From NCBI GenBank assembly GCA_000091205.1, contig AP006498.2: DNA of 64,000 nucleotides, one strand, 5' to 3'. Positions 1 through 64,000 of this stretch are shown piece after piece; positions within the stretch are counted from its first letter, which is position 1; each line of letters begins with the position of its first letter. The translations under genes were made by a program, and so were the position numbers. This DNA comes from Cyanidioschyzon merolae. Lineage: Eukaryota. The notes below the pieces were generated by a model. It saw only the letters and a program-made list of their open reading frames with translations, had not been told where the DNA came from and made no database searches.

Positions 1-2883
1 AAACCTTTTCCAGCGTTTTCTTTTGGCGCAGCGAAGCCAGAAGGCGGCTTGATGTCGGCAAACGCTCTAGGCGCGTTGTCAACAGCTGGCTCTGGTGCTT
101 CCGTTTCATTTGGGTCGGGCTCTGGGACGAGCTCCCAACCTCTGGGCGCGAAGTTTGGTTTCGGTGCTGGGACGGAGTCGAAAGGCGCCGCGGCAGCACC
201 GTTCCCGGGTACTTTCGGCCAGGCTGCACAAACACCACAGAGCTTCTCTTTCCTGAATCCCGCCAGCGGATCTCTGCAGCAGCAAGCGACAGCACAAAAC
301 ACTGCCTCTGGAGTAGCGTCGTCGACGCCAGGAACGGGCTTGCCTGGAGGTTTCGGTTTCGGGGCTCGTGCGGAAGCGCCTCCGGCACCAGCCGCCACGG
401 CTTCCTCCAACGTACCTCGCTTCGAAATTGGAGCAGGTTTCATGAGTTCCGCCCCAGCTGCAGGCCAGGAACGTCCGTTGTCGAGTTTCGGAGCGGCCGG
501 TTCCGCTGCTGCACCCGGTACAAGTGCTGCGGCTGCGGCTGCTCGGCAGCCGCCACAGCCCTCTGCGACACCGCCCGCGGGTAGTTCCGGGGCGGGGAAC
601 TGGTTCGCAGCTGGCACCAGTAGCGGTTCCGTCCCTGTAGGCAAGGGTGCAAGTGATGCGCAGCACCCAGGTACAGCTTCAGGCGTTGCAGCACCGACAG
701 CGCCTTTCAATATCCCTTCGTCTGCAGCGCCGAGCAGTGCAACAGGGACGAGCACGAGCACCTCCACAGCACCCGGCAATGCGGATCGTGCAGGGACTGG
801 GCCCAATCCAAGCCCTCCTTTCAGCTTCCTGGCGAGGAGTACACAGGACAACGCGAGGGAATCCTCCACGGGCACAGCCCTTTTCGGGAGCAGCAGTACA
901 TTGAAGAGCGCTCCTGATAATTCCCAGTCTGCTGCCACGGGGCATGAGGGTCGGCAGTCGGAGACTGCTGGTGCCAACAGACCGGCATTTTCGTTTGGCA
1001 GCTCAGTACAGTCTGGGGCGCAGAATCAGCAGAACCAGGGACAAGCCCAGCCGGAGCAGAAACAGCAGCCATTCTCTTTTGGTGCTGCATCTGGTGTCAC
1101 AACTGGAGGCGCACAGCTGCGTTTTGCGCCTCCACTAGATACAAAAGGAGCACCTGCTGCAGCGCCAACGATACCTGGAAGTAGTCAGGCGGCGCCGGGA
1201 ACCGCTCTCGGTGCCTCTCCGAACGCTGCTGGCGGTGCTAGCGGAAACGCCGGAGGTTCGACTGCACCCAGCTCGACGTCGAGTCTGTCTCAGGAGGCAT
1301 CTGGAACAGCCTCTTCGTCTCTTCAATTCGGAATGCAATCTCGGTCTGATTCCTCCGCCCAAGAGAAAGCCACCGCGGCAACGTCGCAACCAGCGGCCCA
1401 GGCGCGACCTCTCGCTGCCTCACCTTTCAGCCTAGCAGGGAGCGGCACAACCAACCAGGATTCAACGAACACGGCGCAGACTAAGCAGCAGACCGAGTCT
1501 CCTTGGGCAACGTCGGCACCGCGAGCGTCTGCGACAGGGATCGTGATATCAAATGGGTCAGATGCCGCGGCACCGAGTCCTGCTCAGGATGTTTCCCAAA
1601 AGCACACAAGTGCAGCTGCGTCTCAGGCGCTCCCCAAGGCCTCAGAGCAAGCGTCTCGAGCGGAACAGGCACTGCCAGTGGGCTCGGCTAATGCCGCAGT
1701 GGCTGGGCATGCAGCTGCGAACCGATCGCTTCCATTCGATTCGACTAGATATGGCGGCTTCGGTTCAACACAGCCAAATGCCGCCGAGACGGGAGCCGGG
1801 AACACCACGCCCGCGTCTCTGCGAACAGCAAATGAGCAACAGCAACAGCAACAGCAACAGCGCGAGAGCACAGATACGCAAGTGAAATCCGAATCTCGTG
1901 ATCTGAAGCAGGCGGGCCCCGTGAATCGTGAGCCGCAGGTCTCTTTATTCACATCGCCGGGTGCAGCAACCGGTACGACGCCCAGTGCTTCAGTAGCAGG
2001 CGCAGGAAATGGTGCTTTCAGGAGTGCCAGCCAAGCAAATGCATCTGCAGGCCGACCTGAAACAAAGCAGCCAACACAGACTGCGGCCAGTGCGGCTGCT
2101 ACCACTCAGCCAACACGTGCCGCCCAGGCCGCTCCGAATTGGGGCCCAGTTCGCATGCCATCCGCCATAGAGGACAAGAACGTTGGCGAGATCACAGTCT
2201 TCTTTCGAGACACGATCAGTCGACTGGTAGAGCAGTTCCATCGTCAGGCACAACAGGTGGCTCGGTTGGACCGACAGGTCATTGAGCAGCAAGAGCGCCT
2301 GGTGCAGCTTTTGCAGGAAACCGAGCACACCGAGTCTCTGATGCAACACATGGAGAAGGAACTCGATTTTATCCTGCAGCAACAGAGTGAGCTCCACAAA
2401 GCTTTGACGACAATCGAAGAACAGGTCCGTGGTACCCTGAGCCTGGCGTCTGCAGGTGAACAAGCCTGGCAAGCAGAGTTTGCCGCGTCACTAGCAGGTG
2501 CGGTCGAGCAGGAGCGCGAAAAATATCATCGAATTGCCGAGCAAGCCAAACAGGAACTGGACCAAGTGTACCAGGTCATTGGTCAGTGCATTCGGGAACT
2601 GAATCACGTCCAAGGAGCTTCGTCTGGAGAGCTCGGGGCGAGCACCAGTTCGGTATCGAACGCGGCAGCTGGAGTCTTTGGTTACCCCGCAGCGTACACG
2701 GACGATGAGCAGGTGCCTCTACTAACGATTCTGAATGTCCATTTGGACACTTTAGAGCTCCTGAGCACACAGAAAAACGATTTAGAGCATCGCATCACGG
2801 AGCTCGAGAAAGTTCTGCACACCATCACAGCGGATCCACGTTTCTCGCTGCCGGCTGCGCGTCCGCAAGCGGCACTCAGGTAA
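1..2883 (+). CDS. NUP62: FG-repeat nucleoporin of the Nup62/Nsp1 family; 5' end runs off the window
   Basis: The N-terminal ~700 aa is S/T/A/G/Q-rich with many FG/FSFG/GFGF repeats. The C-terminal coiled coil carries Nup62 signature stretches (ELDFILQQQSELHKAL and ILNVHLDTLELLSTQKNDLEHRITELEKV). The reading frame is open from nt 1 (PFPAFSFGAAKPEGGLM precedes the listed Met), so the true start lies upstream of the window. Confidence 0.75.
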   Translation, partial: KPFPAFSFGAAKPEGGLMSANALGALSTAGSGASVSFGSGSGTSSQPLGAKFGFGAGTESKGAAAAPFPGTFGQAAQTPQSFSFLNPASGSLQQQATAQNTASGVASSTPGTGLPGGFGFGARAEAPPAPAATASSNVPRFEIGAGFMSSAPAAGQERPLSSFGAAGSAAAPGTSAAAAAARQPPQPSATPPAGSSGAGNWFAAGTSSGSVPVGKGASDAQHPGTASGVAAPTAPFNIPSSAAPSSATGTSTSTSTAPGNADRAGTGPNPSPPFSFLARSTQDNARESSTGTALFGSSSTLKSAPDNSQSAATGHEGRQSETAGANRPAFSFGSSVQSGAQNQQNQGQAQPEQKQQPFSFGAASGVTTGGAQLRFAPPLDTKGAPAAAPTIPGSSQAAPGTALGASPNAAGGASGNAGGSTAPSSTSSLSQEASGTASSSLQFGMQSRSDSSAQEKATAATSQPAAQARPLAASPFSLAGSGTTNQDSTNTAQTKQQTESPWATSAPRASATGIVISNGSDAAAPSPAQDVSQKHTSAAASQALPKASEQASRAEQALPVGSANAAVAGHAAANRSLPFDSTRYGGFGSTQPNAAETGAGNTTPASLRTANEQQQQQQQQRESTDTQVKSESRDLKQAGPVNREPQVSLFTSPGAATGTTPSASVAGAGNGAFRSASQANASAGRPETKQPTQTAASAAATTQPTRAAQAAPNWGPVRMPSAIEDKNVGEITVFFRDTISRLVEQFHRQAQQVARLDRQVIEQQERLVQLLQETEHTESLMQHMEKELDFILQQQSELHKALTTIEEQVRGTLSLASAGEQAWQAEFAASLAGAVEQEREKYHRIAEQAKQELDQVYQVIGQCIRELNHVQGASSGELGASTSSVSNAAAGVFGYPAAYTDDEQVPLLTILNVHLDTLELLSTQKNDLEHRITELEKVLHTITADPRFSLPAARPQAALR
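1835..1862 (+). repeat. (CAACAG)n codon repeat encoding a polyQ stretch inside the nucleoporin
   Basis: gagcaacagcaacagcaacagcaacagcgc read directly; it encodes EQQQQQQQQRE. Confidence 0.8.
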
Positions 2884-3856
2884 GATCCTCCTCGGCTTGC
2901 CGTAATTGGTTCTTGACTCGAAGCAGCATGCTGGTCTTCCATGGATCCAGACGACTAATCGAGTCATATTCGGAGACAACTTGCGTAAACGCCTCAATAT
3001 CACCCGACGTCACTGCGTCCATGAGGTCCTGGAGGAAGCGCTCCTCACGGGACCCCGCCAGCGACGGATCCCATTGCAGGTAGTTCTGAAGCGCCCGCCG
3101 CGCTCCAACCTCATCCGAGGCGCACAAATGGCACATGGCGGCTCGCATGAGTGTATCCTTCGCATGATATTTGAGGAGAGCGTTCTCGAGGGAGAGTTTG
3201 GCGACCTGCTCGAACGCTTGAATCGCTTGTGCGTAGTCTCCTGCTAGCGCTTTGTACTCCGCAACTTTCACAAGACATGAGTTCGCGTGCGAACGTGCGT
3301 CCTCGCCAAGGTATAGATCGGCAGCCTGTTGGTATGCTTCGGCGACGCGCTCGTCGGCGGCGGCACCACCGGTTGTCTCGTTCGCGATAGACTCGAGGAT
3401 CTCGGCGCGTTCCTTGGCTAAACGCGCGGCCATGCCGAACCGTCCCCGCTCGGTATGGATGCTCATCGCTGACTCGAGCGCAGTCACCGCGGCCGCTGGG
3501 TCGGCTTCCGGTTTTTTCAGACAGTTGGCTGCGTCCACGTACGCGGAGGCCGCCTCGTGTTCGTGGTCTTTGATGTGAGCATAGCAGTCCGCGCAGCGCC
3601 GGTACGCCTCTCCCGCCTGAGTCCACTTTTTAGCAAGTTTAAAGTAGTTTCCTGCCCTTTGGAAGTAGCTGGCTGCCTCTTCGTACTTGGCAGACGCGGA
3701 TGAGAGGCCGAATAGACGTGCGACAGAGCGGGCCGCCGCCTCCGCTGCGGCAAACGTCGACTCACCCGCGTTGAGCAGCACGTATGCCTCGTCGATGCGT
3801 GGGTCACGCTCGCGCGAGCTAACAGGCTTTTTGTCACCGGATCCGAACAGACCCAT
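2876..3856 (-). CDS. NAPA: alpha-soluble NSF attachment protein (alpha-SNAP/Sec17)
   Basis: TPR-like repeats with typical alpha-SNAP motifs (GNYFKLAKKWTQAGEAY, AASAYVDAANCLKK, ESAMSIHTERGRFGMAARL, AEILE). Start set at the ATG of MGLFGSGDKK (nt 3856). The listed longer ORF begins at a non-conserved extension. Confidence 0.85.
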   Translation of the reverse strand: MGLFGSGDKKPVSSRERDPRIDEAYVLLNAGESTFAAAEAAARSVARLFGLSSASAKYEEAASYFQRAGNYFKLAKKWTQAGEAYRRCADCYAHIKDHEHEAASAYVDAANCLKKPEADPAAAVTALESAMSIHTERGRFGMAARLAKERAEILESIANETTGGAAADERVAEAYQQAADLYLGEDARSHANSCLVKVAEYKALAGDYAQAIQAFEQVAKLSLENALLKYHAKDTLMRAAMCHLCASDEVGARRALQNYLQWDPSLAGSREERFLQDLMDAVTSGDIEAFTQVVSEYDSISRLDPWKTSMLLRVKNQLRQAEEDLT

Positions 3857-3949
3857 GAGCGTGCACTGCTCGCACTGGAACGCTGCCCAAAAGCAACCGG
3901 TGTCACAGAGGTACGCAGCGACTAGTGCCGGGCAGCAATGACAGCAAAG

Positions 3950-4545
3950 GCGCACGCGGCTGTTTCGTCTAGACTTTCACCTGAATTGTGTTCCATACCT
4001 GGGTTCGTTTCATCGTATGCTTTTTTTGCGGTTTAGAGCAGGTGTGTTCGAAGTGCGTTTACTTGAAGAAATATAAAACCCATGACATAGGTATGGACTT
4101 GCACGTCAGGGGTCCTGAAGGGCGATCATCGCGGGGGTTCGACCAGAAAACGAAACAATCCTCTCTTTGTCAACCATCGAGCGAAGCAGAGCAAGTGGCA
4201 AAGATGATGGTGATGATGATGATGATGAAGAGCGGAAATCCGTGAGACAAGGTGTCTACCCGACGGGACTGGAACGAGACTGTAGTGGCACGGAGGGAAC
4301 GAGTTCTAGCAATCCTTGCAAGGATGACTCCAAACAACGTCAATGCACGCATGAAGTTCGTGAAGTGATACTCCAACGCCGCTACCAATACGAGACGATG
4401 TCTTGTGTAGTGAAGACGAATTCCGCCGAGCTAACGCAATCCAACTTTGTGGGGCAGCTTCTCAGGCTCGAAGTGTGCCTCGATAAACTGAAAACGATAG
4501 CAGTTGACCGGTCATGAAAGGCTGCAGGCGTCTGCGCATGGGTAG
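3950..4545 (+). mobile_element. ~0.6 kb non-autonomous Fanzor/TnpB-derived element (family-2 copy: left end plus 3'-terminal coding remnant and right end)
   Basis: Its left part aligns with the left ends of the 11.8, 47.0 and 60.0 kb copies (cctgaattgtgttccatacctggg ... gttcgaagtgcg). Its right part encodes an acidic stretch plus a decayed RuvC-III region (gagttctagcaatccttg ... caggcgtctgc) homologous to nt 12100-12385. Confidence 0.45.
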
Positions 4546-5520
4546 TCATTCACTTTAGTATGTTGCTCAGAGAAGGACATTTGTGTTGCCATGACTTGGC
4601 GCTGGCGATGCGTCAAAGCTGATGATTATGGCGCTAAAGAATCCCGCCAGACGCCGTGCGTCAACAACTGGACCCGTTAGGCGGTAGGTCACCTGCAGGC
4701 GTGTTTTCCAGGGTCCAAGCATCTGCACTCGCACCAGCATGTCAGTGGGTGCAGGCACGCGCCACCCGATCAACGCCTCATAGAGCGGGTGCGCCGGCGG
4801 TAATATCATCTCTAGGAATCGACTGGAAACGGTACAGATGCGTACCGCTCGCAGGGTTACTTCCACGGCGGAACGTCTCCTGAAACGGGTAAGCACGCGG
4901 GTAGAGGGATAGGTGTTCCTTCTCACCAGCGGGTGCCAAGCAAAGGCCTGCGTCGCGCAACTGCGGTGCAATTCACAAACGTTGGCGGAGGGGAAATTCG
5001 CTCCCCAATATTCATCCTATCCGCAAAGTTTCTACAACGGGTCGCAGCACAAAGGCAGGCCTACATACGAAGACTCTCGGATCCCAGGATCACCACGAGA
5101 CGCGACCGCGCTGCAGGTGAACCACACCTCCAGCCGACATCCTCCGTGGCATGACACAGCAGCGCAGACTCCGTGCGACGTCCGCACCGGCAAGGCGGGC
5201 GCTCTGTCAGACGCTCACGGCAGACTCGGTGTGCACAACGGAACGTTCGCATTTACCAGTATCTCCGAGGGGCAGCATGGATTGTGGACGTTGATGTTAG
5301 GCGGCAAAATGGACGCATCCCCGATCACTGGTGTTCCATGACGTAATCAGAGATGCCTGGTCAGCATGAACGTTCTTTCGATCAAAAAAAAATCGCCCCA
5401 GAAACAGCTGCCCTATGGACGCAAACGAGGAAAACCCGCACACCAATCCATATCGCCAGCTTACAATCGCTAACACACATCACGCAAGGTGCTCCATCGG
5501 GCAATGTTGTGCGAATCCGA

Positions 5521-6858
5521 TCACGAGCTGTACCGGAGCTTTTCCTGCGTGATAGGTCCAATTTTCATGTGCCCTAGGGCATGATCGCTCGCGCTTTGCA
5601 CTAGCCGGTATCTGCGCAGGAACTCCGCCACGGTTTCCGCGACCTGTTCTGGTAGATCCTCGTGAACGCTATGTCCAGCTTGCGGCAAGATGACGACTTG
5701 AAATCGCCCCTGCATCTGAGCGATCATAAGCTCTCGATCCAGGTGATCGTGGCCGGCAAGCACAAGAACTTTGGGGGCGGCAACGCTGACAAAGCGCTTC
5801 GACATGCCGGTAAACCAGTCACGCCAGTGGATTTCCGTACATTCCAGCTGCGTACGCCATCGATAATGCTTATTTGGTGTTGATGTGCTCGTCGGCGTTG
5901 GCCCGTCTCCAGCCTCTACCGGTACAAGCTGAGCCGGCACCGAACACCGCGCAGACATGAGATTTCGCACGTGGCCCCCGCAAAAGATATACGAAATGGC
6001 ATCCTCCAGTGAAGTGAATTCTTTGCGCCTCGATGCCAGGAAGCTTTTCATGTAGGGCAAAGCCTGGAGGGCGCTACCCTCGACGACGTCAATTACAATG
6101 AGGCCGCTGAGCTGGGGAATTCTCCCGCTGGCGGCTAGCTGGACGGCAATGGCACCACCCATCGAATGTCCGACGAGCGCGAGCGCCGGGATCCGCTCGC
6201 GGCTTCCGAACAAAGCCTCCAGGACGTCCATGGCATCTTGGACCTGGGTAGCTGTCGACAGGTCCGACTCAGGCTGTACATTGAAGGTTTCTCCATGTCC
6301 ACGGGCATCGTATGCAATGACGCATAGCTCGGTGGCGGGAATTTGCTTTCGTAGAAAATGAACAAAAGCGGCCCATGCGAGTGCACTATGCCCACCGCCG
6401 TGAAGCAGCAACAGTGTTGGAATCGAAGGATCAACCGTAGACCCGCTGATGTAGACACAAAAACCCGGCCCAACGAAACGTTTCTCATCGAAAAATTGAT
6501 CCCACGTGAGCGGTGAATACTCGCTCCCTAGCGGGCAGGTTACACCGGTTGCTGGCCTCGCTGACTTGTGGCGAACGCGATCCCAGAGGTTCAGCGGCCC
6601 GCTCGGGTTCAGGCCAGCGCTGCGAGCAGTACGAGGCCGCGTCTGAGGCCCCATTGTCCCAGGAGACGTCTCTTGTATCGTTGAAGGCAGCGGCTGCGTG
6701 TCGAAGCTTTCAGAGTAGTCAGCCTTGCGATCCTCTCCTTCGTCCCAGGCGGGGAGCAGGTCGCCCTCAGTCGACGGTGAGGCCTCCCGCCCCTGTGAGG
6801 CAGACTCTGTACGCGAACCGCTCTCGCTGCTCTCTAGCACCGGAGTCAGAGGGTACAT
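5521..6858 (-). CDS. PPME1: protein phosphatase methylesterase 1 (PPME1)-like alpha/beta hydrolase
   Basis: Close match to the PPME1 pattern: SPLTWDQFFDEK, LLLLHGGGHSALAWAAF, nucleophile elbow GHSMGGAIAV, IDVVEGSALQAL, and C-terminal QAGHSVHEDLPEQVAE (catalytic His). Start set at the first ATG (MYPLTP); the track ORF begins with TTG at 6951. Confidence 0.8.
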   Translation of the reverse strand: MYPLTPVLESSESGSRTESASQGREASPSTEGDLLPAWDEGEDRKADYSESFDTQPLPSTIQETSPGTMGPQTRPRTARSAGLNPSGPLNLWDRVRHKSARPATGVTCPLGSEYSPLTWDQFFDEKRFVGPGFCVYISGSTVDPSIPTLLLLHGGGHSALAWAAFVHFLRKQIPATELCVIAYDARGHGETFNVQPESDLSTATQVQDAMDVLEALFGSRERIPALALVGHSMGGAIAVQLAASGRIPQLSGLIVIDVVEGSALQALPYMKSFLASRRKEFTSLEDAISYIFCGGHVRNLMSARCSVPAQLVPVEAGDGPTPTSTSTPNKHYRWRTQLECTEIHWRDWFTGMSKRFVSVAAPKVLVLAGHDHLDRELMIAQMQGRFQVVILPQAGHSVHEDLPEQVAETVAEFLRRYRLVQSASDHALGHMKIGPITQEKLRYSS

Positions 6859-8661
6859 TGCTACCGCTCCACAAAGCAGGTGCCTGCTCCAGCACAGCGT
6901 CAAGCTTTGCGCTGCCTTCGAGCGCTCTAGCAGAAAGCTCTCATGTATCAAGCGCTGGCAATCCGTGCGCAGGAGATTCGGGTTCGCAGCACCGTAATCT
7001 GAAACGAATCACTAGTTGGCAATTCGATAACAATTGATTTCCCTCTCTAAGCCCAGCGTTGATCACGGGGAAAAGTTTTCCGTATTTTCGAAGGTTTATC
7101 TTCTGGACGGAGGGAACCGCGAACCGGACGAGTCTGACGGGCTCGTGCTTCATGCTCCGCCCACTGGCGGGTGCAGAGGCGCGACCCGCGCAGCTCGTCC
7201 GCGACGCAGTCTCTTCTGAGACTAGGAGAGGTTACGCTGTATCTGGGCGTCGCCCTGGTCGCGATTGACTCGTAGACTATCGCTTTGCACTGTCGATGGA
7301 AAAACATCTGTCTGTCCAGCTTGCAATCTCCCAGAATGATGATGAATCCCGACCCTGTGTCGTGTGCACCACGCCTCGAGCCGACGCCATCTGTGGTACG
7401 GCAAAGCCCTTCTGCCCCCGTGCTAAGGCTGCATCCGCGCTACCGGCGCTACGGCGGGTGCTCAGGGCCGGCACTTGGCGCACGAAAGAACGCACAAAAC
7501 GACCAGTATATACGAGGAGAGGGAATGGAACTTGCAGGTACGGGGCGGCAGCCTGATGAATGCTTTCCAGAATACCAATGTTTATCTAGGAATCTGGGAT
7601 TGATAGTCAGTGTAAACGTTTTGTCAAACCGAAAAAAAACTGTCCCAGTAGAATGATCATTGCGTTTCACGATAGAAAATACTCCTTCGATGGGCCTGCA
7701 AAACGGGGTGTGCGGAGCAATGCATAGCAGCTCGACCCCGATAGCATCGGCAAAAGCTCGAACGCAACGGGAATAGAGAAATACCTCGTTGTCCAATAGA
7801 AGGACGTCGCCAGAAGTCAGGGGAAAGTCTTCAATCATTCGACAAAGTTGTTGGTGCTGTTGGATGAGGCATATCTACGAAGGAAACTGAGCCCGCCGAA
7901 TGAATCCACTGCAGCTACAACAGCTGTTGATGTCATCGTTCTCTTCGAGTTCGATCGTAAATACAACGGGCGCCCTGCTCCTCTAATACTCACTTACGCT
8001 CTGCCTATATCGTACGAAGCAAGTCTTATCGACTGAAAAAATGAACCGACGTTCCTGGGCTTTGTCTGGGGAGCGACGCTCCGGGAACACTGTCGTTACG
8101 ACTTTAGTGGAAGATGACCGTGCATGAAACCGCAATTATTTGTCCGCAACTGTATTCCAGTGTTTCCAGAATAACACGAACAGGTTGTTGAGAAACAGAG
8201 ACGTCTGTAGCGGCTAGTATCGTGGCTTTCGCTTTCCATAAAGTGATCAACGGTTCGTTCTCTACGATGGACCGCAAGCTGTCTTTACGATGATCGGTTT
8301 CTGGCGCGGAGCGCATCGTATTCTCTTTGTTTCAGTGCTCCTAAACCATCTGAGTACTGTGGTACGTCTAACCTGAAGGGGGAATGAAGCCCTCGATGCC
8401 TTGTTGCGTAAAGAATACGTATCCTACAAGCAATTCGTCTACCATCTATATACGGTACCTTGCATCGTTATTTCCATCGCCTGCTGGACACCGCGGCGAG
8501 GGCGAAACACACATGGGTTGCACCGCTCGTACGGTACGAATGGCAGCTTCTGGAGCCGCTCCAGCGTCCCGGCTGCATACTTGTTTCTGGTAACTCCGTA
8601 TTGCGCGGAACGACCCATTTACTCAAAGATATTTTTGGGTAACATCATGCTCATCCAGTAA

Positions 8662-10296
8662 ATGACACTGGAAGTACTGCCAAAAGCGCAAGACGAGAAA
8701 AGAGTCGGGACCTTGGGTGCTGTCCCAGAGAAAGTCACGAGTCACACGCCCTTGTTGTCGCCGAGAGCGATGCCACCGGGCCACTCGGAAAACTGGGCCT
8801 CCACACTCGTCATTTTCTATGTAATGTTTGTCTCTGAGGCAGCCAGAGGTCTAGTTTTGCCTTCGCAGTGGTCTTACCTCGCTGAAACTCTGAACGGAAC
8901 CGAGACGCAACTTGGAGCACTGGTTTCGAGCTTTTCCTTGGGTCGGCTTTTGGCCACCATACCACTGGGCTATCTGTCGGACACGTGGTCGTCTGGATCT
9001 ATCCTCCTCATATGCTGCATGTTGGCAACCATTGGTAGTGTCGGGTATGCAACGGCGCGCTCCTTTACCTGGCTGCTGTTGACGCGAATCCTCACGGGTG
9101 TTGGCAGCGCGACGGTAAGCGTTTGTCGCGCCCATATTGCTCGAGCAACGAGCGTGCAGGAGCGCACGGCATATTTCTCATATCTTTCAGCGGTTCAGTT
9201 TATCGGCTTCGCGGTGTTACCTATTCTAGGAGTCGCCCTCAGTGCCCTGCCTCAAACGCGTTTTGGGAAGGTCATTCTCGATGAATTCCGTTATCCCGGT
9301 TGGGTACTCGCTTTGTTGAACCTAAGCGCCATTGGCGCGCTCTTCGCCTACTATCGAGACCCGCCGAAACATACCCGCGGAACGATTATGGTTCCATGCA
9401 CAGCTGAGCGCCCGGATATCGAACGCCTCGAGTCTTCCGAGGCCGCAGCTGAAGCGAGCCCGGCCACGAGGTCGGACGCTGAAACAGGGCCAACTGCAGA
9501 CAATGCCATGCACAACGTTTCAGATGCAGCGCAGTCGGCATACTGTGCAGCAGGCCCCGAGGTGCGATCATTGAACAGAGCTGGCGCAGAGCACGCCATG
9601 CTTCACGCTGATCGAATCAAGAATGTAGACGAGTGCCATGAACCGGCGGTGGCATCTAGACGAAGCGGTTCAGGATATGACACGGCTGCTGTAAGCGATC
9701 GCAGCGATCGAGCCGTACTCATCACCTGTTTGCTCATCAATATTTGTTTTCGGGGCGTATGCGCTGTCGTCGAGACGATCATTGCCCCGAATCTTGTCAG
9801 CGGGGAGGGCCTGTCCATCACGAAAACATCATTGAGCATCGGAGTCCTCGGCATCATCGGTCTGTTGGCATACTTGGCTTTGCGGCCCCTGTCTGCATGG
9901 TATGGCGATTACCCACTCGTGGTTGGCGGTCTCGCTATGATGACATTAGGCACGCTGGTTCTGGTGGCCCAGTCGCGCTACACGCTGCCGCTGTGGATCT
10001 ACTTTATCGCGCTGTCCACTATCTGGAGCATCGGCTACCCGATAGGTCAAACAGCCACGCTGAGCCTCTTCAGCAAGGTCTTGACGAACGTACCAACTGG
10101 TGGATTCCTCGGCATCTTCTCGGCGGCAGGAAGCGTCGCGCGTCTGACATTTGCGACGCTCGCAGGTTTCTTAGATGACAAGGCTGGCGCAGGCGGTCCC
10201 TTTGTACTGTCGTCGCTTGTGTGCGTTACGTGTCTAGTGCTGACGATCTTGTACAGGCGCAAGTTTATCGCAGCGTTATATCCCGCTCACGCATGA
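8662..10296 (+). CDS. major facilitator superfamily transporter
   Basis: About 12 hydrophobic helices. MFS motif-A-like LGYLSDTWSSG and RILTGVGSA. Long cytosolic central loop. ATG start verified. Confidence 0.65.
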   Translation: MTLEVLPKAQDEKRVGTLGAVPEKVTSHTPLLSPRAMPPGHSENWASTLVIFYVMFVSEAARGLVLPSQWSYLAETLNGTETQLGALVSSFSLGRLLATIPLGYLSDTWSSGSILLICCMLATIGSVGYATARSFTWLLLTRILTGVGSATVSVCRAHIARATSVQERTAYFSYLSAVQFIGFAVLPILGVALSALPQTRFGKVILDEFRYPGWVLALLNLSAIGALFAYYRDPPKHTRGTIMVPCTAERPDIERLESSEAAAEASPATRSDAETGPTADNAMHNVSDAAQSAYCAAGPEVRSLNRAGAEHAMLHADRIKNVDECHEPAVASRRSGSGYDTAAVSDRSDRAVLITCLLINICFRGVCAVVETIIAPNLVSGEGLSITKTSLSIGVLGIIGLLAYLALRPLSAWYGDYPLVVGGLAMMTLGTLVLVAQSRYTLPLWIYFIALSTIWSIGYPIGQTATLSLFSKVLTNVPTGGFLGIFSAAGSVARLTFATLAGFLDDKAGAGGPFVLSSLVCVTCLVLTILYRRKFIAALYPAHA

Positions 10297-11789
10297 TCCA
10301 GTGCCAGTTTTGAGTTGACGATGTCGCGGACGCTTGGAGGAGTCTGGCAGCACCTCTAGTGTTGCACTGGAACTAGGGTGTACCAGCGTCATGGCGATGT
10401 CCGAGGCGCTGCTTGTATTCTCTTAGAGAGCGGAGCCAAGCTCGCTTCGCGGCGTATTTACCGCAAGCCTACCACTTTGGCATTCGAGCTCGTCATTGGC
10501 CGACGCATCCGCCCACATGGCTCATCAGCGCCACTGATGCGGTATGAAAAGGATGCCAAGCCGCGGGCCTATCATGGCTGAGCATCCTCAGTAGCGCTGG
10601 ATGCATTGACGAATGGGGCATTACACGCTTGCTGGTCGTGAGCAGCAACGTGCTCGCGCTTGGCAACGTCTCTGGCGGGTTCACACGCAAATTGCATGCT
10701 TTCAGTGAACACAAAGCCCCCTGAGCGTTTCGCTGCAGTGATGGCGTTCAGAACATGACACGCTCGGGTCTGTGAATGCAATGCATTCGTTTACGAATAA
10801 CATGGATCACCCGAGCATCCAAGATGTCTTCGAGTCTATTCTCGTCCGAATCTCCATTGTACTCGTAAGCGTCGTGATCTCGATTGTGCCATTCAGGAAA
10901 CATGTGCGCTGTATCATGCAACTGAAGAGATGTGATGCCGCTTCACCAGCACTCGATGCGAACCGAACATCAGATAGATAATGCCCCGTTCTTGGATGAA
11001 CCATGGCGCCTCGATGCATGATACAGACACGAACCGTTTTCGCAGTAGAGTTTACCGCAGCCCGCACGCGTCGCCTCATCGCAGTTTGAAACATCACGAT
11101 CGTAACCGGGCGCTGGACGTACATCACTGGATCGTCTTCCGTGCCGTTCCAGCAAGCGAAGCGTATTACCAATTGGCGATTCACCAGGCTCAGAGGGACT
11201 GGGGCGCGCTGCAGAGCAGCCGCCACCTGGTAATTCCCTAACATCCCATGCCTACTCAGCGAGGTCCAGTTACCTACTCATGAGCGAAGCGCAGCATCAT
11301 GTGTACGTTAGCCTGCGGTTCAAGAGGTACAGCATTCGAAGAAGCGCTACCACTGCGGTTTTCCGCACTTGCAGGTTAGCTGTATGCTTCCACAGCTCAT
11401 CTCCGGGGTGCTCGCGTACCCGAAGCGTATACGCGTCAGCGCTCAGGTGCGCAGCGGATGTATCGAATCCTCGCCGAAAGCCGACGTCATCGCTTGTCTC
11501 CCGATTAGACGATTCGTGCTGTAACGCTCACTGCAGGGACATGCTTCCATTCCGTGGCTTGATGCAAATAAAGGACTTTGCAAACGTACCAATTTTTGGG
11601 AGCATGCGTGAAACGACAAGACAAATGACGCCTCCTGCGAAGCCAGCTCCGATCGCTTTGCACTCGAAAGTCGTGGTTGATGCTATCTTTTTTGGACGGT
11701 TCGCCTCGCTGGTGTCCCCTTTGACTTGGACAGCAGGCGAGAATCGAGCAGAAGCGGCTCAGATTTGATCCAGCCCCATGCTGCAGTCA

Positions 11790-12385
11790 CAGAACGAGTA
11801 CCGTGCTTTCGGCGGGATCGCTTATAGTCGTTCCCCTCAATTGTGGTCCATCTCCTGGGGCGTGTCGCTGTACGCTTTTTCGCGGCTCATAGCAGACGCG
11901 TTCGAAGTATACTGATTTTTAAAAAAATCTGAGGAAAAGTTATGGATAAGGTAGTCGAAGGATGCTGGGGGCCCGTCATCGACGAGTTCGATAAAAACGA
12001 AAAATCTTTTCCTCGTCGAGAATGGAGCGAAGAAGAGCAAGTGACGAAGAAGAAGATGACGATGAGAGATAGACGAGAAAAGGTTTTTGCCCAATGGGTC
12101 GATGACGAGACTGCAGTGACATAGAGCGCGCGAGTTCTAGCAATCCTTGTACTGGTCAGTTCCACCCGCGGCAAGACACGCATGGAGTTCGTGAACCGAG
12201 ACTTTGACGCCGTTACTCATATACGGATATGAGCGGTGCAGGAGAAGAGGCCCGAGAAGCTGACGAGAGCCAACTTCGTGGGGGAACCTCTCAAAGTTGA
12301 ATTGTATGAGGAGAAGTTGAAGCCAGTAGTAGCTGGCCGGTCAAAAAAGTCTGGCAGGCGTCTGCAGCTAGGTAGGTAACAAGTT
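11790..12385 (+). mobile_element. ~0.6 kb non-autonomous Fanzor/TnpB-derived element (family-2 copy)
   Basis: Left end is homologous to the long-copy left ends (catagcc ... ttcatttga block). It then jumps to the zinc-finger/RuvC-III coding region (EKSFPRREWSEEEQ ... KTRMEFVNRDFDAV ... ANFVGEPLKVELYEEKLKPVVAGRSKKSGRRL, with in-frame stops). It ends with the conserved caggcgtctgcag tail. Confidence 0.55.
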
Positions 12386-12798
12386 ACCTTACTATCGCGA
12401 AATGCTTTCGCTCCGCTGAGCCATGCAGTGCAGGCCTGTGCGATTCAATCACGGGCTTGGTGTACAATGTAGCTGAGCGATGCACGCTTGCAGGTATCGT
12501 GTCTTTTCGGTTTGCGGGCAAAGTCTTCTCGAGCGAGCGCGACTCGTTCGCGAAGAGCGCACAAAATGCACGCTCGTTTCCACAGCGGCCCGTCAGCAAA
12601 TGCAAGCACGAAAAAGAACAACGCTTACGCGAAGAGTGCCGCAAACTCATCTAGTTTCCGCAGCAGCCTGCCAACAAATCCCTGTACCTCCTTAGCGCAC
12701 AGAAGCCCGTAATTCGTGATTATTCGCACTGCAAGATGATTTGAATTGAGTCCGCATTCGCGACCGAGTTACGACTGCTGCCCGGTGACCAGTGCTCC

Positions 12799-13821
12799 CT
12801 ATTTGGAACCCAGTAATCGATGCAGGCGATCACGACAGGCATAAGGCGACCGCCCCGGCAGTGCAGCTGCGATTTTGTTCCAGTCTGGACCAATGCTTCG
12901 AAAGATTCGGAGCAGAAGGCGGTTCTCTTCTACGGTCCAGAGGCGCCGCGGCCGCGCCGGGACCGTGCCCATCGCGGCACGTTTTCGCTCAGCGCACTTT
13001 CTCCGCTGTTCCAGGTACTCCGCTGGTGGGCTCTGCGGTAACTCTACAATCCGCTGCAAACTAAAGATTTGTTCTAAAGCAGCGATCCAGCTGTACTGTA
13101 CTGAAGCCGGAGTTTTCGTCACAACCTTATCGAGGACCTTGAGCACCTCCGGGTATTTCCGTTGGCGCATGAGGATCCCGTGGATACGCGTGTGCGGTAT
13201 TAACCCCGAGTACACAGAGATAAGAAACCTTCGATCCCAAGTTTGAATGCTCTTCGCCGCTTGAACGTAGTCATCGAGTGTCCAGTCTAGAATACTGCGA
13301 AAAGTTTTGCGGTTTGTTAATCGTACGTTGACTCGAATGACTTCCTCCGCGTGCGCGATAGGTCGGAGAGCGTCCGCAGTTCTTGGAACCAGCGAAGCCT
13401 TAGGATCGCCCCGCACAAATCCCGGGCAAGTTGTGTTTACCAGAGCGGCGAGCGCACCTAGCGGTGCCGTCGCAGGAGCACCCGCGGCTCCCGCGGTCGA
13501 AACGCTCTCCGAGGACGCCGCTGGTACCGGGTGCTCCGTACCCGCTTTCTCATGCGCGCTGCTATCGGTAGCTTGCGAGTTGGTAAGATGCTGTATTGGT
13601 TCAGTTTCCTTTTCGATATAAGAGCTTGGTTCCTCTGTCTCGGTAACTGCCGGAAGGAGGTCTTTCTGCAGCCAGGCAACGATGTCGTCTATCGCTGCTT
13701 CCGTTGGAGCTGTCGAGTCACTGGCGGCTGTGACGTGTGATCGTGCCCTCGAAGGTACCGCATAACCAAGAACTGCTCTCACGGTGCCACAAATCCTCGT
13801 GGCATGCGCCCGTCGGAGCAT
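12799..13821 (-). CDS. SANT/Myb-domain protein with an S/A-rich N-terminus
   Basis: C-terminal WTVEENRLLLRIFRSIGPDWNKIAAALPGRSPYACRDRLHRLL is a canonical Myb/SANT repeat. The rest has no recognised domain. Start set at the first ATG (MLRRAH). Confidence 0.45.
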   Translation of the reverse strand: MLRRAHATRICGTVRAVLGYAVPSRARSHVTAASDSTAPTEAAIDDIVAWLQKDLLPAVTETEEPSSYIEKETEPIQHLTNSQATDSSAHEKAGTEHPVPAASSESVSTAGAAGAPATAPLGALAALVNTTCPGFVRGDPKASLVPRTADALRPIAHAEEVIRVNVRLTNRKTFRSILDWTLDDYVQAAKSIQTWDRRFLISVYSGLIPHTRIHGILMRQRKYPEVLKVLDKVVTKTPASVQYSWIAALEQIFSLQRIVELPQSPPAEYLEQRRKCAERKRAAMGTVPARPRRLWTVEENRLLLRIFRSIGPDWNKIAAALPGRSPYACRDRLHRLLGSK

Positions 13822-13963
13822 GCTTTCCCCGCGGAACGTCTTCGTCAAGCATGTTGTGCGTCACAGACGTCACTGTGCTGCGTTGACCTGGCGCGCCGAC
13901 GCACACTCCGCCAGCCTAGGCGTTTCGCACAGGTCCCGATACCTGGGTGCTTGCTTTACGCAA

Positions 13964-14638
13964 ATGATGTTGTTTGTGTCGCTTCCATGGCCTCGGAACA
14001 AATCACAAGCACAGACCAGAGCGCTTCGTCGGATATTCATATTGAAACCTCGACATAACAGGCTCTTTTGTACAGTGCGAGAACCAGCCTGGGCGCAGAC
14101 GAGGCGAGCGTTTCTCCGTACCCTTGGGACACTGAGCGGTGGACTGCTGCTCAGCAGCTTGCTCTCGCTTCGTGCGCCAGCCGCGGTAGAGGCTTTGCAG
14201 GGAGTCAATCGCCCAGACCTCCTGCCTTCTGGTCCGGTTCAGAAGCTAATTGACCGGGAGCGTTTCCTGGTCAGCGGCCAGCGCCGTAGGTTGCAACGCG
14301 AAATCGACGCTCTAGAGGAAGCGTGCGGAGTCAAGTTTCGAATACTCACGCAGCGCTACCCTGAGACACCTGGTTTAGCCATCAAAGACTACTGGGGTGT
14401 TGACGCGAACACTGTGGTCATGGTGGTGGACTATTTCGGCGGCGTCGGAAACGTGCTCAAGTTCAACATCGGGGCGAATGTGGACAAAAGCATTTCCCCG
14501 CGTTTCTGGAGTCGAATATCCAGTAAATATGGGAACAAGTTCTATTTAGAAGAGAATGGGATAGATCAGGCGATTCTGAGTGCTTTCGAGGAAGCAGCGG
14601 AAGAAATCAGATCGACCTGCAAAGACGCTATGATTTAG
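13964..14638 (+). CDS. TPM-domain (TLP18.3/Psb32-like, DUF477) protein with a twin-arginine-type targeting motif
   Basis: The TPM-domain pattern runs from LIDRERFLVSGQRRRLQREIDALEEACGVKFRILTQ to VVMVVDYFGGVGNVLKFNIG. It is preceded by TRRAFLRTLGTLSGGLLLSSLLSLRAPAAVEA (an RRxFL Tat motif plus hydrophobic core and AxA cleavage site). Start set at MMLFVSL; the upstream listed part overlaps the divergent Myb gene. Confidence 0.5.
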   Translation: MMLFVSLPWPRNKSQAQTRALRRIFILKPRHNRLFCTVREPAWAQTRRAFLRTLGTLSGGLLLSSLLSLRAPAAVEALQGVNRPDLLPSGPVQKLIDRERFLVSGQRRRLQREIDALEEACGVKFRILTQRYPETPGLAIKDYWGVDANTVVMVVDYFGGVGNVLKFNIGANVDKSISPRFWSRISSKYGNKFYLEENGIDQAILSAFEEAAEEIRSTCKDAMI

Positions 14639-15758
14639 GTAGGAGACTTTTCTCTGCGAATATTCTGCGGATGCAGCATATCCTATAACCGCTGCCTAGG
14701 TGTCCAGTCACTGGCCTCCAGAGCGTAGTATTTCTTGCTTTTGTTCCTGCATGCTTTCAGGAAGCAATGTCCGGTTCTTGTTCAGAAATGAAGGCAGTTC
14801 CCGGTCGAGTCGCAAACATTTCCCCACGCGTTCTGCACTGCTCTTGCGATGCGAAACGCGCCCCTATTACAGACTGATTCACAGCCTTGGTATATACAGG
14901 ATCAGCGGGATGGCTTGTGCGGCAATACGACTGCGTAAGATGCACACTCTGGATGCCGTTGATTCGTGGATATCGCTCCCAAGACACCAATGGACAATGC
15001 CGCTAGCCGCTCACCGTCACTAAACGTTGAGCGGAGCAGTGCTGCAAACGAGGCGAACAGTTTCCCGCGCGGCGAGTCGTGGCGAAGGACACACAAGGCC
15101 TGTTGCGGGTTCAGCGAAGACACAATCCCTGCCTGTCACGAAACTGTACTGAACAGACCGGTAACAATGTAATAGCGCGTCTAGGAGCACTGCCGAGTCG
15201 TGTGAAAACGAGGACGATGAAAGTCCTTTGCGGAAGGAGCGGCCCGCCGGTCCGACCCTGTCGAAAATCTGAAACAACTTCTGAGGCTTACGCATCAACC
15301 ACCGCGAATCGTGTCAGTCTCGAAAACAGATCGGAGTGATTTTTGGAATCATTTAATTGTCGTTCAAAGCTCACTATTGTCTGGAAGTGCATACGTTACT
15401 ATCAACCACTGAATCTGGTCATAAAAACAGCCCAGAGCGCGACGTCGCCACGCCAGCCCTTTTTGCGTGCACTGAAACGAGGTACCGCGTTCTACCAACC
15501 GGTGTCGTTTTTAACAAGGCAGGATTATTGTGTCTAGTATGGCGCTCCTACAACCACAGACGCCGCTATTGACCGGGTCATCAACCTGACGTTCTCTGCA
15601 AGGCATTCCAGGTACCGCCACGCCCCGATGAAAGTTTCGTACGGGTGTGGGCGTTGCGCGCCTCCGGGGTCCGCGCCACCTGCCTCCTCAGCCTGTCGCT
15701 TGTATCGAGTACAGCCGGTTCGCGACGCGTTTCCAAAGCCACGAAAGCCCACGGTCGG

Positions 15759-16598
15759 ATGCGAACCCTAAGTGCATTTTGTGGTCCATTCGTCGCACGC
15801 CGCTGTTGGAGATGCTCAAAAATAAGCTTGCGCAGTGTCAACAGTGGAAGAAACAGGCAACTATGGTTGTCTCCAGGTAGAGGCGGGCACTCGCGCGCAT
15901 CGCTCCTTCTATGCATGAACGGTGAGGGCGCAGCCAGTGCTGCGCCAAGGGCCACTCGTACACCACCAGCAAGCTCTCGGACAGCGCAAGTGCACCGAGT
16001 GACCAGAGAAACCGACGTTCGCGTCTGGCTAAACATTGACGGCACCGGCGAGTGTCGCGTGCGGACTGGGATCCCGTTTCTGGACCATATGCTGCACCAG
16101 ATTAGCGCACACGGTCTCATTGATTTAGATATTCAAGCCAGCGGCGACTATGAAATCGATGACCACCACACGAACGAGGACGTGGGTATCGCACTGGGGC
16201 TGGCGCTGGCGCAGGCGCTCGGCGACAAACGAGGTATCCAACGGTTTGGTCACTTTCTGGCACCCCTGGATGAGGCGCTCGTTCAAGTGGCCATGGATTT
16301 CTCGGGTCGAGGTTATTTGGACTATGGGCTAGTAATGCCGACGGAGCGCGTCGGTACGTACGACACGCAACTGGTTCGAGAATTTTTCATGGCCCTTGCG
16401 AGCAACGCCCAAATGACGTTGCACATTCGCCAGCTCGCGGGTCTGAACTCCCACCACATCATTGAGGCAAGTTTCAAAGCATTTGCAAGAGCTCTCAGGA
16501 TGGCATGTGAGATCGACTCCCGCCGACAGGGAGAAATCCCAAGCAGCAAGGGAGCGTTAACCGATCAGCAAGCGCTCCGCAATGCCCGCGGCACGTGA
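15759..16598 (+). CDS. HIS3: imidazoleglycerol-phosphate dehydratase
   Basis: IGPD core [16 protein letters not shown] ... [24 protein letters not shown] ... [27 protein letters not shown] ... [15 protein letters not shown] (the two metal-binding D/H motifs). Start set at the first ATG (MRTLSAF), which gives an R/S-rich ~50 aa presequence. The track ORF starts at GTG 15645. Confidence 0.85.
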
Positions 16599-17311
16599 TG
16601 GAGGTTGCGAGACGAGCCACGCGAAACGACGAAGACACGGGTGCTGGGGTGCCTTGTGCACCAGCACGACACGCGCACTGCCTTGGATATGCATTAGCGT
16701 TGATCTATGGATATCGCTCTGGAAACTGAATAGGCTTTCGGAGATCTACGCACGCGCGCGCTTGCACCTGCTGGCTGGCGAGGCGTCTCCGAAACCACCT
16801 GCCGAACAGTCGCGTGCGAGACGCTCGCCTAAACCAAACGAGCAGCAGTGCGCGAGCGAGAATGGTGCCAGGGTACGGGTGTTGGTACGCAATCCGAGGA
16901 GCAGGCCAACTTGGCATCGCCGCAGAAACGGAGCAAGGCGGTGCGCATGTGGACACGTGTCCCGTCGCGAGCAATGCTGCAATGCGTGCGCCGCGCTTCG
17001 TCTCTGCATCTATGTTTTCGGGTCTTGAACGGCAGCGGTACTTTGGTGTGTATTTGTGCTCGTAGACAATGTCGGACAACGGTTGGTGTTCTAGACGCGT
17101 CATCGCTACGTTTCGGTACGCAGTGCAACGGATTCCGAGCATGGGGCTGCATCAGTGCGGATACCTGGTGATCATGTTGCAGGCAGACAGGGCCGCATCT
17201 CGATGGGATGCGCTCTTTCGTGAACAGTGCACAACGCTTTATGTGGCTATCATAGCGGCCTGGGACGTTGTCGCGCTACCACAAAAGCGGAAACGGCGTT
17301 GTCCTCCTTGG

Positions 17312-19597
17312 TTAACTGGCGAGACGTTGGCCAAAGCGACGCAACGCCTCTGCGCCGCGCACCTCTTGAGGCTCCAGCGGCAGCACGACGAGCCGCATAT
17401 CTCGCGCGTAGAGTTCGTCGATCTCTCGCAGATACTTTTGCTGCATGCCAATTCGCGCGCATACCATATCGATGCGTTCGGCTTCAGTGGCGCTCGGAGG
17501 AAAGAGCTGGTTCACGACGATGTTGTGCGCGTCGATGTCGTGCTCTGCCAGGTCCTGAATCAAGCGCTCGGTCTCGTAGACAGAGAGAAACTCAGCGATG
17601 CAGACACATATAAAAGTGGTTCGCTCGGGGTCCTGGAACTGCTTCACAACGCGCAGAATGGTTTCTTGCATGTTTGACAGTCGCTCGGCGATCTCCTCGT
17701 CGGGTCTTCGACCACCGCCCACGCCGAGGCCGGAGCTCTCCGCGAGACTCGAGGCCATCGAGAGCGCACCCGCGAATCTCTGGCGCATTTCTTCTAGTTT
17801 TTGGAGGCCTTTCTGCAGCAGGGCAGGGAAGGAGAGCAAACGCAGCGTGTGCCCTGTCGGTGCCGTGTCCAGTACGATGACATCGTAGTCGAGTCCCTGA
17901 ATGCGCTGCATAAGGCGGGTGAATGCAATCGCATCATCCAGGCCTGGAACAGCCTGGAGCAGGTCACGAATAATGTCGGACGGTGACGCCCCAAGCATCA
18001 TGGCGGCCAGCGCAGTTCGGGGATCGTTTGCGTTCGTGGCACCGGCAGCCAAATCACTAAGATTCGTATCTTGCACAGCGTTCCCAATATCCTGCAGGAA
18101 ATGCGCAGTATCGACTTCCAAGACATCTAGGATGCCAGGGCCTCCAATGCCATGAACGCGCACTGGGCGCATCACCTCGTCGATATCGTTGACGCTCAGA
18201 GACTGGGTGTTCGAAAGCGACACGGTAAAGTTTTGGCCAAACGCGTCACTCAGACTATGTGCGGGATCGGTAGATACCAAAAGCACCCTCCGCTGACGTC
18301 GAGTATCCTCTGCCAACTGAATTGCAAGCGCTGAAGTCGTTGTGGTTTTCCCGACATTGCCCTTGCCGCTGGCAATAATGAGCTCGAGGCTGCGTGCCTC
18401 AAGGACGTTGCGCAGCGTGGGTTCAAACGGCGAGTTTTGTGCCGGTTCCAGCGGCCGAATGCCACTATCTACGAGCAGTCGTTTGCCAAAAGCGCGAAGA
18501 TCGTCGACACCGCGCACCTCATTCCGCAGCATCGGCACCCTAGTTATGTGAAAATCCTCCGCGTACAAATCTTCGATCTGCTGCAAATACTTGGACTGGA
18601 TCTCAACTCGGGATTGGAAGAGGGTCAGAGCGCTCCAACCACAGGGCTCTTGCGGCAGACACACAGGCAAGTACTTTGGCGGCATTTGCGGCACATGGCT
18701 CGGCAGATCCGCGACCCACAACACCTGGTTGATCACTAGGTTTGAGCATGTCATTCGCATTCGCCGCAACTCCCGCAAAAGCCGATCTGTCTCATACAGT
18801 GACAGGAACTCGGGCATACACACACAAACGAAGGCCGTCTTTGAGGGATCCCGAAACTGCGCATCCACTCTGCGGACAATGCTGAGCAACTCCTCGATTT
18901 TGCCCACGATCTCCTCGTCGAATGCATTAGCTGTGGCGCCCATGTCCGGCGTGCCGCTCATGCGTAACATCGACGACGCCATGTTGAGCATTGGCGCAAG
19001 GCGAGAGCGCAGATCCAACAGGCGACTCAAGCCCTTTTCTAATACGGCGGGAAAAGAGAGGAGCTTTAGGGCATGCCCCGTCGGTGCCATGTCGAATATG
19101 ATCAAATCGAACGTCATTTCCTGCACAGACTTCATCATCTGCCCAAATGATAACGCTTCATCTATGCCAGGCACCGAGGAGATCAGTTCCGAGACCAGGC
19201 TGCTCAGACCGAACGGGTCATCCTCGACGCCGGGGAGCGCCGCACGCGCGCCTTCCTCGCCATCGGCCGCAACGCCGCCAAAGCCGTTTCCCAGCAGGGC
19301 GCGTCCGAGATCCGTCTCCGCGAAGTCGCGCTCTGGGTCGATTTCCATAGCGTAGAGGTTGGGATAACCTCGTACTGGAAGCGGATCTCGAGCGAACCTT
19401 TGTCCGAACGCATCACTCACGTTATGGGCCGGGTCTGTGGATATCACGAGAACGCGTTGGTTCGGCCTCCGTAACGCGGCCTGAATACCTGTCGCACAGG
19501 CACAAGTTGTTTTCCCTTGGCCTCCTTTTGCTGTAAAAGCTATCCATTGCAGAGTCTCAGAGCTGAGAAGGTTTGAAAGCCCTTCGCCGAAAGTCAT
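17312..19597 (-). CDS. ARSA: two-domain (tandem) ArsA/GET3-type P-loop ATPase
   Basis: Two full ArsA halves. Each has a deviant Walker A (KGGQGKTTCA; GKGNVGKTTT) and the Get3/ArsA signature (DMAPTGHALKLLSFP; DTAPTGHTLRLLSFP). First ATG is at MTFGEGLSN (nt 19597). The 63-aa N-terminal extension in the track starts at GTG and is not supported. Confidence 0.85.
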   Translation of the reverse strand: MTFGEGLSNLLSSETLQWIAFTAKGGQGKTTCACATGIQAALRRPNQRVLVISTDPAHNVSDAFGQRFARDPLPVRGYPNLYAMEIDPERDFAETDLGRALLGNGFGGVAADGEEGARAALPGVEDDPFGLSSLVSELISSVPGIDEALSFGQMMKSVQEMTFDLIIFDMAPTGHALKLLSFPAVLEKGLSRLLDLRSRLAPMLNMASSMLRMSGTPDMGATANAFDEEIVGKIEELLSIVRRVDAQFRDPSKTAFVCVCMPEFLSLYETDRLLRELRRMRMTCSNLVINQVLWVADLPSHVPQMPPKYLPVCLPQEPCGWSALTLFQSRVEIQSKYLQQIEDLYAEDFHITRVPMLRNEVRGVDDLRAFGKRLLVDSGIRPLEPAQNSPFEPTLRNVLEARSLELIIASGKGNVGKTTTTSALAIQLAEDTRRQRRVLLVSTDPAHSLSDAFGQNFTVSLSNTQSLSVNDIDEVMRPVRVHGIGGPGILDVLEVDTAHFLQDIGNAVQDTNLSDLAAGATNANDPRTALAAMMLGASPSDIIRDLLQAVPGLDDAIAFTRLMQRIQGLDYDVIVLDTAPTGHTLRLLSFPALLQKGLQKLEEMRQRFAGALSMASSLAESSGLGVGGGRRPDEEIAERLSNMQETILRVVKQFQDPERTTFICVCIAEFLSVYETERLIQDLAEHDIDAHNIVVNQLFPPSATEAERIDMVCARIGMQQKYLREIDELYARDMRLVVLPLEPQEVRGAEALRRFGQRLAS

Positions 19598-22083
19598 AAC
19601 GCGGAGTCTCCGCTGGCGTTGCAAAGAGCATCGAATGGCGGATGCAGTGCGCACGCGGGACTGCCTCGATGGCTGGTGCTGCGACGTTGCGGCGTATCGC
19701 ACGTTCGCCACTGGGCTGGTGCCAGGCCGCCAAGCTCCAATACATGACGCACAGTGCAACGAACTCTGAAATACGTGAACCAGCACGTATTTTTGGTTTT
19801 TGTTTGTTTTTCTCTCAGATATCGCATAAAATGAACGTGTTCTATAGAGTGGAGAGCGATCGGGGACAGACTTGTTGTTGCGAAGCGAAAAACGGTCTTA
19901 CTTGTACAAGCCAGACATTCCTCTGTCAGCAGCTGGATGGAGCACCTTTCTGGTAGCCCGTACCCTGAACGTCGAACACCCAGCGCATAACTTGGCAGAA
20001 GGTACGACTGCCCCCTGGTCCATCCATTCGGCTGGATACGTCCTCTATGAAATACTGCCGATGATCGTGCCGATTGTGACGTTTCCGTACCGCTGATACG
20101 AACGATGATGAAGAGACGAGCATGACCACAGAGAAGAGTGCGCTCGTATCGGAGACCGTCACACGTTGCGTAGCGCTCTATTCGTTTCATACTGATACGT
20201 GAACGATTATTACACAAGCGACAGGTGTGCGTCTCACTTGATGAGACTTCTTTCGGGAGAGATGATGGGCCTGTATGTGGGTGCGTCAAGAGCGCTGATC
20301 CACTGCTGTTCGTCGAGACACAAGACAATGGAGCATTGCGCCAGCATCAGCCCTAGCCGCAAATCCATGGAATGGTCCATGATAAATCGTCAGTAGGATA
20401 GAATCGTTCAATATCTCACCAAATGTCCAATCGCGCTTCGTAGTTATTCCTTCCCGAATGCTCCCGTCCTGCACCTTGACCATGCTGCTTTCCATTTCCC
20501 GAAAGAGGTCACGAGGAATGCAGCTGAGATCGAGCTCGAGCTGCTATTCGTACCAGCTTATGAAACTTGGTCGACCTAGTCGCAAGCGTCTTTTTTATTG
20601 CAATACGCCGTGTCGATGCCCAAAGATCCATGGACGAGTCCTTCGCAACCCATGACGCTGAAGTTCTTGGACAAATCGTTCGCCACCCTCAGCTGCCCTG
20701 AAATGCCGTGTTGCTCGTTTGCTCGTGTGCTGGAGAGAGTGAAAAGGTGCGCACTGTTCTGTGGGCGTGCTCGCAACCGAGGGGATGACGAAGGCTTTGT
20801 CAAGGATTCGCAGGTACGTGCGTAGGGAGCGGCAACTCAAGTCCCCCGGTGTCGTGAGCGCACCTGAATGCCGAGGAACCAGAACGGATATCGAAAATGG
20901 CGACCATATTCTTGTCAAACTGCCAGGTGAAGGGAAAGATAAATAAATCGCCAGACAATGACCTGGGAGATACCGCGGCGAGAGCGAGTTCCGAAGTTGT
21001 GTCGCAACCGGCGCGAGCGTCGCTTAAACCCGTCCCAGCTCATCGCACAGCTCTGGGCAACGGACCGACGGGTTTCGTATCTAGTGAATAGTTGGAGACC
21101 GCCCTCAATAAATGTCCGGAACGACTGTGATGTTCCATGATTGGATGTTCCTGCGTATACATCCGATGCGGTACAGCCGTTCGGTACATGGAATGGGGCG
21201 CGCTGCACGTGCCCCTGATCAGTGCTGGTGCGCTGGGGCGCAGCCTGCGACGCACCGGCACATCGCGCGCTGCGCCAACGCAAGACACGTGGCTAGTCGG
21301 GCAGGCCGCCGCTGGACGCATTCGCGTTTCGCATTCAGGCGAGGGATTGCCGCTGCACGGCCATGTCCAGCCTGAATTGCTGAAACCCGTTTGCAATCCG
21401 GATCTGCTGGAAACGGTTGCTGGTAACCAAAGGTATAATCGCTTTTAGAAGACACCGGGGCAGTACGGTTCCGCAGATGATACATGCGCGAGCGGAACCG
21501 AGCAGGATACAGAGCATCTTGTCGGCGCCAGGGCAAGGCTTGGGCAGACGACCCGTCCAAAAAAAGAGGTCACCGCGGACCGTGCCGAAAGGAACCTTTG
21601 CCCTGCCGCCGTGAATGCGGCTTCCGCCCCGCTGCCCAGCTGTGCACGCTTTACTCGAAAGCGCCACGAAATATGAACAACGACACCTTTGATATGAACT
21701 GCGAGGATGCATTCGCCGCTCAGATGCAGCGCTTCGCGATGAACCATGCGTGTCCGCGTCTGGCATCAGCGCCCGCTGAACATGCCCCGGACACGTGTAC
21801 CTTGACGTATGCAGCATGCATCACGAATGCGTGCAGCAGCATGCATCGAAAGCGGTTCATGCATGCGAGAAAAAATTCTGGAGCATTATTTGGCGGGATT
21901 TTCTCAGTCTTTACGACGCTCTTGTTGTAAGGAGCACTGTTACTGGATTCATAAGCATCCTTCTAAAATCGAAGGCATCGACTCGCTCACTTCCGTCCAC
22001 AATAGCCGCTGATTCAGGGCGATAGGATCCGTTTGGATCCAGCGAGTGGCACTGCAGCTGCTCGACGACCTGCGAGTCGGGAG

Positions 22084-24687
22084 ATGAACGACTACAGGGC
22101 GCTGCTTCTGCGTCCATTGGTTGAAGCTGCTCCTCATGATGACGGCAACAGACGCGAGGAAGTTTCTGTTGCGCGACCGCGAGGCCTGCGCAACATCTGG
22201 GCCAGTGATGTGCAGCAAGAGTCCAATATGTTCCTCGTTACCTATGCGACATCCCTCGAAGATATCGCGGGGTTTTACTTCTATGCAGCGGCAACGAAGA
22301 GCAAAGATGAACCAGGACGCAAGTTACTGCTGGTACCGAATGTCAACCGAGCGGCGTATTGGCAATCCCTCATTGCAGAGATCGACGCACGCGAAGCGCA
22401 GCATCCAGAACTGACCATTGTTACGCCTGAGGGACTGAGCACGCCGCTCATCGCTCATACGAGCTTGCTGCTCGTTGATGGTGTCCACCTTGTGCTTGGC
22501 TTGCACGGAGACAGCTCTGAGCATTGCGCGGCTGGTGCCTCTGCCCGAAACCTCTCCGAAACAGTGGAGTTCGCAGATGCGATCACCAGATTGTTGTTCT
22601 ATCATCCAGGGAAGCTACGTGTTTTCGCACAGATGGCCGGTCCTAGTTCAGCGCGAGCTCAAACAGAACTAGTCCCATTGCTCGCTCAGTGGTTGCGATG
22701 TTCATCGGTGCGTCACATTATTCCACAGACAACGACCCCGGAACCGAGCGCCGCTTTGGAGCGTGGTGCCCATCACTGGCCCTACACGATCATACCATTT
22801 GCGGTCCCGGTGGAGCACCAGCTCGATCATGTGATCGACCAGCGACGAGAATACCTTTACGAGGTGCTGGAGGCGCACACAGGCGTGTTTGATGGGAAGG
22901 AGCAGGCGCTCGTCTTGTGCCCAACCAAACGATCCACAGAGCGCACCCTTGCCGCCCTGGCGAGTAGGCTCGCACCTCAGGGCGCAGCATGCACTGCTCC
23001 AGTGCCGTCTCTGATTCTCAGTAACGTCCCTGAAGACTCTCGCATTAAACTGGAGACGCTGGGGTCGCTCCTGCGCAACACCGAAGCACAGCGACGAGCT
23101 CTCCTCGGTATTGGTACGCTGGAGCCAGATGCTGGCGACGAGGAAAGCAGCGCGTGGTCCAGCGCGTCGAAACCCGCAGCTCACAGCGATCGCGTGCTTC
23201 TGCAAGAGCTGTTCCGCAGTGGCGCACTCCGCATCGCCGCAATGGCCATTCGGAGCGTACGCGGCCGCAACGACAAACCTGAAGGCCCCGATGTTGCAGC
23301 GAGCGCCGGCCGAGGTGCGCGGAAATCGCCGTCAACATCGATGCAGTGTGCGGATACGGCGCATGCGGTCCAACCATTCGCTACAATCGAATACATAACA
23401 CGAATTTTGGATGAAATGCACCGGTCTAAGCATGCGGTTGTTGTGGTGCTCAAGACCACGCACTGGTCGGGGTACCATGGCGAGCCAAAATCTTTCCAAG
23501 CGTCAGTGCTGCGGGCGCTCTCCCGCTGCATCTTTCGTGTCGCTGTCGAGCCGACTGGCGTCCTCGACAGAACGCGGCACTCGCAGGCTGCAATCATGCA
23601 CGTTACGTGTCAAGCTCTGCATCGCTTGATGGTTTTCACGAGCCAAAGAAGCGCCCCCTGGGTCTACTTGCATGCGACCGGAAGGCTCTTCACCGGGGAT
23701 AACCTCCCGGTAGGTGAACGCGCCGCTGAACATGAGGTAGACACCTCAGCCTGGTGGATACAGCACGTCGCCAGGACGGCTAGCCAAGGCTTGAGCTTTC
23801 GCTTGCTCCGCGAAATGAACTGCTGTGGAACACCACTGGTCGACGAAGCAGCAGCAGCAGAGTGGATGCGATACACGCTTCACGCCGCCCTGATGCATAG
23901 AGGGCAACGTACGGAGCAGGCCTCTAGACGCGGTCCCGATGCCCATGCGCGGGCCCTTGTCCGGCTGTTGGAGAACGCGGGTTGCATCCAAATGAGCGCT
24001 CCGGCGAGAACTTATGCCCTGACCATGCTCGGCCTGGCCGCTCTCAAATACCAGATCAGCCCTGAGTCCATTCTCGGCTTCATTCGTAGCGCGTATGGCA
24101 AACCTCGTTGTCTCGGTACATTCTCCTCAGACAACGCCGCGGAACATCGTCACTGCATCGGGATCGCCGCACCGCGGCCAACTGCACGAATCGTCTTCGA
24201 TCCGCATCGCCATCAGCCACGATGTCGAGCTGTCATCGAACTCCTCTATTACGTATGCCATGCAGGTGCAGAGCGTGAGCTCCGGGATGCTGATATGGTA
24301 CTGCACCAGATCAGAGATCGAGGTCTTCGGCCAGAGCAAGCCATTCCTTTCACACTCCATGAAATGAATCCGGCGCGCCTGCAAAAGGGCGAAGCGGTCT
24401 TTCTCGTTGTTCAGCTCTGGATGGCTACAGCTGAGCCACCGCATGCGAGAACGATCTTTGAGGCCGTTCTCGCCATGGTGCATTGCCTCTGCGCCGCGAT
24501 CAGCGAGCGCCCTGCGCTCTATCGCCAAAGCATCATCGCGACGCTCGCTTCGTGGATGGAAAAGTTTCGCAACGGTGCTCATCACTGGGTGCGCGCTCCG
24601 AGTGATACGCCTCGAGCGCTTTTGGAGCAGTGCCTGATCGCATGGACCAGGTACACTCACGCACCGAAAGATGCTGATGCCCGTTGA
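22084..24687 (+). CDS. hypothetical ~868 aa protein with no confidently recognised domain
   Basis: Long uninterrupted ORF with coding-like composition. Faint resemblance to helicase C-terminal elements (QALVLCPTKRSTERTLAALAS ... LFRSGALRIAAMAIRSVRG), but no Walker motifs were found. Start set at the first ATG (MNDYRAL). Confidence 0.35.
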   Translation: MNDYRALLLRPLVEAAPHDDGNRREEVSVARPRGLRNIWASDVQQESNMFLVTYATSLEDIAGFYFYAAATKSKDEPGRKLLLVPNVNRAAYWQSLIAEIDAREAQHPELTIVTPEGLSTPLIAHTSLLLVDGVHLVLGLHGDSSEHCAAGASARNLSETVEFADAITRLLFYHPGKLRVFAQMAGPSSARAQTELVPLLAQWLRCSSVRHIIPQTTTPEPSAALERGAHHWPYTIIPFAVPVEHQLDHVIDQRREYLYEVLEAHTGVFDGKEQALVLCPTKRSTERTLAALASRLAPQGAACTAPVPSLILSNVPEDSRIKLETLGSLLRNTEAQRRALLGIGTLEPDAGDEESSAWSSASKPAAHSDRVLLQELFRSGALRIAAMAIRSVRGRNDKPEGPDVAASAGRGARKSPSTSMQCADTAHAVQPFATIEYITRILDEMHRSKHAVVVVLKTTHWSGYHGEPKSFQASVLRALSRCIFRVAVEPTGVLDRTRHSQAAIMHVTCQALHRLMVFTSQRSAPWVYLHATGRLFTGDNLPVGERAAEHEVDTSAWWIQHVARTASQGLSFRLLREMNCCGTPLVDEAAAAEWMRYTLHAALMHRGQRTEQASRRGPDAHARALVRLLENAGCIQMSAPARTYALTMLGLAALKYQISPESILGFIRSAYGKPRCLGTFSSDNAAEHRHCIGIAAPRPTARIVFDPHRHQPRCRAVIELLYYVCHAGAERELRDADMVLHQIRDRGLRPEQAIPFTLHEMNPARLQKGEAVFLVVQLWMATAEPPHARTIFEAVLAMVHCLCAAISERPALYRQSIIATLASWMEKFRNGAHHWVRAPSDTPRALLEQCLIAWTRYTHAPKDADAR

Positions 24688-24823
24688 CCAAATACGGTGC
24701 TTAGAGGTCCACTCGGATGTCGATGTGCGTCAAACGAGCTTCCTCCTCGCGATCGCATGACCGGTTCGCATCATTGCTCGTTAGTCGAACACGGTGTTTC
24801 GCTTTGCACTTGGATGTCGATCT

Positions 24824-25885
24824 TCATAAAGCGAGATTCTTTCTCGGTATCTTATGGCTTCTTTGCACATCCGGGGAATCGTCTTGCGAGAGCGCATAGC
24901 CCAGCGTTCCTCCAAAGACGAGCAGCAAGGACATCCATTGGAAGCCGTGCATCTTCGTACCGAAAAGCTGCGCGCTTAGCAAAAAGTTCGCTAGTTTCCG
25001 GAGCGCGGTTACAAGCTGAACATAGAGGATGCTACGGCTGGTGACCTGCATCTGGATCACACTTCGCATACATAAATACTGTGTCATGGTGTTCACCATG
25101 AGAAGCAGCTCACCAGGAGTTCCGCCGCCAGCACCGGATAGCGGCACTGGTGCACGCCAGAGAAGTTTCATGTTTTTCACGAGGGATGCCTGCTCCATCT
25201 CCTGCGCCTGTATTAGAAAAAGCAGCACAGCCACCCAGTGCTGCATGCATAGCAGCTCTGACCTGGTAAGAGTATCGCCAGTAGCACCAGGTCTCGGGGC
25301 AATCAAAAGCTGTTGTAGTATCCCCATGACGGGTGAAAGGAAGCAGTTCACCACAAGCAGAAAGATACCTACCCAGAGGGAAGCCGATGCCCTGAGTGCA
25401 TCCCGCCTCGACTGACTCAGTGTCCCGGTTGCCTGCAGGGCAAGAGCCGCCCACACCAGCCCAGCGGACACGAGAAGCACGCAAATATACTGCACTGCGG
25501 TGTAGCGTTTTCGCTGGAAAATCACGGATAGAATCAACGTCGCAACTAGCGTGCCGGCACGGGAGACGTGCACGAGCTGGATAGATACGCCCAGCTCAAC
25601 AGAGAGGTTTATAAGGAACGCCGTTCCATAGAAAGTGAGAAAATAACCCATGAAGAGCGCCCACGTGCGAGGGCTGTGCAGGCGGTACCTCTGCTGCTGA
25701 CGCCAGTGGGTGCGGAGCTCACGAGCCGCCTGCGGCGTCGTGAGTAGTGCAACGCCCAGCATTTGGACGAAGCTGATAAGCTGGCCTGCATCTCTCGCAT
25801 ATCGCACGCCTATCTCATAGGAGTACGCGTTCAACGAGCATGAGGTCAGCGTCCACCAAGCCGCGTGCAGCGCGTCACAGTTCAT
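24824..25885 (-). CDS. multi-pass membrane transporter, possibly a nucleotide-sugar/TPT (SLC35-like) family member
   Basis: About 9-10 hydrophobic helices in a ~350 aa product with short loops. Identification is by topology and size only. Start set at the first ATG (MNCDALH); the track ORF starts at GTG 26113. Confidence 0.35.
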   Translation of the reverse strand: MNCDALHAAWWTLTSCSLNAYSYEIGVRYARDAGQLISFVQMLGVALLTTPQAARELRTHWRQQQRYRLHSPRTWALFMGYFLTFYGTAFLINLSVELGVSIQLVHVSRAGTLVATLILSVIFQRKRYTAVQYICVLLVSAGLVWAALALQATGTLSQSRRDALRASASLWVGIFLLVVNCFLSPVMGILQQLLIAPRPGATGDTLTRSELLCMQHWVAVLLFLIQAQEMEQASLVKNMKLLWRAPVPLSGAGGGTPGELLLMVNTMTQYLCMRSVIQMQVTSRSILYVQLVTALRKLANFLLSAQLFGTKMHGFQWMSLLLVFGGTLGYALSQDDSPDVQRSHKIPRKNLAL

Positions 25886-27150
25886 CGTGAGCGCGGAACC
25901 GTGCTGCGGAGAACAAGACCCTACAGTTTCGACTAGGAACGCGTTGCCCACGAAACCTATGCACCACTTGGTATTTTGCTGCAAACAATACAGCGGTTTG
26001 TCTTCGGACGGCGCTAGCTCCGTCAGTTGCGATGACGCGCAAAATATCTTTCGCAACACCAGCGATACTGGCAGGCAGTAGACGCTTTCGAGGTCAAATG
26101 GAATGCTGCCCACTGCTGTCTACGAGCATGGCACCCGAAAACTCGCCAGATGAGAGCTCCATGGTGCTCCGAACGTGTTGACGCTTTGCTTTCCGGAATT
26201 CGCGGTTGGTGTTCTGGACGCAGCCTCGGGACGTGGGTGCCACTGGTGCACGCTTGGATGCTAGTGCGCGCAGTTCGTGCACCGTGACGCTATGCTGGAA
26301 TGTGTGATCATTGCGAACAGCTCATCTGGCTATCGATGAAAAACACCCACGCTCGCTGCGACACCTGCTTCCCGAGGAAGCACGTACGTGCTACAGCGGG
26401 TCCAAGTCATAGATTTCAGTGTTTTGATTTACGAGCATCCGGATTTCATTGCGTTTCACAAGTCCAGCAGTGCAATACGGTGGCGTCCTTGAGTTTCCAA
26501 ACTGGTCGATGCTCTACTGCGCAGCGTTCCGAAATCCGTCTGAGCTGTGTTTCCAGCCCCAGTGGTCGCACATGCGAGCAAGTACATGCGCACAGGGTAA
26601 ACGCTGTGTGCATTCACGTCGCGCGCTACATTAAGGGATTTTACGGCGGTAGCGACACAATCCCAGAGACAACATAACGCCGGGTAGGCATGGCATTTCT
26701 CCACAGACGCGCACACACTCAGCAGCAGCGGACGCGCGGGGATCGCTTCCGACGCATGCCGCTGTGTTCAAAACGGTGTGCGGGTGCGGCGGGTGCGGCG
26801 GCTGCGACACAAGTTCGTGCGCCAGGCAGACGCTGGTACCTGCACGCAAACAGAACTCAGGAAGCACCAAGGGCTCGTGCTGCCCTTTGCGTGCAGCACA
26901 CCTGATCGATGCGCGTCCAGAGCGCATGACTTGCGCGCACAACACGAAGAGAGACCACAATCCACTGCGGACGTCATGGGAATGGCTTTAGAAAAAATGG
27001 TGTCATTTGAAGGCTCTGCTGATGCGTAGCATCGAGAATCTGGCCGGCGCCGGGCACTCCGCCGCGGAGGAACCAAGCTTTCCAGCATGCGTTCGTCGCC
27101 CTCCGTGGGCAGGCGGGTTCGAGCAAGGCGCTTGCACACAAGACATGCGG

Positions 27151-27936
27151 TTACGCCTTTGCTTCCCCTTCACCGTCACCCTCATTTCCACGAGCCTCTT
27201 CCTCATCGCCGCCGATATCCGAAGTCCAAAGGGTCAAATTGTCGCGCAAGAGCTGCATGATCAGAGTGCTATCCTTGTAAGACTCTTCGCTCAGTGTATC
27301 CAGCTCCGAAATGGCCTCGTCGAAAGCGTCCTTTGCTAGTTTGCAGGCGCGATCCGGAGAGTTCAAGATTTCGTAATAAAACACCGAGAAATTGAGTGCA
27401 AGGCCCAGGCGAATCGGGTGCGTCGGGGCCAGCTCCGTCATCGCGATATCCGTGGCGGCCCGGTACGCCTCCAGGCTCTTCTCCGCAGAAATCTTGCGAT
27501 CCTGCTCTGAGCTGAACTCTGCGAGGTAACGATGGTAATCTCCCTCCATTTTCAGGTAGAACACTTTCGATTCACCCGTCTTGGCGCTCGGAATCAAATT
27601 ATTCTTCAAGATTTCCAATATTTCTTTGCATATTTCCGCAAGTTCCGCCTCGATCTTCATACGGTATTCCCTATTGATTGCAACGTGCTCGGTGTTCCCC
27701 TTTGCTTCTTCTTTCTGTTCGATCGAGGAGATGATGCGCCACGACGCTCGCCGGGCCCCAATAACGTTCTTGTAAGCGACTGAGAGAAGGTTTCGTTCCT
27801 CTACCGTAAGCTCCGGAGTGTTCGCGTTCGTCTGCAGAGCAACCTGCCTCATCTGCTCAACCATCTCATCGTAACGCTCGGCTTGTTCCGCGAGCTTGGC
27901 GAGGTAAATTGCCTTCTCACGTGCTGCTTGATCCAT
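27151..27936 (-). CDS. 14-3-3 protein
   Basis: [26 protein letters not shown] ... [27 protein letters not shown] ... [12 protein letters not shown] ... [16 protein letters not shown] followed by an acidic tail. Essentially the complete 14-3-3 signature. Start is at ATG 27936. Confidence 0.92.
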
Positions 27937-28306
27937 CAAAAAAGCGTGGTACTTGCTTTCAAACAAAATCGTTCAGTGCCAGAACTTGGGGCAGAAGCTT
28001 TGGTCTATGGATAGATCGCTAGATCGGCTCGCTTCCGAAAAGACACTTTCTCACCCGGTTTGGTGCTAGACCTCTTGCCAGGTAGACGCGGTACGCTTGG
28101 AGGACGCGATAACGTCCCACAAGTGCAGCGCTTGCGCATGTTCTAGCGCGCACACCATGCAGACGGGCGGTCGTATAACCGCCCAGAATCGAACATACCG
28201 GACATCAGTAACGTTGCCGCGGTGCAAGCATCCCCACTGACCGGCTGGCCTGCAGCCGGCGATGATGCGCCAATTGAACGTGATCGCGCGTGTGCGGTTT
28301 ACCTGC

Positions 28307-28344
<38 letters not shown>
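28307..28344 (+). repeat. (CCAG)9.5 microsatellite
   Basis: ccagccagccagcc... read directly in an intergenic region. Confidence 0.9.
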
Positions 28345-28350
<6 letters not shown>

Positions 28351-29879
28351 ACTTTATTTCGATGACAAAACGTTTACATTGACCATGGATACCTGATTTC
28401 CGGGTGGGTGTTCGTAATCGAAAAGGCGTCCATCATGATGCACCCTATCTCCAAGCTCCGTTACGTATACTTCCTCTAGGATGTAATGGTCGTTTCGTAC
28501 GTTCAATCGTTCGTCAGGTGCCTGCCTTGCTGCACCCGCAATCGCAGCTATGCCGCTTGTGCAGATCCATCACGGAGGCAGAACGCCTTTGTCGCATCAC
28601 TGAGGGTGTCTTAACGAGGCGTGATTCATTCAACAAGGGGTCGGAGTACGTGATCATTCTGAGAGCCTGCATGCTGCGCAGACAGACCTTGTACCTGCGG
28701 CAGCGGGAAGCGACGTACTAGGAGTCCACTGCGACCAGGGCGATGCCCAGACACGCAGCATACCCGCTCCGAGCCCCAAAATAACCTGCGTTTCGGACGA
28801 GTTGCTCAGGTCTCGCTAAAGCACTCGCCAACGGGGGAGAGTACGACGAATTAGCCTACCAGACTTGTCCGGCGCGCAGGACCTTCCGCCAATAAGGTAA
28901 ACGTTCCACAGTATGAAAACCTTTTCCCTCTTTTACCGTTTATCGTAGTTGGGGAGAGAAACTGTCATCTCGTTGGCAATGACTCGTTTGTCTCTGCTCT
29001 TTGTTCCACGGCACTGATTTCGAACGGAATTGACAACAGCCGAAAGACACGGAGGGTCGCTGGAAAAAACATTGAAAGAAAACAAACCAGTCACAAACCA
29101 TTTATCACAGAACAACTATCTTGAAGCCGCACACACCACGCCCGCCTAAGAGGTCTAGTTTTTCCGGAGAAGCTCTAAAAATGGGTTAACGCGGGGTGTT
29201 CGGGCGATAGGAAGGAAGCCCACGACAAGGTCCTTGACCGCAATGCACGGAGGCGCGGAGGCAGTAGCACCAGAAAATATGGACGAGAGTTCTGAGCAGT
29301 CATCCGCCCCTCCCGAAACAACGCTGTAGGTTCGGGCACAAATACTGGATCAATCCTTGAATTCGGGCTCAGTTTAACCCTCTACCTTGGGTACCTACCT
29401 CAACTTTGGAAACAATCTCGGCGGATGCTTTGGAAGACGGCTGGCAGTATGTTCGCGATCGATGCTGGAACAAACGACTTGCCCGCCTATGTGTTTGGGG
29501 AGCGGATGCGAAGCCGCTGAAAAGGTGGTTTGCAGACTGTTCCCAGTGATTGAGGGGAGCTTCACGCGTCCGGCAAGATAAAGGTCGCATTCGAATCGAC
29601 CTTGACTAATGTACCTCTGATTCTATGCTAGCGCTGCGCCAAGCACTCAATGAACGACTGGAATGCGGGAGGCGCTGGTGGCATGTGCGTTCACACACCC
29701 CGTCGAGGGTACATCTAAATCGACAACGTATCTCTGGAGCACCGCAGCGTTACTCCTATTCCCTTGTGCGCTACGACTCTATAGGTTTCGCATCATGGAA
29801 TATTTGCGGGATAGCCTCGGAATTGAGCTACGAAATATCGAATTACCAGTAGAGTAAAGAGGAACTTATACAAGTGGAG

Positions 29880-32800
29880 GACTCTGCGTTAGGAAAAGAG
29901 ACCCAACCAGATGCGGAGAAGGAGGCAAAAAGTCCTCATGATCCACCTAGATGCAAAATAACCAGAGAAAGCAGCTCAGGAAAGAGCCCGAAGAAGAAGA
30001 AGACCAACAAGAAAAGACAGAAGAATAGAGAGAAGAACTCCTGAACGAGCCCATCATGAGTGATCCCCCGAAAGGGCACCCCAGCGGGAACTCAAGAGAG
30101 CCGTCGCCAAACCGAGTCACCTACTCACAGCGCTGACGATCCGAAAAGCCGTGCATGCAAATCTTTTGACCAATTGGCACGCGAGTATGTAGATGGGAAT
30201 CAGAAGATTGCCAGAGAACTGGGACTGCTTGCACCAGAACGCAACAGTAGCAAGCCGCAGTACCTCAAACGACTTACCAAAACTCGGATTGATGAATGCC
30301 ACCGACTCTATGAGATCGTCAACCGCACCGCCGTACGCGCCAACGCCGGAGACAAGGAAGCGAAGGCAGCGCTACCGGCGCTACAGGCGCAACATGAGGA
30401 CGCTATCGAAAGAACGAAAAAACGTTCCAGAGAAGACAAACGAGAGGATCGAAACCGCAAAATCGCCTCCCTAGCGAAATCTATGCTAGAGAGCACCAAC
30501 GAAGATGAGACCTGGCGCTCCATTCGATCGCGACTCGACCCACCAAAAAAGTGCTTGGGGCTCACACCAATTCTGTATAAGGAAGAGCTGAGGACGGAGA
30601 GTGCCTTAGTGAATGAGGCCTGGATAGACCACGGGACAGAGCTGCATGAAGACGCAACTGGGCACTGCCAAGACCCAATCTATTGGCACCAATATGCCGC
30701 AGAACTACCGCGCCTCGACCCGGTACCGGTATGGAACGACCCAATCTTCTGGCCTGAATCTGTCCGGACCCTCTTAAGGTCATGCAACCGCAAAACACCT
30801 GGCTTTAACGGTATCGCGGCGGAGTGGATGAAACTGGTGACCCCAAAAGACGGGACAACAGGGACACCGTCGATACCAGATGAACCTGACACAAGCTTAG
30901 GCAAACGCCTTGTGGAGCTCATCCAAGGCATGTTCGAAGAAGCGTACATCCCGGATGTATGGAGGACTGCCGAGGTCGTACCGATCCTCAAAAAGGACTC
31001 CCACATACACAGACATGAACAACTACCGGCCTATCGGCCTCATCCCGTCAATCATGAAGCTACTTTTGCGCCAACCTCACGAACCGGATCCAGAGGCGCC
31101 TCGAGGAACGCAAGTTCTTCGCCCCAGGGAGGGCTGGATTCCGGAGCCGCGAGGAGTGCATGAGCCATTTCCTGACCCTCACTGAAGTGGCGCAACGTCG
31201 CTTTATTCGTGACCGACAACCAACTTACGTATGCTTCATTGACTTCCAAAAGGCCTTTGACACGGTCCCGCACGAGGCTCCATTTCTGAAGATGGAACGA
31301 GCCGGAGTCTCCGGAAAGTGCTTGGCGTTCTTCAGTGCGCTCTATGCAGACTCGCGGATGCGCATCCGACTGGGCGACAGCTCAAGAACCCCTTCCAGAA
31401 GAATCCACCGTGGACTGCGACAGGGCGAGCGCGCATCCCCGCTCCTTTTCAACATCTTCATCAACGATCCGCTGAAAAACTGCAGACAATACGGGCTTGA
31501 GGTGCCGTGGATAGACTGTGGAGATGCCCGATGAGGAGCCCTCACATGGGAACCGCCTCGCAGGCCTTCTATTTGCGGACGATGTCGTGCTGTTGGCACC
31601 CGCCCCGGAAACACTTGCGGGTAGCATGGAACAAGTCAGCGACTGGGCCGATCGCTGGGAGATGAGCATAGGAGCATCGAAGTGCGGCGTCATGCTCATC
31701 CATGGAGACTCGCAGCGCATTCGCAATCGCTCGTGGCGGTTGCAGAATCAGGAAATTCCGATCGTGGAAAACTATCGCTACCTGGGGGTCGGTCTAACGC
31801 CGACGATCGACGAAAAGGCACACGTCGACGAGATGATCGCCAAGATGCATAGACGTACAGCGATCGCACGCCCATTCTTATCCGACCCCTCTATCTGCAT
31901 AGCAATCCGTACGAGGGCACGAAGGATGTGTATCATCCAGCCTGCGACCTGGGGTGCTGAATGGTGCGGCATAAAGCACCCAAATGCCTCACGTCTGCAG
32001 ACAGCCGCCAACAGGGCAATGCGACTCGTTGTTGTTGTTGGATGCTCAGTGCAGAGCAGAGCGACCAACCCGCTGACACTCGGACTTGAACTCCAAATAC
32101 CCTCAATAGAAGCGATAGCAGCAGGCTGCCGGGCACGCATACGGGCCAAAAGGGTCCACCAAGCGCACCCGGTTCAGTCGGATTTTCATGCAGACCCCAA
32201 CGCACCGCAAGAACACTTGGATGAAATCGACGCAGATTGGGCTGAAGCGCCTCTTAGACGAAAGCACGCTCCCTAATCGTTCCCCAGAAATGTAGCAGGC
32301 TCCCGTCGCCTCAAGCGAACCGTCCAAACAACAATATGGGAACGTAGACACGGAACAAGTCGTGCCAGTAACGCCGGCTTGACTCTCTACCGGAACTACA
32401 ACCTAGCATACACATGCAAGTACTGGTGGGAGGCGCTGGAGTTCCCGGGACTTGCTCGAGGTACCCAGTGGCTCGCGAAAATCCACGTTGGTGGCTTCTG
32501 GCGACCATCACCGGCTCTAAGCCGTATAGGAACACTGGAATCGCACTGTCCCTGCTATCGAGACGAGACCCCTCGAGACGCTGACATATTTAGGCTTACA
32601 GTGCCCGCGCTGGAAGCAGGAGCGCAGCGAGCTCCTTGGCGGACAGCAGCAGCTGGACATCACCGTGATAGCAAAAGGCCGGACACTCACTTTGAGTGCA
32701 GCACTGGCAACTGATGGTCCGCTAACGGAGCCTCAGCGCTCATTAGTGGCGAACAAACTCACATGCTACCTTCTAGGCGGAAGGTCCAGCGAATCGGATG

Positions 32801-32890
32801 CGCACACGGGCCCAGTGCGCTTTCTGCGCCTACCCACTGTGGTGAGCGTCAAGCACAAACCCACATTGCCAACCGACAACAACGCATTCC
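29880..32890 (+). mobile_element. degraded non-LTR (LINE-type) retrotransposon: reverse transcriptase with no recognisable APE endonuclease
   Basis: RT motifs are split over three frames: domain 0 TPGFNGIAAEWMKL; motif 1 NYRPIGLIPSIMKLL; motif 2 FIDFQKAFDTVPHE; motif 4 GLRQGERASPLLFNIF; motif 5 LLFADDVVLLAP (YxDD-type). A K/E-rich region precedes it and a Cys/His-containing tail follows. At least two frameshifts are present. Confidence 0.6.
30060..32276 (+). pseudogene. LINE reverse-transcriptase pseudogene (frameshifted ORF2-like)
   Basis: Tracks 30060-31163, 30910-31185, 31160-31534 and 31518-32276 together reconstruct one RT reading frame. Confidence 0.6.
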
Positions 32891-33480
32891 ATGCATGATC
32901 ACGAAGGAGAGAGGCGGCTCCCAGGATATATCCTAACAGTCAAGTTTCTCCAGCGTGTCGTGCAGCGAAGACAAGCCTGCATCCCCAGACTGTACGAGCA
33001 CAAACTGACGACGAGACCCGATTCTACGTCGGGTGAACCACACCTCGAGCCGATGCCCTCTGGGGTATAGAAAAGCAGTTCTAGCTCGATGAACTATCTG
33101 CTCCAGCATTTAAGGTGCAAAGGCGGATACGGAACGGCAGGTACGAGGCACACCCGATAGGACTTATGAAACGACCAGAATATCCGAGAAGAAGTATAGG
33201 TAATGGAACTTGGAAGTAGGCTGTTTGATGGATAATTCACCGCACATTGGAAAACACAAAAAAGTAAGAAAAGAAAAATGCGCATAGTCGGAGAACGCTG
33301 GCCAAAGGAAACGTTTTGTTAATGAAAAAAATGCCGCCGTTGAAGGAAAACGTGATCTTGATATCTAGCATGTAGCTCTAATGTAAAAGTTGTATTTTCG
33401 TTAACTTCATAGCCAAGTATAGTTTTCAGTTCATTTGAGTTTCAAACCTCAAACATGTGTATTCAATTGTTTTGTCGCAG

Positions 33481-33488
33481 TATATAAC
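33481..33488 (+). promoter_or_regulatory. candidate TATA box ~55 bp upstream of the Fanzor-like ATG (33542)
   Basis: gcagtatataacag. Conserved in copy C (tgtgtataacag) but mutated in copy B (cagtatcgaacag). Confidence 0.25.
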
Positions 33489-33541
33489 AGAAGCGTTCCA
33501 GGAGCTTTCTTTTTCAAAAAAAAAACTAAAAAAGGAAAGTT

Positions 33542-35755
33542 ATGAAAAAGCAAGTCGACGATCCTGGAGGCCGAGGGTCGCCGGCTGCCAGAAAAAAAAC
33601 AAAAAACAGTGCCAAGTCCAGAAGAAAAGGAAAAGAAGAAGGACCAAAGGGGGAAGGGGGGAGACTCTACGTCGAAGGATGCAAGAAAGACGAATGTACG
33701 ACGAGATGGTGGTGAAAACCTTTCTTCATGGCCATATCAAGGATCCCTACAGGGAAAAGTTGCAAGACGCTATCAGAAACCGTGTCGACTCGTACTCCAA
33801 GAGTATTGTCAAGGCGTCGTCAGGACTGATGCATTTGGTACGGGAGATGTATCGCGACGTGACGCACATGGAAACGGTGGAGATTCCGGACGAGTTTTTC
33901 GATAAGAAGTTTATTCGTCAGCTGATGCTTGGTACAGAGGAAGCGCGGAGGGAAAATGTATGAGTGCATGCCCTCCACGAAAAACATCCCTTTTACAGCT
34001 TCAACGGTACTCGATACAAGGGTGACCGGGATATTTACAGCTATGGGGCGATGAAGTACCTCACGAATCTGAAGAATCCTTTGACAGTGAACCTCGAACG
34101 TTTCATGATACGCGCCGTGTTTGCACTCGATCCCGGGCATCTCTCCCAAAGGGATATGGGCGATTACCAATGGCATCACGAACAATCGCCGGCGTGTAGA
34201 TGGGATCGAATTTGTCGACAAGAAGGCGTCAAAAGAGATCACGAATGAAGCTTCTGTTATCCGTGCGGCTATACAAGTGCACCGTGCAGTTTTGGGGCTG
34301 GCGAATCCGACAGACAAGATATCAGAGTTGAAAAAAGATAAGGAAAGATACGATCGTCTCGTCCTACGGTATTTTGTGTTTTTGGACCGAGAGCTCGATC
34401 GCAAAGCGGAGATGAAGCTGAGCGAGGAAAAAAATGAAGAATGGGAGAGACGGAAGGCGTTCCTAATGGGCGAGCGCTTCAACGTGGTTCCGTTGGGCAA
34501 CATCAAGTCACATTTTGTGACTATCGACTCCGGCGTCCTTTACGGCATCATGACTGAGACCAGTCCCGAGTTCGATGTAAGGAGCACAGAGATCACCGCC
34601 GAAACCCGCGAGACGTACTGGAAGAATATCTTCAATTTCAAAGGGCTCAAAGTCAGCAAGAAAAAGGAATTCACTGGGTTGATCGAAAGCGATGGAGTAG
34701 CCATGTGTGTACACTATCTGCGGTTGTTGAAAGATCGTCCAGTTCTGCCCTCGGCTTCGCGCTCGGCGAAACATGAAGAAAACAAACAAGCGGATCCTGC
34801 GACGCAGAAAGTGCAGGAAAACGACTTTGTCGTTGGCGCGGACCCCGGAAACACAAATATCATATCCATCGCTGTATCCAAGCTTGCGGACGATGGTTCT
34901 GACGGTAACTTGCGTCAGAAACACATGCGTCTTCTGAGGTTCTCGAGCGCAAGAGACTAAAGAGAATCCGGAATAATGAATGTGCGGAAGAAAATTGAGA
35001 CATGGAATGCAGGAATAAAGGACCACTTGGAAGCTATGAGCGAGGTGACGAGCCGAGGAGCGGGCTTTCAAGCTTTTCTGAAATTCATGAAAGTTCGCGT
35101 TGCTCATTGGGAGGCGCTGTGGGAGGAGTATACAAAGCCTCGGTGGGCTCGTCTGCGTATGAATCTATACTGTGGGAAGCAGCGGGCGTTCGCGAACTTT
35201 TTCAATCAGTTGAGCGCCCTGAAGGTGGATGTGAGTCAGAGGCTCGTCGTAGCATACGGAGCAGGGCGCTGGAAGACCCAAAAAGGGTGTACACCAGCTC
35301 CAACGACGAGAGCGCACAAGGAGTGTGCACGGCGTTTCGTAACGATACCTGTAGATGAGTTTCGAACATCGTATACACACCACGAGCTGGATTGTACACT
35401 TCAGAGGGTCGAGATGGAAAAGTGCCAGAGGAGCCCTGAAGATATAATAAAGTATGGACCGCTGACGGAGGAGCAAATGGAAAGGAGGGCAAAAGTTCGG
35501 CGACTACTTGCATTAGTAAGTACAACCAATCATGGCAAGAAACGTATGGAATTCGTGAATCGTGACTTTGATGCCGCCATCAATATCAGGAAATGTGCGG
35601 TACTGGAGACGAGAGCTCCAGAGTGGACAAGAGAGAACTTTAATGGACAACCTCTCAAAGTCGAACTATATAAGAAAAAATTGAAACTAGTAGTAGGTGG
35701 ACGTTCCAAACAAACTAGGAGGCGTCTGCACGTCAGTTGGAGACGATTTGTCTAA
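33542..35755 (+). pseudogene. Fanzor/TnpB-like nuclease gene of copy A, disrupted
   Basis: Homopolymer frameshift after MKKQVDDPGG. In-frame TGA at ~33961. A +1 frame change inside 34121-34248 shared with copies B and C. In-frame TAA at 34958 shared with copy C. The 3' part (34976-35755) is intact. Confidence 0.7.
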
Positions 35756-35870
35756 GGCGCGTTTGCCGCCACTACGGTACACTGCTGGCAGCAACGTTTT
35801 TCATTTGAAAAACGTTTGGCGGCGAGCTGCTCATTTCCCACGGGCAGACACCTAAAGCGGGTCATCTGGT

Positions 35871-37913
35871 ATGCTGATGCAGTCAGACACGCCTGTCTCG
35901 AAGAGAAGAGATGTCGAAGCTTGTGACACGTTGACAACGGCCGGTGAGGACGCGGACTCGAACGCGCTTCAAGTAGTTTTACAGGGGCGAGCTGCCGGCT
36001 ATACGTGGTCTGACCGTCGAACAGCGCTTGATCGCCTCTGCGAAAGTCTGAAAACGACGACAGCACTGGCGTGGCTGTCTAGGTTTCCCGAGCTGTTCGC
36101 GGTGGAGGGCGCTGGGCGTCTCGGTGTGGCCCTGTGCCAGCACGCAGAGGAACTGCGTCCGTCTATTGTGGCGAGTGCGTGTCGCCTTGTTCACCAGATA
36201 GCGGCATCCTTACAACAGTGCATAGAGACCGTTGACAGCGGCCGTCGTTGTCATGTTGAGGCATGGGCTCGCACGTTCCACGCTCGTGTGCACCAGGGCG
36301 TCTACAGCGCGGTGACAGCGCACGTCACGAGCGCGACTGCAGTCGCACACGCCGCGTTGGAGGCGCTGAATGAGCTGGCAGTGAAAGTGGATGAAGAGCG
36401 TTGCTCCGTCGAGCGCGATGAACACGAACAGCAACAGGTCCAACGAGCGGACGCTGGTGAAACGTCACCACAAGTAGAGGAGCTTCAGACGGACATGACA
36501 GGCGCTAGCTGCAGTCACGCTCGTGCGACCATGCTCTCGGGTGACAGGAAAAAAGCCACGAGTGAGGAAACGGATGCATCCGCAAAACTCAGCCCACAAC
36601 TCGAGCTTGAAGCTGATCTAGAGCATTGGGCAGCGCCGCTGGCAGCCAATGCTAGCAGCGTCCTCGACTATTCCTTGTCCGTACGCAAGCATATCTCACT
36701 CGTTTCAAGGAACGAGAGGAACGCTTCCCTGGATTGTCCCAGGACGGGTTCACCCGTAGGCTCGCACGAGAATGCTCTGTCTACCACAAGTGCGGCTTCT
36801 GCAGACAAAGAGAATACCGAGGCAGGCGGCACGCGAGACAACGGCAGCCGAACGGCGCTCGCCCTGCGCAGTGCACCACCAGCCGTGCACAGGCCTGAAA
36901 CGGCATCAAATGCGCCACTGAATAAGACCGAGGCCGACGCTGCGCTCGTTGAAAAGAACCGAGAACTGACTGCGATTCTACAACAGTATGAGGCGACTTT
37001 AGAAACGTTGATTCAGAGCGAAACCGAGTCGCAGGCTTGCAGTGTTCGCACCAAACTCCTTAACCTGGACACGGAGAACAATCAGTTGAAGGCTGATCTG
37101 CTCACATGTACGGAAGCTTTCGAACAGCTTCGTTCAAGGTATCGAGATTTGAAAGAAAAGCTTCAAGTCGCTCAGGAAAATGAGCGACGAGCGACTGCCA
37201 TCGCCCAGACAGCCTCCGAAAGAATGGACGAAATGGAGCGATACCTTCGGGAATTCAAGCACCATGCCGAACAGAAACTGACGCAGGCTTTTCAGCTGGT
37301 TAGCCAGAGCAAAAACGACGTGATGACCAGGGACGCCACCATTACGTCTTTGGAAAAGGCCCTTGAAGCCAAGCGTACGGAATGCGCAGAGAAAGACGCC
37401 GCTATCAGCGAAGCCATGCACATGTACCGTCGAGCGGAGAGCTCGCAAGAGCAACTGCAGGCGCGTATCGTAGCTCTTGAAAACGAGATGCAAGCGCTGC
37501 GCTCCAGGGCTCAAACTGCCGAATCCGAACTGGAGGTGTTGCGTTCGGAACTCGCAGTCAGTGGGCCCAGTAACCTGCTAGGTGATGCGAGTGCCCCGCT
37601 GGGACCCCAGCTGGAGGAACTCCGCTCCGCGCTGGCAGCTGCACGTTCCAGGGAAGAAACGCTCCAGCGCGAACTCAAAAGGCTCAATAATGAAAACCAG
37701 AGCCTCAAAGCGCGCACCTATGATCATCTGCAGACCATCGAGTCGCTCCGTGCTGAACTGCAGCGGCCAAAGCCAGTTCCAACCCCAGCCCTTGGCATAG
37801 ACGCTGCGGAGGTTGAGCGTTTGCGCGACGAGAACGAGGAGCTGCACCAGCTCTGTAACACCCTTCTGGAGAAACTAGAAGCGCTCGAAGCGAGAACTTC
37901 TGCAGCGCACTAG
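35871..37913 (+). CDS. coiled-coil protein (hypothetical)
   Basis: ATG start verified. The C-terminal ~350 aa is heptad-rich (LKADLLTCTEAFEQLRSRYRDLKEKLQVAQENERRA ... LENEMQALRSRAQTAESELEVLRSELA). No enzymatic motif seen. Confidence 0.4.
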   Translation: MLMQSDTPVSKRRDVEACDTLTTAGEDADSNALQVVLQGRAAGYTWSDRRTALDRLCESLKTTTALAWLSRFPELFAVEGAGRLGVALCQHAEELRPSIVASACRLVHQIAASLQQCIETVDSGRRCHVEAWARTFHARVHQGVYSAVTAHVTSATAVAHAALEALNELAVKVDEERCSVERDEHEQQQVQRADAGETSPQVEELQTDMTGASCSHARATMLSGDRKKATSEETDASAKLSPQLELEADLEHWAAPLAANASSVLDYSLSVRKHISLVSRNERNASLDCPRTGSPVGSHENALSTTSAASADKENTEAGGTRDNGSRTALALRSAPPAVHRPETASNAPLNKTEADAALVEKNRELTAILQQYEATLETLIQSETESQACSVRTKLLNLDTENNQLKADLLTCTEAFEQLRSRYRDLKEKLQVAQENERRATAIAQTASERMDEMERYLREFKHHAEQKLTQAFQLVSQSKNDVMTRDATITSLEKALEAKRTECAEKDAAISEAMHMYRRAESSQEQLQARIVALENEMQALRSRAQTAESELEVLRSELAVSGPSNLLGDASAPLGPQLEELRSALAAARSREETLQRELKRLNNENQSLKARTYDHLQTIESLRAELQRPKPVPTPALGIDAAEVERLRDENEELHQLCNTLLEKLEALEARTSAAH

Positions 37914-38308
37914 ACATCCTCGCTCGTGCTGTACGTGCAAGCGTGCCCTCCGTTTCAGGATAGTCAGATTCTCTCCCAGGGGTTTACCACACAAACCTGC
38001 CCTGCAACACAAGCGTTTTTGCTTGAGCATCGTTCGAGTCTAGCTGGATAGAGCCCAGTCTTCGGGCTGCAGCGTGCAGCCAAAGAGGTCTGCTTTCAGC
38101 TGGCTGCCTTGGTGGAACTTGGTTGCCGGGAAAACGTCGCGGTAGGGAACGGCGTAAACGGCCAGGGCTCTGGCCTCGTTACCTCGAAGCCGCACGAACG
38201 GGTAACTTTGGAAGCAGCTGTCCAAAAGCCAGATCAGGCAACGGCGCCACTGTACTTGTTCTTCGGAGTAAATGGCTCGTCAGCAATTCGCATAAAAAGG
38301 TGATCTGT

Positions 38309-41300
38309 ATGGTGCACTCGCCACTCCCTGGTTCATACAAAACCTTTTCCACCGCTGATGAGAAAAGGCGCGTTCCGAATCAGCGCCCTATTCGAAAACA
38401 CCGCGGATGGAGGATTCGAGCGTTGTCGCGCAACGCGTTTCGCAACTTACCAGCGTCTCGCTTGAGTACTCCAATGACGGACTGGAAGCAATGGAAGGTG
38501 CGAGAACTGAAGCAGTACCTGTTGGAGCACGACCCCTCTGCCATGCCTGCTCAGCAGCGTCCAACCAAAGCCGAGCTCGTGGAAGCAGTAGAGCAGGTGC
38601 ACCAGCGGCTGCAACGGCGCCAGAAAACGAAGCAGAATCCGCCACGAGCGCTGCCGAAAGAAGAGGCACGGGAACCACGACGACCAGGACCACGACCACG
38701 ACAGTCAGCTCTTGGAGACGAAAGAAAGCTACCTACTACTCGTGCGCCGAGAACGCCCAAAAAAGCCGAACGACAGCAACAGGACTCAAACAGGGGTGTG
38801 GGCAAGTCGGAGGCCCCCGAGCGACCCTCTAGCTCGGAGAGTGTCACCGCAACGTCAAGAAAAACACGCCAGAAGCGAAGCGCTCGAAAGACGGAAGCTG
38901 TCCAAGGATCTTCTGGTGTGGACGGCTCGAGTTCTGGGAGGAAACGAGTGCGGCGCTCACCGCTGCGCGGCGAGGAGGCTCGGCGCCGACTCGTCGGGGA
39001 CGATATTCCCGAGGATCGCTCTCCAGACGGCGGGGCTTGGGCAGAATCCCAACATCCACTTCTCTGGAGTGTGCGTCCAAGGTCAGAGGCGCAGCTTTCA
39101 CCTGCGTCGCTGATCCAGGACCTGCGCAGAAGGCCTTTCTCTGCAAACGCCACATCGACGCGTACATCCAGTCCCGACCGACATCGTAGCGCGAGTCCAC
39201 GAGCTTCATCAACCTGGCAGGACACTACGCGCGAATTTCGCCCAACGAAGCAAGGTCGATCGCCGAGTCCTACCGTCTCTGCATCGAATGGTGCAGGGCC
39301 GAGTACGTCGAGCGGGCTCGGACTCCGGGAAGCGTTACGCGACGTGCTTAGCATGGTGAAGTCGCATGATCAATTAGAACCGATGGAATATGTCGAGTAC
39401 CCTGAGCAGGTGCTGCCTGCTGAAGCGGAGTCTCACGCGCGTTGGCACGCCTTGACACATCAGGTTTCAGCAGTAACACCGGAAGCTGGCGATGGAGCAT
39501 CGCGATCCTCACTGCATTCGTCGCCCGTTGCAGGTCGTGATGTGCCGTGGTTGCGTCAACCGCGCAACGCGGCTGCTCAGACAAAGGAGGCGTCTCGGAT
39601 AACTTTATTGCGTGATACCTGTGACCCATTGGCGCAGTCGCAGCACATGCCCCCGAGAGAGGACGTTGTCGCCCTCTCGACTGGTAGCCCAGGCGAGCTC
39701 ACGTCGGGCGGTACACTGGCTGGCACCCGATCGACTCCGACGCGAGCATACACTGTTCAACAGGATGAAGCAGCCTCGGGATTCATGACAGGTTCAATGG
39801 AAGGTACGAGACTGGCATCGCTCCATGAGCAAGTTAGCGCAGTGCTCGAGCGTATACGCGCCGAGCAAGCAAACCTCGTATCTGGACCAGAGGCCGCCAC
39901 CAGTACAGCGCTGAGTCGAAACGCGGATAGCTTGGCGACGGACGCTCTGCATCAGCGTCTCGGCGACAGCGGAGCAGCAGCTCCAGCGGTAGCTTCCTTG
40001 GAGAACAGGTCGCCTGGAGGGAGCGCAGCGGCGCTGACTCGAGGCACCCTCACTGTCGCCCCAGAGCCGCCGTTTGCGCAGAGCCCGCTGCAAGCGTTTC
40101 GTACCTTGCGGCAAAATCGCGAGCGAATGCCCGTCAGCAGTGCAGCAACATTGACGGGCTCCTTGCGCGGACGACCTGTACATCCTCTGGAACAGCGTTC
40201 AGGCGACAGCGCTGAACGGTCGACCTCAGCCACGACGACGGATCCTACTCGATCACCGGGAGCGTTCCATGCCTCCTGGTCGCTGCCGTCGACAGACGCT
40301 CATTCAGGAGACCAGCCGTCTATCTCGGAGTCACAGAGGTATCTTGCGCGACCTGAGACGCATGCAGCGGTGCAGGAAACGAGCGCGGGCACTCCTGGGA
40401 ATGCTTCACGCGTCTCGAGACGGGATCCAGCCTTGCTGGGCAACCGCGCACTCGAACACCGTCACTGGCTCCGTAGCCACTGGAGAGTGCTCGTAGCGCT
40501 CTGTCTCCTTCTCTGGTTTGCCGTTCGCATATATCTCGTCTTGCCATCGATTCCCTTTTGTGATTCATCAGAGTCAGGTTCTGGCCCTGTGCTTGGATGT
40601 CGTCCGTGCCCCGAGCACGGCATCTGTGTCGGCGGTGTGCTTACCTGCCGAGACGGCTACGTCGTGCTCGGCAGTACATGCGCGCCTGACCGCGACCTCA
40701 ACCGTTATGCGCACATCATTCAGGGGCAAGTCCACCGCCTGCTCGGCGAATCCGCGGGTCGCTACCGCTGTGGTGAACGGGCCATACGTTGGAAATGGAC
40801 CGAACGAGAACTGCGCGAAGCACTGGAGCAGCATCCGTATATGGAGCGCCTCGTTCGAAGCAGCAAGTGGAAGGCTGCTTTTCGCCGTGCGCTGGATACG
40901 TTAGATGATCCCGTGGTGAAGCAGCCGCGCAGCGCGCATGACACAGTGCATAGGAGTCCGCGCTCCGTGGATGACGCGAACGACACCGTTCCTGCGGAAG
41001 CGTTTCAAAGAGGCGGCGCAGCGGAACGCCCGCTCCTCGCGGATGACTCTGGCACAAACAGCAACAGCAACAGCAACATCAGCCCGAATATGGCCAGCAA
41101 TGAGTCTATGCAACCCGATTCTGATGCCACGCAAACAGGGCAACTTGCTGACGATGAGCTACTACTCTACTGGAGCACCGATGCACAGCGGCCGATGTGG
41201 TGTCGCCTCTGGCAACTCACAGAAGCGCATCTTGGGAGTCTGATCTGGTTAGGGAGCATCACAGCCGTGACACTGATGTTCGCTACGACTTTGAGACGAA

Positions 41301-41662
41301 AGCGACTACGCCAGCGACAGATTCGGAGCCTCCAACAAGCCGTTCATGGTCGTCTCCAGGAGCAGAAACGATCATACCTTGTGGCGCTGCAGCGGGGGCG
41401 CGCCGATGTCGTGACCCCGTTTCTCATCGATGTGCACCTGCGGGATGAACTTCTCGGCGACATTGCGAACATTTACGACCGTCAACGCTTGTGGGAGGGG
41501 GTGAGTGCTCGCGCGCGGACCGACTCTCGCTTGCAGCTTCGCTCGGAGACGTTTACTGACGGCCGCCGCGCCCTCGTCTGGGAATGGACGGGGCCGCTGG
41601 GCTCCGCAGAGAACGCTGCACCGCATCTGGTGCTTTCAGGCGGCACCACAAGTGTCGAATAG
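38309..41662 (+). CDS. HeH/LEM-like inner-nuclear-membrane protein (Src1/Heh/MAN1-type architecture)
   Basis: N-terminal helix-extension-helix/SAP-like motif MTDWKQWKVRELKQYLLEHDPS ... PTKAELVEAVEQV (an alternative start at ATG 38474 would place it at the N-terminus). A long basic/S-rich linker with NLS-like KKAERQQQ/RKTRQKRSARK. Two TM helices (WRVLVALCLLLWFAVRIYLVL; LIWLGSITAVTLMFATTL) flank a Cys-rich lumenal loop. C-terminal domain ends ALVWEWTGP. Confidence 0.4.
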   Translation: MVHSPLPGSYKTFSTADEKRRVPNQRPIRKHRGWRIRALSRNAFRNLPASRLSTPMTDWKQWKVRELKQYLLEHDPSAMPAQQRPTKAELVEAVEQVHQRLQRRQKTKQNPPRALPKEEAREPRRPGPRPRQSALGDERKLPTTRAPRTPKKAERQQQDSNRGVGKSEAPERPSSSESVTATSRKTRQKRSARKTEAVQGSSGVDGSSSGRKRVRRSPLRGEEARRRLVGDDIPEDRSPDGGAWAESQHPLLWSVRPRSEAQLSPASLIQDLRRRPFSANATSTRTSSPDRHRSASPRASSTWQDTTREFRPTKQGRSPSPTVSASNGAGPSTSSGLGLREALRDVLSMVKSHDQLEPMEYVEYPEQVLPAEAESHARWHALTHQVSAVTPEAGDGASRSSLHSSPVAGRDVPWLRQPRNAAAQTKEASRITLLRDTCDPLAQSQHMPPREDVVALSTGSPGELTSGGTLAGTRSTPTRAYTVQQDEAASGFMTGSMEGTRLASLHEQVSAVLERIRAEQANLVSGPEAATSTALSRNADSLATDALHQRLGDSGAAAPAVASLENRSPGGSAAALTRGTLTVAPEPPFAQSPLQAFRTLRQNRERMPVSSAATLTGSLRGRPVHPLEQRSGDSAERSTSATTTDPTRSPGAFHASWSLPSTDAHSGDQPSISESQRYLARPETHAAVQETSAGTPGNASRVSRRDPALLGNRALEHRHWLRSHWRVLVALCLLLWFAVRIYLVLPSIPFCDSSESGSGPVLGCRPCPEHGICVGGVLTCRDGYVVLGSTCAPDRDLNRYAHIIQGQVHRLLGESAGRYRCGERAIRWKWTERELREALEQHPYMERLVRSSKWKAAFRRALDTLDDPVVKQPRSAHDTVHRSPRSVDDANDTVPAEAFQRGGAAERPLLADDSGTNSNSNSNISPNMASNESMQPDSDATQTGQLADDELLLYWSTDAQRPMWCRLWQLTEAHLGSLIWLGSITAVTLMFATTLRRKRLRQRQIRSLQQAVHGRLQEQKRSYLVALQRGRADVVTPFLIDVHLRDELLGDIANIYDRQRLWEGVSARARTDSRLQLRSETFTDGRRALVWEWTGPLGSAENAAPHLVLSGGTTSVE

Positions 41663-43296
41663 GCGTCTTTGCACGTGCCCGAACGCAACGTCGCACTGTC
41701 CGGAAGCGATTCCGCTCGTCATACTCGAATCGTATCGGTACTGGCGAACGCTAACTTGTGCTACGCGCTGCGCTCAGCAACTCGACGAGGCAGCGTGCAT
41801 GAAGCGACCGGTATCGCTGGTATTCGCAACATTGGGGCATGCTGCGGCCTGGACTGTACGATGCATCCATAACCTGAAATTGTATGATGGAAGCGTGCAG
41901 TGCTCCGGACGCCTGGCCAAGGCATCGGACCTGCTATCTGATGCGCTTGCTGCACAACGTCGACAGCAGGTGCATGTGCCGATATCAGCAGCAGCAGCAG
42001 CAGGAGTAGTAGCAGGAGTAGCAGTGTTCGTAATAATGATGACGTAAAATTGCCCGCTTGCGTTCTATCGGGGATCGCGGGCACTGACCGGGTGCAACGT
42101 CACGTTGAAGCGGCTGTAGCGGTGTCTACGCTTTGCCTTGGCGTCTTGCGGACGCCATGAAGAGGATGCGCCTGCGGCCTTGCTGACGCCTCCACAAACG
42201 CTACCGGTTGTCAGGGAGTGAAAGTCGGTCTCGGCACGGGTGCGCTGACGCTGCGCGGAGGATGCTTTCCGCACTGGACGCGATGCATACAGGTGCGAGC
42301 ACCCAGGGACACGAGGCAGCACCCGGGAAATTTGGTCTCGGGTTTTATGTGACCCGATGGCTCCAGTGGCGCTTACAGGACATTCGGGTGTCGGATAGGT
42401 ACGATCCATCTCTGCAGCCGCGTCGAATACAAATGGAACACTGAACTGGCCGCTCTGTTCCTGCTTTACGATTCGTTCCGAAATTGGAGTTGATGTACAA
42501 CCAGCATATGTAACATGGAGCGATAAGGCCAAACGGGTTCATGTGTACTTTTCGTATGTTGGTCGTCTTTTGGGAGCTGCTGCCTCGAGGCGTTGCCGTT
42601 TGAAATCTTTACCTCACCGACATCAGGATGATGCGCGACGACTCCGAACCAGGCTGCGCAACATAACCGATATCAATATCCAATGCATAGGCACGAGCTC
42701 GCAAGCATCTCCCTTGGTGTGTAGCGTGCTCAAATAACGCATGCGTCGAGTTACGATCTATATGCTTTCAAGAAATATTCGTGAGCACAAGAATTCGCGA
42801 CGCTGGACTGAACACGGGAAAAATCGACGTTCGTCGGTTGACGATTTTTGAGCAAGTTCATGGGAAAAGTTCACTGGACTCGTCACGCCAAATAATCTGG
42901 TGCATTCCGAAAACAAGTATTCATTCATTTCTAGCCAACGACAAAACGGCATTCGAGCCCACCGTGGTGCCTTTCATCGGATATGCACCTAGTGTCTAGC
43001 GTCTCTTCAGTTTGCACGCAAATCGGTCTTGGACTTGAATCCTCGTAGCGATCGGGTCTCCAGTGAGGCGTGCGACACTACATCACAGGAAAGGAGTGTA
43101 CACAAGTCGAAATGGTTGGGCTTGTTCTCGATCCTGGAGTTCGCTTTCGGGACTTGCTCGATCGTGGACAACAACATCGCATTCCGTGGACCACTTTGTC
43201 GAATAGAAAAGCGCGCGCATTTGCACCTCCAGCGGGCAGCGTACGCTCCAAGCGGATCGCCCTGCCAAAGCACCTGATCATAGGATACGACACACC

Positions 43297-43328
43297 GGGG
43301 AGCGGGGCGGGGCGGGGCGGGGCGGGGT
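43297..43328 (+). repeat. (GGGGC)n tract with G-quadruplex potential
   Basis: ggggagcggggcggggcggggcggggcgggg read directly. It has at least five G4 runs and lies in a gene-poor stretch. Confidence 0.7.
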
Positions 43329-45097
43329 ATCGACACGAGCCTCCTGTACCCGTCACGGGCATCGACCACGTGATGAAGCAAGCGTTGAAGCGCCACAGGG
43401 ACACGCTCGGTAGAAGAGGGTGCGGTGAGCGTATCGGAACACCTGACCACAGCCAAGTGGCGTTGATGTGAAGGGCGCACAGCTGCTGTATGCAGAGGAA
43501 AAGATGCAACTGTCGAGCGAGGCGTAGATCGCAACCTCCCTCGGTGCTTCAAATGAATCAGCAATGAATGGAAGCATTCGAAATGATGGCTTGAGTGCTG
43601 CCATCATCATCGTTCAATTGCCGACATCTGAGCTGGAGGGAAAGCAACGACTGACGTATTGAAGGCGTTAGATACGCGTGAGCGAAAATTATCAATCGTA
43701 GGAAAAACCCGCAGAGGCTGATGTGGATGGCGTTGGGATGCTGCCGAAGCGCTAGCGCGAACACCGGTGTTGTCGGGCCCGTTCCGTGTTTTTTTTGCTG
43801 GCTCTCGTGTCGCAGACGCAGTCTGAGAGCCGCAGCGGGGCTTACTTTGGCACTCCGGGTGCTGCAGGAAAATATCGGTTTATAGGGAGGACTAGATCAG
43901 TCATTCAATGCGACTGGCGGCGTAGAGGGCGCGCGCCCGATGTATCCGGATTCGCCCGGGATGCTCCTCGTGGAGTAGAGACCTGGCAACCGGAAAGCCA
44001 CAGATCGTACACTCGGATCAGGGGAATTTGGGTGAGGGTGCCACGGCCTGTGGATTCGGCGGCGAGAAGCCTAGGTTCATGGGGGCTCGAGTAAAACGGC
44101 TACCGGCCTGTTTGACGAGTCGGACACGGAGTGGTCTTCCTTCAATCACCATCATCATCGGGGCGATATCCTGCAGTCTCTATGCTCGTATCTCGATTCT
44201 TATTCGCAGGATGCATCTGACTCCAACGGGGCGCGTGACCCTGAATGTTTCTCTGTTACAGAGTCTTCGAAAGAGATCCGTGGGCCTTACAACGTGCCCG
44301 ACTGCAGCGCATACCCGAGCTCTGTTTCCGTACGCGTCCCCGATGCACCAAGTGGCGCAATACTCTCGAAAGTGCTCGTGTGAGCGCAGCCCGAACATCA
44401 CAGAGCGAGAGACCTTTACGGAGCAATGGTGTCCAAGTTCCCTATCTGTGATATGTTACAATAGAAAACCTACACCGCGGCCGAAGAAGTGCTTGTCAGT
44501 CTGTGTTTCTGTGAACGCTGCCCCCCAGCCGTGACAACCAGAGACCGTGGCGTTGCTTTCCTCTTCTCCTAGCGTTAAGCGCGCCTCTTCGACAGTCATC
44601 TTCCGAGTTCGGTTCTCGCGACAATCAGCTCAAAGCAGACGCGCTGAGGCAGCCTTCTCAGGCACCGCGCTGCGCAACGACCCAGCACCGCTCCGCCAGG
44701 GGTTCACCAACTGCCAGTCCGGGACAGGAACTCGTCGGACCCCAACGTTCCATCTGCAAGCTTCTAAACTGACCCTCCAAAGTCCCTGTGGGACACCACA
44801 GAACACATTTCAGTGCCTGTACCAAACCTGGAAGCAGAGCTGCCTACTAGGGCTGTAGGTCATCGTGCTTGACAGAAGCTGATGACGTGTCGCCCCCAGA
44901 TGCATTCCCGACGGACAGCTGGCGGATGCGCTCGATCCATGCCGCCGGCGCCTGTTGCTTACGTGGCTTCAGGCATGGCATCAGGCTGTCGTGCAGCGGC
45001 GACACTTTTTCAGATCTTCATTGTTGTTTTTCATTGCAATTGTTCCAAAGAAAAAGTGAAGTTTTGCATCATCGAATATCTTTTCATTATAAGTGAT

Positions 45098-45568
45098 ATG
45101 AAGCTTTCGAAAGTTTTAGCGCTCGTTGTTTTTGGTCTGTTGATGGTAGTGCAGTGCGCCTGGGCACTGCCGGCTCCAACGTACGCGACGTCAGCGCTCG
45201 TAAGGAACGCGGGACGCACCTCTGTCCCTGTTGTGCTGACGTTTGGTGCAGAGGTATCGTGCTTGGGCTCCAACTCGACGGTCGACGTGAGTAGTATTGG
45301 CTGCTCGCACAATTCTATGAAAATGTCTGCGACAGTGCCTCCGAAAGTCTCGTCTACCATGGGGCCAGTGTCGATTGAATCCGGCAGCACGTCACAGGTT
45401 TGGCCAATAGCGTACATTGTCGTGGGCAGCACACGGGTCCCGATAGGCGAACTTTCCCGTTTCTTTAGCGGGGTTGTTTCCCCGCTGGGGATAGGCATCG
45501 GTGCGCCGGTTTCTGGACAGCGCGTCATCAAGACGGTGAGTGGCATATACTTCTCGGTTCCTACGTAA
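45098..45568 (+). CDS. small secreted protein (hypothetical)
   Basis: MKLSKVLALVVFGLLMVVQCAWALPAP is a classical signal peptide with an AWA cleavage site. The mature ~130 aa S/T/V-rich product has three Cys. Start set at ATG 45098 within the longer track ORF. Confidence 0.35.
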   Translation: MKLSKVLALVVFGLLMVVQCAWALPAPTYATSALVRNAGRTSVPVVLTFGAEVSCLGSNSTVDVSSIGCSHNSMKMSATVPPKVSSTMGPVSIESGSTSQVWPIAYIVVGSTRVPIGELSRFFSGVVSPLGIGIGAPVSGQRVIKTVSGIYFSVPT

Positions 45569-46904
45569 TGCACGAGGACATTGTGCCGTGGGGTGATACC
45601 TGGGGGAAACCGCGGGGCGACCCAAAAAATGGGCAGGTATAGACTCGCAATTCATACTGAGTGCACAGGGTCCAGAACCGCGCGAACAAGTGTGTCTCGG
45701 GGAAGCACGCTCGGTAGATGTACAGCGCCAAGCCATTCCACAGTTTTTGCCGAATAATCAGGAAGTTTCTCTGAATGTTTGCGTAGGTCGGCAGCCTTCA
45801 TGCGAGGTTGTGACTATCGCCGCTATGGAACGTGGACGTAAAGGCGGGATGCAGCACAACACAATGCTTATTCTCTGTATCGACACCGGTTTCGGACCAA
45901 AATGGAATGCTAGCAGCTCGCTCGGCTCCTTTTCTTTGATTTTCTCGAACTCGATTTCAGGTGTACAACCCCGGTAATCCAAGTACAGCAATAGAGACCT
46001 ATGTTTTCGAATTTAGAACTAGGATTCTCGGTCTTGTTTTCAGAGTGGCTCTTTCGATGCCTTGGGGCTGGAATTCGTCTCGCCATTAGCATCAATATCG
46101 TGCGCGACGCTTCCGACAGAGTGTTCGTCGCGGAACCGATACCATCATGCGATTCATATGTACGAGCTTGCACTCTTGTCAGTTCCGTAGGTGCGGCACG
46201 CTAAAATCATGCATTCGTCTGGTTCTCGATCGTTCTATTTCATGGCAACTCGTGGGCGCAGCAACCTCCGCGCCTGGATTGACGAGGAATCAAGTCGGCA
46301 TCGTCCTGTGACGACTGCTTCATCAGCTCATCCCAAGGTCCCATTGAAATTGTCACGTCAAAGAAGCGCTTCTTGCGGAGAGTGTACCACTGCTTTGCTC
46401 GAAGGTTGCGTAGTGGTATCGGATTCCATCGGCTCGGGCTCCAGCCATGGTTCTCCTGCCAGTACCTGTTTCATCACGGAAAACATCACGTTCCACGATC
46501 CCTTATCGATTGGAACTGTGCGCTTGCAGCAGACAGCGTACTCGCCCACAGGATCGTGCAGAAGAAGCACGATATCCCAGGGTACGGCAATGTGCGGAGA
46601 AAAGCAGGGCATTGACGGGAGTTTTCTGTGCGCATCGAGCGCATGCACAGAGCGATGGAGCGCGTCCTCTCGTGCTACAGGGCGGTGCCCGAGATGCAGT
46701 GGACAACATGGCAACTCCTGACAACAGCCAAGCGGTACCGCCGCGAAGGACGCACCGAGTCTGTGTACGAAGAAGATGAAAACGTCAAGAAAAATGTTGA
46801 TCAAAAATGTCCTCTGAGCACACAGTGCGTCAATATTGCCAAGATAATGTTTCGGGACCATAGGCTGTATAGATATTCAGCCACACACGGGCGCCCCTCA
46901 GTCT

Positions 46905-47430
46905 TTTTCGACCGGCCTCCTGCTATCGGTTTCATTTTCTCCCTGCACATTTCGAGTCTGAGAGGTTGTCCAACTAAGCTAGATCACTCGGCTCAGCTCC
47001 TGGGGTCTCGTCTTCTGCACCACACATCCTTTGATATTGATGGTGGCGTTGAAGTCTCGGTACGCGAGCCCCATGCGTTTCCTGCCTCTGGTTGAACTCA
47101 TCAACGCAGGGATTCCCCGAACGCGTGCACTCTTTGTCACTACAGTCTCGTCATCGCCTCGTCGGGCAAACACTTGCTCTCGCTTCTCTCATCTCTTCTT
47201 CTTCGTTCGATGGTCGACGAGCAGAGGGTTTTTCTGATTTTTGTCGAGCCCGGCGAAACCGGGCGATCCAGCATCCCCAGCTGCCATTTCCATACCTTTT
47301 CCTTGGGTTTTTTATTTCTTTGAATCAACGCACTTGGAGCACATCTGCTATAAACCGCGAGAAAGCATTTGATGAGACACTCCCGGGCGTGGAACACACC
47401 TGAGGGAAAAACTGAACGCATCGTACGGGG
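46905..47430 (-). mobile_element. ~0.55 kb non-autonomous Fanzor/TnpB-derived element (family-2 copy)
   Basis: Minus-strand ORF 46979-47173 encodes KRMGLAYRDFNATINIKGCVVQKTRPQE (RuvC-III). Nucleotides 46905-47050 align with the 3' ends of copies B and C (ctgagaggttgtccaac ... cacatcct-tgatattgatgg). The left-end block at 47330-47430 aligns with the 60.5 kb and 11.8 kb copies. Confidence 0.55.
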
Positions 47431-47627
47431 CTCTCATGAGTCATGGAGGCCGCATCGGATCGCGTCGCACGAGAGGCTAGGGCAGGGCGCATGTCCGCTT
47501 CTACCCATTAGATCCATAAATATACACCATGGTATAGTTTGGTCCAGGGGCAATCTTCTGCCACACCGGGTCTCCGCGCACGTCCGCTTCAGATTCATCG
47601 GTTTCCGCTGAGCGTTCCTGTCCCGCA

Positions 47628-49046
47628 ATGACACAGGAGTCGGTGGTCGAAGCGGAAGCCCGGCTCGAGGCCGGACTCGCCGTTTCCGACAAGGTAATGA
47701 ACTTCTCTCTCGGAAAGGCGACAGCTGTACCGTCGTCAAAACACGTCCATACGGCTGCGGTCTCCGCACAGACTGTCGTCGACGACGACGACGAGGACGC
47801 CGACGACGTCACTGCTACGTCCACGTCTGAAAAGGGACCAAAGAAGCCTCATAAAAGACGAGGAAAACGAGGTGGACGGCGAAAAGGTGCCAGTGAGAAC
47901 GGCGGAGGCGACAGCACTGTTGCTTCGTCGCCAGTACCACAGCCGCTTCCGAAGGCGACTTGTAGCACAGAACTCTGTGGCATCTCGCGGCTCTTTCCTG
48001 AGGGCGTCTACCCGGCTGGCGAGGTTCAGGACTATGTCGGAGACCAAGCTTATCGTACAACTCAAGCCGAAGTACGTGAACGGGAACGACTCTCGTTCGA
48101 TATGATTGGAAAAGCGCGAAAAGCAGCTGAGGTCCACCGGCGCGTGCGCACGTACATCCGGCCTCGAATTCAGCCCGGGATACGACTGGTTGATCTTTGT
48201 GAAGAGCTGGAAAACGCTACCCGGACACTCGTTGAGGAAGATGGCTTGGAAGCGGGTATAGCGTTTCCAACAGGTTGCTCGTTGAACCACGTGGCAGCGC
48301 ATTACACCCCGAACCGGGGCGACGACACCCGACTCCAGCACACAGACGTGATGAAACTGGACTTTGGCGTGCATGTGGACGGAATCATTATGGACTGTGC
48401 CTTTACCATTGCGTTTGACGAGCGCTACGAAAAGCTACTAGAAGCTGTGCGTGAAGCGACCAATGCGGGTATTCGAGCAGCAGGGATCGATGTGCGACTC
48501 AGCGAGATGGGTTCCATCATTCAAGAGGTCATGGAGAGCCACGAGATCGAGCTGGACGGCAAAGTGATGCCCATCCGCTCGATCCGTAACCTAAACGGAC
48601 ACAGTATTGACCGGTACCGCATCCACGCGGGTAAGACGGTGCCCATTGTGAAGAGCAGTGTGCCGGGGAAAATGGAGGAAGGCGAATTGTATGCCATTGA
48701 GACGTTTGGTTCTACTGGGCGCGCATACGTCACCGAGAGCGGAGAATGCTCCCATTACATGAAAGTATTCGATGCGTCGCACGTGCCGCTGAGGATGCCG
48801 CGTGCACGCCAGTTATTGAGTACGATCAACCGCCATTTTGGAACGCTGGCTTTCTGTCGTCGCTATCTGGATCGACTCGGTGAGGAGCGATACCTCATGG
48901 CACTGAAGCACTTGTGTGATGTGGGTATCGTGCAGCCGTATCCGCCATTGTGCGATGTGCCGGGTTCTTTGACAGCACAGTTCGAGCACACGATTCTGCT
49001 GCGGCCGACTGGTAAGGAAGTGCTAACTCGCGGCGACGACTTTTGA
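47628..49046 (+). CDS. METAP2: methionine aminopeptidase 2
   Basis: N-terminal poly-acidic/poly-basic block (DDDDEDADD; [16 protein letters not shown]). The catalytic domain matches MetAP2 almost motif-for-motif: [69 protein letters not shown] start verified. Confidence 0.92.
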
Positions 49047-49243
49047 TGCTGGCACCGAACACCGTTCGCAGTCGGACGATGCCGACCGTGTACAGTAGTG
49101 GCGGCAACCGCGCCCTAGACGAAACGTCTCTAACTGACGTGCAGACGCCGCCCTGCCGTTTTCGACCGGCCACCTACTACTGCTTCCACCTTCTTCTCAT
49201 ATAGTTCGACTTTGAGAGGTTGTCCAACAAAGTTTTCTCTTGT

Positions 49244-51300
49244 CTAGTCTGGAGGTCTCGTCTCCAGCACCGCACATCTCCTGATATTGATGGCGGCATT
49301 AAAGTCTCGGTTCACAAATTCCATACGTTTCTTTCCATCATTGTTCGTACTTACTAATGCGAGTAGTCCACGAACTTTCGCCATCCTTTCCATTTGCTCT
49401 TCCGTCAGCGGTCCATACTTTATTATATCTTCAGGGCTCCTCTGGCACTTGTCCATCTCCACTCTCTGAAGTGTACACCCCAGTTCATGGTGTGCATAGG
49501 ACGATCGGAACTCGTCTACAGGTATCGTAACGAAACGTCTTGCGCACTCCTTGTATACCCTCGTCGTTGGAGCTGGAGTAGTGCCTTTCTTGGGCGCCCA
49601 ACGCCCTGCCCCATACGCTACTACGAGCCTCTGACTTTCATCCTCCTTCAGGGCGCTCAACTGATTGAAAAAGTTCGCGAACGCCCGCTGCTTCCCGCAA
49701 TACAAATTCATTCGCAAACGAGCCCACCGGGGCTTGCTGTACTCTTCCCACAGCGCATCCCAATGGGCGATGCGAACTTCCATGAATGTCCGAAAAGCTC
49801 CAAAGTCCGCTCCTCGGCTAGTCACCTCGCTCAAAGCTTCTAGGTGCTCCTTCATTCCTGAATTCCAAGTCTCGATTTTCTTCCTCGCATTCCTCATTCC
49901 CGATTCTCGATAGTATCTCGCTCTGGAGAACCTCAAAGGACGCATGTCTTTCTGACGCAAGTTACCATCAATGCCATCTTCCGCAAGCTTGGATACAGCG
50001 ATGGATATGATATTTGTGTTTCCGGGGTCCGCACGAACGACAAAGTCGTTATCCTGCACTTCCTGTGTGGCAGGATCCGCCTTCTTCCCATCTTCATGCT
50101 TCGTCGAGGACGGAACTGGACGATCTGTCTTCAAGCGCCTTTAGTGTACACACATGGGTATTCCATCGGTTTCGTCTGAAAGTGAGCAACTTTTGCTTGC
50201 TCACTTTCAGACGTTTGTAATCGAAGATATTCTTCCATTACGTCTGGCGGGTTTCGCCGGAGAACTCTTCCCTGCGAAGATCGAACGCCGGACTGATCTC
50301 AGTCATGATGCCGTAAAGGACGCCGGAGTCGATAGTCACAAAATGTGACTTGATGTTGCCCAACGGAACCACGTTGAAGCGCTTGCCCATTAGGAACGCC
50401 TTCCGTCTCTCCCATTCCTCATTTTTTCCTCACTCAGCTTCATCTCCGCTTTGCGTTCGAGCTCTCGGTCCAAAAACACAAAATACCGTAGGACGAGACG
50501 ATCGTATCTTCCCTTATTTTTTTCAAATCTGATATCTTGTCTGTCGGATTCGCCAGCCCCAAAACTGCACGGTGCACTTGTATAGCCGCACGGATTACAG
50601 AAGCTTCATTCGTGATCTCTTTTGACGCCTTCTTGTCGACGAATTCGATCCCATCTACACGCCGGCGATTGTTCGTGATGCCATTGATAATCGCCCATAT
50701 CCCTTTGGGAGAGATGCCCGGGATAGAGCGCAAATACGGCTCTTATTATGAAACCTTCGAGGTTCACTGTCAAAGGATTCTTCAGATTCGTGAGGTACTT
50801 CATCGCCCCGTAGCTGTAAATATCCCGGTCACCCTTGTATCGAGTACCGCTGAAGCTGTAAAAGGGATGTTTTTCGTGGAGGGCATCCACTAGCACATTT
50901 TCCCTCCGCGCTTCCGCTGTGCCAAGCATCAGGTGTCGAATAAAGGTCTTGCCGAAAAACTCGTCCGGAATCTCCACCGTTTGCATGTGCGTCACGTCGC
51001 GATACATCTCCCGTACCAAATGCATCAGTCCTGACGACGCCTTGACAATACTCTTGGAGTACGAGTCGACGCGGTTTCTGATAGCGTCTCGCAACTTTTC
51101 CCTGTAGGGATCCTTGATATGGCCAAGAAGAAAGGTTTTCACAACCATCTCGTCGTACATTCGTCTTTCTTGCCGCCTTCGACGTAGAGCCTCCACCTTT
51201 CAGTCCTTCTTCTCTTCCTTTTCTTCTGGACTCGGCACAGTTTTTTGTTTTTTTTCTGGCAGCCGGCGACACTGGGCCTCCGGGATCGTCGACTTTTTTT
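49244..51300 (-). pseudogene. Fanzor/TnpB-like nuclease gene of copy B, disrupted
   Basis: The start codon is lost (ctataaaaaaagtcgacg versus ttATGaaaaagcaagtcgacg in copy A). There are several frameshifts in the 5' half. The 3' half (296-aa ORF 49244-50134) has RuvC-I to RuvC-III intact and reads through the position where A and C carry TAA. Confidence 0.7.
50173..50213. repeat. perfect 17-bp inverted repeat with a 7-nt spacer, private to copy B
   Basis: cgtctgaaagtgagcaa-cttttgc-ttgctcactttcagacg. Copies A and C carry a non-palindromic sequence at the same place. Confidence 0.8.
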
Positions 51301-52032
51301 ATAGCTTTCCTTTTTTTTTGGAAAAGAACACTCTTTGGACGCGTCTGTTCGATACTGCGAAAAAAAACTCGACTAGACTTGTTTGAGGGTTGAAACAAAA
51401 ACGAACTGAAAGACTATACTTGCCTATGAAGTTCACGAAAATACAACTTTTACACGAGAGCTAGACGCTAAGGATCACGATTACGTTTCCCTTCAACGGT
51501 GGCATACGCGTCGTGTCTCATGACTGCCCGATCCCCCAGATGCGCTCATCGAGCGCGATGCATGCGCTGCGCGAGACGCCTCACCGATCCATGAAGGACA
51601 CGTGTCCGACACCCCGTCTTGGCACATGCGTGTTCGCATCGCACTGCAGCCAAAATAACGTATCGTAGATCGGAAACGCACGTAGAATGAACTCTTGCTA
51701 TAGGTTCTGTCGCTGGCGCCGACGCTACTGCCCATCGCAGTACCGCCCTGACATACAAGGGGATGCAGGGGCCTGGCACGATACCCCTCGACGCTTCTAT
51801 CAAAAGCGTAGCGTTCTCTGCGGCTTACCGTTGTGTGGTTAAGGTATGCATCACTCTTCTCAATAGGATTTTCGTTAGTTTTATTGATCATAAACAAACA
51901 AGGTACGGTAGGATTCCTGAACACGGATACAGGTTTATTTCCTCTGCTTGTTATGTATGCTGCACGGTCGCTGGAACAGTGTCCGATTGTATGGGTGCTG
52001 CGTATCGAGGCTTGTCGCGCGCTCCAAGCACG

Positions 52033-54414
52033 CTACCACAGTGCGCATACTTTCCGCGGGTGCATGGCGGAGCCGCTGCGGCAACGAAACGCTTCAGCAA
52101 ACTCGGGAAACTGACTCAGAATCCCATTCACTCGGTAGCGATTGGGCGCGTGCACGTCCACCACGAGTCCTTCCATGGCATATTTGGGAGTTTCGTTCTC
52201 ACACCAGGTCTGGGCGAAGGCGACGAAATAGAGCTGCTCGGGTGTCCAGTCTGGCCGGATTCTGCGGGTGAGGTTCCATTCCCGGTGTCGGGCTGCCTCT
52301 GTTAGGTGTTCTTTGACGAGTCGATTATAGGCCGCGTACGCAGTCTTCATGCCTGTGAGATCCGCGAGATTCTCTTGCAGCGTTAAACGTCCGTTGACTG
52401 GTCGTCCATTCACTCGAAAGTGGTCGTAAAGATTTGTCATACATTTGGCCCTACGGTCGTATTCTTGGACGGCTTGAGGGCTCATCCAGTTCGAAAGACG
52501 ACCGTGCGCGTCGTAATGACGTCCGCCTGAGTCGAAGGCATGACCAAGTTCATGACCAATGACGTTCCCAAGTGCACCATAATTCACGGCCTCTGGGTAC
52601 AGCGCCGAATAAAAATTTGGAGCGAAATTCGCCGCTGGGATGTTCATGGAATTCGAGAGCGGGTCGTAGTATGCGTTCACGGTGATTGGGGTCATGTCCC
52701 AGAGACTTGGGTTCCGCGGGCCGCCAATCTGTTTCAAGATCGCATCGTTGCGGAACTGCCGACAGAGAAACACGTCGCCCAGCAAATCAGAGCCGTTGAG
52801 GTGCAGCGTATCGTAGTCCGGCCAGCGATCCGGGTAGCCGATGTTGTTCTGAACCAGACGCAGTTTCTCTAGAGCGGCCCGAAGTGAGCTCCTGCCCAGC
52901 CAGGCTCCATCGTCGCGCTTGAGGATCACCGCAAACTCTTCCTCGATGCTTCGGATTAGCTCTACTGCTTTTCCACGAAGCTCTGGAGAGAAGAAGCGCT
53001 GCACGTAGAGGCGACCAAGATCGTCCCCGATATGCGCATCCGCAAGGGCGAGACACTGACTCGATAGATTCGCAAGTCCCCGTCTACCTTCAACAATCTG
53101 ACCGAAAAAGCGAAAGTGCTCCGCCGCAAGCGACGAGTTGCCGGCTGCTCCCGCCATGGCGTTCAGCACGTGCCAGCGCAAGTACAGAGAGAGTTTTCTG
53201 GTCTCGTTCGAGATAGAGCTCAGTGCGACCATATCACTCAAGCGTTTCAAGAACGGGGGCCATTGCACCACCAATGGAATCGCAGAAGCGTTTTTTCCCG
53301 TTCCTGCAAGGAGGCTCTCAAGATAGTTCGTCCATGGGATCGCCGGGGCCATCTCGTGCTGCAGTGCGGTCAAGTTTGTGGGATTGTAGACGGCCCAGGC
53401 ATCGTCGCCAAGGTCTGCTTCTGCTTCTGAAGCCTTGGCCAACTCAGTTTCCCATTCGACAATGTTCGCTGCTGCCTGCATCGCTTCTGCTTGATCAGTG
53501 CCGCTCAGCGTGAGCATGCGACCTATGTGATTCGAATACTCATCAAGAATATCCTTATAGTATTCATCGAGATAGTAGTCACGCGTTGGCAACCCTAGCC
53601 CTCCTTGTTCAATGGTCAGCACCATTACCTCTGGGTGCATGCCATCCGGCAGCACCTCGTACGAAAAGAACGGTCGTGGGAGATTCCCTCCTGGATCGAC
53701 GACGCTGCGATGCATTTCGCCTAGAATCGCAAATAGCTCTGTGGGATCAGCGATTGTCTCTAACTGCGACAATATGCGTCCAAACCCAGATGCGTTCAAA
53801 AGTTCCGAGCTTGCATCATTTGCCAGTCCGTCTTCTCCGCTGCGCTCGATATCCGCTGCGCTCGGTTGTCCGGCCGCAAAGCACGCGTCAAAAAAGTCGA
53901 CCACACGCTGCTCGCTCGCCGTGCGAGAAACTGCCCGCCCACTGCGCAACGCCTGCACCATGGGCAGCAACGCGTCGCTGCAGCGCTCCTCCATGAGATC
54001 CGAGGTGCCCCACCGTGCTTCATTTGGCGGGATGGGTTGGCTGCGCAGGAAACCTCCGCACGCATAGGCGTAAAAGTCCTCACAGGGGTCTTCCTGCGGG
54101 TTTATAAACGCCCTTATCTCTCTCAGTACGCGGTCCTGGGTCTCGTTCGTCCCCTGGGTGCCGCCTGCACCACCAGGACCAGCGTAGCTCTTATTTCCAC
54201 TTTCTCGAGAGTATGAAATAAATAGAAGCAAGAGAAGCGCCGTCCCTATCGCCACCAGCACCAAAGTGCGACGAACGCGACGCCCGCGCTCTGTCACAGC
54301 TTGTCTCGCGACAGCGGACATATTAGCTCCATCAGAACCAACATCTCGAGATCCTGCTTCTTGATCTAGAGTACCGCGACCAAAGAGCGGTGATCTCTCT
54401 GACGGAACGCTCAT
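52033..54414 (-). CDS. M13 zinc metallopeptidase (neprilysin/endothelin-converting-enzyme family), type II membrane protein
   Basis: Signal-anchor RRTLVLVAIGTALLLLLFISY. Motifs NAYY, VIGHELGHAFD (HExxH), ENLADLTG (ExxxD) and C-terminal CENETPKYAMEGLVVDVHAPNRYRVNG. Start set at ATG 54414. The listed first 38 codons start at TTG and overlap the right end of copy C. Confidence 0.85.
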   Translation of the reverse strand: MSVPSERSPLFGRGTLDQEAGSRDVGSDGANMSAVARQAVTERGRRVRRTLVLVAIGTALLLLLFISYSRESGNKSYAGPGGAGGTQGTNETQDRVLREIRAFINPQEDPCEDFYAYACGGFLRSQPIPPNEARWGTSDLMEERCSDALLPMVQALRSGRAVSRTASEQRVVDFFDACFAAGQPSAADIERSGEDGLANDASSELLNASGFGRILSQLETIADPTELFAILGEMHRSVVDPGGNLPRPFFSYEVLPDGMHPEVMVLTIEQGGLGLPTRDYYLDEYYKDILDEYSNHIGRMLTLSGTDQAEAMQAAANIVEWETELAKASEAEADLGDDAWAVYNPTNLTALQHEMAPAIPWTNYLESLLAGTGKNASAIPLVVQWPPFLKRLSDMVALSSISNETRKLSLYLRWHVLNAMAGAAGNSSLAAEHFRFFGQIVEGRRGLANLSSQCLALADAHIGDDLGRLYVQRFFSPELRGKAVELIRSIEEEFAVILKRDDGAWLGRSSLRAALEKLRLVQNNIGYPDRWPDYDTLHLNGSDLLGDVFLCRQFRNDAILKQIGGPRNPSLWDMTPITVNAYYDPLSNSMNIPAANFAPNFYSALYPEAVNYGALGNVIGHELGHAFDSGGRHYDAHGRLSNWMSPQAVQEYDRRAKCMTNLYDHFRVNGRPVNGRLTLQENLADLTGMKTAYAAYNRLVKEHLTEAARHREWNLTRRIRPDWTPEQLYFVAFAQTWCENETPKYAMEGLVVDVHAPNRYRVNGILSQFPEFAEAFRCRSGSAMHPRKVCALW

Positions 54415-54449
54415 GACACTCTGGAAACCTCGTTCGCCACGGTAGCACC

Positions 54450-56950
54450 GCCACAGCCGTTCTAAGTCGGACGACGCCGACGGTATCCCGTAGTGGCGGC
54501 AAACGCGCCTTAGACAAATCGTCTCCAACTGACGTGCAGACGCGTCCCCGTCTTTTTCGACCGGCCACCCACTACTGCTTCTAACTTTTTCTTATATAGT
54601 TCGACTTTGAGAGGTTGTCCAACAAAGTTCTCTCTTGTCCACTCTGGAGGTCTCGTCTCCAGCACTGCACATCTCCTGATATTGATGGCGGCATCAAAGT
54701 CACGATTCACGAATTCCATACGTTTCTTGCCATCACTGGGTGTACTTACTAATGCAAGTAGTCCACGAACTTTTGCCCTCCTTTCCATTTGCTCCTCCGT
54801 AAGCGGTCCATACTTTATTATATCTTCAGGGCTCCTCTGGCACTTTTCCATCTCCACTCTCTGAAGTGTACAACCCAGCTCGTGGTGTGTATACGATGTT
54901 CGAAACTCATCTACAGGTATCGTAACGAAACGCCGTGCACACTCCTTGTGCGCTCTCGTCGTTGGAGCTGGTGTACACCCTTTTTGGGTCTTCCAGCGCC
55001 CTGCTCCGTATGCTACGACGAGCCTCTGACTTTCATCCTCCTTCAGGGCGTTCAACTGATTGAAAAAGTTCGCGAACGCCCGCTGTTTCCCACAGTATAG
55101 ATTCATACGCAGACGAGCCCACCGAGGCTTTGTATACTCCTCCCACAGCGCCTCCCAATGAGCAACGCGAACTTTCATGAATTTCAGAAAAGCTTGAAAG
55201 CCCGCTCCTCGGCTCGTCACCTCGCTCATAGCTTCCAAGTGGTCCTTTATTCCTGCATTCCATGTCTCAATTTTCTTCCGCACATTCATTATTCCGGATT
55301 CTCTTTAGTCTCTTGCGCTCGAGAACCTCAGAAGACGCATGTGTTTCTGACGCAAGTTACCGTCAGTACCATCGTCCGCAAGCTTGGATACAGCGATGGA
55401 TATGATATTTGTGTTTCCGGGGTCCGCGCGAACGACAAAGTCGTTTTCCTGCATTTTCTGCGTCGCAGGATCCGCTTGTTTGTTTCCTTCATGTTTCGCC
55501 GAGCGCGAAGCCGAGGGCGGAACTGGACGATCTTTCAACAACCGCAGATAGTGTACACACATGGCTACTCCATCGCTTTCGATCAACCCAGTGAATTCGT
55601 TTTTCTTGCTGACTTTGAGCCCTTTGAAATTGAAGATATTCTTCCAGTACGTCTCGCGGGTTTCGGCGGTGATCTCTGTGCTCCTTACATCGAACTCGGG
55701 ACTGGTCTCAGTCATGATGCCGTAAAGGACGCCGGAGTCGATAGTCACAAAATGTGACTTGATGTTGCCCAACGGAACCACGTTGAAGCGCTCGCCCATT
55801 AGGAACGCCTTCCGTCTCTCCCATTCTTCATTTTTTTCCTCACTCAGCTTCATCTCCGCTTTGCGATCGAGCTCTCGGTCCAAAAACACAAAATACCGTA
55901 GGACGAGACGATCGTATCTTTCCTTATCTTTTTTCAACTCTGATATCTTTTCTGTCGGATTCGCCAGCCCCGAAACTGCACGGTGCTCTTGCATAGCCGC
56001 ACGGATTACAGAAGCTGCATTCGTGATCTCTTTTGACGCCTTCTTGTCGACAAATTCGATCCCATCTACACGCCGGCGATTGTTCGTGATGCCGTTGGTA
56101 ATCGCCCATATCCCTTTGGGAGAGATGCCCGGGATAGAGTGCAAATGCGGCGCGTATCATGAAACGTTCGAGGTTCGTTGTCAAACGATTCTCCAGATTC
56201 GTGAGTCACTTCATCGCCCCATAGTCGTAAATATCCCGGTCATCCCTGTACTGGGTACCCTCGAAGCGGAATTCCGCGAAGTTTTCGTGGAGGGCATGCA
56301 CCCGCTCATTTTCCATCCGCGCTTCCTCTGTACCAAGCATCAGCTGACGAATAAACTTCTTATCGAAAAACTCGTCCGGAATCTCCACCGTTTGCATGTG
56401 CGTCACGTCGCGATACATCTCCCGTACCAAATGCATCAGTCCTGACGACGCCTTGACAATACTCTTGGAGTACGAGTCGACGCGGTTTCTGATAGCGTCT
56501 CGCAACTTTTCCCTGTAGGGATCCTTGATATGGCCATGAAGAAAGGTTTTCACCACCATCTCGTCGTACATTCGTCTTTCTTGCATCCTTCGACGTAGAG
56601 TCTCCCCCCCTTCCCCTTTGGTCCTTCTTCTTTTCCTTTTCTTCTGGACTTGGCACTGTTTTTTGTTTTTTCTGGCAGCCGGCGACACTGGGCCTCCAGG
56701 ATCGTGGACTTGCTTTTTCATCACTTTCCTTTTTTTGTTTGTTTTTGAAAAACAACGCTCTTTGATCCCTTCTGTTATACACAGCAAAAAATCAATCGAG
56801 CATTTTTGCTTGAGGTTTGAAACACAAATGAACTGAAAACTGTACTTTGCTACGACCTCAACGCAAACACAACTTTTACAGCTGAACAAGACGCTTCTGA
56901 TCGCGATTGCGTCTCCCTTCAACGGCGACGGGCGCTTCGTGTCTAATGCC
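54450..56950 (-). mobile_element. Fanzor/TnpB-like transposon, copy C (~2.5 kb)
   Basis: Collinear with copy A end to end. It shares the left-end block (cattagacacgaagcg ... ccgttgaagggagacg) with copy B and the right end (ggcgcgtttgccgccactacgg ... gtcggcgtcgtccgacttagaacgg) with A and B. Confidence 0.8.
54510..56721 (-). pseudogene. Fanzor/TnpB-like nuclease gene of copy C, disrupted
   Basis: Intact N-terminus MKKQVHDPGG ... KKRKRRRTK ... MQERRMYDEMVV. Private TGA at ~56206. The same +1 frame change and TAA as copy A. Intact 259-aa RuvC-II/ZnF/RuvC-III segment (54510-55289). Confidence 0.7.
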
Positions 56951-57809
56951 TGCCAGACAAGGATGTGCGCGTATCGGGCGCACTCTATAGAACAAAGAAC
57001 AGATACTGACCATTAAATCGCCACGAGATAACGATTTCTTTCCCCTCTGCGATAAACGTTGAGACGGGGAAAACTGTCGGTACTTTCGAAAGTTTACCTT
57101 CTAGACGCAAGGTCCCGCGGATTGCACGAGTCTCCCAGGCTCGTGCTTCACGCTCCGCCACTGGCAGGTGCTTTCGTGACATCTGAGCAACTCGTCCGTA
57201 ACGCACTCCACTCTGGGACTTGGAACGGGTAGCCGGCGTCTGGGCGTTGCCCATGATGCAGTGGGCTCCTGGTATATCGCGTTGCGCTGCCGCAGGCACT
57301 AGCTCAGTCTGCGCAGCTTGCAGACTCCTAGAACGACTATGAGCCACGACTCCGTTTCAGGTGAAGCGTTCCTCGGTCCGACGCCCTCGGAGGTATGGCA
57401 AAGCCGTTCAGTCTCCGTGATGCATCGGCATCAGCGATATAACCGCAATTGCGGGTGCTCAAAGCAGGTAATCGGCGCTCGATAGAGCATAAGAATCGAC
57501 CATTACATCCGAAATGATTTATGGGTCATCTAACTTGAGGGTAAGTGCATCATGATGGATGCTTTCCCGAAACCCAACATCCATCCATCCATCCATTCTG
57601 CAATCTGGGATCCATGGTCCACGAAAACGTTTTGTCACTGTAAAAAAATCAGCGCTGCCGCCGTTGCAGAGCGCCTCCAAGTTTCGCCAAAAACTCGTTG
57701 CCAAACGAGCGCTGCTATTGTTCTAGTTTACCGCTGTTGTCGTTGTTGTTGCCGTTGCTGGTAAGATTTCGTTAGGGCGCTGGTGCCTCAAGTTGGCGCC
57801 AACCAGGGC

Positions 57810-59087
57810 ATGTCACTGGGGTCGGCTGGTCGCCCGGACAGCAGAGAGAAAGTGTCTCAGATTGAAGGAAGCGCTATTCTTTTAGTAGGTGCGCGTGGTG
57901 CAGGGAAACGAACCATTCGCTCGATTCTGCTCGGAGCTCCAAGCGCTTCAGCAGTAGATAGCCCCGTCCAGTCAGGTCAGCTGAGCTCGCTCAGACTCTT
58001 CGGGTCGGTTGTGCTTTGCCTCCTGGACTTGGAGCTTCCAATAAGCGTCGAGACTGCGTCACAGCTGCGGGGATTCCTTCGAACCGGCAGGGTACTCTCG
58101 CTGGTCTTCATTGTCGATGTCAGTTCGAGCGAGGGAGCCAGCGCCGACAGGAACTGGATACGGGCGGTGACGGAGCTTACGGTTGCAAAGAACTTGCCCG
58201 CACTGCAGCGATACATCATTCTACACAAAACCGACATGCTGCCAGACGGGTCGGCCGCTGCGCAGCTGCGTCGGCAAGCGCGAGTCTGCTGTGAGGCCGG
58301 CTATCTCGACTCGAGTCGCTGCTTCAGGACGTCCATCTGGGACTCGTCTCTTTACCACGCATGGTCGACCATTGCTCGTTCGCTGGTACCGGACATTGCA
58401 CAAGTCCAGGAGGCGCTGCAAGCGCTCAGCCGGGACCCGTCTGTGCGCCGTATCGTGCTCTTGGAGAGCACCTCTCTGCTCGTGCTCGGGTACGCAGGGG
58501 CGCCTCTGTACGGACGACCATCGCTAGAGACGGAACCGAAAGCGGCTTCATCACCTGTGAGTCGATGGCTTGCCTGGTTCGGTTCAAGTGAGACCCTTCC
58601 TCGTGGGCAGCCTCAGGCTGGGTCAGAGCGTCCTGCCGAGGAACTCGCTGACCCTACCCAGAGCACGAAGCAGCGCAGTCGTTGGCCCTGGCGGAAACTG
58701 GAACGCTGGTCTAGCGCACCGCTACTGGACCGCTCGGAACTCGTGGCGATCTCTGAGCCGTTTCGACTCAAGGATGCCGAGGCGTTCGAAAAAATGAGCC
58801 TCATCCTCAAGCGCCTAAAACTCGCATGTATGCGCACAGGGACCATGTTTCAGATGCTTCGCGTGCGGAAGCAGCACGGTGATGCGCTCCTTGAGGCGTT
58901 TACCCCACATACGTTGATTTTGGTGCATCTTCGCGCGTCGGAAAATAGAGAACAGGAGCAGAAGCGCATTCTTTCTGCGATGCGGGAAACCTTGAAACCA
59001 GCGTATCGTAGTATTGCAAAATTAGAGCACACTGCAGAGGATGTTCCGTGGAGTCTTTCGGACAGTTCCAGAATCGGTGCTTTCTGA
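57810..59087 (+). CDS. RagA/Gtr1-family small GTPase
   Basis: Degenerate P-loop ILLVGARGAGKRT. The RagA/Gtr1 signature CFRTSIWDSSLYHAWSTIARSLVPDIAQVQEAL matches [25 protein letters not shown] of RagA. The C-terminal roadblock-like half is extended. Start set at the first ATG (MSLGSAG); the track starts at GTG 57783. Confidence 0.55.
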   Translation: MSLGSAGRPDSREKVSQIEGSAILLVGARGAGKRTIRSILLGAPSASAVDSPVQSGQLSSLRLFGSVVLCLLDLELPISVETASQLRGFLRTGRVLSLVFIVDVSSSEGASADRNWIRAVTELTVAKNLPALQRYIILHKTDMLPDGSAAAQLRRQARVCCEAGYLDSSRCFRTSIWDSSLYHAWSTIARSLVPDIAQVQEALQALSRDPSVRRIVLLESTSLLVLGYAGAPLYGRPSLETEPKAASSPVSRWLAWFGSSETLPRGQPQAGSERPAEELADPTQSTKQRSRWPWRKLERWSSAPLLDRSELVAISEPFRLKDAEAFEKMSLILKRLKLACMRTGTMFQMLRVRKQHGDALLEAFTPHTLILVHLRASENREQEQKRILSAMRETLKPAYRSIAKLEHTAEDVPWSLSDSSRIGAF

Positions 59088-60024
59088 GAGCGTAGGACCT
59101 GCATGACTCCCGCACGCGCAAGGACTCGGCTTTCTACACGACGTTGCGGCGTTGAAGCGTGACGAACGTTCGTTAGGAACGCGTGCCCCCTGGTGCAGCG
59201 ACTTTTGCTTGATTGTACTTCGGGAAACTTGGTCGCTTCGAAACCAGTTGGCGTTGCCGCTTCCTCCTTACCGAGTGTCAAGCTTTGCATCGTATGTCAG
59301 TGTTGTCGACGAAAGGTTCATGCACCACGTACACATCATGCCGAACCTTACTCCTTAAAGAACAATAGGAAACTGCCGATGCGCGATGTCCATGCAACGG
59401 TTGCCGCTACGCCAGTCCCAGCGAGATGGCCACGCTTTCGCACTAGTTCTTGTGAATTGCATGACAATAAAGGCTTTGCGCACGGCATTTTCTGGAATGT
59501 CGCGCAGGCTGCAATACCTGGGCAATGAAGACGCCCAGCGCGATTCGCGTGCTGCACTCACGCCAGTCGCCTGTGTCCGTAGAAAGCTGTCGATGGGACG
59601 CGCTTTCGCAGTCGGTGGAGGGATACCCGAGTCAGCTCCGTGGAGCCATATCCTTTTCAAGGCATATCCCTCGTGCTTCTCTTTGTCAAGTTTCCACCGG
59701 TCCTGTTCGCAGTTCCGTCGAGCGTCCTCGCGTAGAGCGTCGAGGAAAACGTGCACTCTCCGCGAAATGCTTTTCGAGAAACCCAACGCTCACTGAACCT
59801 GCTGAACGAATCATACGAATATGTATGGAAAGCGTGTGACGGTGAGTCTGCGTGGCCCTAGACCCAGGGCAGTCAGTCATCGTATCCAGGTGTTTTCTGT
59901 GCTGTGGAGACAATGAATTGAACCAGGGAAATCCCGGATGCCTGATATGCGTACCATCACTAGAGCAAAAAACATTCTATGACGATAAAGCGTTTGTATA
60001 CACACAGACCTCCAGATGTTTCCC

Positions 60025-60600
60025 GGCCTTTTTTTGACCGAACCCTCTGATATCCGTTTGGGGTTTTCCCTGCAGACTTCGAGCTTGGGAAGCCACCCAG
60101 CGAATTTAGAGGGTGTCAGGTCCTCAGTCCTCGTCTTTAGCACCACAGATCGTGTGATATTGACTGCACCGTGAAAGTCTGGGGTTCACGAACTCTATGA
60201 GTCTATTGCATCTAAATGAACTCACGTTTGCAGGGATTCCCCTATCTTTTGCACTCTATGACACTAGAGTCTCGTCATTGCCACGTTTGGCAAACATCTG
60301 TTCTCGTCGCTCGTCGGTCTCCCGTTTCCCACTTCTTCTTCTGCTTCGTCAATAGCGCTATATCCCTCTGTTCTCGACGAGACGAGGATTTTTATCGTTT
60401 CTTTTTCAAGCACCCGGCAATGGTAGTCATCCAAGATGTCTGACTTGCATGTCTATACCTTTCCCTTTGATTTTTTATTTCTTCAAATGAATGCACTTTG
60501 AATACATCGGCTATGAGCCGTGGAAAAGCATATGGTGACATGCATCTGGCGTGGAACGCAATTGAGTTGAAATACGATAATCACCCGTGCGTGCATGCAG
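60025..60600 (-). mobile_element. ~0.57 kb non-autonomous Fanzor/TnpB-derived element (family-2 copy)
   Basis: Reverse complement of 60100-60200 encodes EFVNPDFHGAVNITRSVVLKTRTEDLTP (RuvC-III region). Nucleotides 60230-60590 are collinear with 47090-47430 of the 47 kb copy, including the left-end block. Confidence 0.55.
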
Positions 60601-60851
60601 CGCAGATACGAAAAAGGGACGACGACGACGGCGGCGGCGGCGGCGGCGGCGGTATCGAATTCGCAACCGCCTCCATTGCATTTGTTTATCGCGCGACGGA
60701 CGCTCTGTAGCGGAAACAGGTTAGCAACAGGGCGCTCTTGGCCAATATTCGTACGGACCAGGAACAGTTGAATTTGCACAGAAAGCAACAGCACCTGGAA
60801 CTGGACGCCGACTTTCCCGGTTACGGATTGTGAGGCTGCGTCGACTCTGTT

Positions 60852-62246
60852 ATGTCACTGCCGAGGCCATGGGAGAGTACCTGCGCGCTCTCGGGCAACG
60901 GAGTCTCAGCGTACCAAAACGCTACATGGAGCCTGCAACATATCACGCTGACTTTGGCTGCGCCTTCAAATAACCTGATAACCACTCAGTTCGATGACGG
61001 TGGCGAAGGCGGCATACCAGCGGGACACTCGCTCGCGTTCACAACAGCACTCCAGGGTTGGCGACGGGGCTGCGGCCGTGCGCGAGGTGCGCATTCGTTG
61101 GAAACGCTGTTCCCAGAGTGCTACCGACCACAGGGACGACGCGTTTGGCACTTGTATCGTCCTCTGAAGCGTATGCAGAGCGCTGTAGCGTACTCAGCTC
61201 TAACGATGCTTGCTGATCTCTCAGGCGTTTCCGTGCTGCAACGCCGCGCTCGGTGCACCGAAGCCGCGCAGGGTTTTGTGTCATCCACCTGCGCATCGGG
61301 GTTGCAATATTCATCGGGGCTCAACGGCGCTGCCGAGCACAGCTCAACGGCAAGTCACCGAGGCGATGAGGCTCCACGCGAAATTATGTCCAGATTTGTG
61401 TCGACGGTGCTGAAATTGAAGCATCACAAAACATCGCACGCTCTGCTCCCTATTGGGAACAACGGCGTCACATCCGCATCTCTGACCATAGTGCAGCCTG
61501 GTAACTTCGCATCCAACCCATTTCGAACGAGCGCGCGGTCGTTGGTCGTGATCAACCGCCGCAAGACGACTCCGAGCGCCACGGGTGAAACGGCGTCGCC
61601 ACTGGTCGCCTCGGTGCGGACTAGCGGCACGTCTTCCGCGGACGCTTTGCACAGCGGAGGCGGCGTCAGCACACCTATCAGTTCTGCTTACCATTTTCGG
61701 AATGTCCGTTCTATGGCAGCCCGTCGCCGATGGGCGGACCCCTTCTATCGCCATCGTGTTCTTGAGGCCCGGCGGCGGACTCTCAGTCGCAAGCGGCGTG
61801 TCGCTGCGGCGCTCGCCAGGGCAGAAGCCAACCACGATTCGTCTCCTACAGAGGCATCGGCACAGTTGGGTACAAATCAGACTGGCTCCGCTCATGGCAA
61901 ACTCGTCAAGCAAGCAACATCCAAGTGTCGTCGGGCGGGACCCGTCGAAAGCATCACGCTGGTCGATGAGAACCGCGCAAGACAGCTCATTGCTTACGCG
62001 CAGTCGAACGCAAAGCGCTCGGAGAAGCATCGTCAGATGCGAGCCGACCGCATTCACTGGATGAATCAGCGCTTAGCAGCTGGCGAAAAGCAGCGGATGC
62101 GGTTATTCGACCCAGAGTTTAGAGAAGCGCTCCAGCGGCGTCGTCGTGAAATGGCGCTATTACGGCACGCCCGGCAGGGTTCACACGGCGACGATCGAGA
62201 GCGGTGCGTCGAACACGAAAGCACTTGCCCGGGGGATGCCTGCTAA
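60852..62246 (+). CDS. hypothetical basic protein
   Basis: ATG start verified. Arg-rich C-terminal half (RRRWADPFYRHRVLEARRRTLSRKRR ... RQMRADRIHWMNQRLAAGEKQRMRLFDPEFREALQRRRRE). No recognised domain. Confidence 0.3.
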   Translation: MSLPRPWESTCALSGNGVSAYQNATWSLQHITLTLAAPSNNLITTQFDDGGEGGIPAGHSLAFTTALQGWRRGCGRARGAHSLETLFPECYRPQGRRVWHLYRPLKRMQSAVAYSALTMLADLSGVSVLQRRARCTEAAQGFVSSTCASGLQYSSGLNGAAEHSSTASHRGDEAPREIMSRFVSTVLKLKHHKTSHALLPIGNNGVTSASLTIVQPGNFASNPFRTSARSLVVINRRKTTPSATGETASPLVASVRTSGTSSADALHSGGGVSTPISSAYHFRNVRSMAARRRWADPFYRHRVLEARRRTLSRKRRVAAALARAEANHDSSPTEASAQLGTNQTGSAHGKLVKQATSKCRRAGPVESITLVDENRARQLIAYAQSNAKRSEKHRQMRADRIHWMNQRLAAGEKQRMRLFDPEFREALQRRRREMALLRHARQGSHGDDRERCVEHESTCPGDAC

Positions 62247-63071
62247 TCAGGCGCTCGTGCGCTGCGTGCGGCGCGACTGAAGCATCCATACCAAGAGAGA
62301 TAACAAAAGGGAAACTAATATGTTCAAGACCAGGGTCTAAGAGAGCTTTCCAACTCAAGGCATAGGACTGTCAACGTGTCTTCACCGATTTTTTTGCAGC
62401 GTAAAGCATTTTCCGATCCTTGCGCCTCGGCGTGCGCCATAGGAGATACCAGATCTCGAAACTCTTCGTGTAGTCAAATCGACGCACGGTCACGCCATCA
62501 TCAACTAGGTGCCAGATTGCAAACCACTCAGTTTGTTTGCCGCAGCTGGCGGTACCCAAAAGCGCGGCGGGTTAGCGCGCCGCATTTGTTGCCGCGTCTG
62601 GGCGGAACTTGATCGATCAGAGCCCCACAGAATTGCGCTGCCTGCCTATGGCGACGCAGCATCTACTCGGCGGCAATTCAGAAGCCTTTCATGACCCCAG
62701 CGGTAGGCGCAGCGGACCCGGTTGACACGCAAGGCAGGAGACGCCGACGTCTCCGGGGAAGTATCCGCACCATGTTCTTTCAAAATCACAGCAGGCGATC
62801 GAGTCTGTTCCGCGCCCAGCTCGTCAGGCATCTCCAGTTCGTGTATTAACCATCGCACCGTGGCGATATGCGCAAATCCATGAAGCACGTCGCACACTAC
62901 GAGACAAACCGCGGTATCTAGAGCAAATCAAAGCACGTGAGGATGTCGCGAGGGCCATTGCTCTGGAAACCGCTCAGGAACGCTGTGGCGTCCTCGATCA
63001 ACGCATCTTCCATTGATTCAGTAAGGTAGCTAACCATGCTTGTCATTCTCCCACAGCGGATGATACATCGA

Positions 63072-64000
63072 TCAGGATTCCCTGATAGTATCTGGCGACT
63101 TGTCAGGCTTGTCATTAGATGATGTTGCGACCGAGCCATTCGCACCGTTACTCACAGTTTTCGGCAAGCGCTCTCCGCAGATTCGACAGTAGCGCGCATC
63201 CCAGCTGTGCCGCTTCTGGCCGCAGCGCTGGCACTCAACCGGGCGTGCGTTTCGTCCGAAAAAGGCGGCAGGGTCATCGGGTCCATGTTCCGAGCCTCCT
63301 TCTGTTGCGAAAAGCGCCCTTCCCAGTTGACCAAGCTGGAAAGGAATAATGGCAACACCCACGAGAATCGCCAGGGATATCGTCAGTTTTCCAAGCGGCG
63401 TACGTGGTGCTAAATCACCGAGTCCAACCGTCGTCAAACTGACGATGGAGAAGTAGAGTGCATCAAAATATGTTTGGAACTGTGGGTTTGCGCCATGTTC
63501 AGCATCGTATATCAAACCACTCGTTACCCAAATGATGCTGGCGAGCGTGAAAACAATCTGGGCGATTCGAAGTTTGTATTCCGCGTAGGCAGCATCGGCG
63601 CGCCCGAGGAAAAAGCGCCGAAACGTATCCTCCTCGACGAGTCGCTCGAGGCGCAAGATGCGCAGCACGCGCAGCAGCCGCACGAACTGTAGCTCAAAAG
63701 CATCATTCATCAAACCCTGAGCAATCAAAAAGGGGAATATGCTGATAAAATCTAGTAACATGGCTTTCCTCAGGAGGTATCGGGGGTCCAGTCCCTGGGA
63801 ATAAAAACGCAACAGATACTCTATGACGAAAACCCCGGAGATAACTGCCTCAATTCGCACGAAGAGCTCCCGCAACTCTAAGGATAGCTGTGGGAGCGTT
63901 TCCAAAGCGTACAGCGCCGAGACCGTAACGACCATGCCGGTGAGCACCAGCTCGTAGGCCGGCGAGTTGAGGGCCTCGTCAAGGTCTCGAGCAAACGGGA
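63072..64000 (-). CDS. voltage-gated (6TM, Kv-like) cation channel; 5' part runs off the window
   Basis: S4 voltage sensor with Arg at every third position (FVRLLRVLRILRLERL). Pore helix and selectivity-filter-like TTVGLGD. S6 ILVGVAIIPFQL. C-terminal CxxC-x17-CxxC (CQRCGQKRHSWDARYCRICG). The frame stays open to nt 64000, so S1-S3 lie outside the window. Confidence 0.6.
   Translation of the reverse strand, partial: PFARDLDEALNSPAYELVLTGMVVTVSALYALETLPQLSLELRELFVRIEAVISGVFVIEYLLRFYSQGLDPRYLLRKAMLLDFISIFPFLIAQGLMNDAFELQFVRLLRVLRILRLERLVEEDTFRRFFLGRADAAYAEYKLRIAQIVFTLASIIWVTSGLIYDAEHGANPQFQTYFDALYFSIVSLTTVGLGDLAPRTPLGKLTISLAILVGVAIIPFQLGQLGRALFATEGGSEHGPDDPAAFFGRNARPVECQRCGQKRHSWDARYCRICGERLPKTVSNGANGSVATSSNDKPDKSPDTIRES

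Follow-up and report, generated by a model that had tools for sequence, protein, structure and literature searches.

Four 0.6-kb repeats of Cyanidioschyzon merolae: probable ancient, inactive deletion derivatives of a Fanzor transposon family known from red algae

Long transposon copies and short repeats at the locus

The window analysed here, a 64,000-nucleotide stretch of contig AP006498.2 (assembly GCA_000091205.1) of Cyanidioschyzon merolae, contains three long transposon copies and four repeats of about 0.6 kb (S1–S4, the short elements; Table 1). The long copies are assigned by DNA similarity to CMe-1A, a published Fanzor1 family of this alga with a 3169-bp consensus (Bao & Jurka 2013, Mob DNA 4:12, PMC3627910, supplementary file 2), which matches them over 2.5–3.2 kb at 85–87% identity. 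Copies A and C are 96% identical to each other over 1.8 kb. Copy C combines a TE-N2_CMe-like 5′ part with the Fanzor1 core, and one frameshift and one stop codon interrupt its ORF. Core-only copies, that is those without the 640-bp TE-N2 segment, begin at CMe-1A ~645–703. A 5′ terminus 'TATAG' common to the core and the short elements was considered and rejected, as core-only copies start at ~645 at a GCGCG-N7-CGCGC palindrome.

Table 1. Coordinates of transposon copies in the window; numbers after CMe-1A are consensus positions
Feature	Position	Strand	Size or match	5′UTR-like block	N-terminal remnant	GA/GAT-rich junction	C-terminal (RuvC-III) remnant	Private tail
S1	3968–4595	+	628 bp	3968–4092	4093–4197 (with ATG)	4198–4243	4244–4538	4539–4595
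S2	11823–12421	+	599 bp	11823–11941	11942–12043	12044–12074	12075–12368	12369–12421
S3	46829–47417	−	589 bp	47294–47417	47190–47293	47182–47189	46884–47181	46829–46883
S4	59955–60579	−	625 bp	60457–60579	60350–60456	60306–60349	60009–60305	59955–60008
Long copy A	33335–35810	+	CMe-1A 703–3165, 87% identity
Long copy B	49088–51557	−	core-only; CMe-1A 648–3137, 85% identity
Long copy C	54475–57637	−	full composite; CMe-1A 4–3145, 85% identity
Solo TE-N2_CMe	28360–29006
Solo TE-N2_CMe	7001–7626

The ORFs of the long copies carry the Fanzor1 motifs ADPGN (RuvC-I D), VDEFRTS (RuvC-II E) and NRDFDAA (RuvC-III RD), and the C-terminal ORF of copy C aligns to the Fanzor1 protein of Pythium PUl-1 across RuvC-II (BLASTP, E=8e-6). 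Neither the ORF pieces nor homologous metagenome proteins matched a Pfam family, sequence searches of the PDB with a single ORF or a 10-sequence profile returned no Fanzor or TnpB, and the precomputed Pfam annotation lists DUF8286 only, weakly. Thus, membership of the long copies in the Fanzor group rests on the motifs, one BLASTP match and the literature.

The ends of CMe-1A show Helitron2-like traits not reported by its describers (PMC3627910), namely a 10-nt asymmetric inverted match (positions 5–14 versus 3098–3107) and hairpins at the 5′ and 3′ sides. T-runs lie just 5′ of four of five independent CMe-1A insertions. From these ends we infer that CMe-1 may be a Helitron2 element; no RepHel gene was seen. 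A long-range helix near the parental 3′ end (GTAGTGG/CCACTAC) was also tried as a structured RNA and not established, as G>A changes in it are uncompensated and folding z-scores were −2.9, −1.0 and −1.2.

Anatomy of the short elements

The four short elements are mutually collinear and 65–70% identical (pairwise blastn, E 1e-15 to 1e-49), which bears out the sequence-only reading that had noticed them at about these places. Its boundaries stood only approximately: the 3′ limit set at 'caggcgtctgc' falls ~50–75 nt short, and the 5′ limit 15–35 nt too early. A blastn match to CMe-1A was obtained for every short copy, the best being that of S2 (78% over 2840–3085). An nhmmer profile of the four copies aligned to two CMe-1A segments, 786–1006 (E=7e-35) and 2833–3093 (E=6e-59), the second of which MAFFT pushes up to a start at ~2790–2812. 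The resulting layout is CMe-1A ~786–1010, a GA-rich junction, CMe-1A ~2790/2830–3093 and a private tail.

The 5′ block comprises ~120 bp upstream of the parental ATG plus ~35 codons. According to the profile alignment, its start (TATAGTCTTTCACC) corresponds to CMe-1A 786, and 'GGCTCATAGCCGATGTATTCAAAGTGC' to ~846–880, just 5′ of the ATG at 906; alignment of this block to 'cttcatagccaagtatag...' of the long copies, as proposed earlier, is ~60 nt out of register. Nor is the block the left end of the parent, which begins 785 bp further upstream.

The 3′ coding block, starting at ~2790–2830, corresponds, as had been claimed, to the 3′ end of the coding sequence in the long copies, and contains RuvC-III only (NRD, CMe-1A 2913–2933). 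RuvC-I (2193), RuvC-II DEFRTS (2709–2726) and both cysteines (2745–2789) lie within the deletion. Hence, of the supposed zinc-finger/RuvC-III remnant the RuvC-III part holds, whereas the zinc finger is gone. Of the protein arrangement by which Fanzor1 is recognised (D...[TS][TS]xx-Zn finger...RD, Bao & Jurka), the RD segment alone is left, in frames with stops. Indeed, all four window copies contain several in-frame stops, and the peptides quoted from the letters (EKSFPRREWSEEEQ, RMEFVNRDFDA, FVGEPLKVELY, GRSKK) were found in frame 1 of S2. 'VDDETAVT' was tried as a remnant of RuvC-II (VDEFRTS), which would have implied two deletions; MAFFT aligns it to LTEEQME (2812–2835), and one deletion therefore suffices. 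The junction left by this deletion is a variable GA/GAT-rich low-complexity tract of 8–46 nt, which accounts for what had been taken for an extra acidic insert.

The right end of the parent, which the sequence-only reading had also supposed to be kept, is missing. In place of the ~75 nt that close CMe-1A, with its stop-codon region, hairpins and right end, there is a family-specific tail of ~55 nt, for which nhmmer found no match in CMe-1A on either strand. An inverted TE-N2 piece, as in copies N3 and N5 of the enlarged family described below, was rejected as the source of the tail, again with no nhmmer match. Thus, the short elements contain neither CMe-1A terminus, positions 1–785 and ~3094–3169 being absent in eight of nine copies; N3 is the only one with parental 5′ region (CMe-1A 37–937). 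No terminal inverted repeats were found in the short elements and no T-run upstream of them, and their flanks reveal no clear or consistent target-site duplication, which, if short, could be erased at ~20% decay. The tail is T-rich without poly(A). Of the Helitron2 traits, a degenerate 3′ repeat motif (GAGACGTTTT.GT) is kept, whereas hairpin, 5′ end and T-run are missing.

A dispersed family in apparently neutral decay

Five further paralogues from metagenomes bring the family to nine copies; four of these five were retrieved by a sequence pattern, which biases the copy number and the apparent conservation of that motif. The metagenome scan with this short-specific pattern gave 24 true hits, all short elements at nine loci, and one chance hit. 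All nine copies are collinear with the same junction, seven have the 5′ boundary in common, and three have lost the start codon, among them S4 (ATA). They form a star-like family with pairwise identities of 62–71% and 76–83% (about 80%) identity to their own consensus, in which the Fanzor frame is still open throughout the 3′ block. Among 281 shared columns, 30 are diagnostic, with a base present in at least seven of the nine short elements and in no long copy. These positions support placing the short elements in a subfamily separate from the long copies, in line with the diverged second subfamily proposed earlier. The search for an intact long master of such a 'family 2' covered 38 homologous proteins, the 24 true hits of the pattern and three further loci, and brought none to light.

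The flanks of all nine copies are unrelated, with similarity at background, which supports occupation of independent sites and excludes a duplication with identical flanks, the alternative that the sequence-only reading had named. Syntenic TACC-MSC-MetAP2-M13-RagA loci are available from Cyanidiococcus yangmingshanensis and assembly GCA_041825655.1, and their short spacers show no homology to the short elements or CMe-1A. S3 has no counterpart upstream of MetAP2 in either relative, and long copies B and C are absent from the MetAP2-M13 and M13-RagA spacers, respectively. At ~75% coding identity, however, neutral DNA of that age is hard to recognise, so the absence argument rests mainly on spacer length. 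This argument is clean for long copy B (MetAP2-M13 spacer of 584–590 bp versus 2987 bp in the window) and weaker for S3, which makes up only part of the difference between the ~6-kb MSC-MetAP2 spacer of the window and the 0.55–1.3 kb of the relatives. Absence of S4 from the Cyanidiococcus locus is only suggestive, as the locus sequence ends 88 nt into the next gene, whose orthology is not demonstrable.

Substitutions in the short elements are not biased towards any codon position (130/164/159), in contrast to the long copies (22/15/49, p=1e-5). Conservation, computed on the five copies not selected by the search pattern, ranges from 0.53 to 0.77 pairwise identity in 30-column windows, none of which exceeds the permutation threshold; conservation is significantly lowest over the final ~60 nt (0.43–0.49). 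Termini preserved by selection, as postulated earlier, are thus not seen, since they are no better kept than the dead coding part. The selected guide-RNA region that had been envisaged fares no better. For an alignment of all nine copies, RNAalifold returns −26.6 kcal/mol across 665 columns, and its covariation term is positive, that is penalising. Folds of the last 141 nt are no more stable than those of shuffled sequences (z +1.5 to −1.2). A candidate subterminal 3′ hairpin (GAGACG..CGTTTC) fails the pair count, with only 48.5% of cells pairing and shuffled and slid controls performing no worse. Searches of the window with Rfam at gathering thresholds and with ARAGORN returned nothing. In five long copies, third-codon-position diversity over the last 300 nt of the ORF (0.18–0.26) is no lower than elsewhere. 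Taken together, constraint on coding, sequence or structure is undetectable in the short elements, and their divergence looks like neutral decay from one master.

Origin of the short elements and rival explanations

The sequence-only reading was right to see the repeats as a single family of non-coding elements derived from a Fanzor element by internal deletion. We consider it probable that they are an ancient non-autonomous subfamily of CMe-1, a DNA transposon family that carries Fanzor1, and that this subfamily goes back to a single deletion progenitor, spread in trans and then decayed neutrally. The progenitor, from a lineage that by then differed from the CMe-1A consensus by ~20%, would have lost ~1.8 kb of the ORF (~1010 to 2790/2830) with the REC region, RuvC-I, RuvC-II and the Cys motif. 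What it retained would have been the ~35 N-terminal codons with ~120 bp of sequence 5′ of the ATG, the final ~90–100 codons with RuvC-III and its own short tail. The ~0.6-kb unit would then have been copied to many intergenic sites, and its copies would since have decayed to about 80% of their consensus. As the unit encodes neither nuclease nor transposase, the copying machinery must have come in trans. The short elements probably moved as DNA by the same machinery that moves CMe-1, which, judged from the ends of the parent, may be Helitron2-like, and they are probably without present function. The loss of both parental termini counts against this scenario, in that it leaves the trans-acting machinery without an obvious recognition site in the short elements. 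The missing terminal inverted repeats, the want of a clear target-site duplication and the small sample of nine copies also weigh against it.

MITE-like or solo-guide-RNA ('ghost') elements, in which selection for mobilisation or retention by Fanzor in trans keeps the ends and the ωRNA region, are an unlikely description of the family. What speaks for them is that the segment 5′ of the parental ATG, which may include the promoter, and the 3′ end of the ORF are kept, the latter with an open frame in the consensus; in TnpB and certain Fanzors this part of the ORF overlaps the ωRNA. Moreover, ORF-less Fanzor1 'ghosts' of ~550 nt with inverted repeats and an ωRNA region exist in Spizellomyces (PMC10432273). 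However, the parental post-stop region, which in SpuFz1 holds the ωRNA scaffold (PMC10432273), is absent from the short elements together with the right end, and the 3′ tail is their least conserved part. Covariation, excess stability, inverted repeats and Rfam matches are all lacking, and third-position diversity in the retained block of the five long copies gives no hint of an overlapping constrained RNA. A related scheme has a guide-only satellite of Fanzor1, in which RNA made from the retained segment 5′ of the ATG, if that is a promoter, would use the private tail as scaffold and the flank as guide and would be employed by Fanzor in trans to copy or retain the element. We give this little credence; if true, elements that lack both a nuclease and the parental termini would live as parasites of an RNA-guided homing system in a eukaryote.

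Persistence of the short elements as exapted modules that supply promoters or UTRs to adjoining genes is very improbable. Three of the four window copies do lie head-to-head with a neighbour (SNAP, MetAP2 and the ORF at 60852), 110–270 bp from its start codon; the 5′ end of S1 and the likely ATG of SNAP, a divergent gene, are ~110 bp apart, and S3 is 210 bp from the MetAP2 ATG at 47628. But in a compact genome surviving insertions must sit in short spacers, three of four is not significant, MetAP2 lacks such an upstream element in the two related genomes, and none of the blocks is better conserved than the family on average. We attach a still smaller chance to retrocopies made from a Fanzor transcript with aberrant splicing or a deletion. 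Although a unit from ~120 nt 5′ of the ATG to near the stop roughly matches a plausible transcription unit, and the missing DNA termini would fit, the T-rich tail carries no poly(A), the junction lies in GA-rich low-complexity sequence with no splice-site pair established, and one private tail is common to all copies. Copy N3, with parental sequence back to consensus position 37, is not transcript-like either. The chance of a host gene family or a segmental duplication is negligible: nothing beyond the repetition itself suggests it, the unrelated flanks of nine out of nine copies already refute it, the frames are broken without codon-position constraint, and no counterpart exists at the syntenic site.

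The non-autonomous subfamily of CMe-1 thus favoured has close parallels. CRe-1/2/3, non-autonomous Helitron2 elements of Chlamydomonas reinhardtii (PMC3627910), are 5′-truncated, internally deleted Fanzor1 elements of the same anatomy, but they keep the family 3′ end, whereas the short elements lack the parental 3′ hairpin and terminus. 'Ghost' Spu-1 of Spizellomyces punctatus (Saito et al. 2023, Nature 620:660, PMC10432273) consists, like the short elements, of ORF-less Fanzor1 relatives of ~0.55–0.6 kb that outnumber intact elements. In contrast to the visibly coding-derived short elements, it has 30-nt flanking inverted repeats like those of the full element and a strongly conserved 75-nt ωRNA-like region, neither of which the short elements possess. 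MITEs and PATEs, the latter being short non-autonomous IS200/IS605 relatives, resemble them in being short, non-coding, multicopy, intergenic and derived from DNA transposons. However, the short elements lack terminal inverted repeats, subterminal palindromes in common with the parent, a clear target-site duplication and parental ends.

The presence of a nuclease-less Fanzor1 derivative at nine or more sites shows that spread does not require a Fanzor gene in cis. The Spizellomyces ghosts and the CRe elements of Chlamydomonas, with their deletions, already imply as much; Fanzor1 elements that lack the ORF or have lost internal parts are as such known (PMC10432273, PMC3627910). Lack of parental termini in the short elements, together with the Helitron2-like ends of their parent, makes this genome a modest test case for what moves Fanzor1 elements. 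To the few transposons catalogued for red algae of the Cyanidioschyzon type, the short elements also add an apparently undescribed subfamily that is non-autonomous; PMC3627910 does not describe elements of their composition (786–1010 + 2790/2830–3093 + private tail). Built of two collinear CMe-1A pieces, they share with CMe-1A copies the ~80% identity to the consensus and the lack of terminal inverted repeats. The sole short relative named in PMC3627910, TE-N2_CMe, is a different segment (CMe-1A 1–635), of which solo copies also occur in the window (Table 1).

Anatomy and parentage of the short elements

The ~0.6 kb elements S1–S4 are one internally deleted, 5'-shortened CMe-1-type Fanzor1 derivative, and copies of this unit occupy nine or more intergenic sites, where they are now decaying without detectable constraint. 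That S1–S4 are four real, collinear elements, as a sequence-only reading had proposed, was confirmed by MAFFT alignment (mean column identity 71%) and by all-versus-window blastn (65–70% pairwise identity across 410–570 bp, E 1e-15 to 1e-49). By blastn, the 3' ~200–250 bp of each short element also match the 3' ends of three ~2.5–3.2 kb repeats (long copies A, B and C), which carry the Fanzor motifs ADPGN, VDEFRTS and NRDFDAAINI and are already-dead copies, recently duplicated or gene-converted. When the C-terminal ORF of copy C was compared by BLASTP with the Pythium Fanzor1 PUl-1, a match spanning RuvC-II resulted (E=8e-6); Pfam and PDB sequence searches with the long-copy protein gave no recognition.

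Bao & Jurka (2013, PMC3627910) reported one Fanzor1 family from Cyanidioschyzon merolae, CMe-1A, with ~150 copies of ~80% identity to a 3169 bp consensus; it is unclassified, has no terminal inverted repeats, and its 5' 635 bp are identical to the 635-bp element TE-N2_CMe. The consensus, taken from the supplementary file of that paper, has its ATG at 906 and its stop at 3108 and was compared with the window by blastn (see table).

Short elements, long copies and TE-N2-like sequences (CMe-1A segment and identity by blastn)
Element	Position	Strand	CMe-1A segment	Identity
S1	3968-4595	+
S2	11823-12421	+
S3	46829-47417	-
S4	59955-60579	-
N1	L022:11348-11965
N2	L023:5370-5968
N3	L017:1182-1805
N4	L013:1369-1953
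N5	L009:3390-4005
Long copy A	33335-35810	+	703-3165	87%
Long copy B	51557-49088	-	648-3137	85%
Long copy C	57637-54475	-	4-3145	85%
Solo TE-N2-like element	28360-29006	+	1-640	81%
Solo TE-N2-like element	7626-7001	-	4-628	78%
TE-N2 fragment	5374-5114	-	10-269	68%
TE-N2 fragment	33220-33017	-	84-282	77%

An nhmmer profile of S1–S4 matched the CMe-1A consensus in two places only, at 786-1006 (E=7e-35) and 2833-3093 (E=6e-59); when the consensus was aligned with MAFFT, the second block reached back to ~2790-2812 with weaker similarity. Given the position of these blocks relative to ATG and stop, the short elements therefore consist of four parts, namely ~120 bp directly upstream of the ATG, the ATG with ~35 codons of basic N-terminus, a GA/GAT-rich low-complexity junction of 8–46 nt, and the last ~90–100 codons. 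The 'acidic insert' noticed previously is present but corresponds to this junction. The deletion takes out RuvC-I (2193), DEFRTS (2709-2726) and both cysteines (2745-2789), leaving only the NRD motif (2913-2933). Thus, the claimed zinc-finger remnant is gone. As to the suggestion that a left end is joined to a 3' remnant, the RuvC-III remnant holds, but the left and right ends of the parent are both absent: the 5' start, at CMe-1A 786, is set back 785 bp from the CMe-1A start and ~140 bp from that of core-only copies, and the parent's final ~75 nt, which hold two hairpins (GTAGTGG..CCACTAC and GCCGCCA..TGGCGGC) as well as the right end, are missing. The block 'ctcatagcc-atgtat...cattcatttga' had been aligned to 'cttcatagccaagtatag...' ~60 nt out of register, because its true counterpart upstream of the ATG has diverged in the long copies of the window. 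The peptides quoted for the coding part were recovered in frame 1 of S2, and every copy contains in-frame stops. Past CMe-1A 3093, the short elements have a further ~55 nt in common (approximate motif TGT.TATAC.TAC.CT.CATGGTCGCGAAAC.TTTTT.G.T.C..TGAC). This tail has no significant match on either strand of CMe-1A; towards its end it can be loosely aligned with GGAGACGTTTTGTCTAG near the stop codon.

Further copies and independent insertion

JGI metagenome contigs were scanned with the short-specific pattern ACGAGACT-N2-AGTG-N23-AATCCYTG, yielding 25 stretches, that is, one chance match and 24 short elements. The latter are population variants of S1–S4 (98–99.8% identity including flanks) and five new paralogues (N1–N5). 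All nine short elements, four of which were ascertained by sequence pattern, are collinear with the junction identically placed. Their 5' boundary, like all termini fuzzy at ~20% decay, is at 786 in seven of nine; N4 begins at ~868, and N3 is collinear with CMe-1A back to 37, so that it has both TE-N2 sequence and the 5' end of the core. Pairwise identities of 62–71%, without substructure, compare with 76–83% to the family consensus. In the shared 281-column 3' block, at least seven of the nine carry a base absent from four long sequences at 30 positions, and mean identity is 69% between short, 64% between short and long, and 89% between long sequences, which bears out the proposed diverged subfamily. 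This pattern has the signature of one diverged master that would have spread in one burst and then decayed. An intact autonomous master of this subfamily did not surface: no long element with short-type sequence was found among the pattern matches, 38 homologous proteins and three more loci.

Directly 3' of N3 and N5 (L009 / L015:11313-11983) lies TE-N2 sequence in inverted orientation (CMe-1A ~255 back to 210 or 84), and another such fragment lies 520 bp downstream of S1 (window 4595-5374). N3 (L017:430-1806) has direct TE-N2 sequence on its 5' side too and is hence bracketed by inverted TE-N2 sequence.

The window is eukaryotic and intron-poor (GC ~55%), with genes for SNAP, MFS and UAA transporters, MetAP2, an M13 peptidase, Gtr1/RagA and a Myb protein. 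Its MetAP2 protein occurs identically only in contigs of JGI and ENA metagenome assemblies and of a Logan assembly built from a public run. Among named relatives, Cyanidiococcus yangmingshanensis comes first (73% identity) and Galdieria next (67%); assembly GCA_041825655.1 gives 86% across 76% of the length. In three of S1–S4, the 5' end faces an adjacent gene head-to-head at 110–270 bp from the start codon of that gene (gaps 3856-3968, SNAP; 47417-47628, MetAP2; 60579-60852, ORF 60852-62246). With three Fanzor copies, four short elements and TE-N2-like solos and fragments, the transposon load is unusually high for a compact genome.

Membership in a host gene family or a segmental duplication is ruled out by unrelated flanks and by the syntenic spacers, in agreement with the independent insertion assumed earlier. 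Outside the short elements, similarity falls at once to background (~0.3). Syntenic loci were recovered from Cyanidiococcus yangmingshanensis (L034) and GCA_041825655.1 (L032, L033), and the order TACC - MSC - MetAP2 - M13 peptidase - RagA is the same in the window (35871-59087) and these relatives, whose loci have no match to the short-family HMM or CMe-1A. The MetAP2-M13 spacer measures 584–590 bp in the relatives versus 2987 bp in the window, where it holds long copy B (2470 bp), and the M13-RagA spacer 0.9–1.4 kb versus 3.3 kb with long copy C; therefore, copies B and C are lineage-specific insertions. The MSC-MetAP2 spacer, which includes S3, is 0.55–1.3 kb in the relatives and ~6 kb in the window. 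S3 is thus most likely lineage-specific as well, though it explains the ~5 kb excess only in part; for S4, absence from the corresponding Cyanidiococcus site is only suggestive. The ~5 kb of extra sequence (window 41.7–46.8 kb), with several ORFs, is also lineage-specific.

Constraint and relation to known elements

In the retained coding block, divergence of the long copies from the CMe-1A consensus occurred under protein-level selection (22/15/49 at codon positions 1/2/3, p=1e-5). No codon-position bias was found there for the short elements relative to their own consensus (130/164/159, p=0.10), and comparison of the short with the CMe-1A consensus (26/15/29, p=0.09) hints, at best, that the progenitor lineage had formerly been coding. 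Three of nine copies have lost the start codon to mutation. A conservation scan limited to the five copies independent of the search pattern (30-column windows, permutation threshold) gave window pairwise identities of 0.53–0.77 (mean 0.65), with no window above the threshold and the last ~60 nt significantly low (0.43–0.49). RNAalifold of all nine (665 columns) yielded -26.6 kcal/mol, the covariation contribution being a penalty of +2.8, and the last 141 nt of S1–S4 folded no better than dinucleotide shuffles (z = +1.5, -0.6, +0.8, -1.2). In view of the codon, conservation, RNA-structure and start-codon results, the idea that terminal structure and guide-RNA region are selectively kept is unsupported: the last ~60 nt are least conserved, and there is neither covariation nor folding excess. 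What is 'kept in every copy' merely reflects descent from one master. Across the final 300 nt of the ORF, five long copies show no drop in third-position diversity (0.18–0.26), and thus, at the low power of this comparison, nothing in the retained block points to a constrained RNA that overlaps it in the parent. A candidate subterminal hairpin of the short elements was discarded, with only 48.5% of cells pairing and controls not beaten.

Deleted Fanzor1 elements are known from Chlamydomonas (PMC3627910), and the short elements share the anatomy of those that are 5'-truncated and internally deleted. In Spizellomyces, ORF-less 'ghost' Fanzor1 elements of ~550 nt retain inverted repeats together with a conserved ωRNA region (Saito et al. 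2023, PMC10432273). In their defining traits, the short elements match neither ghost and solo-ωRNA elements nor MITEs, and TE-N2_CMe is a different segment of CMe-1A. That they are a guide-only satellite using the private tail as scaffold is very improbable. Rather, the short elements form an unremarkable non-autonomous subfamily within a known family and would have been moved in trans by the same machinery as CMe-1. Both the concept of ORF-less or deleted Fanzor1 elements and the parent family are already published; the ~0.6 kb short subfamily is absent from the descriptions in PMC3627910.

Ends and apparent composite structure of the parent family

Judged by the Bao & Jurka definition, the ends of the parent family appear Helitron2-like, which its describers did not report. 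CMe-1A 5-14 (GACAAAACGT) and 3098-3107 (ACGTTTTGTC) are exactly inverse-complementary, a 10-nt asymmetric inverted match of a length reached by just 2 of 2000 shuffles. The 5' end holds the palindrome AAACGTTT, and GC-rich hairpins are found close to the 3' end both of TE-N2 and of CMe-1A; in the L017/L026 copy, one pair of the TE-N2 hairpin (CTTTCCCCC..GGGGGAAAG) shows a compensatory C>G/G>C change. A T-run precedes four of five independent TE-N2/CMe-1A 5' ends by a few nt (ends include window 28360, 57637, 7626 and L027:3088). CMe-1A encodes no transposase. The short elements, unlike this Helitron2-like parent, are without its 3' hairpin and terminus. Two independent long copies (copy B, 5' end at window 51557; L030:9675) have their 5' end at CMe-1A ~645, where a GCGCG-N7-CGCGC palindrome immediately follows TE-N2; this gives CMe-1A the appearance of a composite, TE-N2 joined to a Fanzor core with boundaries of its own.

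Long-copy homology runs ~13 nt beyond the published consensus end (..GAA.GGC.GT.GG.GGTG; window 49060-49090, 54455-54475, 35810-35830). A 3' variant, TCCGACT..GAACGG, is common to copies B and C and two other long copies (L030, L031), unlike the consensus and copy A. Copies A, B and C have a 1-nt insertion frameshift in common near CMe-1A 1490 (CTCGATCCCGGG versus CTCTACCCGGG in the consensus); A and C also have a common in-frame TAA and are 96% identical across 1.8 kb. Finally, a 79-bp unit (CMe-1A 2117-2195), coding for acidic KHEE.KEA.PATQEV.DND.VV repeats directly before RuvC-I, is repeated in tandem two to four times in some long copies (L029:10540-10620, L030:11221-11375, L031:10426-10652), with still higher repeat numbers in many metagenome homologues.

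Follow-up and report, generated by a model that had tools for sequence, protein, structure and literature searches.

The window analysed here, a stretch of 64,000 nt, is part of a nuclear chromosome of Cyanidioschyzon merolae 10D, to whose entries BAM81849, BAM81858, BAM81860 and BAM81863 four of the window proteins are identical, and carries three related long elements within 24 kb. These had been proposed in the original prediction, and blastn recovered all of them at 86-94% identity:

33331-35821, plus strand: copy c1, a Fanzor1 core element of 2.5 kb, pseudogene
49053-51531, minus strand: copy c2, a Fanzor1 core element of 2.5 kb, the most decayed of the three
54448-57655, minus strand: copy c3, a complete element of ~3.2 kb, pseudogene, with its core at 54448-56957 and a 5' module at 56990-57655

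Blastn within the window placed c1 at 87.4% identity to c2 (33331-35790 against 51505-49080) and at 94.3% to c3 (33335-35777 against 56927-54488); c2 and c3 share 86.2% (49052-51531 and 54445-56957). Positions 35821, 49053 and 54448 were assigned as the right ends by covariance modelling of the 3' end; c1 lacks ~26-30 nt at the start of the core, a stretch common to c2 and c3. An earlier span of 54450-56950 for c3 is shorter than its complete element. As the flanking DNA of c1, c2 and c3 is mutually unrelated, the copies represent separate insertions. Segmental duplication of a single locus, which would make the repeats uninformative on mobility, could be argued from the position of all three copies within 24 kb, their common inactivating mutation and the lack of any target site duplication (TSD) found. 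However, similarity ends sharply at the element ends, the neighbouring genes differ, no extended homology was seen in the flanks, and the copies differ in orientation. In addition, 479 related stretches in hot-spring metagenome contigs lie at many unrelated loci with an identical right boundary, and Bao and Jurka counted ~150 copies genome-wide (PMC3627910); we regard duplication as very improbable. No terminal inverted repeats (TIRs) or TSDs were identified for the window elements, and no empty insertion site was found that would define the TSDs, the c2 insertion being present as well in the related strain whose MetAP2 has 471 aa.

Further sequences related to the long copies are dispersed over the window, among them all four of the short derivatives predicted for it:

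28344-29006, plus strand: solo TE-N2-like repeat with 69% identity to the c3 5' module, oriented as in c3
7026-7639, minus strand: solo TE-N2-like repeat with 68% identity to the c3 5' module
33006-33218: partial inverted TE-N2-like copy just upstream of c1
3970-4535, plus strand: derivative d1, ~570 bp, internally deleted, of a diverged subfamily
11825-12366, plus strand: derivative d2, of which 12170-12366 is 74-77% identical to the coding part of c1-c3 from RuvC-III to the C-terminus
46892-47409, minus strand: derivative d3, its segment 46892-47135 sharing 68-73% identity with the C-terminal coding part of c1-c3
60030-60580, minus strand: derivative d4, belonging with d1-d3 to one ~570-bp family

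The 5' module of c3 (~660 bp) is TE-N2-like, and modules of this kind adjoin the core in either orientation. The derivative d1 retains the 5' leader, the start region and the last ~80 codons, and gave no match to the covariance model of the 3' module.

A ~730-codon protein had been assigned to each long copy, and none of them encodes one. The longest open reading frames are 168, 279 and 259 aa in c1, 196 and 296 aa in c2, and 238, 279 and 259 aa in c3; the 296-aa frame of c2 (49244-50134) covers RuvC-I through RuvC-III. All three copies have one nucleotide inserted within the ALYPG|ISPKG region, where the spacer is 40 nt in c1-c3 versus 39 nt in 41 other family copies, and further lesions are common to two copies or private to one:

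34123-34140 in c1 (ALDPGH), 50714-50731 in c2 and 56125-56142 in c3: site of the common 1-nt insertion
34949-34963 in c1 and 55302-55316 in c3: in-frame TAA stop (ARD*R) common to these copies
33952-33966: TGA stop (ENV*V) private to c1, which also has an N-terminal poly-A frameshift
56200-56217: stop (AMK*LT) private to c3

Copy c2 has its ATG changed to ATA, more than four indels and stops near the C-terminus. The window copies are thus pseudogenes with a common inactivating frameshift, unable to make the nuclease, and the intact reading frame of a Fanzor1 element is absent from c1, c2 and c3 alike. Intact or near-intact relatives exist outside the window, namely P0037 (676 aa) and the open stretches L004 (819 codons) and L043 (772 codons). 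It might be supposed that the copies are functional, with either programmed ribosomal frameshifting or a tiny intron yielding a full-length Fanzor in a family that is active now, given that the frame changes at one nucleotide in c1-c3 and in their orthologues in environmental strains and that every catalytic motif codon is kept. Against this stand the uninterrupted frames, with the 39-nt spacer, of the 41 other copies, the longest open ones included, and the additional stops and indels listed above, together with the loss of the c2 ATG. A tiny intron was ruled out as the cause of the frame change, since no GT...AG interval of fitting length repairs the frame and the homologues read straight through; moreover, nearly all C. 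merolae genes are intronless. Functional copies therefore appear extremely unlikely.

Despite this decay, the motifs on which the TnpB-like or Fanzor reading was originally based were located in c1, c2 and c3:

RuvC-I, V(G/R)ADPGNTN: 34832-34858 in c1, 50012-50038 in c2, 55407-55433 in c3
RuvC-II, PVDEFR(T/S)S: 35348-35371 in c1, 49499-49522 in c2, 54894-54917 in c3
RuvC-III, NRDF(D/N)AAINI: 35558-35587 in c1, 49283-49312 in c2, 54678-54707 in c3
KKRKRRR: 33622-33642 in c1, 51205-51225 in c2, 56623-56643 in c3

The c2 frame shares 53% identity with P0037, an intact relative (E 7e-95), and its ADPG, VDEFR and NRDFN motifs align with D398, E569 and D636 of that protein, residues that are invariant across a 48-sequence family alignment and whose codons are retained in all three window copies. 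Pfam hmmscan of the separate ORF pieces and of a reconstructed 736-aa consensus returned no TnpB or Fanzor family, and neither phmmer with the c2 ORF nor a 15-sequence close-family profile matched any PDB sequence; only the broadened 48-sequence profile succeeded, matching the solved Fanzor1 proteins PpFz1 (E 8.7e-28), SpuFz1 (3.1e-22) and GtFz1 (5e-16). In this match, the motif columns coincide with residues 777, 935 and 1000 of the SpuFz1 chain, which correspond to D383, E541 and D606 once the 394-residue MBP offset is subtracted, the residues named as Mg2+ ligands by Saito et al. (PMC10432273). Similarly, an AF2 model of P0037 (pLDDT 74, pTM 0.61) matched SpuFz1 over its full length, in keeping with the WED/REC/RuvC/NUC architecture of Fanzor1 (Foldseek E 3.6e-17, TM 0.62/0.68), followed by PpFz and GtFz (Fanzor1 matches from E 4e-17 to 1e-14), whereas Cas12f scored far lower (E 3e-05, TM ~0.2-0.3). 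The profile and structural similarity and the alignment of the D/E/D residues, any failure of which would have counted against the prediction, support it instead, and the window elements are copies of a eukaryotic Fanzor-type, TnpB-like RuvC nuclease transposon. Variation was observed at the zinc finger. PF07282 (Cas12f1-like_TNB) is matched by 19 of the 48 relatives (best E 9.6e-11) and only at E 0.1-0.2 by the window copies and their close relatives, which have HHELGC...C instead of four cysteines; the finger of SpuFz1 reads CPRC...C..C, and the four cysteines of SpuFz1 and PpFz are not conserved in the window family. The relatives carry the precomputed Pfam tag PF26935 (DUF8286).

The original prediction held that the family could not be placed within known Fanzor clades from sequence alone. 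It is placeable as Fanzor1, which has been known from C. merolae since 2013, when Bao and Jurka (2013, Mobile DNA 4:12; PMC3627910) reported the Fanzor1 family CMe-1 and its element CMe-1A, with ~150 copies of ~3 kb at ~80% identity to the consensus, without TIRs, considered old, and with a 5' end of 635 bp corresponding to an independent repeat, TE-N2_CMe. Copy c3 fits this description, at 3.2 kb, without TIRs and with a 5' part of ~660 bp that also occurs solo at 7026-7639 and 28344-29006, and many metagenome copies are collinear with it along the whole 3.2 kb. We found nothing contradictory to CMe-1A: the organism, the Fanzor1 class, the multi-copy state, the age and predominant divergence of the copies, the length and the lack of visible TIRs or TSDs all agree, and the three copies and their derivatives on a nuclear chromosome have the multi-copy transposable element location of eukaryotic Fanzor1. 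The window elements are very probably CMe-1A, an assignment drawn from the organism, the class of protein, the length and the relation of the 5' module, compared by published description. Likewise, that the three elements are decayed copies of this C. merolae Fanzor1 family is, with high confidence, our explanation of the locus as a whole. Beyond the 2013 description, the present data add the exact right end of the element and its structured 3' module, a frameshifted sub-lineage that spread after its frameshift, the TE-N2-like module in either orientation and the internally deleted derivatives of ~570 bp.

Recent activity, also proposed for the family, was not borne out. The copies are 6-14% apart, most of 80 related copies fetched have broken ORFs, and the family has been called old; moreover, a related environmental strain has the c2 insertion at the identical site with the identical frameshift, its locus being 97% identical over MetAP2 and the 3' part of the element and 93% identical further in.

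In agreement with the prediction that no companion transposase is present, Pfam scans in and near the elements gave no transposase domain, and none was found in the window, the search there yielding no more than a weak reverse-transcriptase remnant that is not related to the elements. The TnpB elements of IS200/IS605 or IS607 occur in prokaryotic hosts with a TnpA (Y1 or serine recombinase) alongside, and neither holds here. With bacterial TnpB (e.g., that of ISDra2) and Cas12f the family has in common the order of the RuvC D/E/D residues and an RDxNAAxNI-type RuvC-III and, for TnpB, the logic of an ωRNA at the right end, for which C. merolae offers a candidate. It differs from TnpB and Cas12f in lacking TnpA, in residing on a eukaryotic nuclear chromosome and in its much larger N-terminal REC region.

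That candidate lies at the 3' end of each copy:

35722-35821, plus strand: 3' module of c1, candidate ωRNA scaffold
49053-49148, minus strand: 3' module of c2, candidate ωRNA scaffold
54448-54543, minus strand: 3' module of c3, candidate ωRNA scaffold

Conserved non-coding sequence had been noted after the stop codon; it is real but short, as conservation across 73 copies ceases ~60-65 nt past the stop. In c1, the module (~100 nt) comprises the last codons, the stop codon and ~65 nt that would fold into small hairpins and then a long terminal hairpin finishing exactly at the element boundary. With regard to a TAM, nothing but a T-rich stretch is seen in the 5' flank ahead of the conserved left end. 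When 43 3' ends were aligned with plain MAFFT, RNAalifold returned a nearly empty consensus that missed the terminal hairpin, because indels misalign it, and this alignment was replaced by per-sequence folding, an ungapped subset and covariance-model realignment. RNAalifold on the ungapped subset of 16 sequences recovered the terminal hairpin. After realignment, it was 83% paired versus 35-51% in slid controls and showed base-pair covariation, with 16 pairs changed on both sides, counts that are biased towards structure because the alignment was fitted to the model. At most one of 500 shuffles (0-1) equalled any of the five observed hairpin measures, and the hairpin cells contained 181 G·U versus 20 A·C. 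In SpuFz1, a 75-nt scaffold lies past the stop codon and before the right end, and by analogy we consider the 3' hairpin module a candidate ωRNA scaffold.

The hairpins might instead be DNA-level transposon-end signals for a transposase, comparable to the subterminal hairpins of IS200/IS605. Their location exactly at the end of an element without TIRs (PMC3627910) accords with such a role, as does a palindromic AAACGTTT motif shared by the c1-type 3' hairpin and the region close to the 5' end of the TE-N2-like module. However, the excess of G·U over A·C, 9 to 1, favours a sense-strand RNA over a signal in duplex DNA or on the bottom strand, although the same asymmetry would be compatible with a single-stranded DNA hairpin of the top strand with G·T pairs, and in position and size the module matches the ωRNA scaffold of SpuFz1. 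We consider a DNA-end signal in place of an ωRNA unlikely, at perhaps one chance in a few. The two roles are compatible with each other, and in TnpB elements the right end does both jobs.

An intact element has four parts. First comes the 5' module of ~650 bp that is also found solo as TE-N2_CMe, then a leader of ~220 nt, and then a single Fanzor1 nuclease gene, without introns and ~730 codons long, whose product has a basic N-terminus resembling an NLS, a REC/WED region and a split RuvC domain carrying the D, E and D residues; the fourth part, a 3' tail of ~65 nt, would form the conserved hairpins jointly with the final codons. SpuFz1 and TnpB suggest by analogy that the sense-strand transcript of the 3' module would serve as ωRNA scaffold, with its 3' extension into the flanking DNA as the guide, and that matching DNA would be cut by the complex of Fanzor and ωRNA. 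The element does not itself encode the enzyme that mobilises it, which would act in trans. Copies c1-c3 descend from a single, already frameshifted progenitor that nevertheless inserted at new sites. As this frameshifted lineage inserted at several sites, its own Fanzor protein was dispensable for its spread, and transposition of a lineage with a dead ORF fits the view that Fanzor is not the transposase. More specifically, the module may provide the ωRNA scaffold in a Fanzor1 clade of thermoacidophilic red algae in which the canonical zinc-finger cysteines are lost, its elements being mobilised wholly in trans, possibly via the TE-N2-like module, a tentative reading to which we give slightly under even chances.

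The discovery value of the locus is limited, as a C. merolae Fanzor1 was published in 2013 and Fanzor has been known as an RNA-guided nuclease since 2023, and what remains is descriptive: Fanzor motifs were correctly recognisable by a reading of the letters alone, and the CMe-1A family now has a precisely defined right end and a candidate scaffold for an ωRNA. The intact relatives from hot-spring metagenomes are possible thermotolerant editors to test; if the ωRNA and in-trans reading is true, intact hot-spring members from Cyanidiales would be candidate heat- and acid-tolerant compact RNA-guided nucleases.

The comparison with SpuFz1 of Spizellomyces punctatus (PDB 8GKH, 9CEU; Saito et al., 2023) combines a full-length fold and aligned D/E/D residues with a sequence identity of only ~15-17%. 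The Spu-1 element has 30-nt inverted repeats, of which none were found in the C. merolae element, whereas the latter has an additional 5' module and, in the window, inactivated copies. Both families are accompanied by short ORF-less relatives, termed 'ghost' elements in S. punctatus and represented here by d1-d4 and the TE-N2-like repeats.

Blastn of the first of three long Fanzor-like elements (copy 1) against the window recovered two further long copies, in agreement with the original prediction, and the motifs cited in that prediction were found in all three:

33331-35821 (+), copy 1
49053-51531 (-), copy 2
54448-57655 (-), copy 3 (gene-bearing core, 54448-56957)

Copy 1 is 87.4% identical to copy 2 (33331-35790 vs 51505-49080) and 94.3% identical to copy 3 (33335-35777 vs 56927-54488), and copies 2 and 3 share 86.2% identity over 49052-51531 and 54445-56957. 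This likeness stops at the element ends and the adjoining genes are unlike, which shows that the three copies are independent insertions. No Fanzor-like copy is present among the annotated proteins.

Pfam searches identified the window copies neither from ORF pieces nor from a reconstructed consensus, and single-sequence phmmer against the PDB gave no match. A homologue search with the consensus retrieved 44 relatives, nearly all from hot-spring metagenomes, which bear the precomputed tag PF26935/DUF8286 and include an intact 676-aa protein (P0037). The family is large, as shown when 1.84 billion cluster representatives were searched with a profile: 5,009 matches reached E<=1e-3, and 611 reached E<=1e-30. 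Three residues, D398, E569 and D636 in P0037 numbering, do not vary across an alignment of 48 diverse members, and the profile derived from this alignment matched the solved Fanzor1 chains of PpFz1 (E 8.7e-28), SpuFz1 (E 3.1e-22) and GtFz1 (E 5e-16). The three invariant columns fall on SpuFz1 chain residues 777, 935 and 1000, that is, D383, E541 and D606 once the 394-residue MBP tag is subtracted, which coordinate Mg2+ (Saito et al., PMC10432273). The copy 2 ORF is 53% identical to P0037 (E 7e-95), and its ADPG, VDEFR and NRDFN motifs align on the same three P0037 residues. In addition, an AlphaFold model of P0037 (pLDDT 74, pTM 0.61) matched SpuFz1 over its full length (Foldseek E 3.6e-17, TM 0.62/0.68), followed by PpFz and GtFz, with Cas12f no better than 3e-05; Pfam Cas12f1-like_TNB was matched by 19 of the 48 relatives. 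The profile matches, the aligned D/E/D residues and the fold of the P0037 model together establish the family as Fanzor1, and the Fanzor reading thus holds for profile and structural similarity as well as for the catalytic triad.

Between RuvC-II and RuvC-III (35372-35560, 49310-49500 and 54705-54895), the window copies carry HHELGC...C without the CxxC...CxxC zinc-finger cysteines, whereas these are present in SpuFz1 and PpFz; they have also been lost in many relatives of the same clade. The acidic linker before RuvC-I (...KHEE.K.ADPATQEVQDND...) has a ~70-nt unit whose tandem copy number differs between copies and strains (copy 2, 50036-50105; metagenome locus L086, 6774-7066; related protein P0001).

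The family had been left unplaced, but a single Fanzor1 family, CMe-1A, is already listed for C. merolae (Bao and Jurka, 2013, PMC3627910). It was described as an old family of ~150 copies, ~3 kb long and ~80% identical to the consensus, without TIRs and with undetermined TSDs, some copies of which still encode an intact Fanzor1; its 5' 635 bp are 95% identical to TE-N2_CMe, itself present in ~70 copies (PMC3627910). All features observed in the window agree with this published description, on which the comparison rests, and the window elements are a rediscovery of the published family.

Many copies in metagenomes align collinearly with copy 3 between 57655 and 54448, indicating a complete element of ~3.2 kb. 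Its 5' ~660 bp recur as solo repeats (7026-7639 and 28344-29006). This TE-N2-like module of ~650 bp lies directly 5' of the 2.5-kb core in either orientation (window 33006-33218; metagenome loci L046, L054 and L065), being direct in copy 3 and many metagenome copies and inverted in copy 1 (33006-33218) and some others, which suggests that the two parts were repeatedly inserted side by side, or recombined, instead of forming a fixed composite. The module opens, at its left end (57630-57655, 28344-28370 and 7615-7639), with a T-rich stretch and then (A/T)TGACAAAACGTTTAC. The copy 1-type 3' terminal hairpin (35795-35815) likewise contains the palindrome AAACGTTT, which may be a shared end signal.

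At the other end, conservation among 73 copies is sharply lost ~60-65 nt past the stop codon. A covariance model built on the last ~97 nt of the element matched the window at three places and no others:

35722-35821 (+), 3' module of copy 1
49053-49148 (-), 3' module of copy 2
54448-54543 (-), 3' module of copy 3

In most better-preserved copies, the final ~40 nt form a 13-19-bp hairpin ending at the boundary. In a model-based alignment of 62 distinct sequences, whose fitting biases the counts towards structure, 83% of hairpin cells were paired (35-51% in slid controls), 16 of 24 pairs had double-sided changes, 0-1 of 500 shuffles reached any of five observed measures, and G·U and A·C cells numbered 181 vs 20, which points to a sense-strand RNA. 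As the module resembles in position and size the 75-nt SpuFz1 ωRNA scaffold, located in the stretch from stop codon to right end, we consider it a candidate ωRNA (guide RNA) scaffold. Four ~570-bp elements, internally deleted relatives from a diverged subfamily, retain the leader with the start region as well as the final ~80 codons, and gave no match to this covariance model.

A ~730-codon protein had been proposed for each copy, but ORF listing and three-frame translation revealed broken frames in all three. Homologues continue in frame through ...ALYPG(I/L)S..GKWAI...; the spacer between two conserved anchors is 39 nt in 41 other copies and 40 nt in copies 1-3 and the environmental orthologues L007, L013 and L086, with TATCCCGGG replacing TACCCGGG. 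An in-frame TAA (ARD*R) is common to copies 1 and 3. Further lesions comprise ENV*V plus an early poly-A frameshift in copy 1, AMK*LT in copy 3, and a lost ATG, several indels and late stops in copy 2; all three copies are dead. The three copies thus descend from a single progenitor, frameshifted before it spread to at least three sites, and such continued insertion implies mobilisation in trans without need for a Fanzor encoded in cis. The same copy 2 insertion, at the identical site and with the identical frameshift, is found in a related strain (97% identical over MetAP2 and the element 3' part, 93% further in). Open stretches >600 codons occur in only 3 copies of the close family among 80 related metagenome loci fetched from 479 such stretches in all. 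Together with the shared insertion, this gives no support to the proposed recent activity.

The window proteins MetAP2, MFS transporter, TACC-like protein and CMP252C are identical to C. merolae 10D BAM81860, BAM81849, BAM81858 and BAM81863, respectively, and other ORFs correspond to eukaryotic genes of ordinary kinds, among them Nsp1, SNAP, 14-3-3, RagA, M13 peptidase and ArsA. The mechanical M13 peptidase ORF (52033-54528) starts within the copy 3 3' end (the tail of the element is read as METICLRRVCRHYG...), so that its true start must lie further downstream and copy 3 abuts the 5' end of the gene. Directly upstream of copy 1, a region of strong AT skew (30060-32276) contains an ORF (31518-32276) with a weak RVT_1 match (E 6e-06, under the Pfam cut-off) and is probably a decayed retroelement, which would make 30-36 kb a small group of transposon remnants. 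The ORF at 17312-19786 (824 aa) codes for an ArsA-type arsenite-transport ATPase in duplicated form (Pfam E 3e-158), which fits the alga's life in arsenic-rich hot springs.

Follow-up and report, generated by a model that had tools for sequence, protein, structure and literature searches.

The conserved 3' tail of a Fanzor1-carrying transposon in Cyanidioschyzon merolae as a candidate ωRNA scaffold and right end

Long repeats carrying a Fanzor-like gene recur in a 64,000-nucleotide stretch of Cyanidioschyzon merolae DNA (contig AP006498.2), referred to here as the window, and the similarity among them continues past the end of the gene. The question raised by this shared 3' tail is whether it provides the scaffold of a guide RNA (ωRNA) for the Fanzor protein, as a preliminary description of the window had proposed, or serves the mobile element in some other way. 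C. merolae is a red alga that grows under hot, acidic conditions; its 16.5-Mb genome is complete, and homologous recombination makes it amenable to genetic work.

The repeat family and its Fanzor1 gene

The window contains three long and four short copies of the repeat, and related loci number 80. The three long repeats recognized previously were confirmed, copies A and C being 94-96% identical and copies A and B 87% identical. Copies A and C have a common ORF but different terminal hairpins and 5' modules. The copies and related elements in the window are as follows.

33331-35755, plus strand: core of the copy A Fanzor1 pseudogene, with TGA at 33961-33963, a frameshift at ~34121-34248 and TAA at 34958-34960
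49052-51976, minus strand: copy B, a Fanzor1 pseudogene with a different upstream module common to L074-type loci
54446-57640, minus strand: copy C, full-length CMe-1A-type, ~3.2 kb, comprising a TE-N2-like 5' module, Fanzor1 pseudogene and tail
57595-57640, minus strand: left end of copy C (CAGTGACAAAACGTTTTCGTGGACCATGGATCCC…), with the T-rich tract gattttttta before it
11825-12466, plus strand: "ghost"-like internally deleted derivative, its end at 12466 tentative
3970-4535, plus strand: internally deleted derivative, in which similarity to the long copies stops at caggcgtctgc
46892-47409, minus strand: internally deleted derivative with a tail of the L053/L075 subfamily
60030-60580, minus strand: internally deleted derivative
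28360-29045, plus strand: stand-alone TE-N2_CMe-like element, corresponding to the CMe-1A 5' module and lacking both the Fanzor gene and hairpins P1 and P2 of the tail (see below), its 3' limit tentative
7026-7629, minus strand: second stand-alone TE-N2_CMe-like element

Proteins of neighboring genes show complete identity to BAM81858 and BAM81860 of C. merolae 10D, the strain from which the window comes. Judged against its published description, the repeat matches CMe-1A, a Fanzor1-carrying DNA transposon of this organism that was catalogued together with the stand-alone TE-N2_CMe by Bao & Jurka 2013 (PMC3627910). Host, length (~3 kb as published, 3.2 kb for copy C), the single Fanzor1 ORF and the ~80% identity among copies all agree with the text of that paper, as does a 5' region (~635 bp) common to TE-N2_CMe; a TE-N2_CMe-like 5' module of ~650-730 nt also stands alone here at 28.3 and 7 kb. 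The 3' ends of the stand-alone TE-N2 copies are too heterogeneous for a defined end. The published account is older than the discovery of ωRNAs, and it describes CMe-1A as lacking terminal inverted repeats and its classification as undetermined. The present analysis adds an imperfect inverted repeat of ~13 bp at the termini, a T-rich tract before the left end, more than one kind of 5' module and a tail of ~100 nt with predicted structure. Copy C is homologous to 30 loci as far as ~57650.

Comparison of single ORF fragments with Pfam and the PDB gave no match, and the relationship to Fanzor1 emerged from the family profile alone. When this profile, built from 20 members, was compared with 177,635 PDB sequences, it matched only 9cf0 (PpFz1, E 1.5e-13) and 8gkh (SpuFz1, E 8e-12), which agrees with the earlier TnpB/Fanzor reading of the ORF and places it in the Fanzor1 family. 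The split RuvC motifs ADPGNTN, VDEFRTSYTHHE and NRDFDAAINIR are present in the translated sequences of all three long copies, and the DPG, DEFRTS and NRDxNAA motifs of the family line up with the same motifs of 9cf0 and 8gkh. None of copies A, B and C in the window has an intact Fanzor1 ORF; all three are pseudogenes with one frameshift in common. The in-frame TAA is common to copies A and C, an extra TGA is present in copy A alone, and copy B has further frameshifts. Intact CMe-1A copies have been reported elsewhere in the genome (PMC3627910).

Extent of the tail and position of the right end

A 60-nt block was found in all long copies, as claimed in the preliminary description: it lies at 35718-35777 on the plus strand and, with one mismatch, at 54488-54547 on the minus strand (0 expected by chance), and the version in copy B is ~88% identical. 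The same tail of ~100 nt occurs in about 60 more copies, found in metagenomes, always on the Fanzor strand and always with the same end point. The tail and its surroundings are delimited as follows.

35718-35824, plus strand: copy A tail, candidate ωRNA scaffold and right end, 107 nt, aligning with ~60 copies (covariance-model match at 35718-35816, E 3.8e-15)
49052-49152, minus strand: copy B tail (covariance-model match at 49058-49152, E 1.2e-20)
54446-54547, minus strand: copy C tail, right end at 54446 (covariance-model match at 54453-54547, E 1.1e-17)
35718-35755, plus strand: part of the tail in the Fanzor frame (…RRRLHVSWRRFV*), a lineage-specific C-terminal extension of ORF 34976-35755 with a conserved stop
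35817-35824, plus strand: terminal box TGGCGGCG, degenerate YGKYGKYG, from base frequencies in the last alignment columns
35825-35844, plus strand: candidate guide of copy A, AGCTGCTCATTTCCCACGGG, if the ωRNA reading holds; the flank is unrelated among copies
49051 to 49032, minus strand: candidate guide of copy B
54445 to 54426, minus strand: candidate guide of copy C

The tail had been taken as wholly non-coding. Its first 36 nt are in fact read by the frame of ORF 34976-35755, which ends at the stop codon TAA 35753-35755; a TAA or TAG is kept at this position in most family copies. The proteins of distant homologues stop ~15-20 residues before the C-terminal end of the family.

Similarity among the copies does not cease at 35777, as had been thought, since homology in the family extends to ~35816-35824. 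Conservation computed per position over 52 independent copies was 0.82-0.87 to 35779, 0.68-0.73 at 35780-35819 and 0.30-0.39 from 35820. The extensions of copies B and C past 35777 (gtacacggtcggcatcgtccgactgcgaacgg and its counterpart in copy C), previously regarded as copy-specific guides, are therefore element sequence, namely the terminal hairpin of the family. Recognition of the tail as the right-end region of the mobile unit was sound, whereas the end itself had been placed 40-47 nt too early, so that the guides then proposed consist of scaffold and terminal repeat. The corrected boundaries matter, because the earlier coordinates would have put scaffold sequence in the "guide." The tail is thus part of the transposed unit, ends at ~35816-35824 and takes in the final 12 codons of the ORF. 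In the 52 copies, conservation of the tail is not above that of the ORF, and it shows only membership of the transposed unit.

The core caggcgtctgc, said to be retained in the short derivatives at 4.5 and 12.4 kb, is present exactly in two of the four derivatives of ~0.55 kb (4525-4535 and 12355-12365). Taken alone, this 11-mer is within chance expectation, with 4 matches at no more than one mismatch against 2.1 expected, and its significance derives solely from its place at the end of alignments of ~200-570 nt.

The sequence of the family termini is CGAYRACAAAACG. The right-end box and the GTT just before it make up the right-hand arm of the imperfect inverted repeat of ~13 bp, whose other arm lies at the left end (CGAYRACAAA[A]CG). 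Given this repeat and non-random base use, the right end was moved 8 nt on from a first placement at GGCGTT, a choice that is uncertain: the last 8 nt of the copy A tail are the degenerate YGKYGKYG box, and the end could therefore be 35816. T-rich sequence invariably precedes the left end; the 5' sides of the copies are heterogeneous or truncated, and the 3' ends are intact. A left end at ATGCCGCCGTTGAAGG (33331), which has an internal inverted-repeat-like match, was dropped, most copies being homologous for 55-730 nt further upstream. The right end of copy B, at 49052, lies 5 nt past the stop codon of MetAP2.

Sequences flanking the right ends share no similarity between copies, and none recurs within the window or 87 loci. 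This is compatible with guides taken from the flank, although any insertion would show it; the suggestion that they might match other genomic sites as targets thus found no second site in this set. No element-free allele was found, since three related strains all carry copy A and in other strains the contigs are interrupted at the repeats.

Predicted fold of the tail

The tail consensus can adopt a fold of three hairpins: P1, P2, which holds the stop codon, and P3, which runs into the short terminal inverted repeat.

35719-35749, plus strand: P1, predicted helix 35719-35727/35741-35749, from the consensus minimum-free-energy fold
35753-35774, plus strand: P2, GC-rich hairpin with family consensus TAGGGCGGG-TTT-CTCGCC.CTA and the stop codon in its base, from the consensus fold
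35770-35780, plus strand: linker CACTAC(T/G)GTAC between P2 and P3, in alignment columns at least 90% conserved
35793-35816, plus strand: P3, terminal hairpin of type 2 (AACGTTTTTC-ATTT-GAAAAACGTT), all 11 positions paired in the covariance-model alignment

P1 is weakly supported, with double changes in two of nine pairs and a rival AGAC/GTCT hairpin that competes with it. In copy A the upper two pairs of P2 are mismatched; other copies and subfamilies have the compensatory P2 variants AGCGTG/CACGCT, GCGCC/GGCGC and GCGAAAA/TTTTCGC. The linker is unpaired save for its first five bases, which form the 3' arm of P2, and in the relative L037 (42% protein identity) a similar TTACTGTAT follows a different hairpin. 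P3 is of type 2 in copy A and of type 1 (CGTCGTYCGA…TCGAACGGYG) in copies B and C, and the differences between the arms of the two types preserve pairing. In diverged subfamilies (L028, L063, L053, L075 and the derivatives at 12.4 and 46.9 kb), a hairpin comes right after GGCGTCTGCAC with unrelated stems; further hairpins in the same order are clear in L028 and the 12.4-kb derivative. The tail of that derivative represents a diverged subfamily with three hairpins of different sequence in the same order (-39.5 kcal/mol, z -1.7), and it went undetected by covariance model R1; derivative tails were not recognized by the covariance model. Three stem-loops fall within the range of solved Fz1 ωRNAs (PMC11423790).

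On the plus strand the tail consensus folds at -42 kcal/mol (z -2.8), compared with -28 kcal/mol (z -1.35) for the complement, and it folds better than 197 of 200 shuffled sequences. The tail of copy A gave a z of -2.7, and those of copies B and C were unremarkable (z ~-1.4). Statistical support for the predicted fold is accordingly modest. The examination of structure and covariance across copies, as suggested earlier, yielded the three-hairpin consensus fold but no covariation within type 1: RNAalifold found no consensus structure in a sequence-based (MAFFT) alignment of the tails, and pairing in 33 type-1 copies was 82.9% against 82.7% in shuffles. Nor was there an asymmetry between G·U and A·C mismatches in the tails (43 versus 40), and individual copies therefore give no indication of selection at the RNA level. 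Negative results within a subtype and for strand asymmetry are expected under neutral decay of copies and therefore cannot settle function.

When 62 distinct tails were placed in a structure-aware alignment, which is fitted to the model and rests on few subfamily splits, 82.1% of cells were paired against 79.4% in shuffles (reached in 0 of 500), and 17 pairs had double changes against 10.8 expected (5 of 500), most of them in P3 and the upper part of P2. Compensatory changes in the tail occur only between subfamilies, in P2 and P3. More distant relatives (L037, L079-81 and L085-86, at 31-42% protein identity) have tails that are not alignable and end in another terminus (…GAGTATA), and so these tails are unusable for covariation. 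A search of the whole window with Rfam 15, which may hold no Fanzor ωRNA family, returned no family at gathering score.

The ωRNA reading and its alternatives

The tail is best read, with a probability of about 0.6, as an ωRNA scaffold combined with the right end of the element, because its position and architecture parallel those of the proven SpuFz1 and GtFz1 ωRNAs. The segment 35718-35824 overlaps 12 codons of the Fanzor ORF and ends where the homology of the 52 copies collapses. SpuFz1, from the SPu-1 element of Spizellomyces punctatus (Saito et al. 2023, PMC10432273), is a homologous Fanzor1 protein (8gkh, E 8e-12). Its element is likewise ~2-3 kb with a single ORF and many ORF-less "ghost" loci of ~550 nt, and its guide comes from the flank, as would be expected here (PMC10432273). 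The SpuFz1 scaffold is 75 nt long, lies wholly past the stop codon, has two stem-loops and is accompanied by flanking inverted repeats of 30 nt (PMC10432273), whereas the candidate in CMe-1A is ~100 nt long, overlaps 12 codons, has three predicted hairpins and ends in a much shorter inverted repeat; the two tail sequences cannot be aligned with each other. Small RNA-seq, pull-down and cleavage have established the SpuFz1 ωRNA (PMC10432273), whereas that of CMe-1A is a candidate. In the experimentally validated GtFz1 of Guillardia theta, the ωRNA overlaps the coding 3' end by 17 codons, compared with 12 here, and several stem-loops lie between SL1 and the guide, as in the CMe-1A tail. The ωRNA (reRNA) of TnpB in IS200/IS605 follows the same logic, in which a guide RNA encoded at the 3' terminus of the nuclease gene reads across the right end and draws its guide from the flank, but that system is bacterial, relies on a Y1 transposase and differs in its scaffold.

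Homology with SpuFz1 and GtFz1 suggests that the ~100 nt extending from GGAGGCGTCTGC as far as the right end are transcribed in the direction of the Fanzor gene, probably forming the 3' portion of its transcript, and then processed. This RNA would bind the Fanzor1 protein as its ωRNA scaffold, and the 15-20 nt flanking the right end would serve as guide. The ribonucleoprotein might then cut element-free copies of the site beside a motif in the left flank, possibly the T-rich tract, which is a candidate transposon-adjacent motif; such cutting would favor retention or re-copying of the element. Given that the ORFs of copies A, B and C are broken, RNA from them could act only with protein from intact copies elsewhere.

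The main alternative, judged rather unlikely, is that the tail is a transposon end acting solely as DNA, in which the repeat and subterminal hairpins are cis signals for a transposase supplied in trans, possibly a rolling-circle, Helitron2-like enzyme in need of a 3' hairpin, and the upstream 36 nt are a mere C-terminal coding extension without any guide RNA. The short inverted repeat joining the two ends would fit such a role, as would the overlap of the terminal repeat with P3, the best-supported helix, the equal G·U and A·C counts, and the combination of a T-rich tract before the left end, variable or truncated 5' sides and intact 3' ends that also marks the Helitron2-borne CRe-1/2/3 (PMC3627910). 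Yet in the one TE-N2_CMe-like copy with a readable 3' end, neither P1-P2 nor the linker finds a match; provided that this copy moved by its present ends, P1 and P2 were not needed for transposition, and these ~60-80 nt may therefore be dispensable for it. The P1-P2 region is nevertheless kept in the Fanzor-linked subfamilies, in changed sequence and with the same hairpin order, the fold of the plus strand is better than that of the minus strand by ~14 kcal/mol, and the homologous position encodes the ωRNA in every experimentally tested Fanzor1 (PMC10432273, PMC11423790). The two roles are also compatible, as the SpuFz1 ωRNA spans the 3' inverted repeat.

That the tail has no function of its own, being a neutrally decaying part of a repeat unit whose hairpins are incidental to GC-rich sequence, is improbable. 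Conservation equal to that of the ORF, the lack of within-family covariation, the negative RNAalifold result and the modest z-scores, not significant for copies B and C, would all be expected of such a remnant. It accounts poorly for the sharp end and three-hairpin layout kept across subfamilies with unrelated stems, for the arm differences of P3 that keep pairing between types and for a consensus that outfolds nearly all of its shuffles; moreover, functional terminal sequences are obligatory for a mobile element. Least probable is a 3' UTR element governing the stability, 3'-end formation or translation of the Fanzor transcript, which would suit a tail located at and after a stop codon that is itself embedded in the stem of P2. 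The region of predicted structure reaches exactly to the transposon end and does not stop earlier, and in homologous systems this region is the ωRNA (PMC10432273).

If the ωRNA reading is correct, a natural Fanzor1 system is delimited here with its scaffold, right end and probable target motif, the role of Fanzor for its transposon becomes directly testable in the native host, and genome editing would acquire a heat-adapted compact nuclease; conceptually little is gained, as the element family and the ωRNA principle are already published. A more far-reaching reading is possible though doubtful. The CMe-1A tail would be a working three-stem-loop ωRNA with a T-rich motif and protein provided in trans by intact copies, the ORF-dead copies and short derivatives, with their own co-evolved tail subtypes, would be guided to their own insertion sites, and mosaic and tail-only copies would be footprints of nuclease-stimulated recombination.

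As to how the element moves, no transposase ORF was found within the 3.2-kb unit. Features of the Tc1/mariner type are lacking, the inverted repeat being imperfect and just ~13 bp, with TA before the left end in copy C only. A T-rich 5' flank, a predicted 3' hairpin and variable 5' sides are seen in the window elements and are features of the Helitron2 type, here with a repeat that is terminal on both sides. Like the window elements, CRe-1/2/3 of Chlamydomonas reinhardtii, which are Helitron2-borne Fanzor1 elements, insert after T-rich tetranucleotides and have intact 3' ends, variable or truncated 5' ends, a 3' hairpin and short terminal complementarity (PMC3627910), but their repeat is asymmetric; the resemblance is a lead only. 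A DDE_3 gene adjoins the distant relative L087 (34% protein identity), which is outside the CMe-1A family.

Position, extent and ends of the tail

A 60-nt block at 35718-35777 (plus strand) was found to have a second match, with one mismatch, at 54488-54547 (minus strand), where none is expected by chance, and the copy B version is ~88% identical. This bears out the preliminary description, in which a conserved block was common to the three long Fanzor1-bearing repeats (copies A, B and C). The same description termed the block non-coding, but the frame of the ORF fragment at 34976-35755 continues through its first 36 nt (…RRRLHVSWRRFV*) to a stop at 35753-35755, where most copies of the family have TAA or TAG, so only the part beyond 35755 is non-coding.

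Long repeats, and derivatives from repeat comparison
Core start 33331, right end 35816-35824, plus strand: copy A, long repeat
From ~49052 (right end), minus strand: copy B, long repeat
~54446 (right end) to 57640 (left end), minus strand: copy C, long repeat
3970-4535, plus strand: internally deleted derivative, ~0.55 kb
11825-12366, plus strand: internally deleted derivative, ~0.55 kb
46892-47409, minus strand: internally deleted derivative, ~0.55 kb
60030-60580, minus strand: internally deleted derivative, ~0.55 kb

The tail, a right-end region that starts at 35718 in copy A, was present in about 60 of 80 related loci taken from metagenomes. Per-position conservation across 52 independent copies was 0.81-0.93 in the ORF, 0.82-0.87 over 35720-35779 and 0.68-0.73 over 35780-35819, and fell to 0.30-0.39 from 35820 on; similarity does not end at 35777, the edge of the block. 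The family consensus is GGAGGCGTCTGCACGTCAGTTGGAGACGTTTTGTCTAGGGCGGGTTTCTCGCCACTACTGTACACCGCTGGCGTCGTTCGACTTTCGAACGGCGTT, after which comes a degenerate YGKYGKYG box. Supposedly copy-specific extensions of copies B and C proved to be one form (type 1) of the family's terminal hairpin, while that of copy A at 35793-35816 is of type 2 (AACGTTTTTC-ATTT-GAAAAACGTT), which also occurs in other copies, e.g. L023, L082 and L019. Because homology extends past 35777 and the extensions are terminal hairpin, the right ends were placed at 35816-35824, ~49052 and ~54446 in copies A, B and C, respectively. The conserved tail, proposed as guide-RNA scaffold and right end, is a real feature whose limits had been misread. 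The motif caggcgtctgc, noted in the derivatives at 4.5 and 12.4 kb, is exact in only two derivatives and is not significant by itself; beyond it, tail subfamilies cease to align.

The right ends lie very near host genes: that of copy B is 5 nt past the MetAP2 stop codon (49046-49052) and that of copy A 47 nt upstream of the ATG of a TACC-like gene (35824-35871), and the copy C tail (54446-54528) overlaps a mechanical 5' extension of an M13 peptidase ORF. AT skew is strongly positive (0.14-0.23) over 30000-40000, unlike the rest of the window.

Identity and mosaic structure of the element

Single ORF fragments gave no match in Pfam or the PDB. The frameshift-corrected consensus protein retrieved 65 homologues, many tagged Pfam DUF8286. 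Precomputed annotation labels many of the Fanzor1 homologues P0001-P0060 as PF26935, the functionally uncharacterised DUF8286 domain, which was absent from the local Pfam results. A profile built from 20 of the 65 matched exactly two PDB sequences, Fanzor1 of Parasitella (E 1.5e-13) and of Spizellomyces (E 8e-12), with both of which the RuvC motifs DPG, DEFRTS and RDxNAA align. Two proteins encoded nearby, MetAP2 and a TACC-like protein, have the same sequence as Cyanidioschyzon merolae 10D BAM81860 and BAM81858, respectively. The element matches the description of CMe-1A, a C. merolae Fanzor1 family of about 150 copies, ~80% identical to a ~3-kb consensus, whose 5' 635 bp form a separate repeat (TE-N2_CMe), with no terminal inverted repeats described and class left unassigned (Bao & Jurka 2013, PMC3627910). 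The ORFs of copies A, B and C are all dead: one frameshift is common to the three, a TAA nonsense codon to A and C, and A and B carry additional lesions.

Identity is 94-96% between copies A and C, 87% between A and B and 65-75% among the four derivatives. Copy C runs ~710 nt upstream past the shared core to its left end at 57640, and this module is also free-standing at ~28360-29045 and 7026-7629, the 5' module thus being a separate repeat here as in the published family; the upstream modules of copies A and B differ from it. Between copies A and C (33331-35824 versus 54446-57640) the ORF is 96% identical, with the identical nonsense codon, yet copy A has a type-2 hairpin and a different upstream module, whereas copy C has a type-1 hairpin, as in neighbouring copy B, and the TE-N2-like module. 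This mosaic make-up of the two points to exchange among elements by recombination or gene conversion. Just 5' of the copy A core (33290-33330), a right-end-like terminus, GGAAACGTTTTGTTAATG, is followed by AAAAAA, the core directly adjoining the end of another short element; this junction recurs in L010, L016, L020 and L059.

The left-end consensus is CGATGACAAAACGTTTAC…; taken as its reverse complement, the right end (CGACAACAAACGCC) agrees with it across ~13 nt with one indel, whereas no terminal inverted repeats were described for CMe-1A (PMC3627910). A 6-8-nt T-rich tract (57641-57650, 28350-28359, 7630-7640 and 14 loci) always lies 5' of the left end (CGATGACAAAACG…), the frequency of T at positions -7 to -2 being 0.65-0.88. 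The tract may reflect a preference in target site, represent a candidate transposon-adjacent motif or belong to the element itself. A (CAGC)n microsatellite (28310-28345) adjoins the left end of a stand-alone TE-N2-like copy, and a (GGAT)n run (57575-57600) lies just within that of copy C.

Predicted fold of the tail

The tail is foldable, and three helices are predicted in its consensus fold.

Helices of the consensus fold, 5' to 3'
P1: GAGGCGTCT pairs with AGACGTTTT
P2: TAGGGCGGG-TTT-CTCGCC.CTA, stop codon within
P3: terminal hairpin

The consensus fold has an energy of -42 kcal/mol (z -2.8), compared with -28 kcal/mol (z -1.35) for the complement; z is -2.7 for copy A and about -1.4 for copies B and C. 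Tests for covariation, which the preliminary description had called for, gave mixed results. RNAalifold predicted no structure from the sequence alignment of tails, pairing in 33 type-1 tails equalled that in shuffles (82.9 versus 82.7%), and G·U and A·C mismatches were balanced (43 versus 40), the latter two as expected if individual copies decay neutrally. Type-1 tails were used to build a covariance model; its only matches in the window were copies A, B and C, with E values of 1e-15 to 1e-20, and it detected 65 tails in loci and window together. In the structure-aware alignment, which leans towards the model, pairing was 82.1% versus 79.4% in shuffles (0/500). Double changes in the same model-leaning alignment, which reflects a few subfamily splits, affected 17 pairs against 10.8 expected (5/500); most belonged to P3 or to the upper part of P2, and P1 had few.

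Qualitative evidence comes from P3, where the type-1 and type-2 arms differ at five stem positions with pairing kept at all five, including one G-C to U-A double change. Among diverged subfamilies, a hairpin of unrelated stem sequence directly follows GGCGTCTGCAC in L028, L063, L053 and L075 and in two derivatives (12.4 and 46.9 kb); L028 and the 12.4-kb derivative also show clear additional hairpins, their order unchanged.

Candidate ωRNA or DNA-level terminal signal

The best reading, to which we assign a probability of about 0.6, is that the tail comprises the CMe-1A right end and the scaffold of its ωRNA, the flank supplying the guide. The tail would be transcribed and processed, its RNA would be bound by Fanzor1, and targeting would be directed by sequence past the right end. 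The GtFz1 ωRNA overlaps the last 17 codons (PMC10432273), and the candidate here likewise overlaps the ORF end (36 nt in frame); its three predicted helices compare with two to four stem-loops in solved Fz1 ωRNAs (PMC11423790). The S. punctatus (SpuFz1) genome contains 134 ORF-less "ghost" loci of ~550 nt (PMC10432273). The preliminary description had proposed checking 16-20 nt of each flank for matches elsewhere, as candidate targets; the 25 nt past the right ends of copies A, B and C had no second site in the window or 87 loci except orthologous alleles. No element-free allele was found, three related strains all carrying copy A. The tail is an unproven candidate ωRNA within a transposon family already published in 2013.

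The main rival, that the tail is purely a DNA-level terminal signal, appears rather unlikely. In its favour, the element resembles the Chlamydomonas Fanzor1 elements borne by Helitron2 (PMC3627910) in its insertion next to T-rich sequence, in having 3' ends intact but 5' ends variable, and in its 3' hairpin. Against it, P1-P2 is retained in Fanzor-linked subfamilies and finds no match in the one stand-alone TE-N2-like copy with a readable 3' end.

Complete tails that no Fanzor ORF precedes occur in L074 (796-887), L006 (923-1022), L035 (926-1009), L060 (1355-1445) and L045 (421-516), ~1.1-1.2 kb upstream of a Fanzor start codon and followed by a conserved ~790-nt module found partly in copy B (51505-51976); as these loci have outer flanks in common, they may represent a single ancient arrangement present in several related genomes. 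In L087 (463-1329), a DDE_3 (Tc1/mariner-type) transposase gene lies directly upstream of the Fanzor gene (relative P0054, 34% protein identity). The more distant relatives L079, L080, L081, L085, L086 and L037 (30-42% protein identity) have in common a different right terminus, …GGTGTNCCAMAAT…GAGTATA, 150-270 nt past the stop; L079 and L080 diverge exactly past GAGTATA, and a candidate ωRNA region in these lineages would span ~130-230 nt, wholly 3' of the stop codon.

Follow-up and report, generated by a model that had tools for sequence, protein, structure and literature searches.

A frame change common to three Fanzor1 pseudogenes of Cyanidioschyzon merolae is most probably a plain one-nucleotide insertion in a tract of common origin

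Three long copies of a Fanzor1 element, together with two fragments, lie in a 64-kb stretch of Cyanidioschyzon merolae 10D chromosome 16 (the window), and in each of the long copies, A, B and C, the coding sequence passes from an upstream frame to the +1 frame through a region where both frames are open. Such an arrangement raises the question of whether a full-length protein is made by recoding or splicing, whether two proteins are made, or whether the gene is simply broken. The reading that we favor, with a probability of about 0.93, is that the frame change is a plain, non-programmed insertion of one T in a decayed CMe-1A Fanzor1 gene, and that the three copies share it through a tract of common origin. 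The coordinates of the copies, the insertion and the associated features are collected in Table 1.

Copies A, B and C are CMe-1A-type Fanzor1 transposons on the basis of species, protein family and architecture, and thus belong to a family that is already described; the frame change itself is an ordinary pseudogene lesion. The species is shown by four window proteins that match C. merolae 10D proteins exactly. There are ~150 CMe-1A copies in the C. merolae genome, some of which still encode an intact Fanzor1, a persistence of coding capacity that its describers called puzzling (Bao & Jurka 2013, Mob DNA 4:12, PMC3627910). The resemblance to CMe-1A extends to the many diverged and mostly decayed copies, to Fanzor1 as the sole recognizable gene, with no transposase encoded, and to the terminal inverted repeats, none of which were found in the window element; target-site duplications are likewise not evident. 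The extra T sets the window copies apart from CMe-1A as published, as a sub-lineage that does not figure in that paper's discussion (PMC3627910). The element is ~2.5 kb long, with relatives reaching ~3 kb through expanded internal 75-nt repeats. The flanks of A, B and C are mutually unrelated, and these are therefore separate insertions; the 5' end of copy A is ~70 nt shorter than those of B and C and adjoins a retroelement-derived segment. A palindromic sequence near the 5' end of the element appears by eye to be poorly kept in the alignment of copies.

Table 1. Features of the three Fanzor1 copies (window coordinates)
Feature	Position	Strand	Basis or remark
Copy A	33331..35824	+	alignments of A, B, C and metagenome loci; family HMM matches
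Copy B	49053..51560	-	extra T = complement of 50723
Copy C	54446..56985	-	extra T = complement of 56134
Extra T (copy A)	34131	+	nucleotide alignments with L001, L002, L007, L008-L012
N-terminal coding remnant, frame 1	33664..34130	+	hmmsearch, distant-homologue profile and A1 profile
Out-of-frame run-on of frame 1	34132..34248	+	38 codons + TGA
C-terminal coding remnant, frame 2	34133..35755	+	holds RuvC-I and RuvC-III; broken by TAA 34958
Tract nearly identical in the three copies, with the insertion at its left end	34132..34540	+	recombination or gene-conversion tract
Private in-frame TGA of copy A	33961..33963	+	sense codons in B and C
In-frame TAA common to A and C and their orthologues	34958..34960 (C: 55305-55307, -)	+	alignment
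Two further frame changes, Lys/Arg-rich N-terminal region of copy A	33592..33662	+	alignment, three-frame translations

The preliminary description of this DNA had recognized a TnpB-like nuclease with a RuvC-I motif, which is correct, and the nuclease is Fanzor1. A single repaired protein used as the query gave no useful Pfam or PDB match and a profile of homologues was required; searched with a profile of 18 of these, the sequences of solved Fanzor1 proteins were matched at 5.7e-14 (PpFz, 9CF0-3), 3.3e-9 (SpuFz, SpuFz1 entries 8GKH and 9CEU-9CEZ) and 0.23 (GtFz, 9CER-T). The fold was examined on a homologue rather than on the window pseudogene, namely P0044, which is 42% identical to repaired copy A and whose AF2 model (pLDDT 83.3, pTM 0.76) matches SpuFz with E=4.3e-17 and TM 0.63/0.70, with Cas12f and Fanzor2 next at far weaker scores. 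As modeled, this family member is predicted to have the Fanzor/TnpB fold, with WED, REC and a split RuvC with an inserted domain. The window copies retain both the RuvC-I DPG and the RuvC-III NRD..AA.NI motifs of the solved proteins (in copy A, ADPGNTNI at 34838-34861 and NRDFDAA at 35558-35578), and the family-invariant Glu (E492 of P0044, within EYTKPRW) is present and is a candidate catalytic residue. Unlike the solved proteins, the window copies are pseudogenes; identity in structural alignment is only 12-16%, and the zinc-finger cysteines appear by eye to be partly replaced in the window family.

The overlap of frames in all three copies is real, and the peptides quoted for it in the preliminary description are exact. 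In copy A, frame 1 is open over 33964-34245 and ends at TGA 34246-34248, and frame 2 is open over 34109-34957, an overlap of 137 nt, or 128 nt if counted from the first TTG at 34121. The range across the copies is 134-230 nt, with 134 nt in B and 230 nt in C, where the frame-1 stop is mutated and the run-on extends to 69 codons. The distances reported for the downstream frame also stand: ~95 codons without an ATG followed by ~140 aa to RuvC-I are 97 codons to the first in-frame ATG (34412) and 143 codons from there to the RuvC-I Asp codon (34841).

Homology to the family changes frame within a few nucleotides, and the surplus is exactly one. In copy A the family HMM matches frame 1 at 33664-34131 and frame 2 at 34121-35668; in profile searches generally, frame-1 matches end at 34119-34131 and frame-2 matches start at 34121-34166. 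Family homology in frame 1 stops at ...NLERFMIRAVFAL(D/Y), and the 38-codon run-on beyond it is not homologous to any member of the family. When T34131 is deleted, the distant-homologue profile matches in a single uninterrupted HMM domain (positions 13-609) that scores 555 bits and keeps a high posterior probability on passing the site. The site reads GA[T]CCCGGGC in A and TA[T]CCCGGGC in B and C, and TACCCGGGC or TACTCGGGC in relatives. The ancestral reading would have been ...A-L-Y-P-G-I-S..., encoded by GCA CTC TAC CCG GGC ATC TCT in a single frame, and the extra T would shift the ribosome to another frame, by chance open for 38 codons.

Comparison of the window copies with 13 further loci, a sample to be set beside the ~150 family copies in the genome, finds seven loci that lack the T and have one continuous frame (L001, L002, L007, L008/L009, L010/L011 as two copies, and L012). 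Two of the seven come from the metagenomes in which A, B and C also have orthologues, and one, L007, is an apparent orthologue of copy C, an assignment resting on 38 nt of flank in a metagenome contig of 2 kb, possibly a chimeric one. The products of six ORFs (P0001-P0004, P0009 and P0011) cross the site without interruption, and distant intact homologues are colinear across it as single polypeptides. The T is present in three orthologous loci from independent metagenome assemblies (A/L006, B/L004 and C/L005), which are 97.8-98.8% identical to the window loci over 4.9-13.5 kb. A scan of metagenome DNA returned only T-bearing sequences, its pattern being specific to the TCTCCC variant, and the census was completed through contigs encoding homologous proteins.

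These comparisons bear on several other readings. That the T is an error of sequencing or assembly in the reference has next to no likelihood. The site adjoins short runs of C and G, a circumstance with nothing specific to it, but the T is found at three separate window loci and in all three independently assembled orthologues. A small spliceosomal intron spanning the frame change, and restoring one frame in the mRNA, is similarly close to inconceivable. Formal GT...AG pairs with lengths congruent to 1 mod 3 do exist, such as 34100-34151 (52 nt) and 34196-34235 (40 nt), but the sequence is colinear with the homologues codon for codon on both sides, the surplus is exactly 1 nt, and the switch falls within 34119-34133, too short an interval to contain an intron. 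Every candidate either deletes at least 13 family-colinear codons or keeps the non-homologous run-on, none has a GTAAGT- or GTGAGT-type donor (read by eye over nine bases around each GT), and introns are scarce in C. merolae, with only 27 in the genome (PMC4829280). The cryptic intron suggested earlier is thus excluded by colinearity, with no GT-AG removal restoring it, and the same colinearity excludes the two-ORF design suggested alongside it. The latter would have the upstream and downstream ORFs, which are indeed long and overlapping, translated separately and acting together; it is highly improbable given the 97 codons without an ATG in the downstream frame, the breakage of both copy A ORFs themselves (TGA 33961 and TAA 34958), and the continuity of every intact homologue, as one polypeptide, through this point.

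All three copies are pseudogene members of the Fanzor1 family, each with at least five ORF-breaking lesions. For the N-terminal lesions the reference is the continuous ORF of L002 (MKKKVHDPGG...RRRRQERRLY), against which the A-run of copy A at 33592-33599 has 8 A rather than the 7 of the intact ORF, and a G-rich insertion of +7 nt lies within 33647-33662. At the position of the TAA at 34958, copy B and L007, L001 and L002 have TAT/TAC (Tyr). Copy B has deletions at the copy A equivalents of 34337 (-1 nt), 34428 (-1 nt) and 34676 (-2 nt) and stops at 50240, 50143, 49246 and 49132. Copy C additionally carries TGA 56208, TAA 55307 and two N-terminal frame changes, of -1 and +7. A single shift could not restore a full-length product in any copy, given its other stops and frameshifts. 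Under the reading of a plain insertion, these additional lesions would have been gained by the copies or be common to them, leaving three pseudogenes.

The preliminary description preferred a single ~730-aa product made by a +1 shift. Slippage of this kind is known to occur at Pro codons, and programmed +1 sites are found in antizyme, yeast Ty1/Ty3 and bacterial prfB, with -1 orfAB sites in IS1/IS3 transposases. The window resembles these in having overlapping frames in a mobile-element gene and, with the +1 sites, in a P-site codon that could re-pair in +1: at CCC-GGG, a P-site tRNA-Pro could slip from CCC to CCG and so give one full-length Fanzor1. The possibility of re-pairing at CCC-G may allow a trace of slippage, and the frame change is common to the three copies and their orthologues with both frames open through the overlap. 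Unlike programmed sites, the window frame change is not conserved in relatives, which have one continuous frame at seven loci and in six ORF products, including the apparent copy-C orthologue and, farther out, the distant intact homologues; the A-site codon is GGG rather than a stop; no significant local RNA structure was found by folding (z = -0.03) and no stimulator is seen; and neither frame is otherwise intact in A, B or C, each T-bearing copy being broken further so that a ~730-aa product is not possible. The sharing of the frame change is accounted for by the common tract. The matches listed for 'Fanzor' and 'frameshift' are genome-editing or virus-survey papers, with none on programmed frameshifting in Fanzor among those entries. 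Programmed frameshifting is therefore very unlikely, and the proposed single product gives way before relatives in one frame (PMC3627910; the preliminary description had named such copies as what would make this a plain inherited insertion), the 1-nt surplus and the extra lesions.

A more elaborate version places slippage outside the window: an otherwise intact T-bearing copy among the ~150 CMe-1A elements would keep the sub-lineage active by low-level +1 slippage of tRNA-Pro at CCC-G, with the window copies as its decayed offspring. If true, slippage could make enough full-length Fanzor1 for sub-lineage activity, and we give this only slight credence; the T was probably never compensated by ribosomal slippage.

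Both frames had been noted as open despite ~10% nucleotide divergence between copies. They are open, but divergence in 34132-34540 is only 2.0-3.2% (8/409, 9/407 and 13/407), and as a result the overlap had almost no opportunity to gain stops. Nor is its length more than chance gives, since 21.6% of simulated 1-nt insertions in the gene family run on for at least 38 codons. The Ka/Ks of each frame, proposed as a test, was computed but is too noisy over the 37-codon overlap to decide between frames: Nei-Gojobori estimates against L001/L002 give dN/dS of ~1-2 for frame 2 and 0.5-0.7 for frame 1, values that if anything lean away from the true frame, in a poorly conserved linker with ~20 differences. 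Pooled dN/dS for the orthologous pairs A/L006, B/L004 and C/L005 is 0.63, lower than 1 (p=0.025) and higher than the family value of 0.38 (p=0.011). The copies are thus not shown to be strictly neutral; conversion from copies under selection could be the source of this value.

The copies are mosaic. Overall divergence is 6.2% between A and C, 11.5% between A and B and 12.6% between B and C, and the insertion lies in a tract of ~400 nt with far lower divergence, so that A, B and C are not independent witnesses to the frame change. Between A and B there are 9/407 differences in the tract as against 131/786 next to it, in 34541-35340 (Fisher p=3e-16), and between B and C 13/407 as against 130/786 (p=4e-13); the control pair A-L001 has no such dip (61/409 as against 133/800, p=0.46). 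Copy B differs from A and C by 15-25% on both sides of the tract, and by ~17% next door. In quartet site counts, C groups with L007 outside 34140-35340 (20:1 and 8:2) and with A inside it (20:3), and copy A resembles B at 33940-34040 and C at 34140-35340. The stretch 33880-34039, where A and L006 contrast by 22:0 informative sites, was considered as a very recent gene conversion but is not relied on, as the L006 contig terminates within the element and its assembly may have switched onto the copy-C orthologue.

How the T became shared is a separate matter from what it is. The ~400 nt holding the lesion would have a recent common origin, giving the T to all three copies, and recombination or gene conversion between copies would explain the sharing. 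The inherited defect offered as a fallback in the preliminary description stands in substance, though the form given to it there, a single defective progenitor mobilized in trans, is one route out of two, the copies being mosaic. This route is a variant of the plain-insertion reading and differs from it only in how the lesion became shared: the T arises once in a progenitor, and A, B and C are independent trans-mobilized products without exchange between resident copies. It agrees with an element that has Fanzor1 and no transposase, all of whose copies thus rely on a trans-acting function (PMC3627910), with the unrelated flanks of separate insertions, and with the T being carried by all the sequences recovered that have the TCTCCCAAAGGG variant. 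From a simple common progenitor one would not expect a copy B that is 15-25% from A and C on either side of a 2-3% tract, nor the changing affinities of copy A, nor an apparent copy-C orthologue without the T, and we regard this route as possible but on the unlikely side; recombination before insertion could rescue it in modified form.

Conversion or recombination between resident copies is at least as likely as the defective progenitor, given the mosaic copies, the location of the T in the exchanged tract and the apparent copy-C orthologue that lacks it. The mosaic copies may thus have arisen by ectopic gene conversion between resident copies or by recombination before insertion, and we infer exchange between resident copies rather than before transposition. 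The C. merolae genome is 16.5 Mb and has very few repeats. That the Fanzor1 pseudogenes scattered through this very compact genome are homogenized by ectopic gene conversion, with inactivating lesions spread between resident copies, has in our estimate slightly better than even odds. The mosaic structure suggests sequence exchange between dispersed Fanzor1 elements, which could affect the persistence of coding capacity in an old family. The value of the locus is otherwise mainly negative: a frame change common to repeat copies is evidence for recoding only where those copies are independent of one another and carry no other defects, and neither is the case here. The precise lesion map of three CMe-1A copies is useful for rebuilding an active C. 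merolae Fanzor1.

An Rfam scan of the element, made with omega-RNA in mind, gave no match, and RNAalifold of the 3' region of 9 copies gave a structure without covariation support (covariation term +1.96). In the predicted folding, 35687-35700 is paired with 35765-35777 in a conserved 12-bp long-range helix.

The three long copies of the element (A, B and C) are decayed members of an already known Fanzor1 transposon family, and the change of reading frame that they have in common is an ordinary 1-nt insertion that was inherited; its presence in all three is attributed to a single recent origin of the surrounding tract. Repeat finding and a joint alignment of the three sequences delimit these copies, each of ~2.5 kb, with overall identities of 93.8% (A-C), 88.5% (A-B) and 87.4% (B-C); four long open reading frames in the window exactly match annotated C. 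merolae 10D proteins (locus tags e.g. CMP252C). The product of copy A with its frame change mended (the repaired protein) has no direct match in single-sequence searches of Pfam and PDB, and 63 homologues in a large protein collection. A profile of 18 homologues matches solved Fanzor1 structures from Parasitella (5.7e-14) and Spizellomyces (3.3e-9), and an AlphaFold model (pLDDT 83) of the intact homologue P0044 matches SpuFz (E=4e-17, TM 0.63-0.70); the homologue group is therefore Fanzor1. The family has been described previously as the single C. merolae Fanzor1 family, CMe-1A, with about 150 copies that share roughly 80% identity with a consensus of ~3 kb (Bao & Jurka 2013, PMC3627910), and in agreement with that account no terminal inverted repeats were found at the element ends.

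Table. Fanzor1 copies in the window, their lesions, associated features and junction sequences. L-numbers are fetched loci of the same family.
Feature	Coordinates	Strand	Details
Copy A	33331-35824	+	repeat finding and alignment; junction GAT CCC GGG C ATC TCT
Copy B	about 49053-51560	-	repeat finding and alignment; junction TAT CCC GGG C ATC TCT
Copy C	about 54446-56985	-	repeat finding and alignment; junction TAT CCC GGG C ATC TCT
L007 (closest relative)			junction ...TAC CCG GGC ATC TCT
L001			junction ...TAC TCG GGC ATC TCT
L002			junction GCA CTC TAC CCG GGC CTA TCC
Extra T	34131 (A); complements of 50723 (B), 56134 (C)		
Other lesions, A	33592-33599; 33647-33662; 33961; 34958		+1 in A-run; +7 G-rich insertion; TGA; TAA
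Other lesions, B			+1 in A-run; deletions of 1, 1, 2 nt; four stops
Other lesions, C	56208; 55307 (stops)		-1 in same A-run; +7 insertion; TGA; TAA
Frame-1 ORF, A	33964-34248		ends ...GVKRDHE-TGA
Frame-2 ORF, A	open from 34109		first TTG 34121
T-completed inverted repeat	34026-34033 / 34129-34136 (A); 50715-50725 / 50821-50831 (B); 56121-56136 / 56232-56247 (C)		
Fanzor fragment	12071-12366	+	
Fanzor fragment	46892-47155	-	
Retroelement-derived segment	29083-33331		RT-like ORF 31518-32276
75-nt unit	34764-34841		
Long-range helix	35687-35700 / 35765-35777		12 bp
5' GC-rich palindrome	51535-51560 (B); about 56960-56985 (C); about 3680-3700 (L001)		e.g. GCGCTC-GAT-GAGCGC in B

At the junction the sole length difference from relatives is one T. 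The homologous product P0002 reads through in one frame (NLERFLIRAVVALYPGLSRNGKWAIINGI), as do several other homologous ORF products. A profile of distant homologues (30-42% identity; P0044 is 42% identical to the repaired protein) matches frame 1, that of the upstream ORF, up to 34119 and frame 2, the downstream +1 frame, from 34166, and with closer relatives added to the profile the switch is confined to 34121-34131. With T34131 deleted there is one domain over profile positions 13-609 (555 bits), whose posterior probability stays high where the two frames join; when the frame-1 translation is left unshifted, similarity is gone beyond ...ERFMIRAV. In these searches the match to the homologues passes from frame 1 to frame 2 precisely at the T. 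An intron is ruled out, because the surplus of 1 nt leaves no space for one; every enumerated GT-AG candidate would remove colinear codons, and the whole C. merolae genome contains just 27 introns (PMC4829280). These homology results also rule out a design of two separate ORFs.

The preliminary description favoured a programmed +1 shift giving a single ~730-aa product. Its observation of overlapping frame-1 and +1-frame ORFs is borne out by the sequence and its ORF list, with overlaps of 137, 134 and 230 nt in A, B and C respectively, as is the lack of a downstream ATG for ~95 codons with ~140 aa before RuvC-I; in copy A the first in-frame ATG (34412) lies 97 codons into that frame, and from it there are 143 codons to the RuvC-I aspartate. 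The overlap length is not beyond chance, because when four coding sequences of the family are given simulated 1-nt insertions at each codon boundary the shifted frame stays open for at least 38 codons after 21.6% of them, and because local divergence is low. The copies differ at only 8-13 positions in about 408 across 34132-34540, and the ~10% divergence cited in the preliminary description does not hold there. The 37-codon overlap is a variable linker in the family; dN/dS within it is noisy and gives the true frame no advantage. RNA structure in the frame-change region is unremarkable (z = -0.03). Between orthologous pairs dN/dS is 0.63, a value not clearly neutral and yet above the 0.35-0.40 of the more constrained family at large; it could reflect conversion from copies under selection.

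Among the fetched loci the T is carried only by A, B, C, their related-strain metagenome orthologues and a collapsed contig, L003. Each of the orthologues is colinear with the window: L006 (A) over 13.5 kb at 98.6% identity, L004 (B) over 4.9 kb at 97.8% and L005 (C) over 9.1 kb at 98.8%. Seven other loci (L001, L002, L007, L008/L009, two L010/L011 copies and L012) lack the T and have one continuous frame, the pattern that the preliminary description had itself named as grounds for rejecting its reading in favour of a plain inherited insertion. Since the two metagenomes that yielded L004-L006 are also the source of L008 and L009, uninterrupted and T-bearing copies coexist in essentially the same genome. 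Scored relative to intact relatives, A, B and C are pseudogenes, and because each has several lesions besides the T, no single frameshift could yield the ~730-aa product from any of them. We regard programmed frameshifting at the junction as highly improbable. The A-run and its equivalents contain 6, 7 or 8 A according to copy, within a Lys-rich N-terminal (NLS-like) region; its length changes have shifted the frame independently in L001 and in all three window copies, and the run is a homopolymer hotspot for inactivation.

The inherited insertion is shared by copies that are mosaics. By sliding-window divergence, copy A at 33940-34040 has 5 differences per 100 vs B and 24 vs C, and over 34140-35340 it is nearly identical to C (about 1.4% different). 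Only in 34132-34540 does copy B come as close as 2-3% to A and C, and over the next 300 nt it is 15-25% off; the A-B dip is 9/407 vs 131/786 in adjacent sequence (p=3e-16), with none in the control pair A-L001 (61/409 vs 133/800, p=0.46). L007, a 2-kb metagenome contig that is possibly chimeric, matches 37/38 nt of the copy C 3' flank past the common element end, where A, B, L001 and L002 diverge. The match points to L007 as the copy C orthologue, without the T, in a lineage about 5% diverged, as supported also by quartet counts joining C with L007 at 33880-34139 (20:1) and 35341-35780 (8:2); C joins A at 34140-35340 (20:3). The simplest reading of the shared T is that the tract bearing it was copied between elements, with the A-C tract also carrying the TAA at 34958, although the exchange may instead have preceded insertion. 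A, B and C are therefore not independent observations. The earlier alternative, that all copies inherited a defect from one progenitor, stands as to the inherited 1-nt insertion, with its sharing traced to a tract of single origin.

A (33998-35789) and C (54476-56267) form a 1.8-kb inverted repeat, 96% complementary, with 18.7 kb between its arms. Lying on one chromosome, the pair is a likely target of gene conversion or inversion within that chromosome. The extra T completes a smaller inverted repeat in each copy, with its upstream arm CCGGGATA within conserved GDRDIY codons and its downstream arm TATCCCGG (TA-CCCGG in intact relatives); in copy C the arms reach 16 nt, are 88% complementary and have 95 nt between them. 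Such a repeat is the expected signature of quasi-palindrome template-switch mutation, and we speculate that the insertion may have originated in this way.

Two short, more diverged Fanzor fragments comprise the C-terminal RuvC-III region and element 3' end (profile positions 556-609, E about 1e-7, 68-74% nucleotide identity to A). The retroelement-derived segment adjoins copy A at its truncated 5' end, and its L002 equivalent contains RVT_1; the L001 and L002 elements adjoin 89-91% identical segments in the opposite orientation vs copy A, which suggests repeat clustering or nested insertion. Immediately 5' of the RuvC-I aspartate is a 75-nt (25-aa) unit, ...KHEE.KEA.PA.QEV.DND.VV., single in A, B and C and tandem in relatives (2 to about 6 units by eye; L001 about 5225-5373, and proteins P0010, P0013, P0017, P0021 and P0039), and in the alignment L002 is longer by 75 nt and L001 by 225 nt. 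The unit makes up an acidic linker of variable copy number within the nuclease gene. A conserved long-range helix, CAGTAGTAGGTGG / CCGCCACTAC(T/G)G, spans the ORF stop codon and has equivalents in 9/9 aligned copies; with its inner hairpin (GGCGTCT...AGACG) it is a candidate omega-RNA scaffold, with no compensatory changes among the nine copies and no Rfam match. The palindrome near the element 5' end is loosely conserved among copies. Copy C and L008/L009 have about 90 nt of extra upstream similarity in common, and the element 5' boundary is therefore heterogeneous.

Follow-up and report, generated by a model that had tools for sequence, protein, structure and literature searches.

In a 64,000-nt stretch of Cyanidioschyzon merolae DNA (contig AP006498.2; hereafter the window), two repeats, B and C, bracket an M13 metallopeptidase gene. 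The best overall explanation, which we regard as very probable, is that they are separate, old and immobile insertions of the Fanzor1 transposon CMe-1A, one in the spacer between the M13 and MetAP2 genes and the other in the spacer between M13 and a RagA-like gene. The preliminary description of this DNA had taken the repeats for transposable-element insertions abutting host open reading frames (ORFs), which was borne out, and had missed the identity of the element. The arrangement is genuine but ordinary, and the B/C pair shows nothing unexpected; the main value of the analysis lies in the annotation of Fanzor1 transposon debris, which makes up ~9 kb of the window without an annotated gene.

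The host genes were identified by Pfam domains and protein matches. MetAP2 (47628..49046, plus strand; Peptidase_M24; exact match to BAM81860) is convergent with copy B, the M13 gene (52033..54414, minus strand; Peptidase_M13_N and Peptidase_M13) encodes a product identical to BAM81861 of C. merolae 10D, annotated as ‘probable endothelin converting enzyme-1’, and the Gtr1/RagA-like GTPase gene (57810..59087, plus strand; Gtr1_RagA) is divergent from M13. The exact protein matches assign the window to C. merolae 10D. Using self-blastn, a three-way alignment, tblastn of the family consensus and the ends of paralogs, we delimited three Fanzor1 pseudogene cores: B (49047..51560, minus strand), C (54445..56987, minus strand) and A (33331..35824, plus strand), which is inverted relative to the other two. 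The core of B is joined at its 5′ end to a non-coding module (51561..51976, minus strand), placed by identity to paralogs and boundary alignment, and the 5′ end of C is abutted by a 660-bp TE-N2-like element (56988..57654, minus strand), placed by identity to solo copies, giving full extents of ~49047–51976 for B and ~54445–57654 for C. Copy B comes within 1–5 nt of the MetAP2 stop codon on one side and leaves 57 nt to that of M13 on the other. Copy C has its 3′ end 30 nt before the M13 ATG (54414), and ~155 nt separate the 5′ end of its composite from the first ATG of the RagA-like gene. The 3′ end of A is likewise found 47 nt upstream of the ATG of a TACC-like gene. In total, ~6 kb of repeat accounts for 95–98% of both intergenic regions around M13; element-free spacers elsewhere in the window measure 0–200 nt.

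That direct minus-strand repeats bracket the M13 gene, as the preliminary description stated, was confirmed by self-blastn (same strand) at a level far beyond chance, and several of its measurements were revised. Instead of ~90% identity over 2.4 kb, B (49052–51528) and C (54445–56954) share 86.5% identity over 2521 columns. The gap between the MetAP2 stop codon and B, given as ~17 bp, is smaller, with homology beginning 6 nt past the stop and the hairpin-defined end lying within the 1–5 nt given above; similarly, C comes closer to the M13 ATG than the ~40 bp proposed, its end being at ~54445. Copy C was also said to form the first 38 codons of the longest peptidase ORF: ~28 of these extra codons are inside the element. 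The 5′ limits of 51528 and 56950 proved too short, and because both copies extend further at their 5′ sides, the intergenic DNA is more completely repeat than was first thought.

Comparison of the copies indicates that B and C inserted independently, belong to different subtypes and did not arise by duplication, because their 5′ parts differ and C is nearer to A (95%) than to B. In self-blastn, A (33331–35782, plus strand) is 94.9% identical to C and 87.7% to B, and a repeat search of the window resolved B and C into colinear pieces that are 88–97% identical. The 475-bp 5′ module of B has 77–88% identity to DNA upstream of the cores in four paralogs (L039, L027, L078 and L011) and is confined to a subset of the paralogous Fanzor copies; a 143-aa ORF within it was considered as a gene and rejected, as it is broken in paralogs. 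The TE-N2-like part of C, with which the core forms the ~3.2-kb ‘CMe-1A’ composite, is 67–69% identical to solo copies at 28344–29006 and 7001–7639 of the window, and the same module is found upstream of many paralogs. A tandem or segmental duplication of one block, comprising the element and neighbouring DNA, would fit the shared orientation of B and C, their distance of 5.4 kb and the near-constant spacing of their matching pieces. It is nevertheless very unlikely to have produced them, given that C is far closer to the distant, inverted A than to B, that the homology stops at the element ends, that the 5′ modules are unlike and that M13 is single-copy and lies between RagA and MetAP2 in repeat-free relatives.

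The published description of the C. merolae Fanzor1 transposon CMe-1A matches A, B and C, which are copies of this known element (Bao and Jurka 2013, Mob DNA 4:12, PMC3627910). In the available part of that description, CMe-1A has ~150 copies of ~3 kb without terminal inverted repeats, and its 5′ 635 bp correspond to TE-N2_CMe; the window likewise holds three copies, a 660-bp 5′ repeat on C, solo copies of that repeat and no terminal inverted repeat. The two data sets, from the same genome, thus describe a ~3-kb Fanzor1 element with many diverged copies, no recognisable target-site duplication and a 5′ part of ~635–660 bp that also occurs as a separate short repeat, with no difference in kind. 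Beyond what that part of PMC3627910 describes, we observed a second, unrelated 5′ module (on copy B), a hairpin at the 5′ end, another of ~50 nt at the 3′ terminus that comes in two sequence variants, and empty orthologous sites in relatives. The family is also multi-copy in hot-spring metagenomes, with 250 matching stretches and 46 distinct 3′ flanks.

Each ~2.5-kb core opens with a small 5′ hairpin and an A-rich leader, followed by a gene of ~690 codons for a TnpB-like RuvC nuclease and by ~100 nt of 3′ non-coding sequence. The consensus translation carries the motifs [15 protein letters not shown] and VNRDFNAAINI, and the contexts of the RuvC D...E...D motif ([15 protein letters not shown](Y), VNRDF(N/D)AAINI) are found in A, B, C and homologs. 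Neither the ORF fragments nor the full consensus matched a family in Pfam or NCBIfam, single-sequence phmmer against the PDB returned nothing, and DUF8286 was the sole Pfam match of the homologs; the family was identified only through profile and fold searches. In hmmsearch against the PDB, a profile of 17 intact homologs (A2) matched the structurally solved Fanzor1 proteins of Parasitella (9cf0, 2.8e-14), Spizellomyces (8gkh, 3.9e-11) and Guillardia (9cer, 1.8e-3), and the idPGr, dEfRtS and nRDlNaAlNI blocks aligned with PpFz and SpuFz. Consistent with this, an AlphaFold model (pLDDT 84.8) of the intact homolog P0043, which aligns with 94% of the window consensus at 42% identity, gave SpuFz, PpFz and GtFz as the best Foldseek matches (E ~1e-15 to 1e-17; TM 0.54–0.72; for SpuFz, E=2.9e-17 and TM 0.64–0.72), followed by Cas12 and TnpB. 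By homology, the encoded protein is a Fanzor1 of the RNA-guided nuclease class, with predicted roles for the nuclease and a guide RNA.

All three window copies are pseudogenes with frameshifts and stops, as seen by tblastn of the family consensus and in the three-way alignment. The consensus match to copy B spans 51160–49118 and contains nine in-frame stops, and the alignment adds 1-nt deletions; within the part of copy C that aligns with the consensus, there are two stops and a single frameshift. All three copies share a 1-nt frameshift at CCCGGGC. With these lesions, and with the terminal hairpin lost from B and C, the Fanzor system in the window is dead and the copies are now immobile.

In the comparison of orthologous loci proposed in the preliminary description, two more distant relatives (L091 and L092) keep the RagA–M13–MetAP2 order, with the RagA-like gene syntenic in L091, and have no insertions: their M13–MetAP2 spacer is 583–585 nt long and has no Fanzor homology. 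The corresponding spacer in the window retains only ~61 nt of non-element DNA, versus 583–585 nt of unique sequence in the relatives. The insertions thus appear to postdate the split from these relatives. Ten C. merolae-like environmental contigs (L001–L010; 95.7–99.8% identical), all those that cover the site, run into or through the adjacent element ends at both sides of M13, and M13 is in place in each of the seven locus-covering contigs that carry it. The same comparison bears on whether B and C could form a composite transposon or LTR-like unit that carried M13 in as cargo, which the bracketing of the gene by direct repeats would suggest, as would the finding that, outside close relatives, the best database matches of M13 are bacterial M13 peptidases (33–35% identity). 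We give this scenario almost no weight. The two relatives, at ~70–76% nucleotide identity, have RagA–M13–MetAP2 without a flanking element, so M13 was there before the elements; moreover, the repeats are full transposons of different subtypes and not LTRs, and neither a second B–M13–C unit elsewhere nor an outgroup lacking M13 at the locus was seen.

Under the preferred reading of two separate insertions, one element would have entered the short M13–MetAP2 spacer, where the two genes face each other with their 3′ ends, and the other the spacer that separates M13 from the divergent RagA-like gene. If the element worked like characterised Fanzor and TnpB systems, its 3′ end would have been transcribed into omega RNA; this RNA would direct the nuclease to the site lacking the element, and repair of the break could then copy the element back in. 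The characterised SpuFz1 (PDB 8GKH), PpFz and GtFz (PDB 9CF0, 9CER) have the whole-protein fold and RuvC motif blocks in common with the C. merolae family, are likewise encoded within multi-copy mobile elements, and their loci encode omega RNA where this family has a conserved non-coding 3′ end. In contrast to them, the window copies are pseudogenes, sequence identity is only 12–16%, and the SpuFz1 locus has terminal inverted repeats whereas the C. merolae family has none.

To characterise this 3′ end, the ends of A, B and C were set against 54 paralog ends. Conserved non-coding sequence of ~100 nt runs to a terminal hairpin of ~50 nt, which exists in two sequence variants with a similar fold. 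In well-kept paralogs the hairpin z-score is −5 to −6; in the window it is −3.3 for A (class-2, kept), −0.9 for B (decayed, ~49047–49095) and −1.3 for C, and with fixed windows and mononucleotide shuffles only about one-third of the terminal hairpins fall below −3. The sense strand is the more stable through G–U pairs (−22.5 versus −18.2 kcal/mol for the antisense strand). The conservation profile is flat along 24 full-length copies, with no special conservation of the 3′ end, and almost no consensus structure emerged when RNAalifold was applied to the final 316 nt of 46 copies. Two small stems near the stop codon and a GGCG...CGCC stem had pairing in ~80% of cells and no covariation beyond shuffles; neither Rfam nor tRNA scans gave a match anywhere in the window. 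The terminal hairpin is the only RNA structure that found support.

Bacterial IS200/IS605 elements with TnpB resemble the C. merolae family in having a TnpB-type nuclease, no terminal inverted repeats or target-site duplication, hairpins near both ends and a guide RNA expected from the right end. Here, alignments of the element ends contained no terminal inverted repeats, and no target-site duplication was seen by eye at the ends of B and the L039 paralog. The differences are that the C. merolae protein, with its large N-terminal helical region, belongs to the eukaryotic Fanzor1 type and that no Y1 (TnpA) transposase was found with it: general searches of the window elements gave no TnpA-like gene, and the available description of the CMe-1A family reports none. 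It is conceivable, though improbable, that the family keeps an IS200/IS605-like design, with hairpins at both ends and neither inverted repeats nor target duplication. Its ~50-nt G–U-rich 3′ hairpin would then form the stem next to the guide in an omega RNA; with elements placed immediately beside host start and stop codons, the ends of host genes would supply the guide, and the element ends rather than host DNA would serve as promoters and terminators of their neighbours. The family may be a useful natural case of how Fanzor1 elements without a transposase spread, offering many dated copies, empty orthologous sites in relatives and a host with very efficient homologous recombination.

Direct repeats of this kind could recombine, and the preliminary description had suggested that ectopic recombination between B and C would delete or duplicate M13, an outcome that is possible. 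The longest perfectly identical B–C block, and the best substrate for such an event, is 173 nt long (50953..51125, minus strand; partner in C, 56364–56536), and the mosaic similarity among A, B and C shows exchange of sequence (gene conversion) among the copies, which is taken to continue. However, the ten environmental contigs covering the locus included no deletion allele. The situation recalls recombination between Ty/delta elements in yeast or Alu elements in human, in that direct copies with an identical block flank one gene and the mosaic points to earlier gene conversion. It differs in that the divergence of B and C (13.5%) is usually crossover-suppressing and that neither a deletion nor a duplication allele occurs in the ten contigs.

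Because the unique spacer of the relatives is almost wholly element here, the 3′ regions of both MetAP2 and M13, together with the DNA upstream of the latter, are likely to lie inside element DNA now; given this geometry, host transcripts may plausibly be affected. Whether the copies have been co-opted and kept by selection, with the 3′ ends of C (and A) serving as promoter or 5′ UTR of the downstream gene and that of B as the MetAP2 terminator, is a further matter, and one on which we lean towards the negative. In favour are the positions of C and A, 30 and 47 nt before the M13 and TACC-like ATGs, respectively, and both in the orientation of the gene; the placement of B within 5 nt of the MetAP2 stop; the loss of the native 585-nt spacer; and the retention of the copies in all sampled populations. 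Furthermore, in 19 of 22 paralogous insertions beside an ORF of at least 400 aa, that ORF is no more than 181 nt from the element 3′ end. However, a compact genome gives such an arrangement anyway, the 19 insertions with an ORF within ~180 nt have no significant bias in orientation (12 same versus 7 opposite), and decay rather than conservation marks the 3′ ends of B and C. The closeness of element ends to ORFs may merely reflect this compactness, and targeting of gene starts by the element 3′ end was rejected, as spacers without an element are equally short in the window. MetAP2, the M13 peptidase gene and the TACC-like gene each have an element copy within 50 nt of the coding sequence, a closeness that matters for mapping promoters and UTRs and for the design of homologous-recombination constructs at these loci.

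Self-comparison of the window placed three copies of the CMe-1A family of Fanzor1 elements at 33331–35782 (copy A, plus strand), 49052–51528 (copy B, minus strand) and 54445–56954 (copy C, minus strand), with pairwise identities over ~2.5 kb of 94.9% (A–C), 87.7% (A–B) and 86.5% (B–C). The ORF separating B from C (first ATG at 54414, stop codon at 52033–52035) carries the Peptidase_M13_N and Peptidase_M13 domains, bearing out the preliminary description of B and C as direct repeats that bracket an M13 metallopeptidase gene. The arrangement stood, but the B–C identity of ~90% given there exceeds the measured value, and the distances to the flanking ORFs are shorter than claimed. Copy B adjoins a Peptidase_M24 ORF (MetAP2, 47628–49046). 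The MetAP2, M13 and TACC-like proteins, the last encoded next to copy A, exactly match BAM81860, BAM81861 and BAM81858 from the 908,485-bp chromosome of C. merolae 10D; because the MetAP2 and M13 accessions are consecutive, copy B contains no annotated gene. B and C are degraded members of a Fanzor1 transposon family that was already known; they inserted independently, one to each side of a host gene, occur in all contigs examined from the sampled populations and are in slow decay. The original observation is therefore correct, but what it describes is ordinary.

The element encodes a Fanzor1-type protein. The sense strand of the three copies is purine-rich, their G+C content is below that of the surroundings, and translation of their consensus gives a ~690-amino-acid protein, in which motifs including VNRDFNAAINI resemble the three RuvC blocks of TnpB. 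Searches of Pfam, NCBIfam and, with a single sequence, the PDB recognized no family for the protein of the repeat. A database search yielded 64 relatives, nearly all from hot-spring metagenomes; intact ones are 676–702 amino acids long and 40–42% identical, and some carry the Pfam DUF8286 tag. A profile built from 17 relatives matched three Fanzor1 proteins of solved structure, from Parasitella (E = 2.8e-14), Spizellomyces (3.9e-11) and Guillardia (1.8e-3), and brought the motif blocks into register. In a Foldseek search with the AlphaFold model of an intact homolog (P0043; pLDDT 84.8, pTM 0.78), Fanzor structures from Spizellomyces, Parasitella and Guillardia ranked first (E ~1e-15 to 1e-17; TM 0.54–0.72 against the SpuFz, PpFz and GtFz chains), with Cas12 and TnpB proteins next. 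CMe-1A has already been described from C. merolae as a ~3-kb element encoding Fanzor1 (Bao and Jurka 2013, PMC3627910). That account gives ~150 copies, each ~80% identical to the consensus, notes the lack of terminal inverted repeats, leaves target-site duplications undetermined and equates the 5′ 635 bp with the short repeat TE-N2_CMe. The present analysis adds, incrementally, the exact element limits, a second 5′ module, the terminal hairpin variants and empty orthologous sites.

Element limits were set by comparing the window copies with 80 metagenome loci, including 46 distinct insertions. Downstream of the stop codon, the 3′ end comprises a GGCG...CGCC stem, then the motif CCACTACTGTACAC and finally a ~50-nt terminal hairpin, beyond which homology ceases. 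The hairpin occurs in two sequence variants of similar fold, CGTCGTTCGA-CTT-TCGAACGGCG, with G-U-rich extended arms, and AACGTTTTTC-TTTT-GAAAGACGTT. Its z-scores are −5 to −6 in well-kept paralogs, −3.3 in A, −0.9 in B and −1.3 in C, and under simple shuffling in a fixed window only about one-third of all copies have a hairpin with z < −3; mean folding energy is −22.5 kcal/mol on the sense strand versus −18.2 kcal/mol on the antisense strand. At the 5′ end, the core begins in a small hairpin ~55 nt upstream of where the A/B/C alignment starts, and the parts further upstream differ among the three copies. Copy B carries a 475-bp module, also found in four paralogs (L039, L027, L078 and L011), which ends at ~51976 and leaves 57 nt to the M13 stop codon. 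Directly 5′ of copy C lies a 660-bp TE-N2-like element that extends to 57654, leaving ~155 nt before the first ATG of the RagA-like GTPase gene (57810–59087); upstream of copy A, an inverted piece of the TE-N2-like short element occupies 32758–33320. Copy B makes up ~98% of the 2986-bp MetAP2–M13 interval, and copy C ~95% of the 3395-bp M13–RagA interval. Among the metagenome loci (L011–L090), many Fanzor cores have a TE-N2-like element flush against the 5′ hairpin end, in either orientation, and others carry a 5′ module unrelated to it, each such module being a repeat in its own right. Other sequences thus seem to land at, or join onto, the 5′ end of the core preferentially.

The element is a multi-copy mobile sequence whose ends are conserved and structured. 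It lacks inverted repeats, no target duplication was visible, and no transposase was found for it. By analogy with characterized Fanzor and TnpB/omega RNA systems, its 3′ end would yield a guide RNA whose guide sequence comes from the adjoining flank; searches for RNA beyond the terminal hairpin found no support. As in those systems, the nuclease would cut copies of the site that are free of the element, and repair would then restore it.

None of the three window copies is able to encode the protein. A frame-shifting 1-nt insertion in a CCCGGGC run is common to A, B and C, two stop codons (near 34960 and 55305) are common to A and C, and numerous stops, along with several 1-nt deletions, interrupt copy B; all three copies retain legible catalytic motifs. 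The linker ahead of the first RuvC motif contains a 68–75-nt unit of variable copy number, encoding approximately VVDA-KHEE-K-A---TQKVQDND (50036–50103 in copy B; 4469–4611 and 4943–5235 in the environmental contigs L007 and L008). The window copies have one such unit, and environmental-strain orthologs of copy B have 3–4, as do the homologous proteins P0001, P0007 and P0012.

Origin of B and C by duplication is ruled out, because C is far nearer to A, the 5′ modules of B and C differ and there is no match outside the elements. Ten environmental contigs, 95.7–99.8% identical to the window, all enter or cross the elements adjoining MetAP2 or M13. M13 is present in seven of them, five of which reach both elements and two (L004 and L007) one; copy B is spanned completely in two of the ten. 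Two more distant relatives (coding regions ~70–76% identical in nucleotide sequence) retain the gene order RagA, M13, MetAP2 and, further along, TACC and 14-3-3, with no Fanzor homology at the corresponding places. Comparison of orthologous loci, which the preliminary description had proposed, accordingly finds them colinear and empty: the M13–MetAP2 spacers of the relatives consist of unique sequence (583 and 585 nt), their RagA–M13 spacer is 1683 nt, and TACC and 14-3-3 are separated by 880 nt in one of them (L091) versus 7.9 kb in the window. Together with the elements in the C. merolae-like contigs, these empty sites indicate that the insertions took place after the split from the relatives and before diversification of the sampled populations. 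The non-element part of the MetAP2–M13 spacer in the window is just ~61 nt; the ancestral spacer was either mostly lost with or after insertion or already short in the C. merolae lineage.

Similarity among the copies is mosaic. In A coordinates, C deviates in 33331–33560 and 33950–34315, B across most of 34320–35400 and A in the last 150 nt. Perfectly identical tracts measure 280 and 242 nt for A–C and at most 173 nt for B–C, those of A and C lying inside a 99–100% identical region (34424–35178 and 55087–55841) flanked by parts of 77–90% identity, which points to recent gene conversion. The mosaic and the shared tracts are the mark of gene conversion involving the three copies and others elsewhere in the genome. 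Crossing over between B and C would remove M13; A and C, inversely oriented and 18.7 kb apart, are a possible inversion substrate, a crossover between which would invert that 18.7 kb. The single contig spanning C to A, which includes both L008 and L012, has the same order as the window. Loss or gain of the peptidase interval in populations, raised in the preliminary description, was looked for in the environmental contigs; no rearranged allele was seen among them, short-read assemblies being poor at revealing one.

Judged from geometry, the MetAP2 3′ region, the M13 3′ region and the M13 upstream region are very likely element sequence. In paralogous insertions the 3′ end of the element mostly lies within ~100–180 nt of a long ORF. 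Element-free spacers in the window are also merely 0–200 nt, so this closeness is as a compact genome gives without targeting.

Beyond Cyanidioschyzon-like relatives (69–72% identity), the M13 peptidase has its best matches among M13-family enzymes of bacteria, Acidobacteria and others (29–35% identity, most 31–35%), with no other eukaryotic homolog among the 120 matches listed; this may reflect what the database contains, or the gene may be of bacterial origin.

Copy A sits within a nest of repeats (28344–33330) that includes a solo TE-N2-like copy (28344–29006), with a (CCAG)n microsatellite (~28300–28345) flush with its 5′ end; another solo copy lies at 7001–7639. An A-rich stretch near copy A holds ORFs at 30060–31163 and 31518–32276, the latter with a weak reverse-transcriptase match (RVT_1, E = 6e-6) that misses the Pfam cut-off. 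Three short repeats (12045–12370, 46890–47210 and 60130–60538), one of them ~420 nt upstream of MetAP2, are 73–78% identical to one another. Part of each matches the Fanzor C-terminal coding region, from the RDFNAAINI block to just ahead of the stop codon; they have no terminal hairpin, and their common upstream part is unlike that of the Fanzor element. These repeats may be what is left of a more divergent Fanzor subfamily, or they may form a family of short derivatives.
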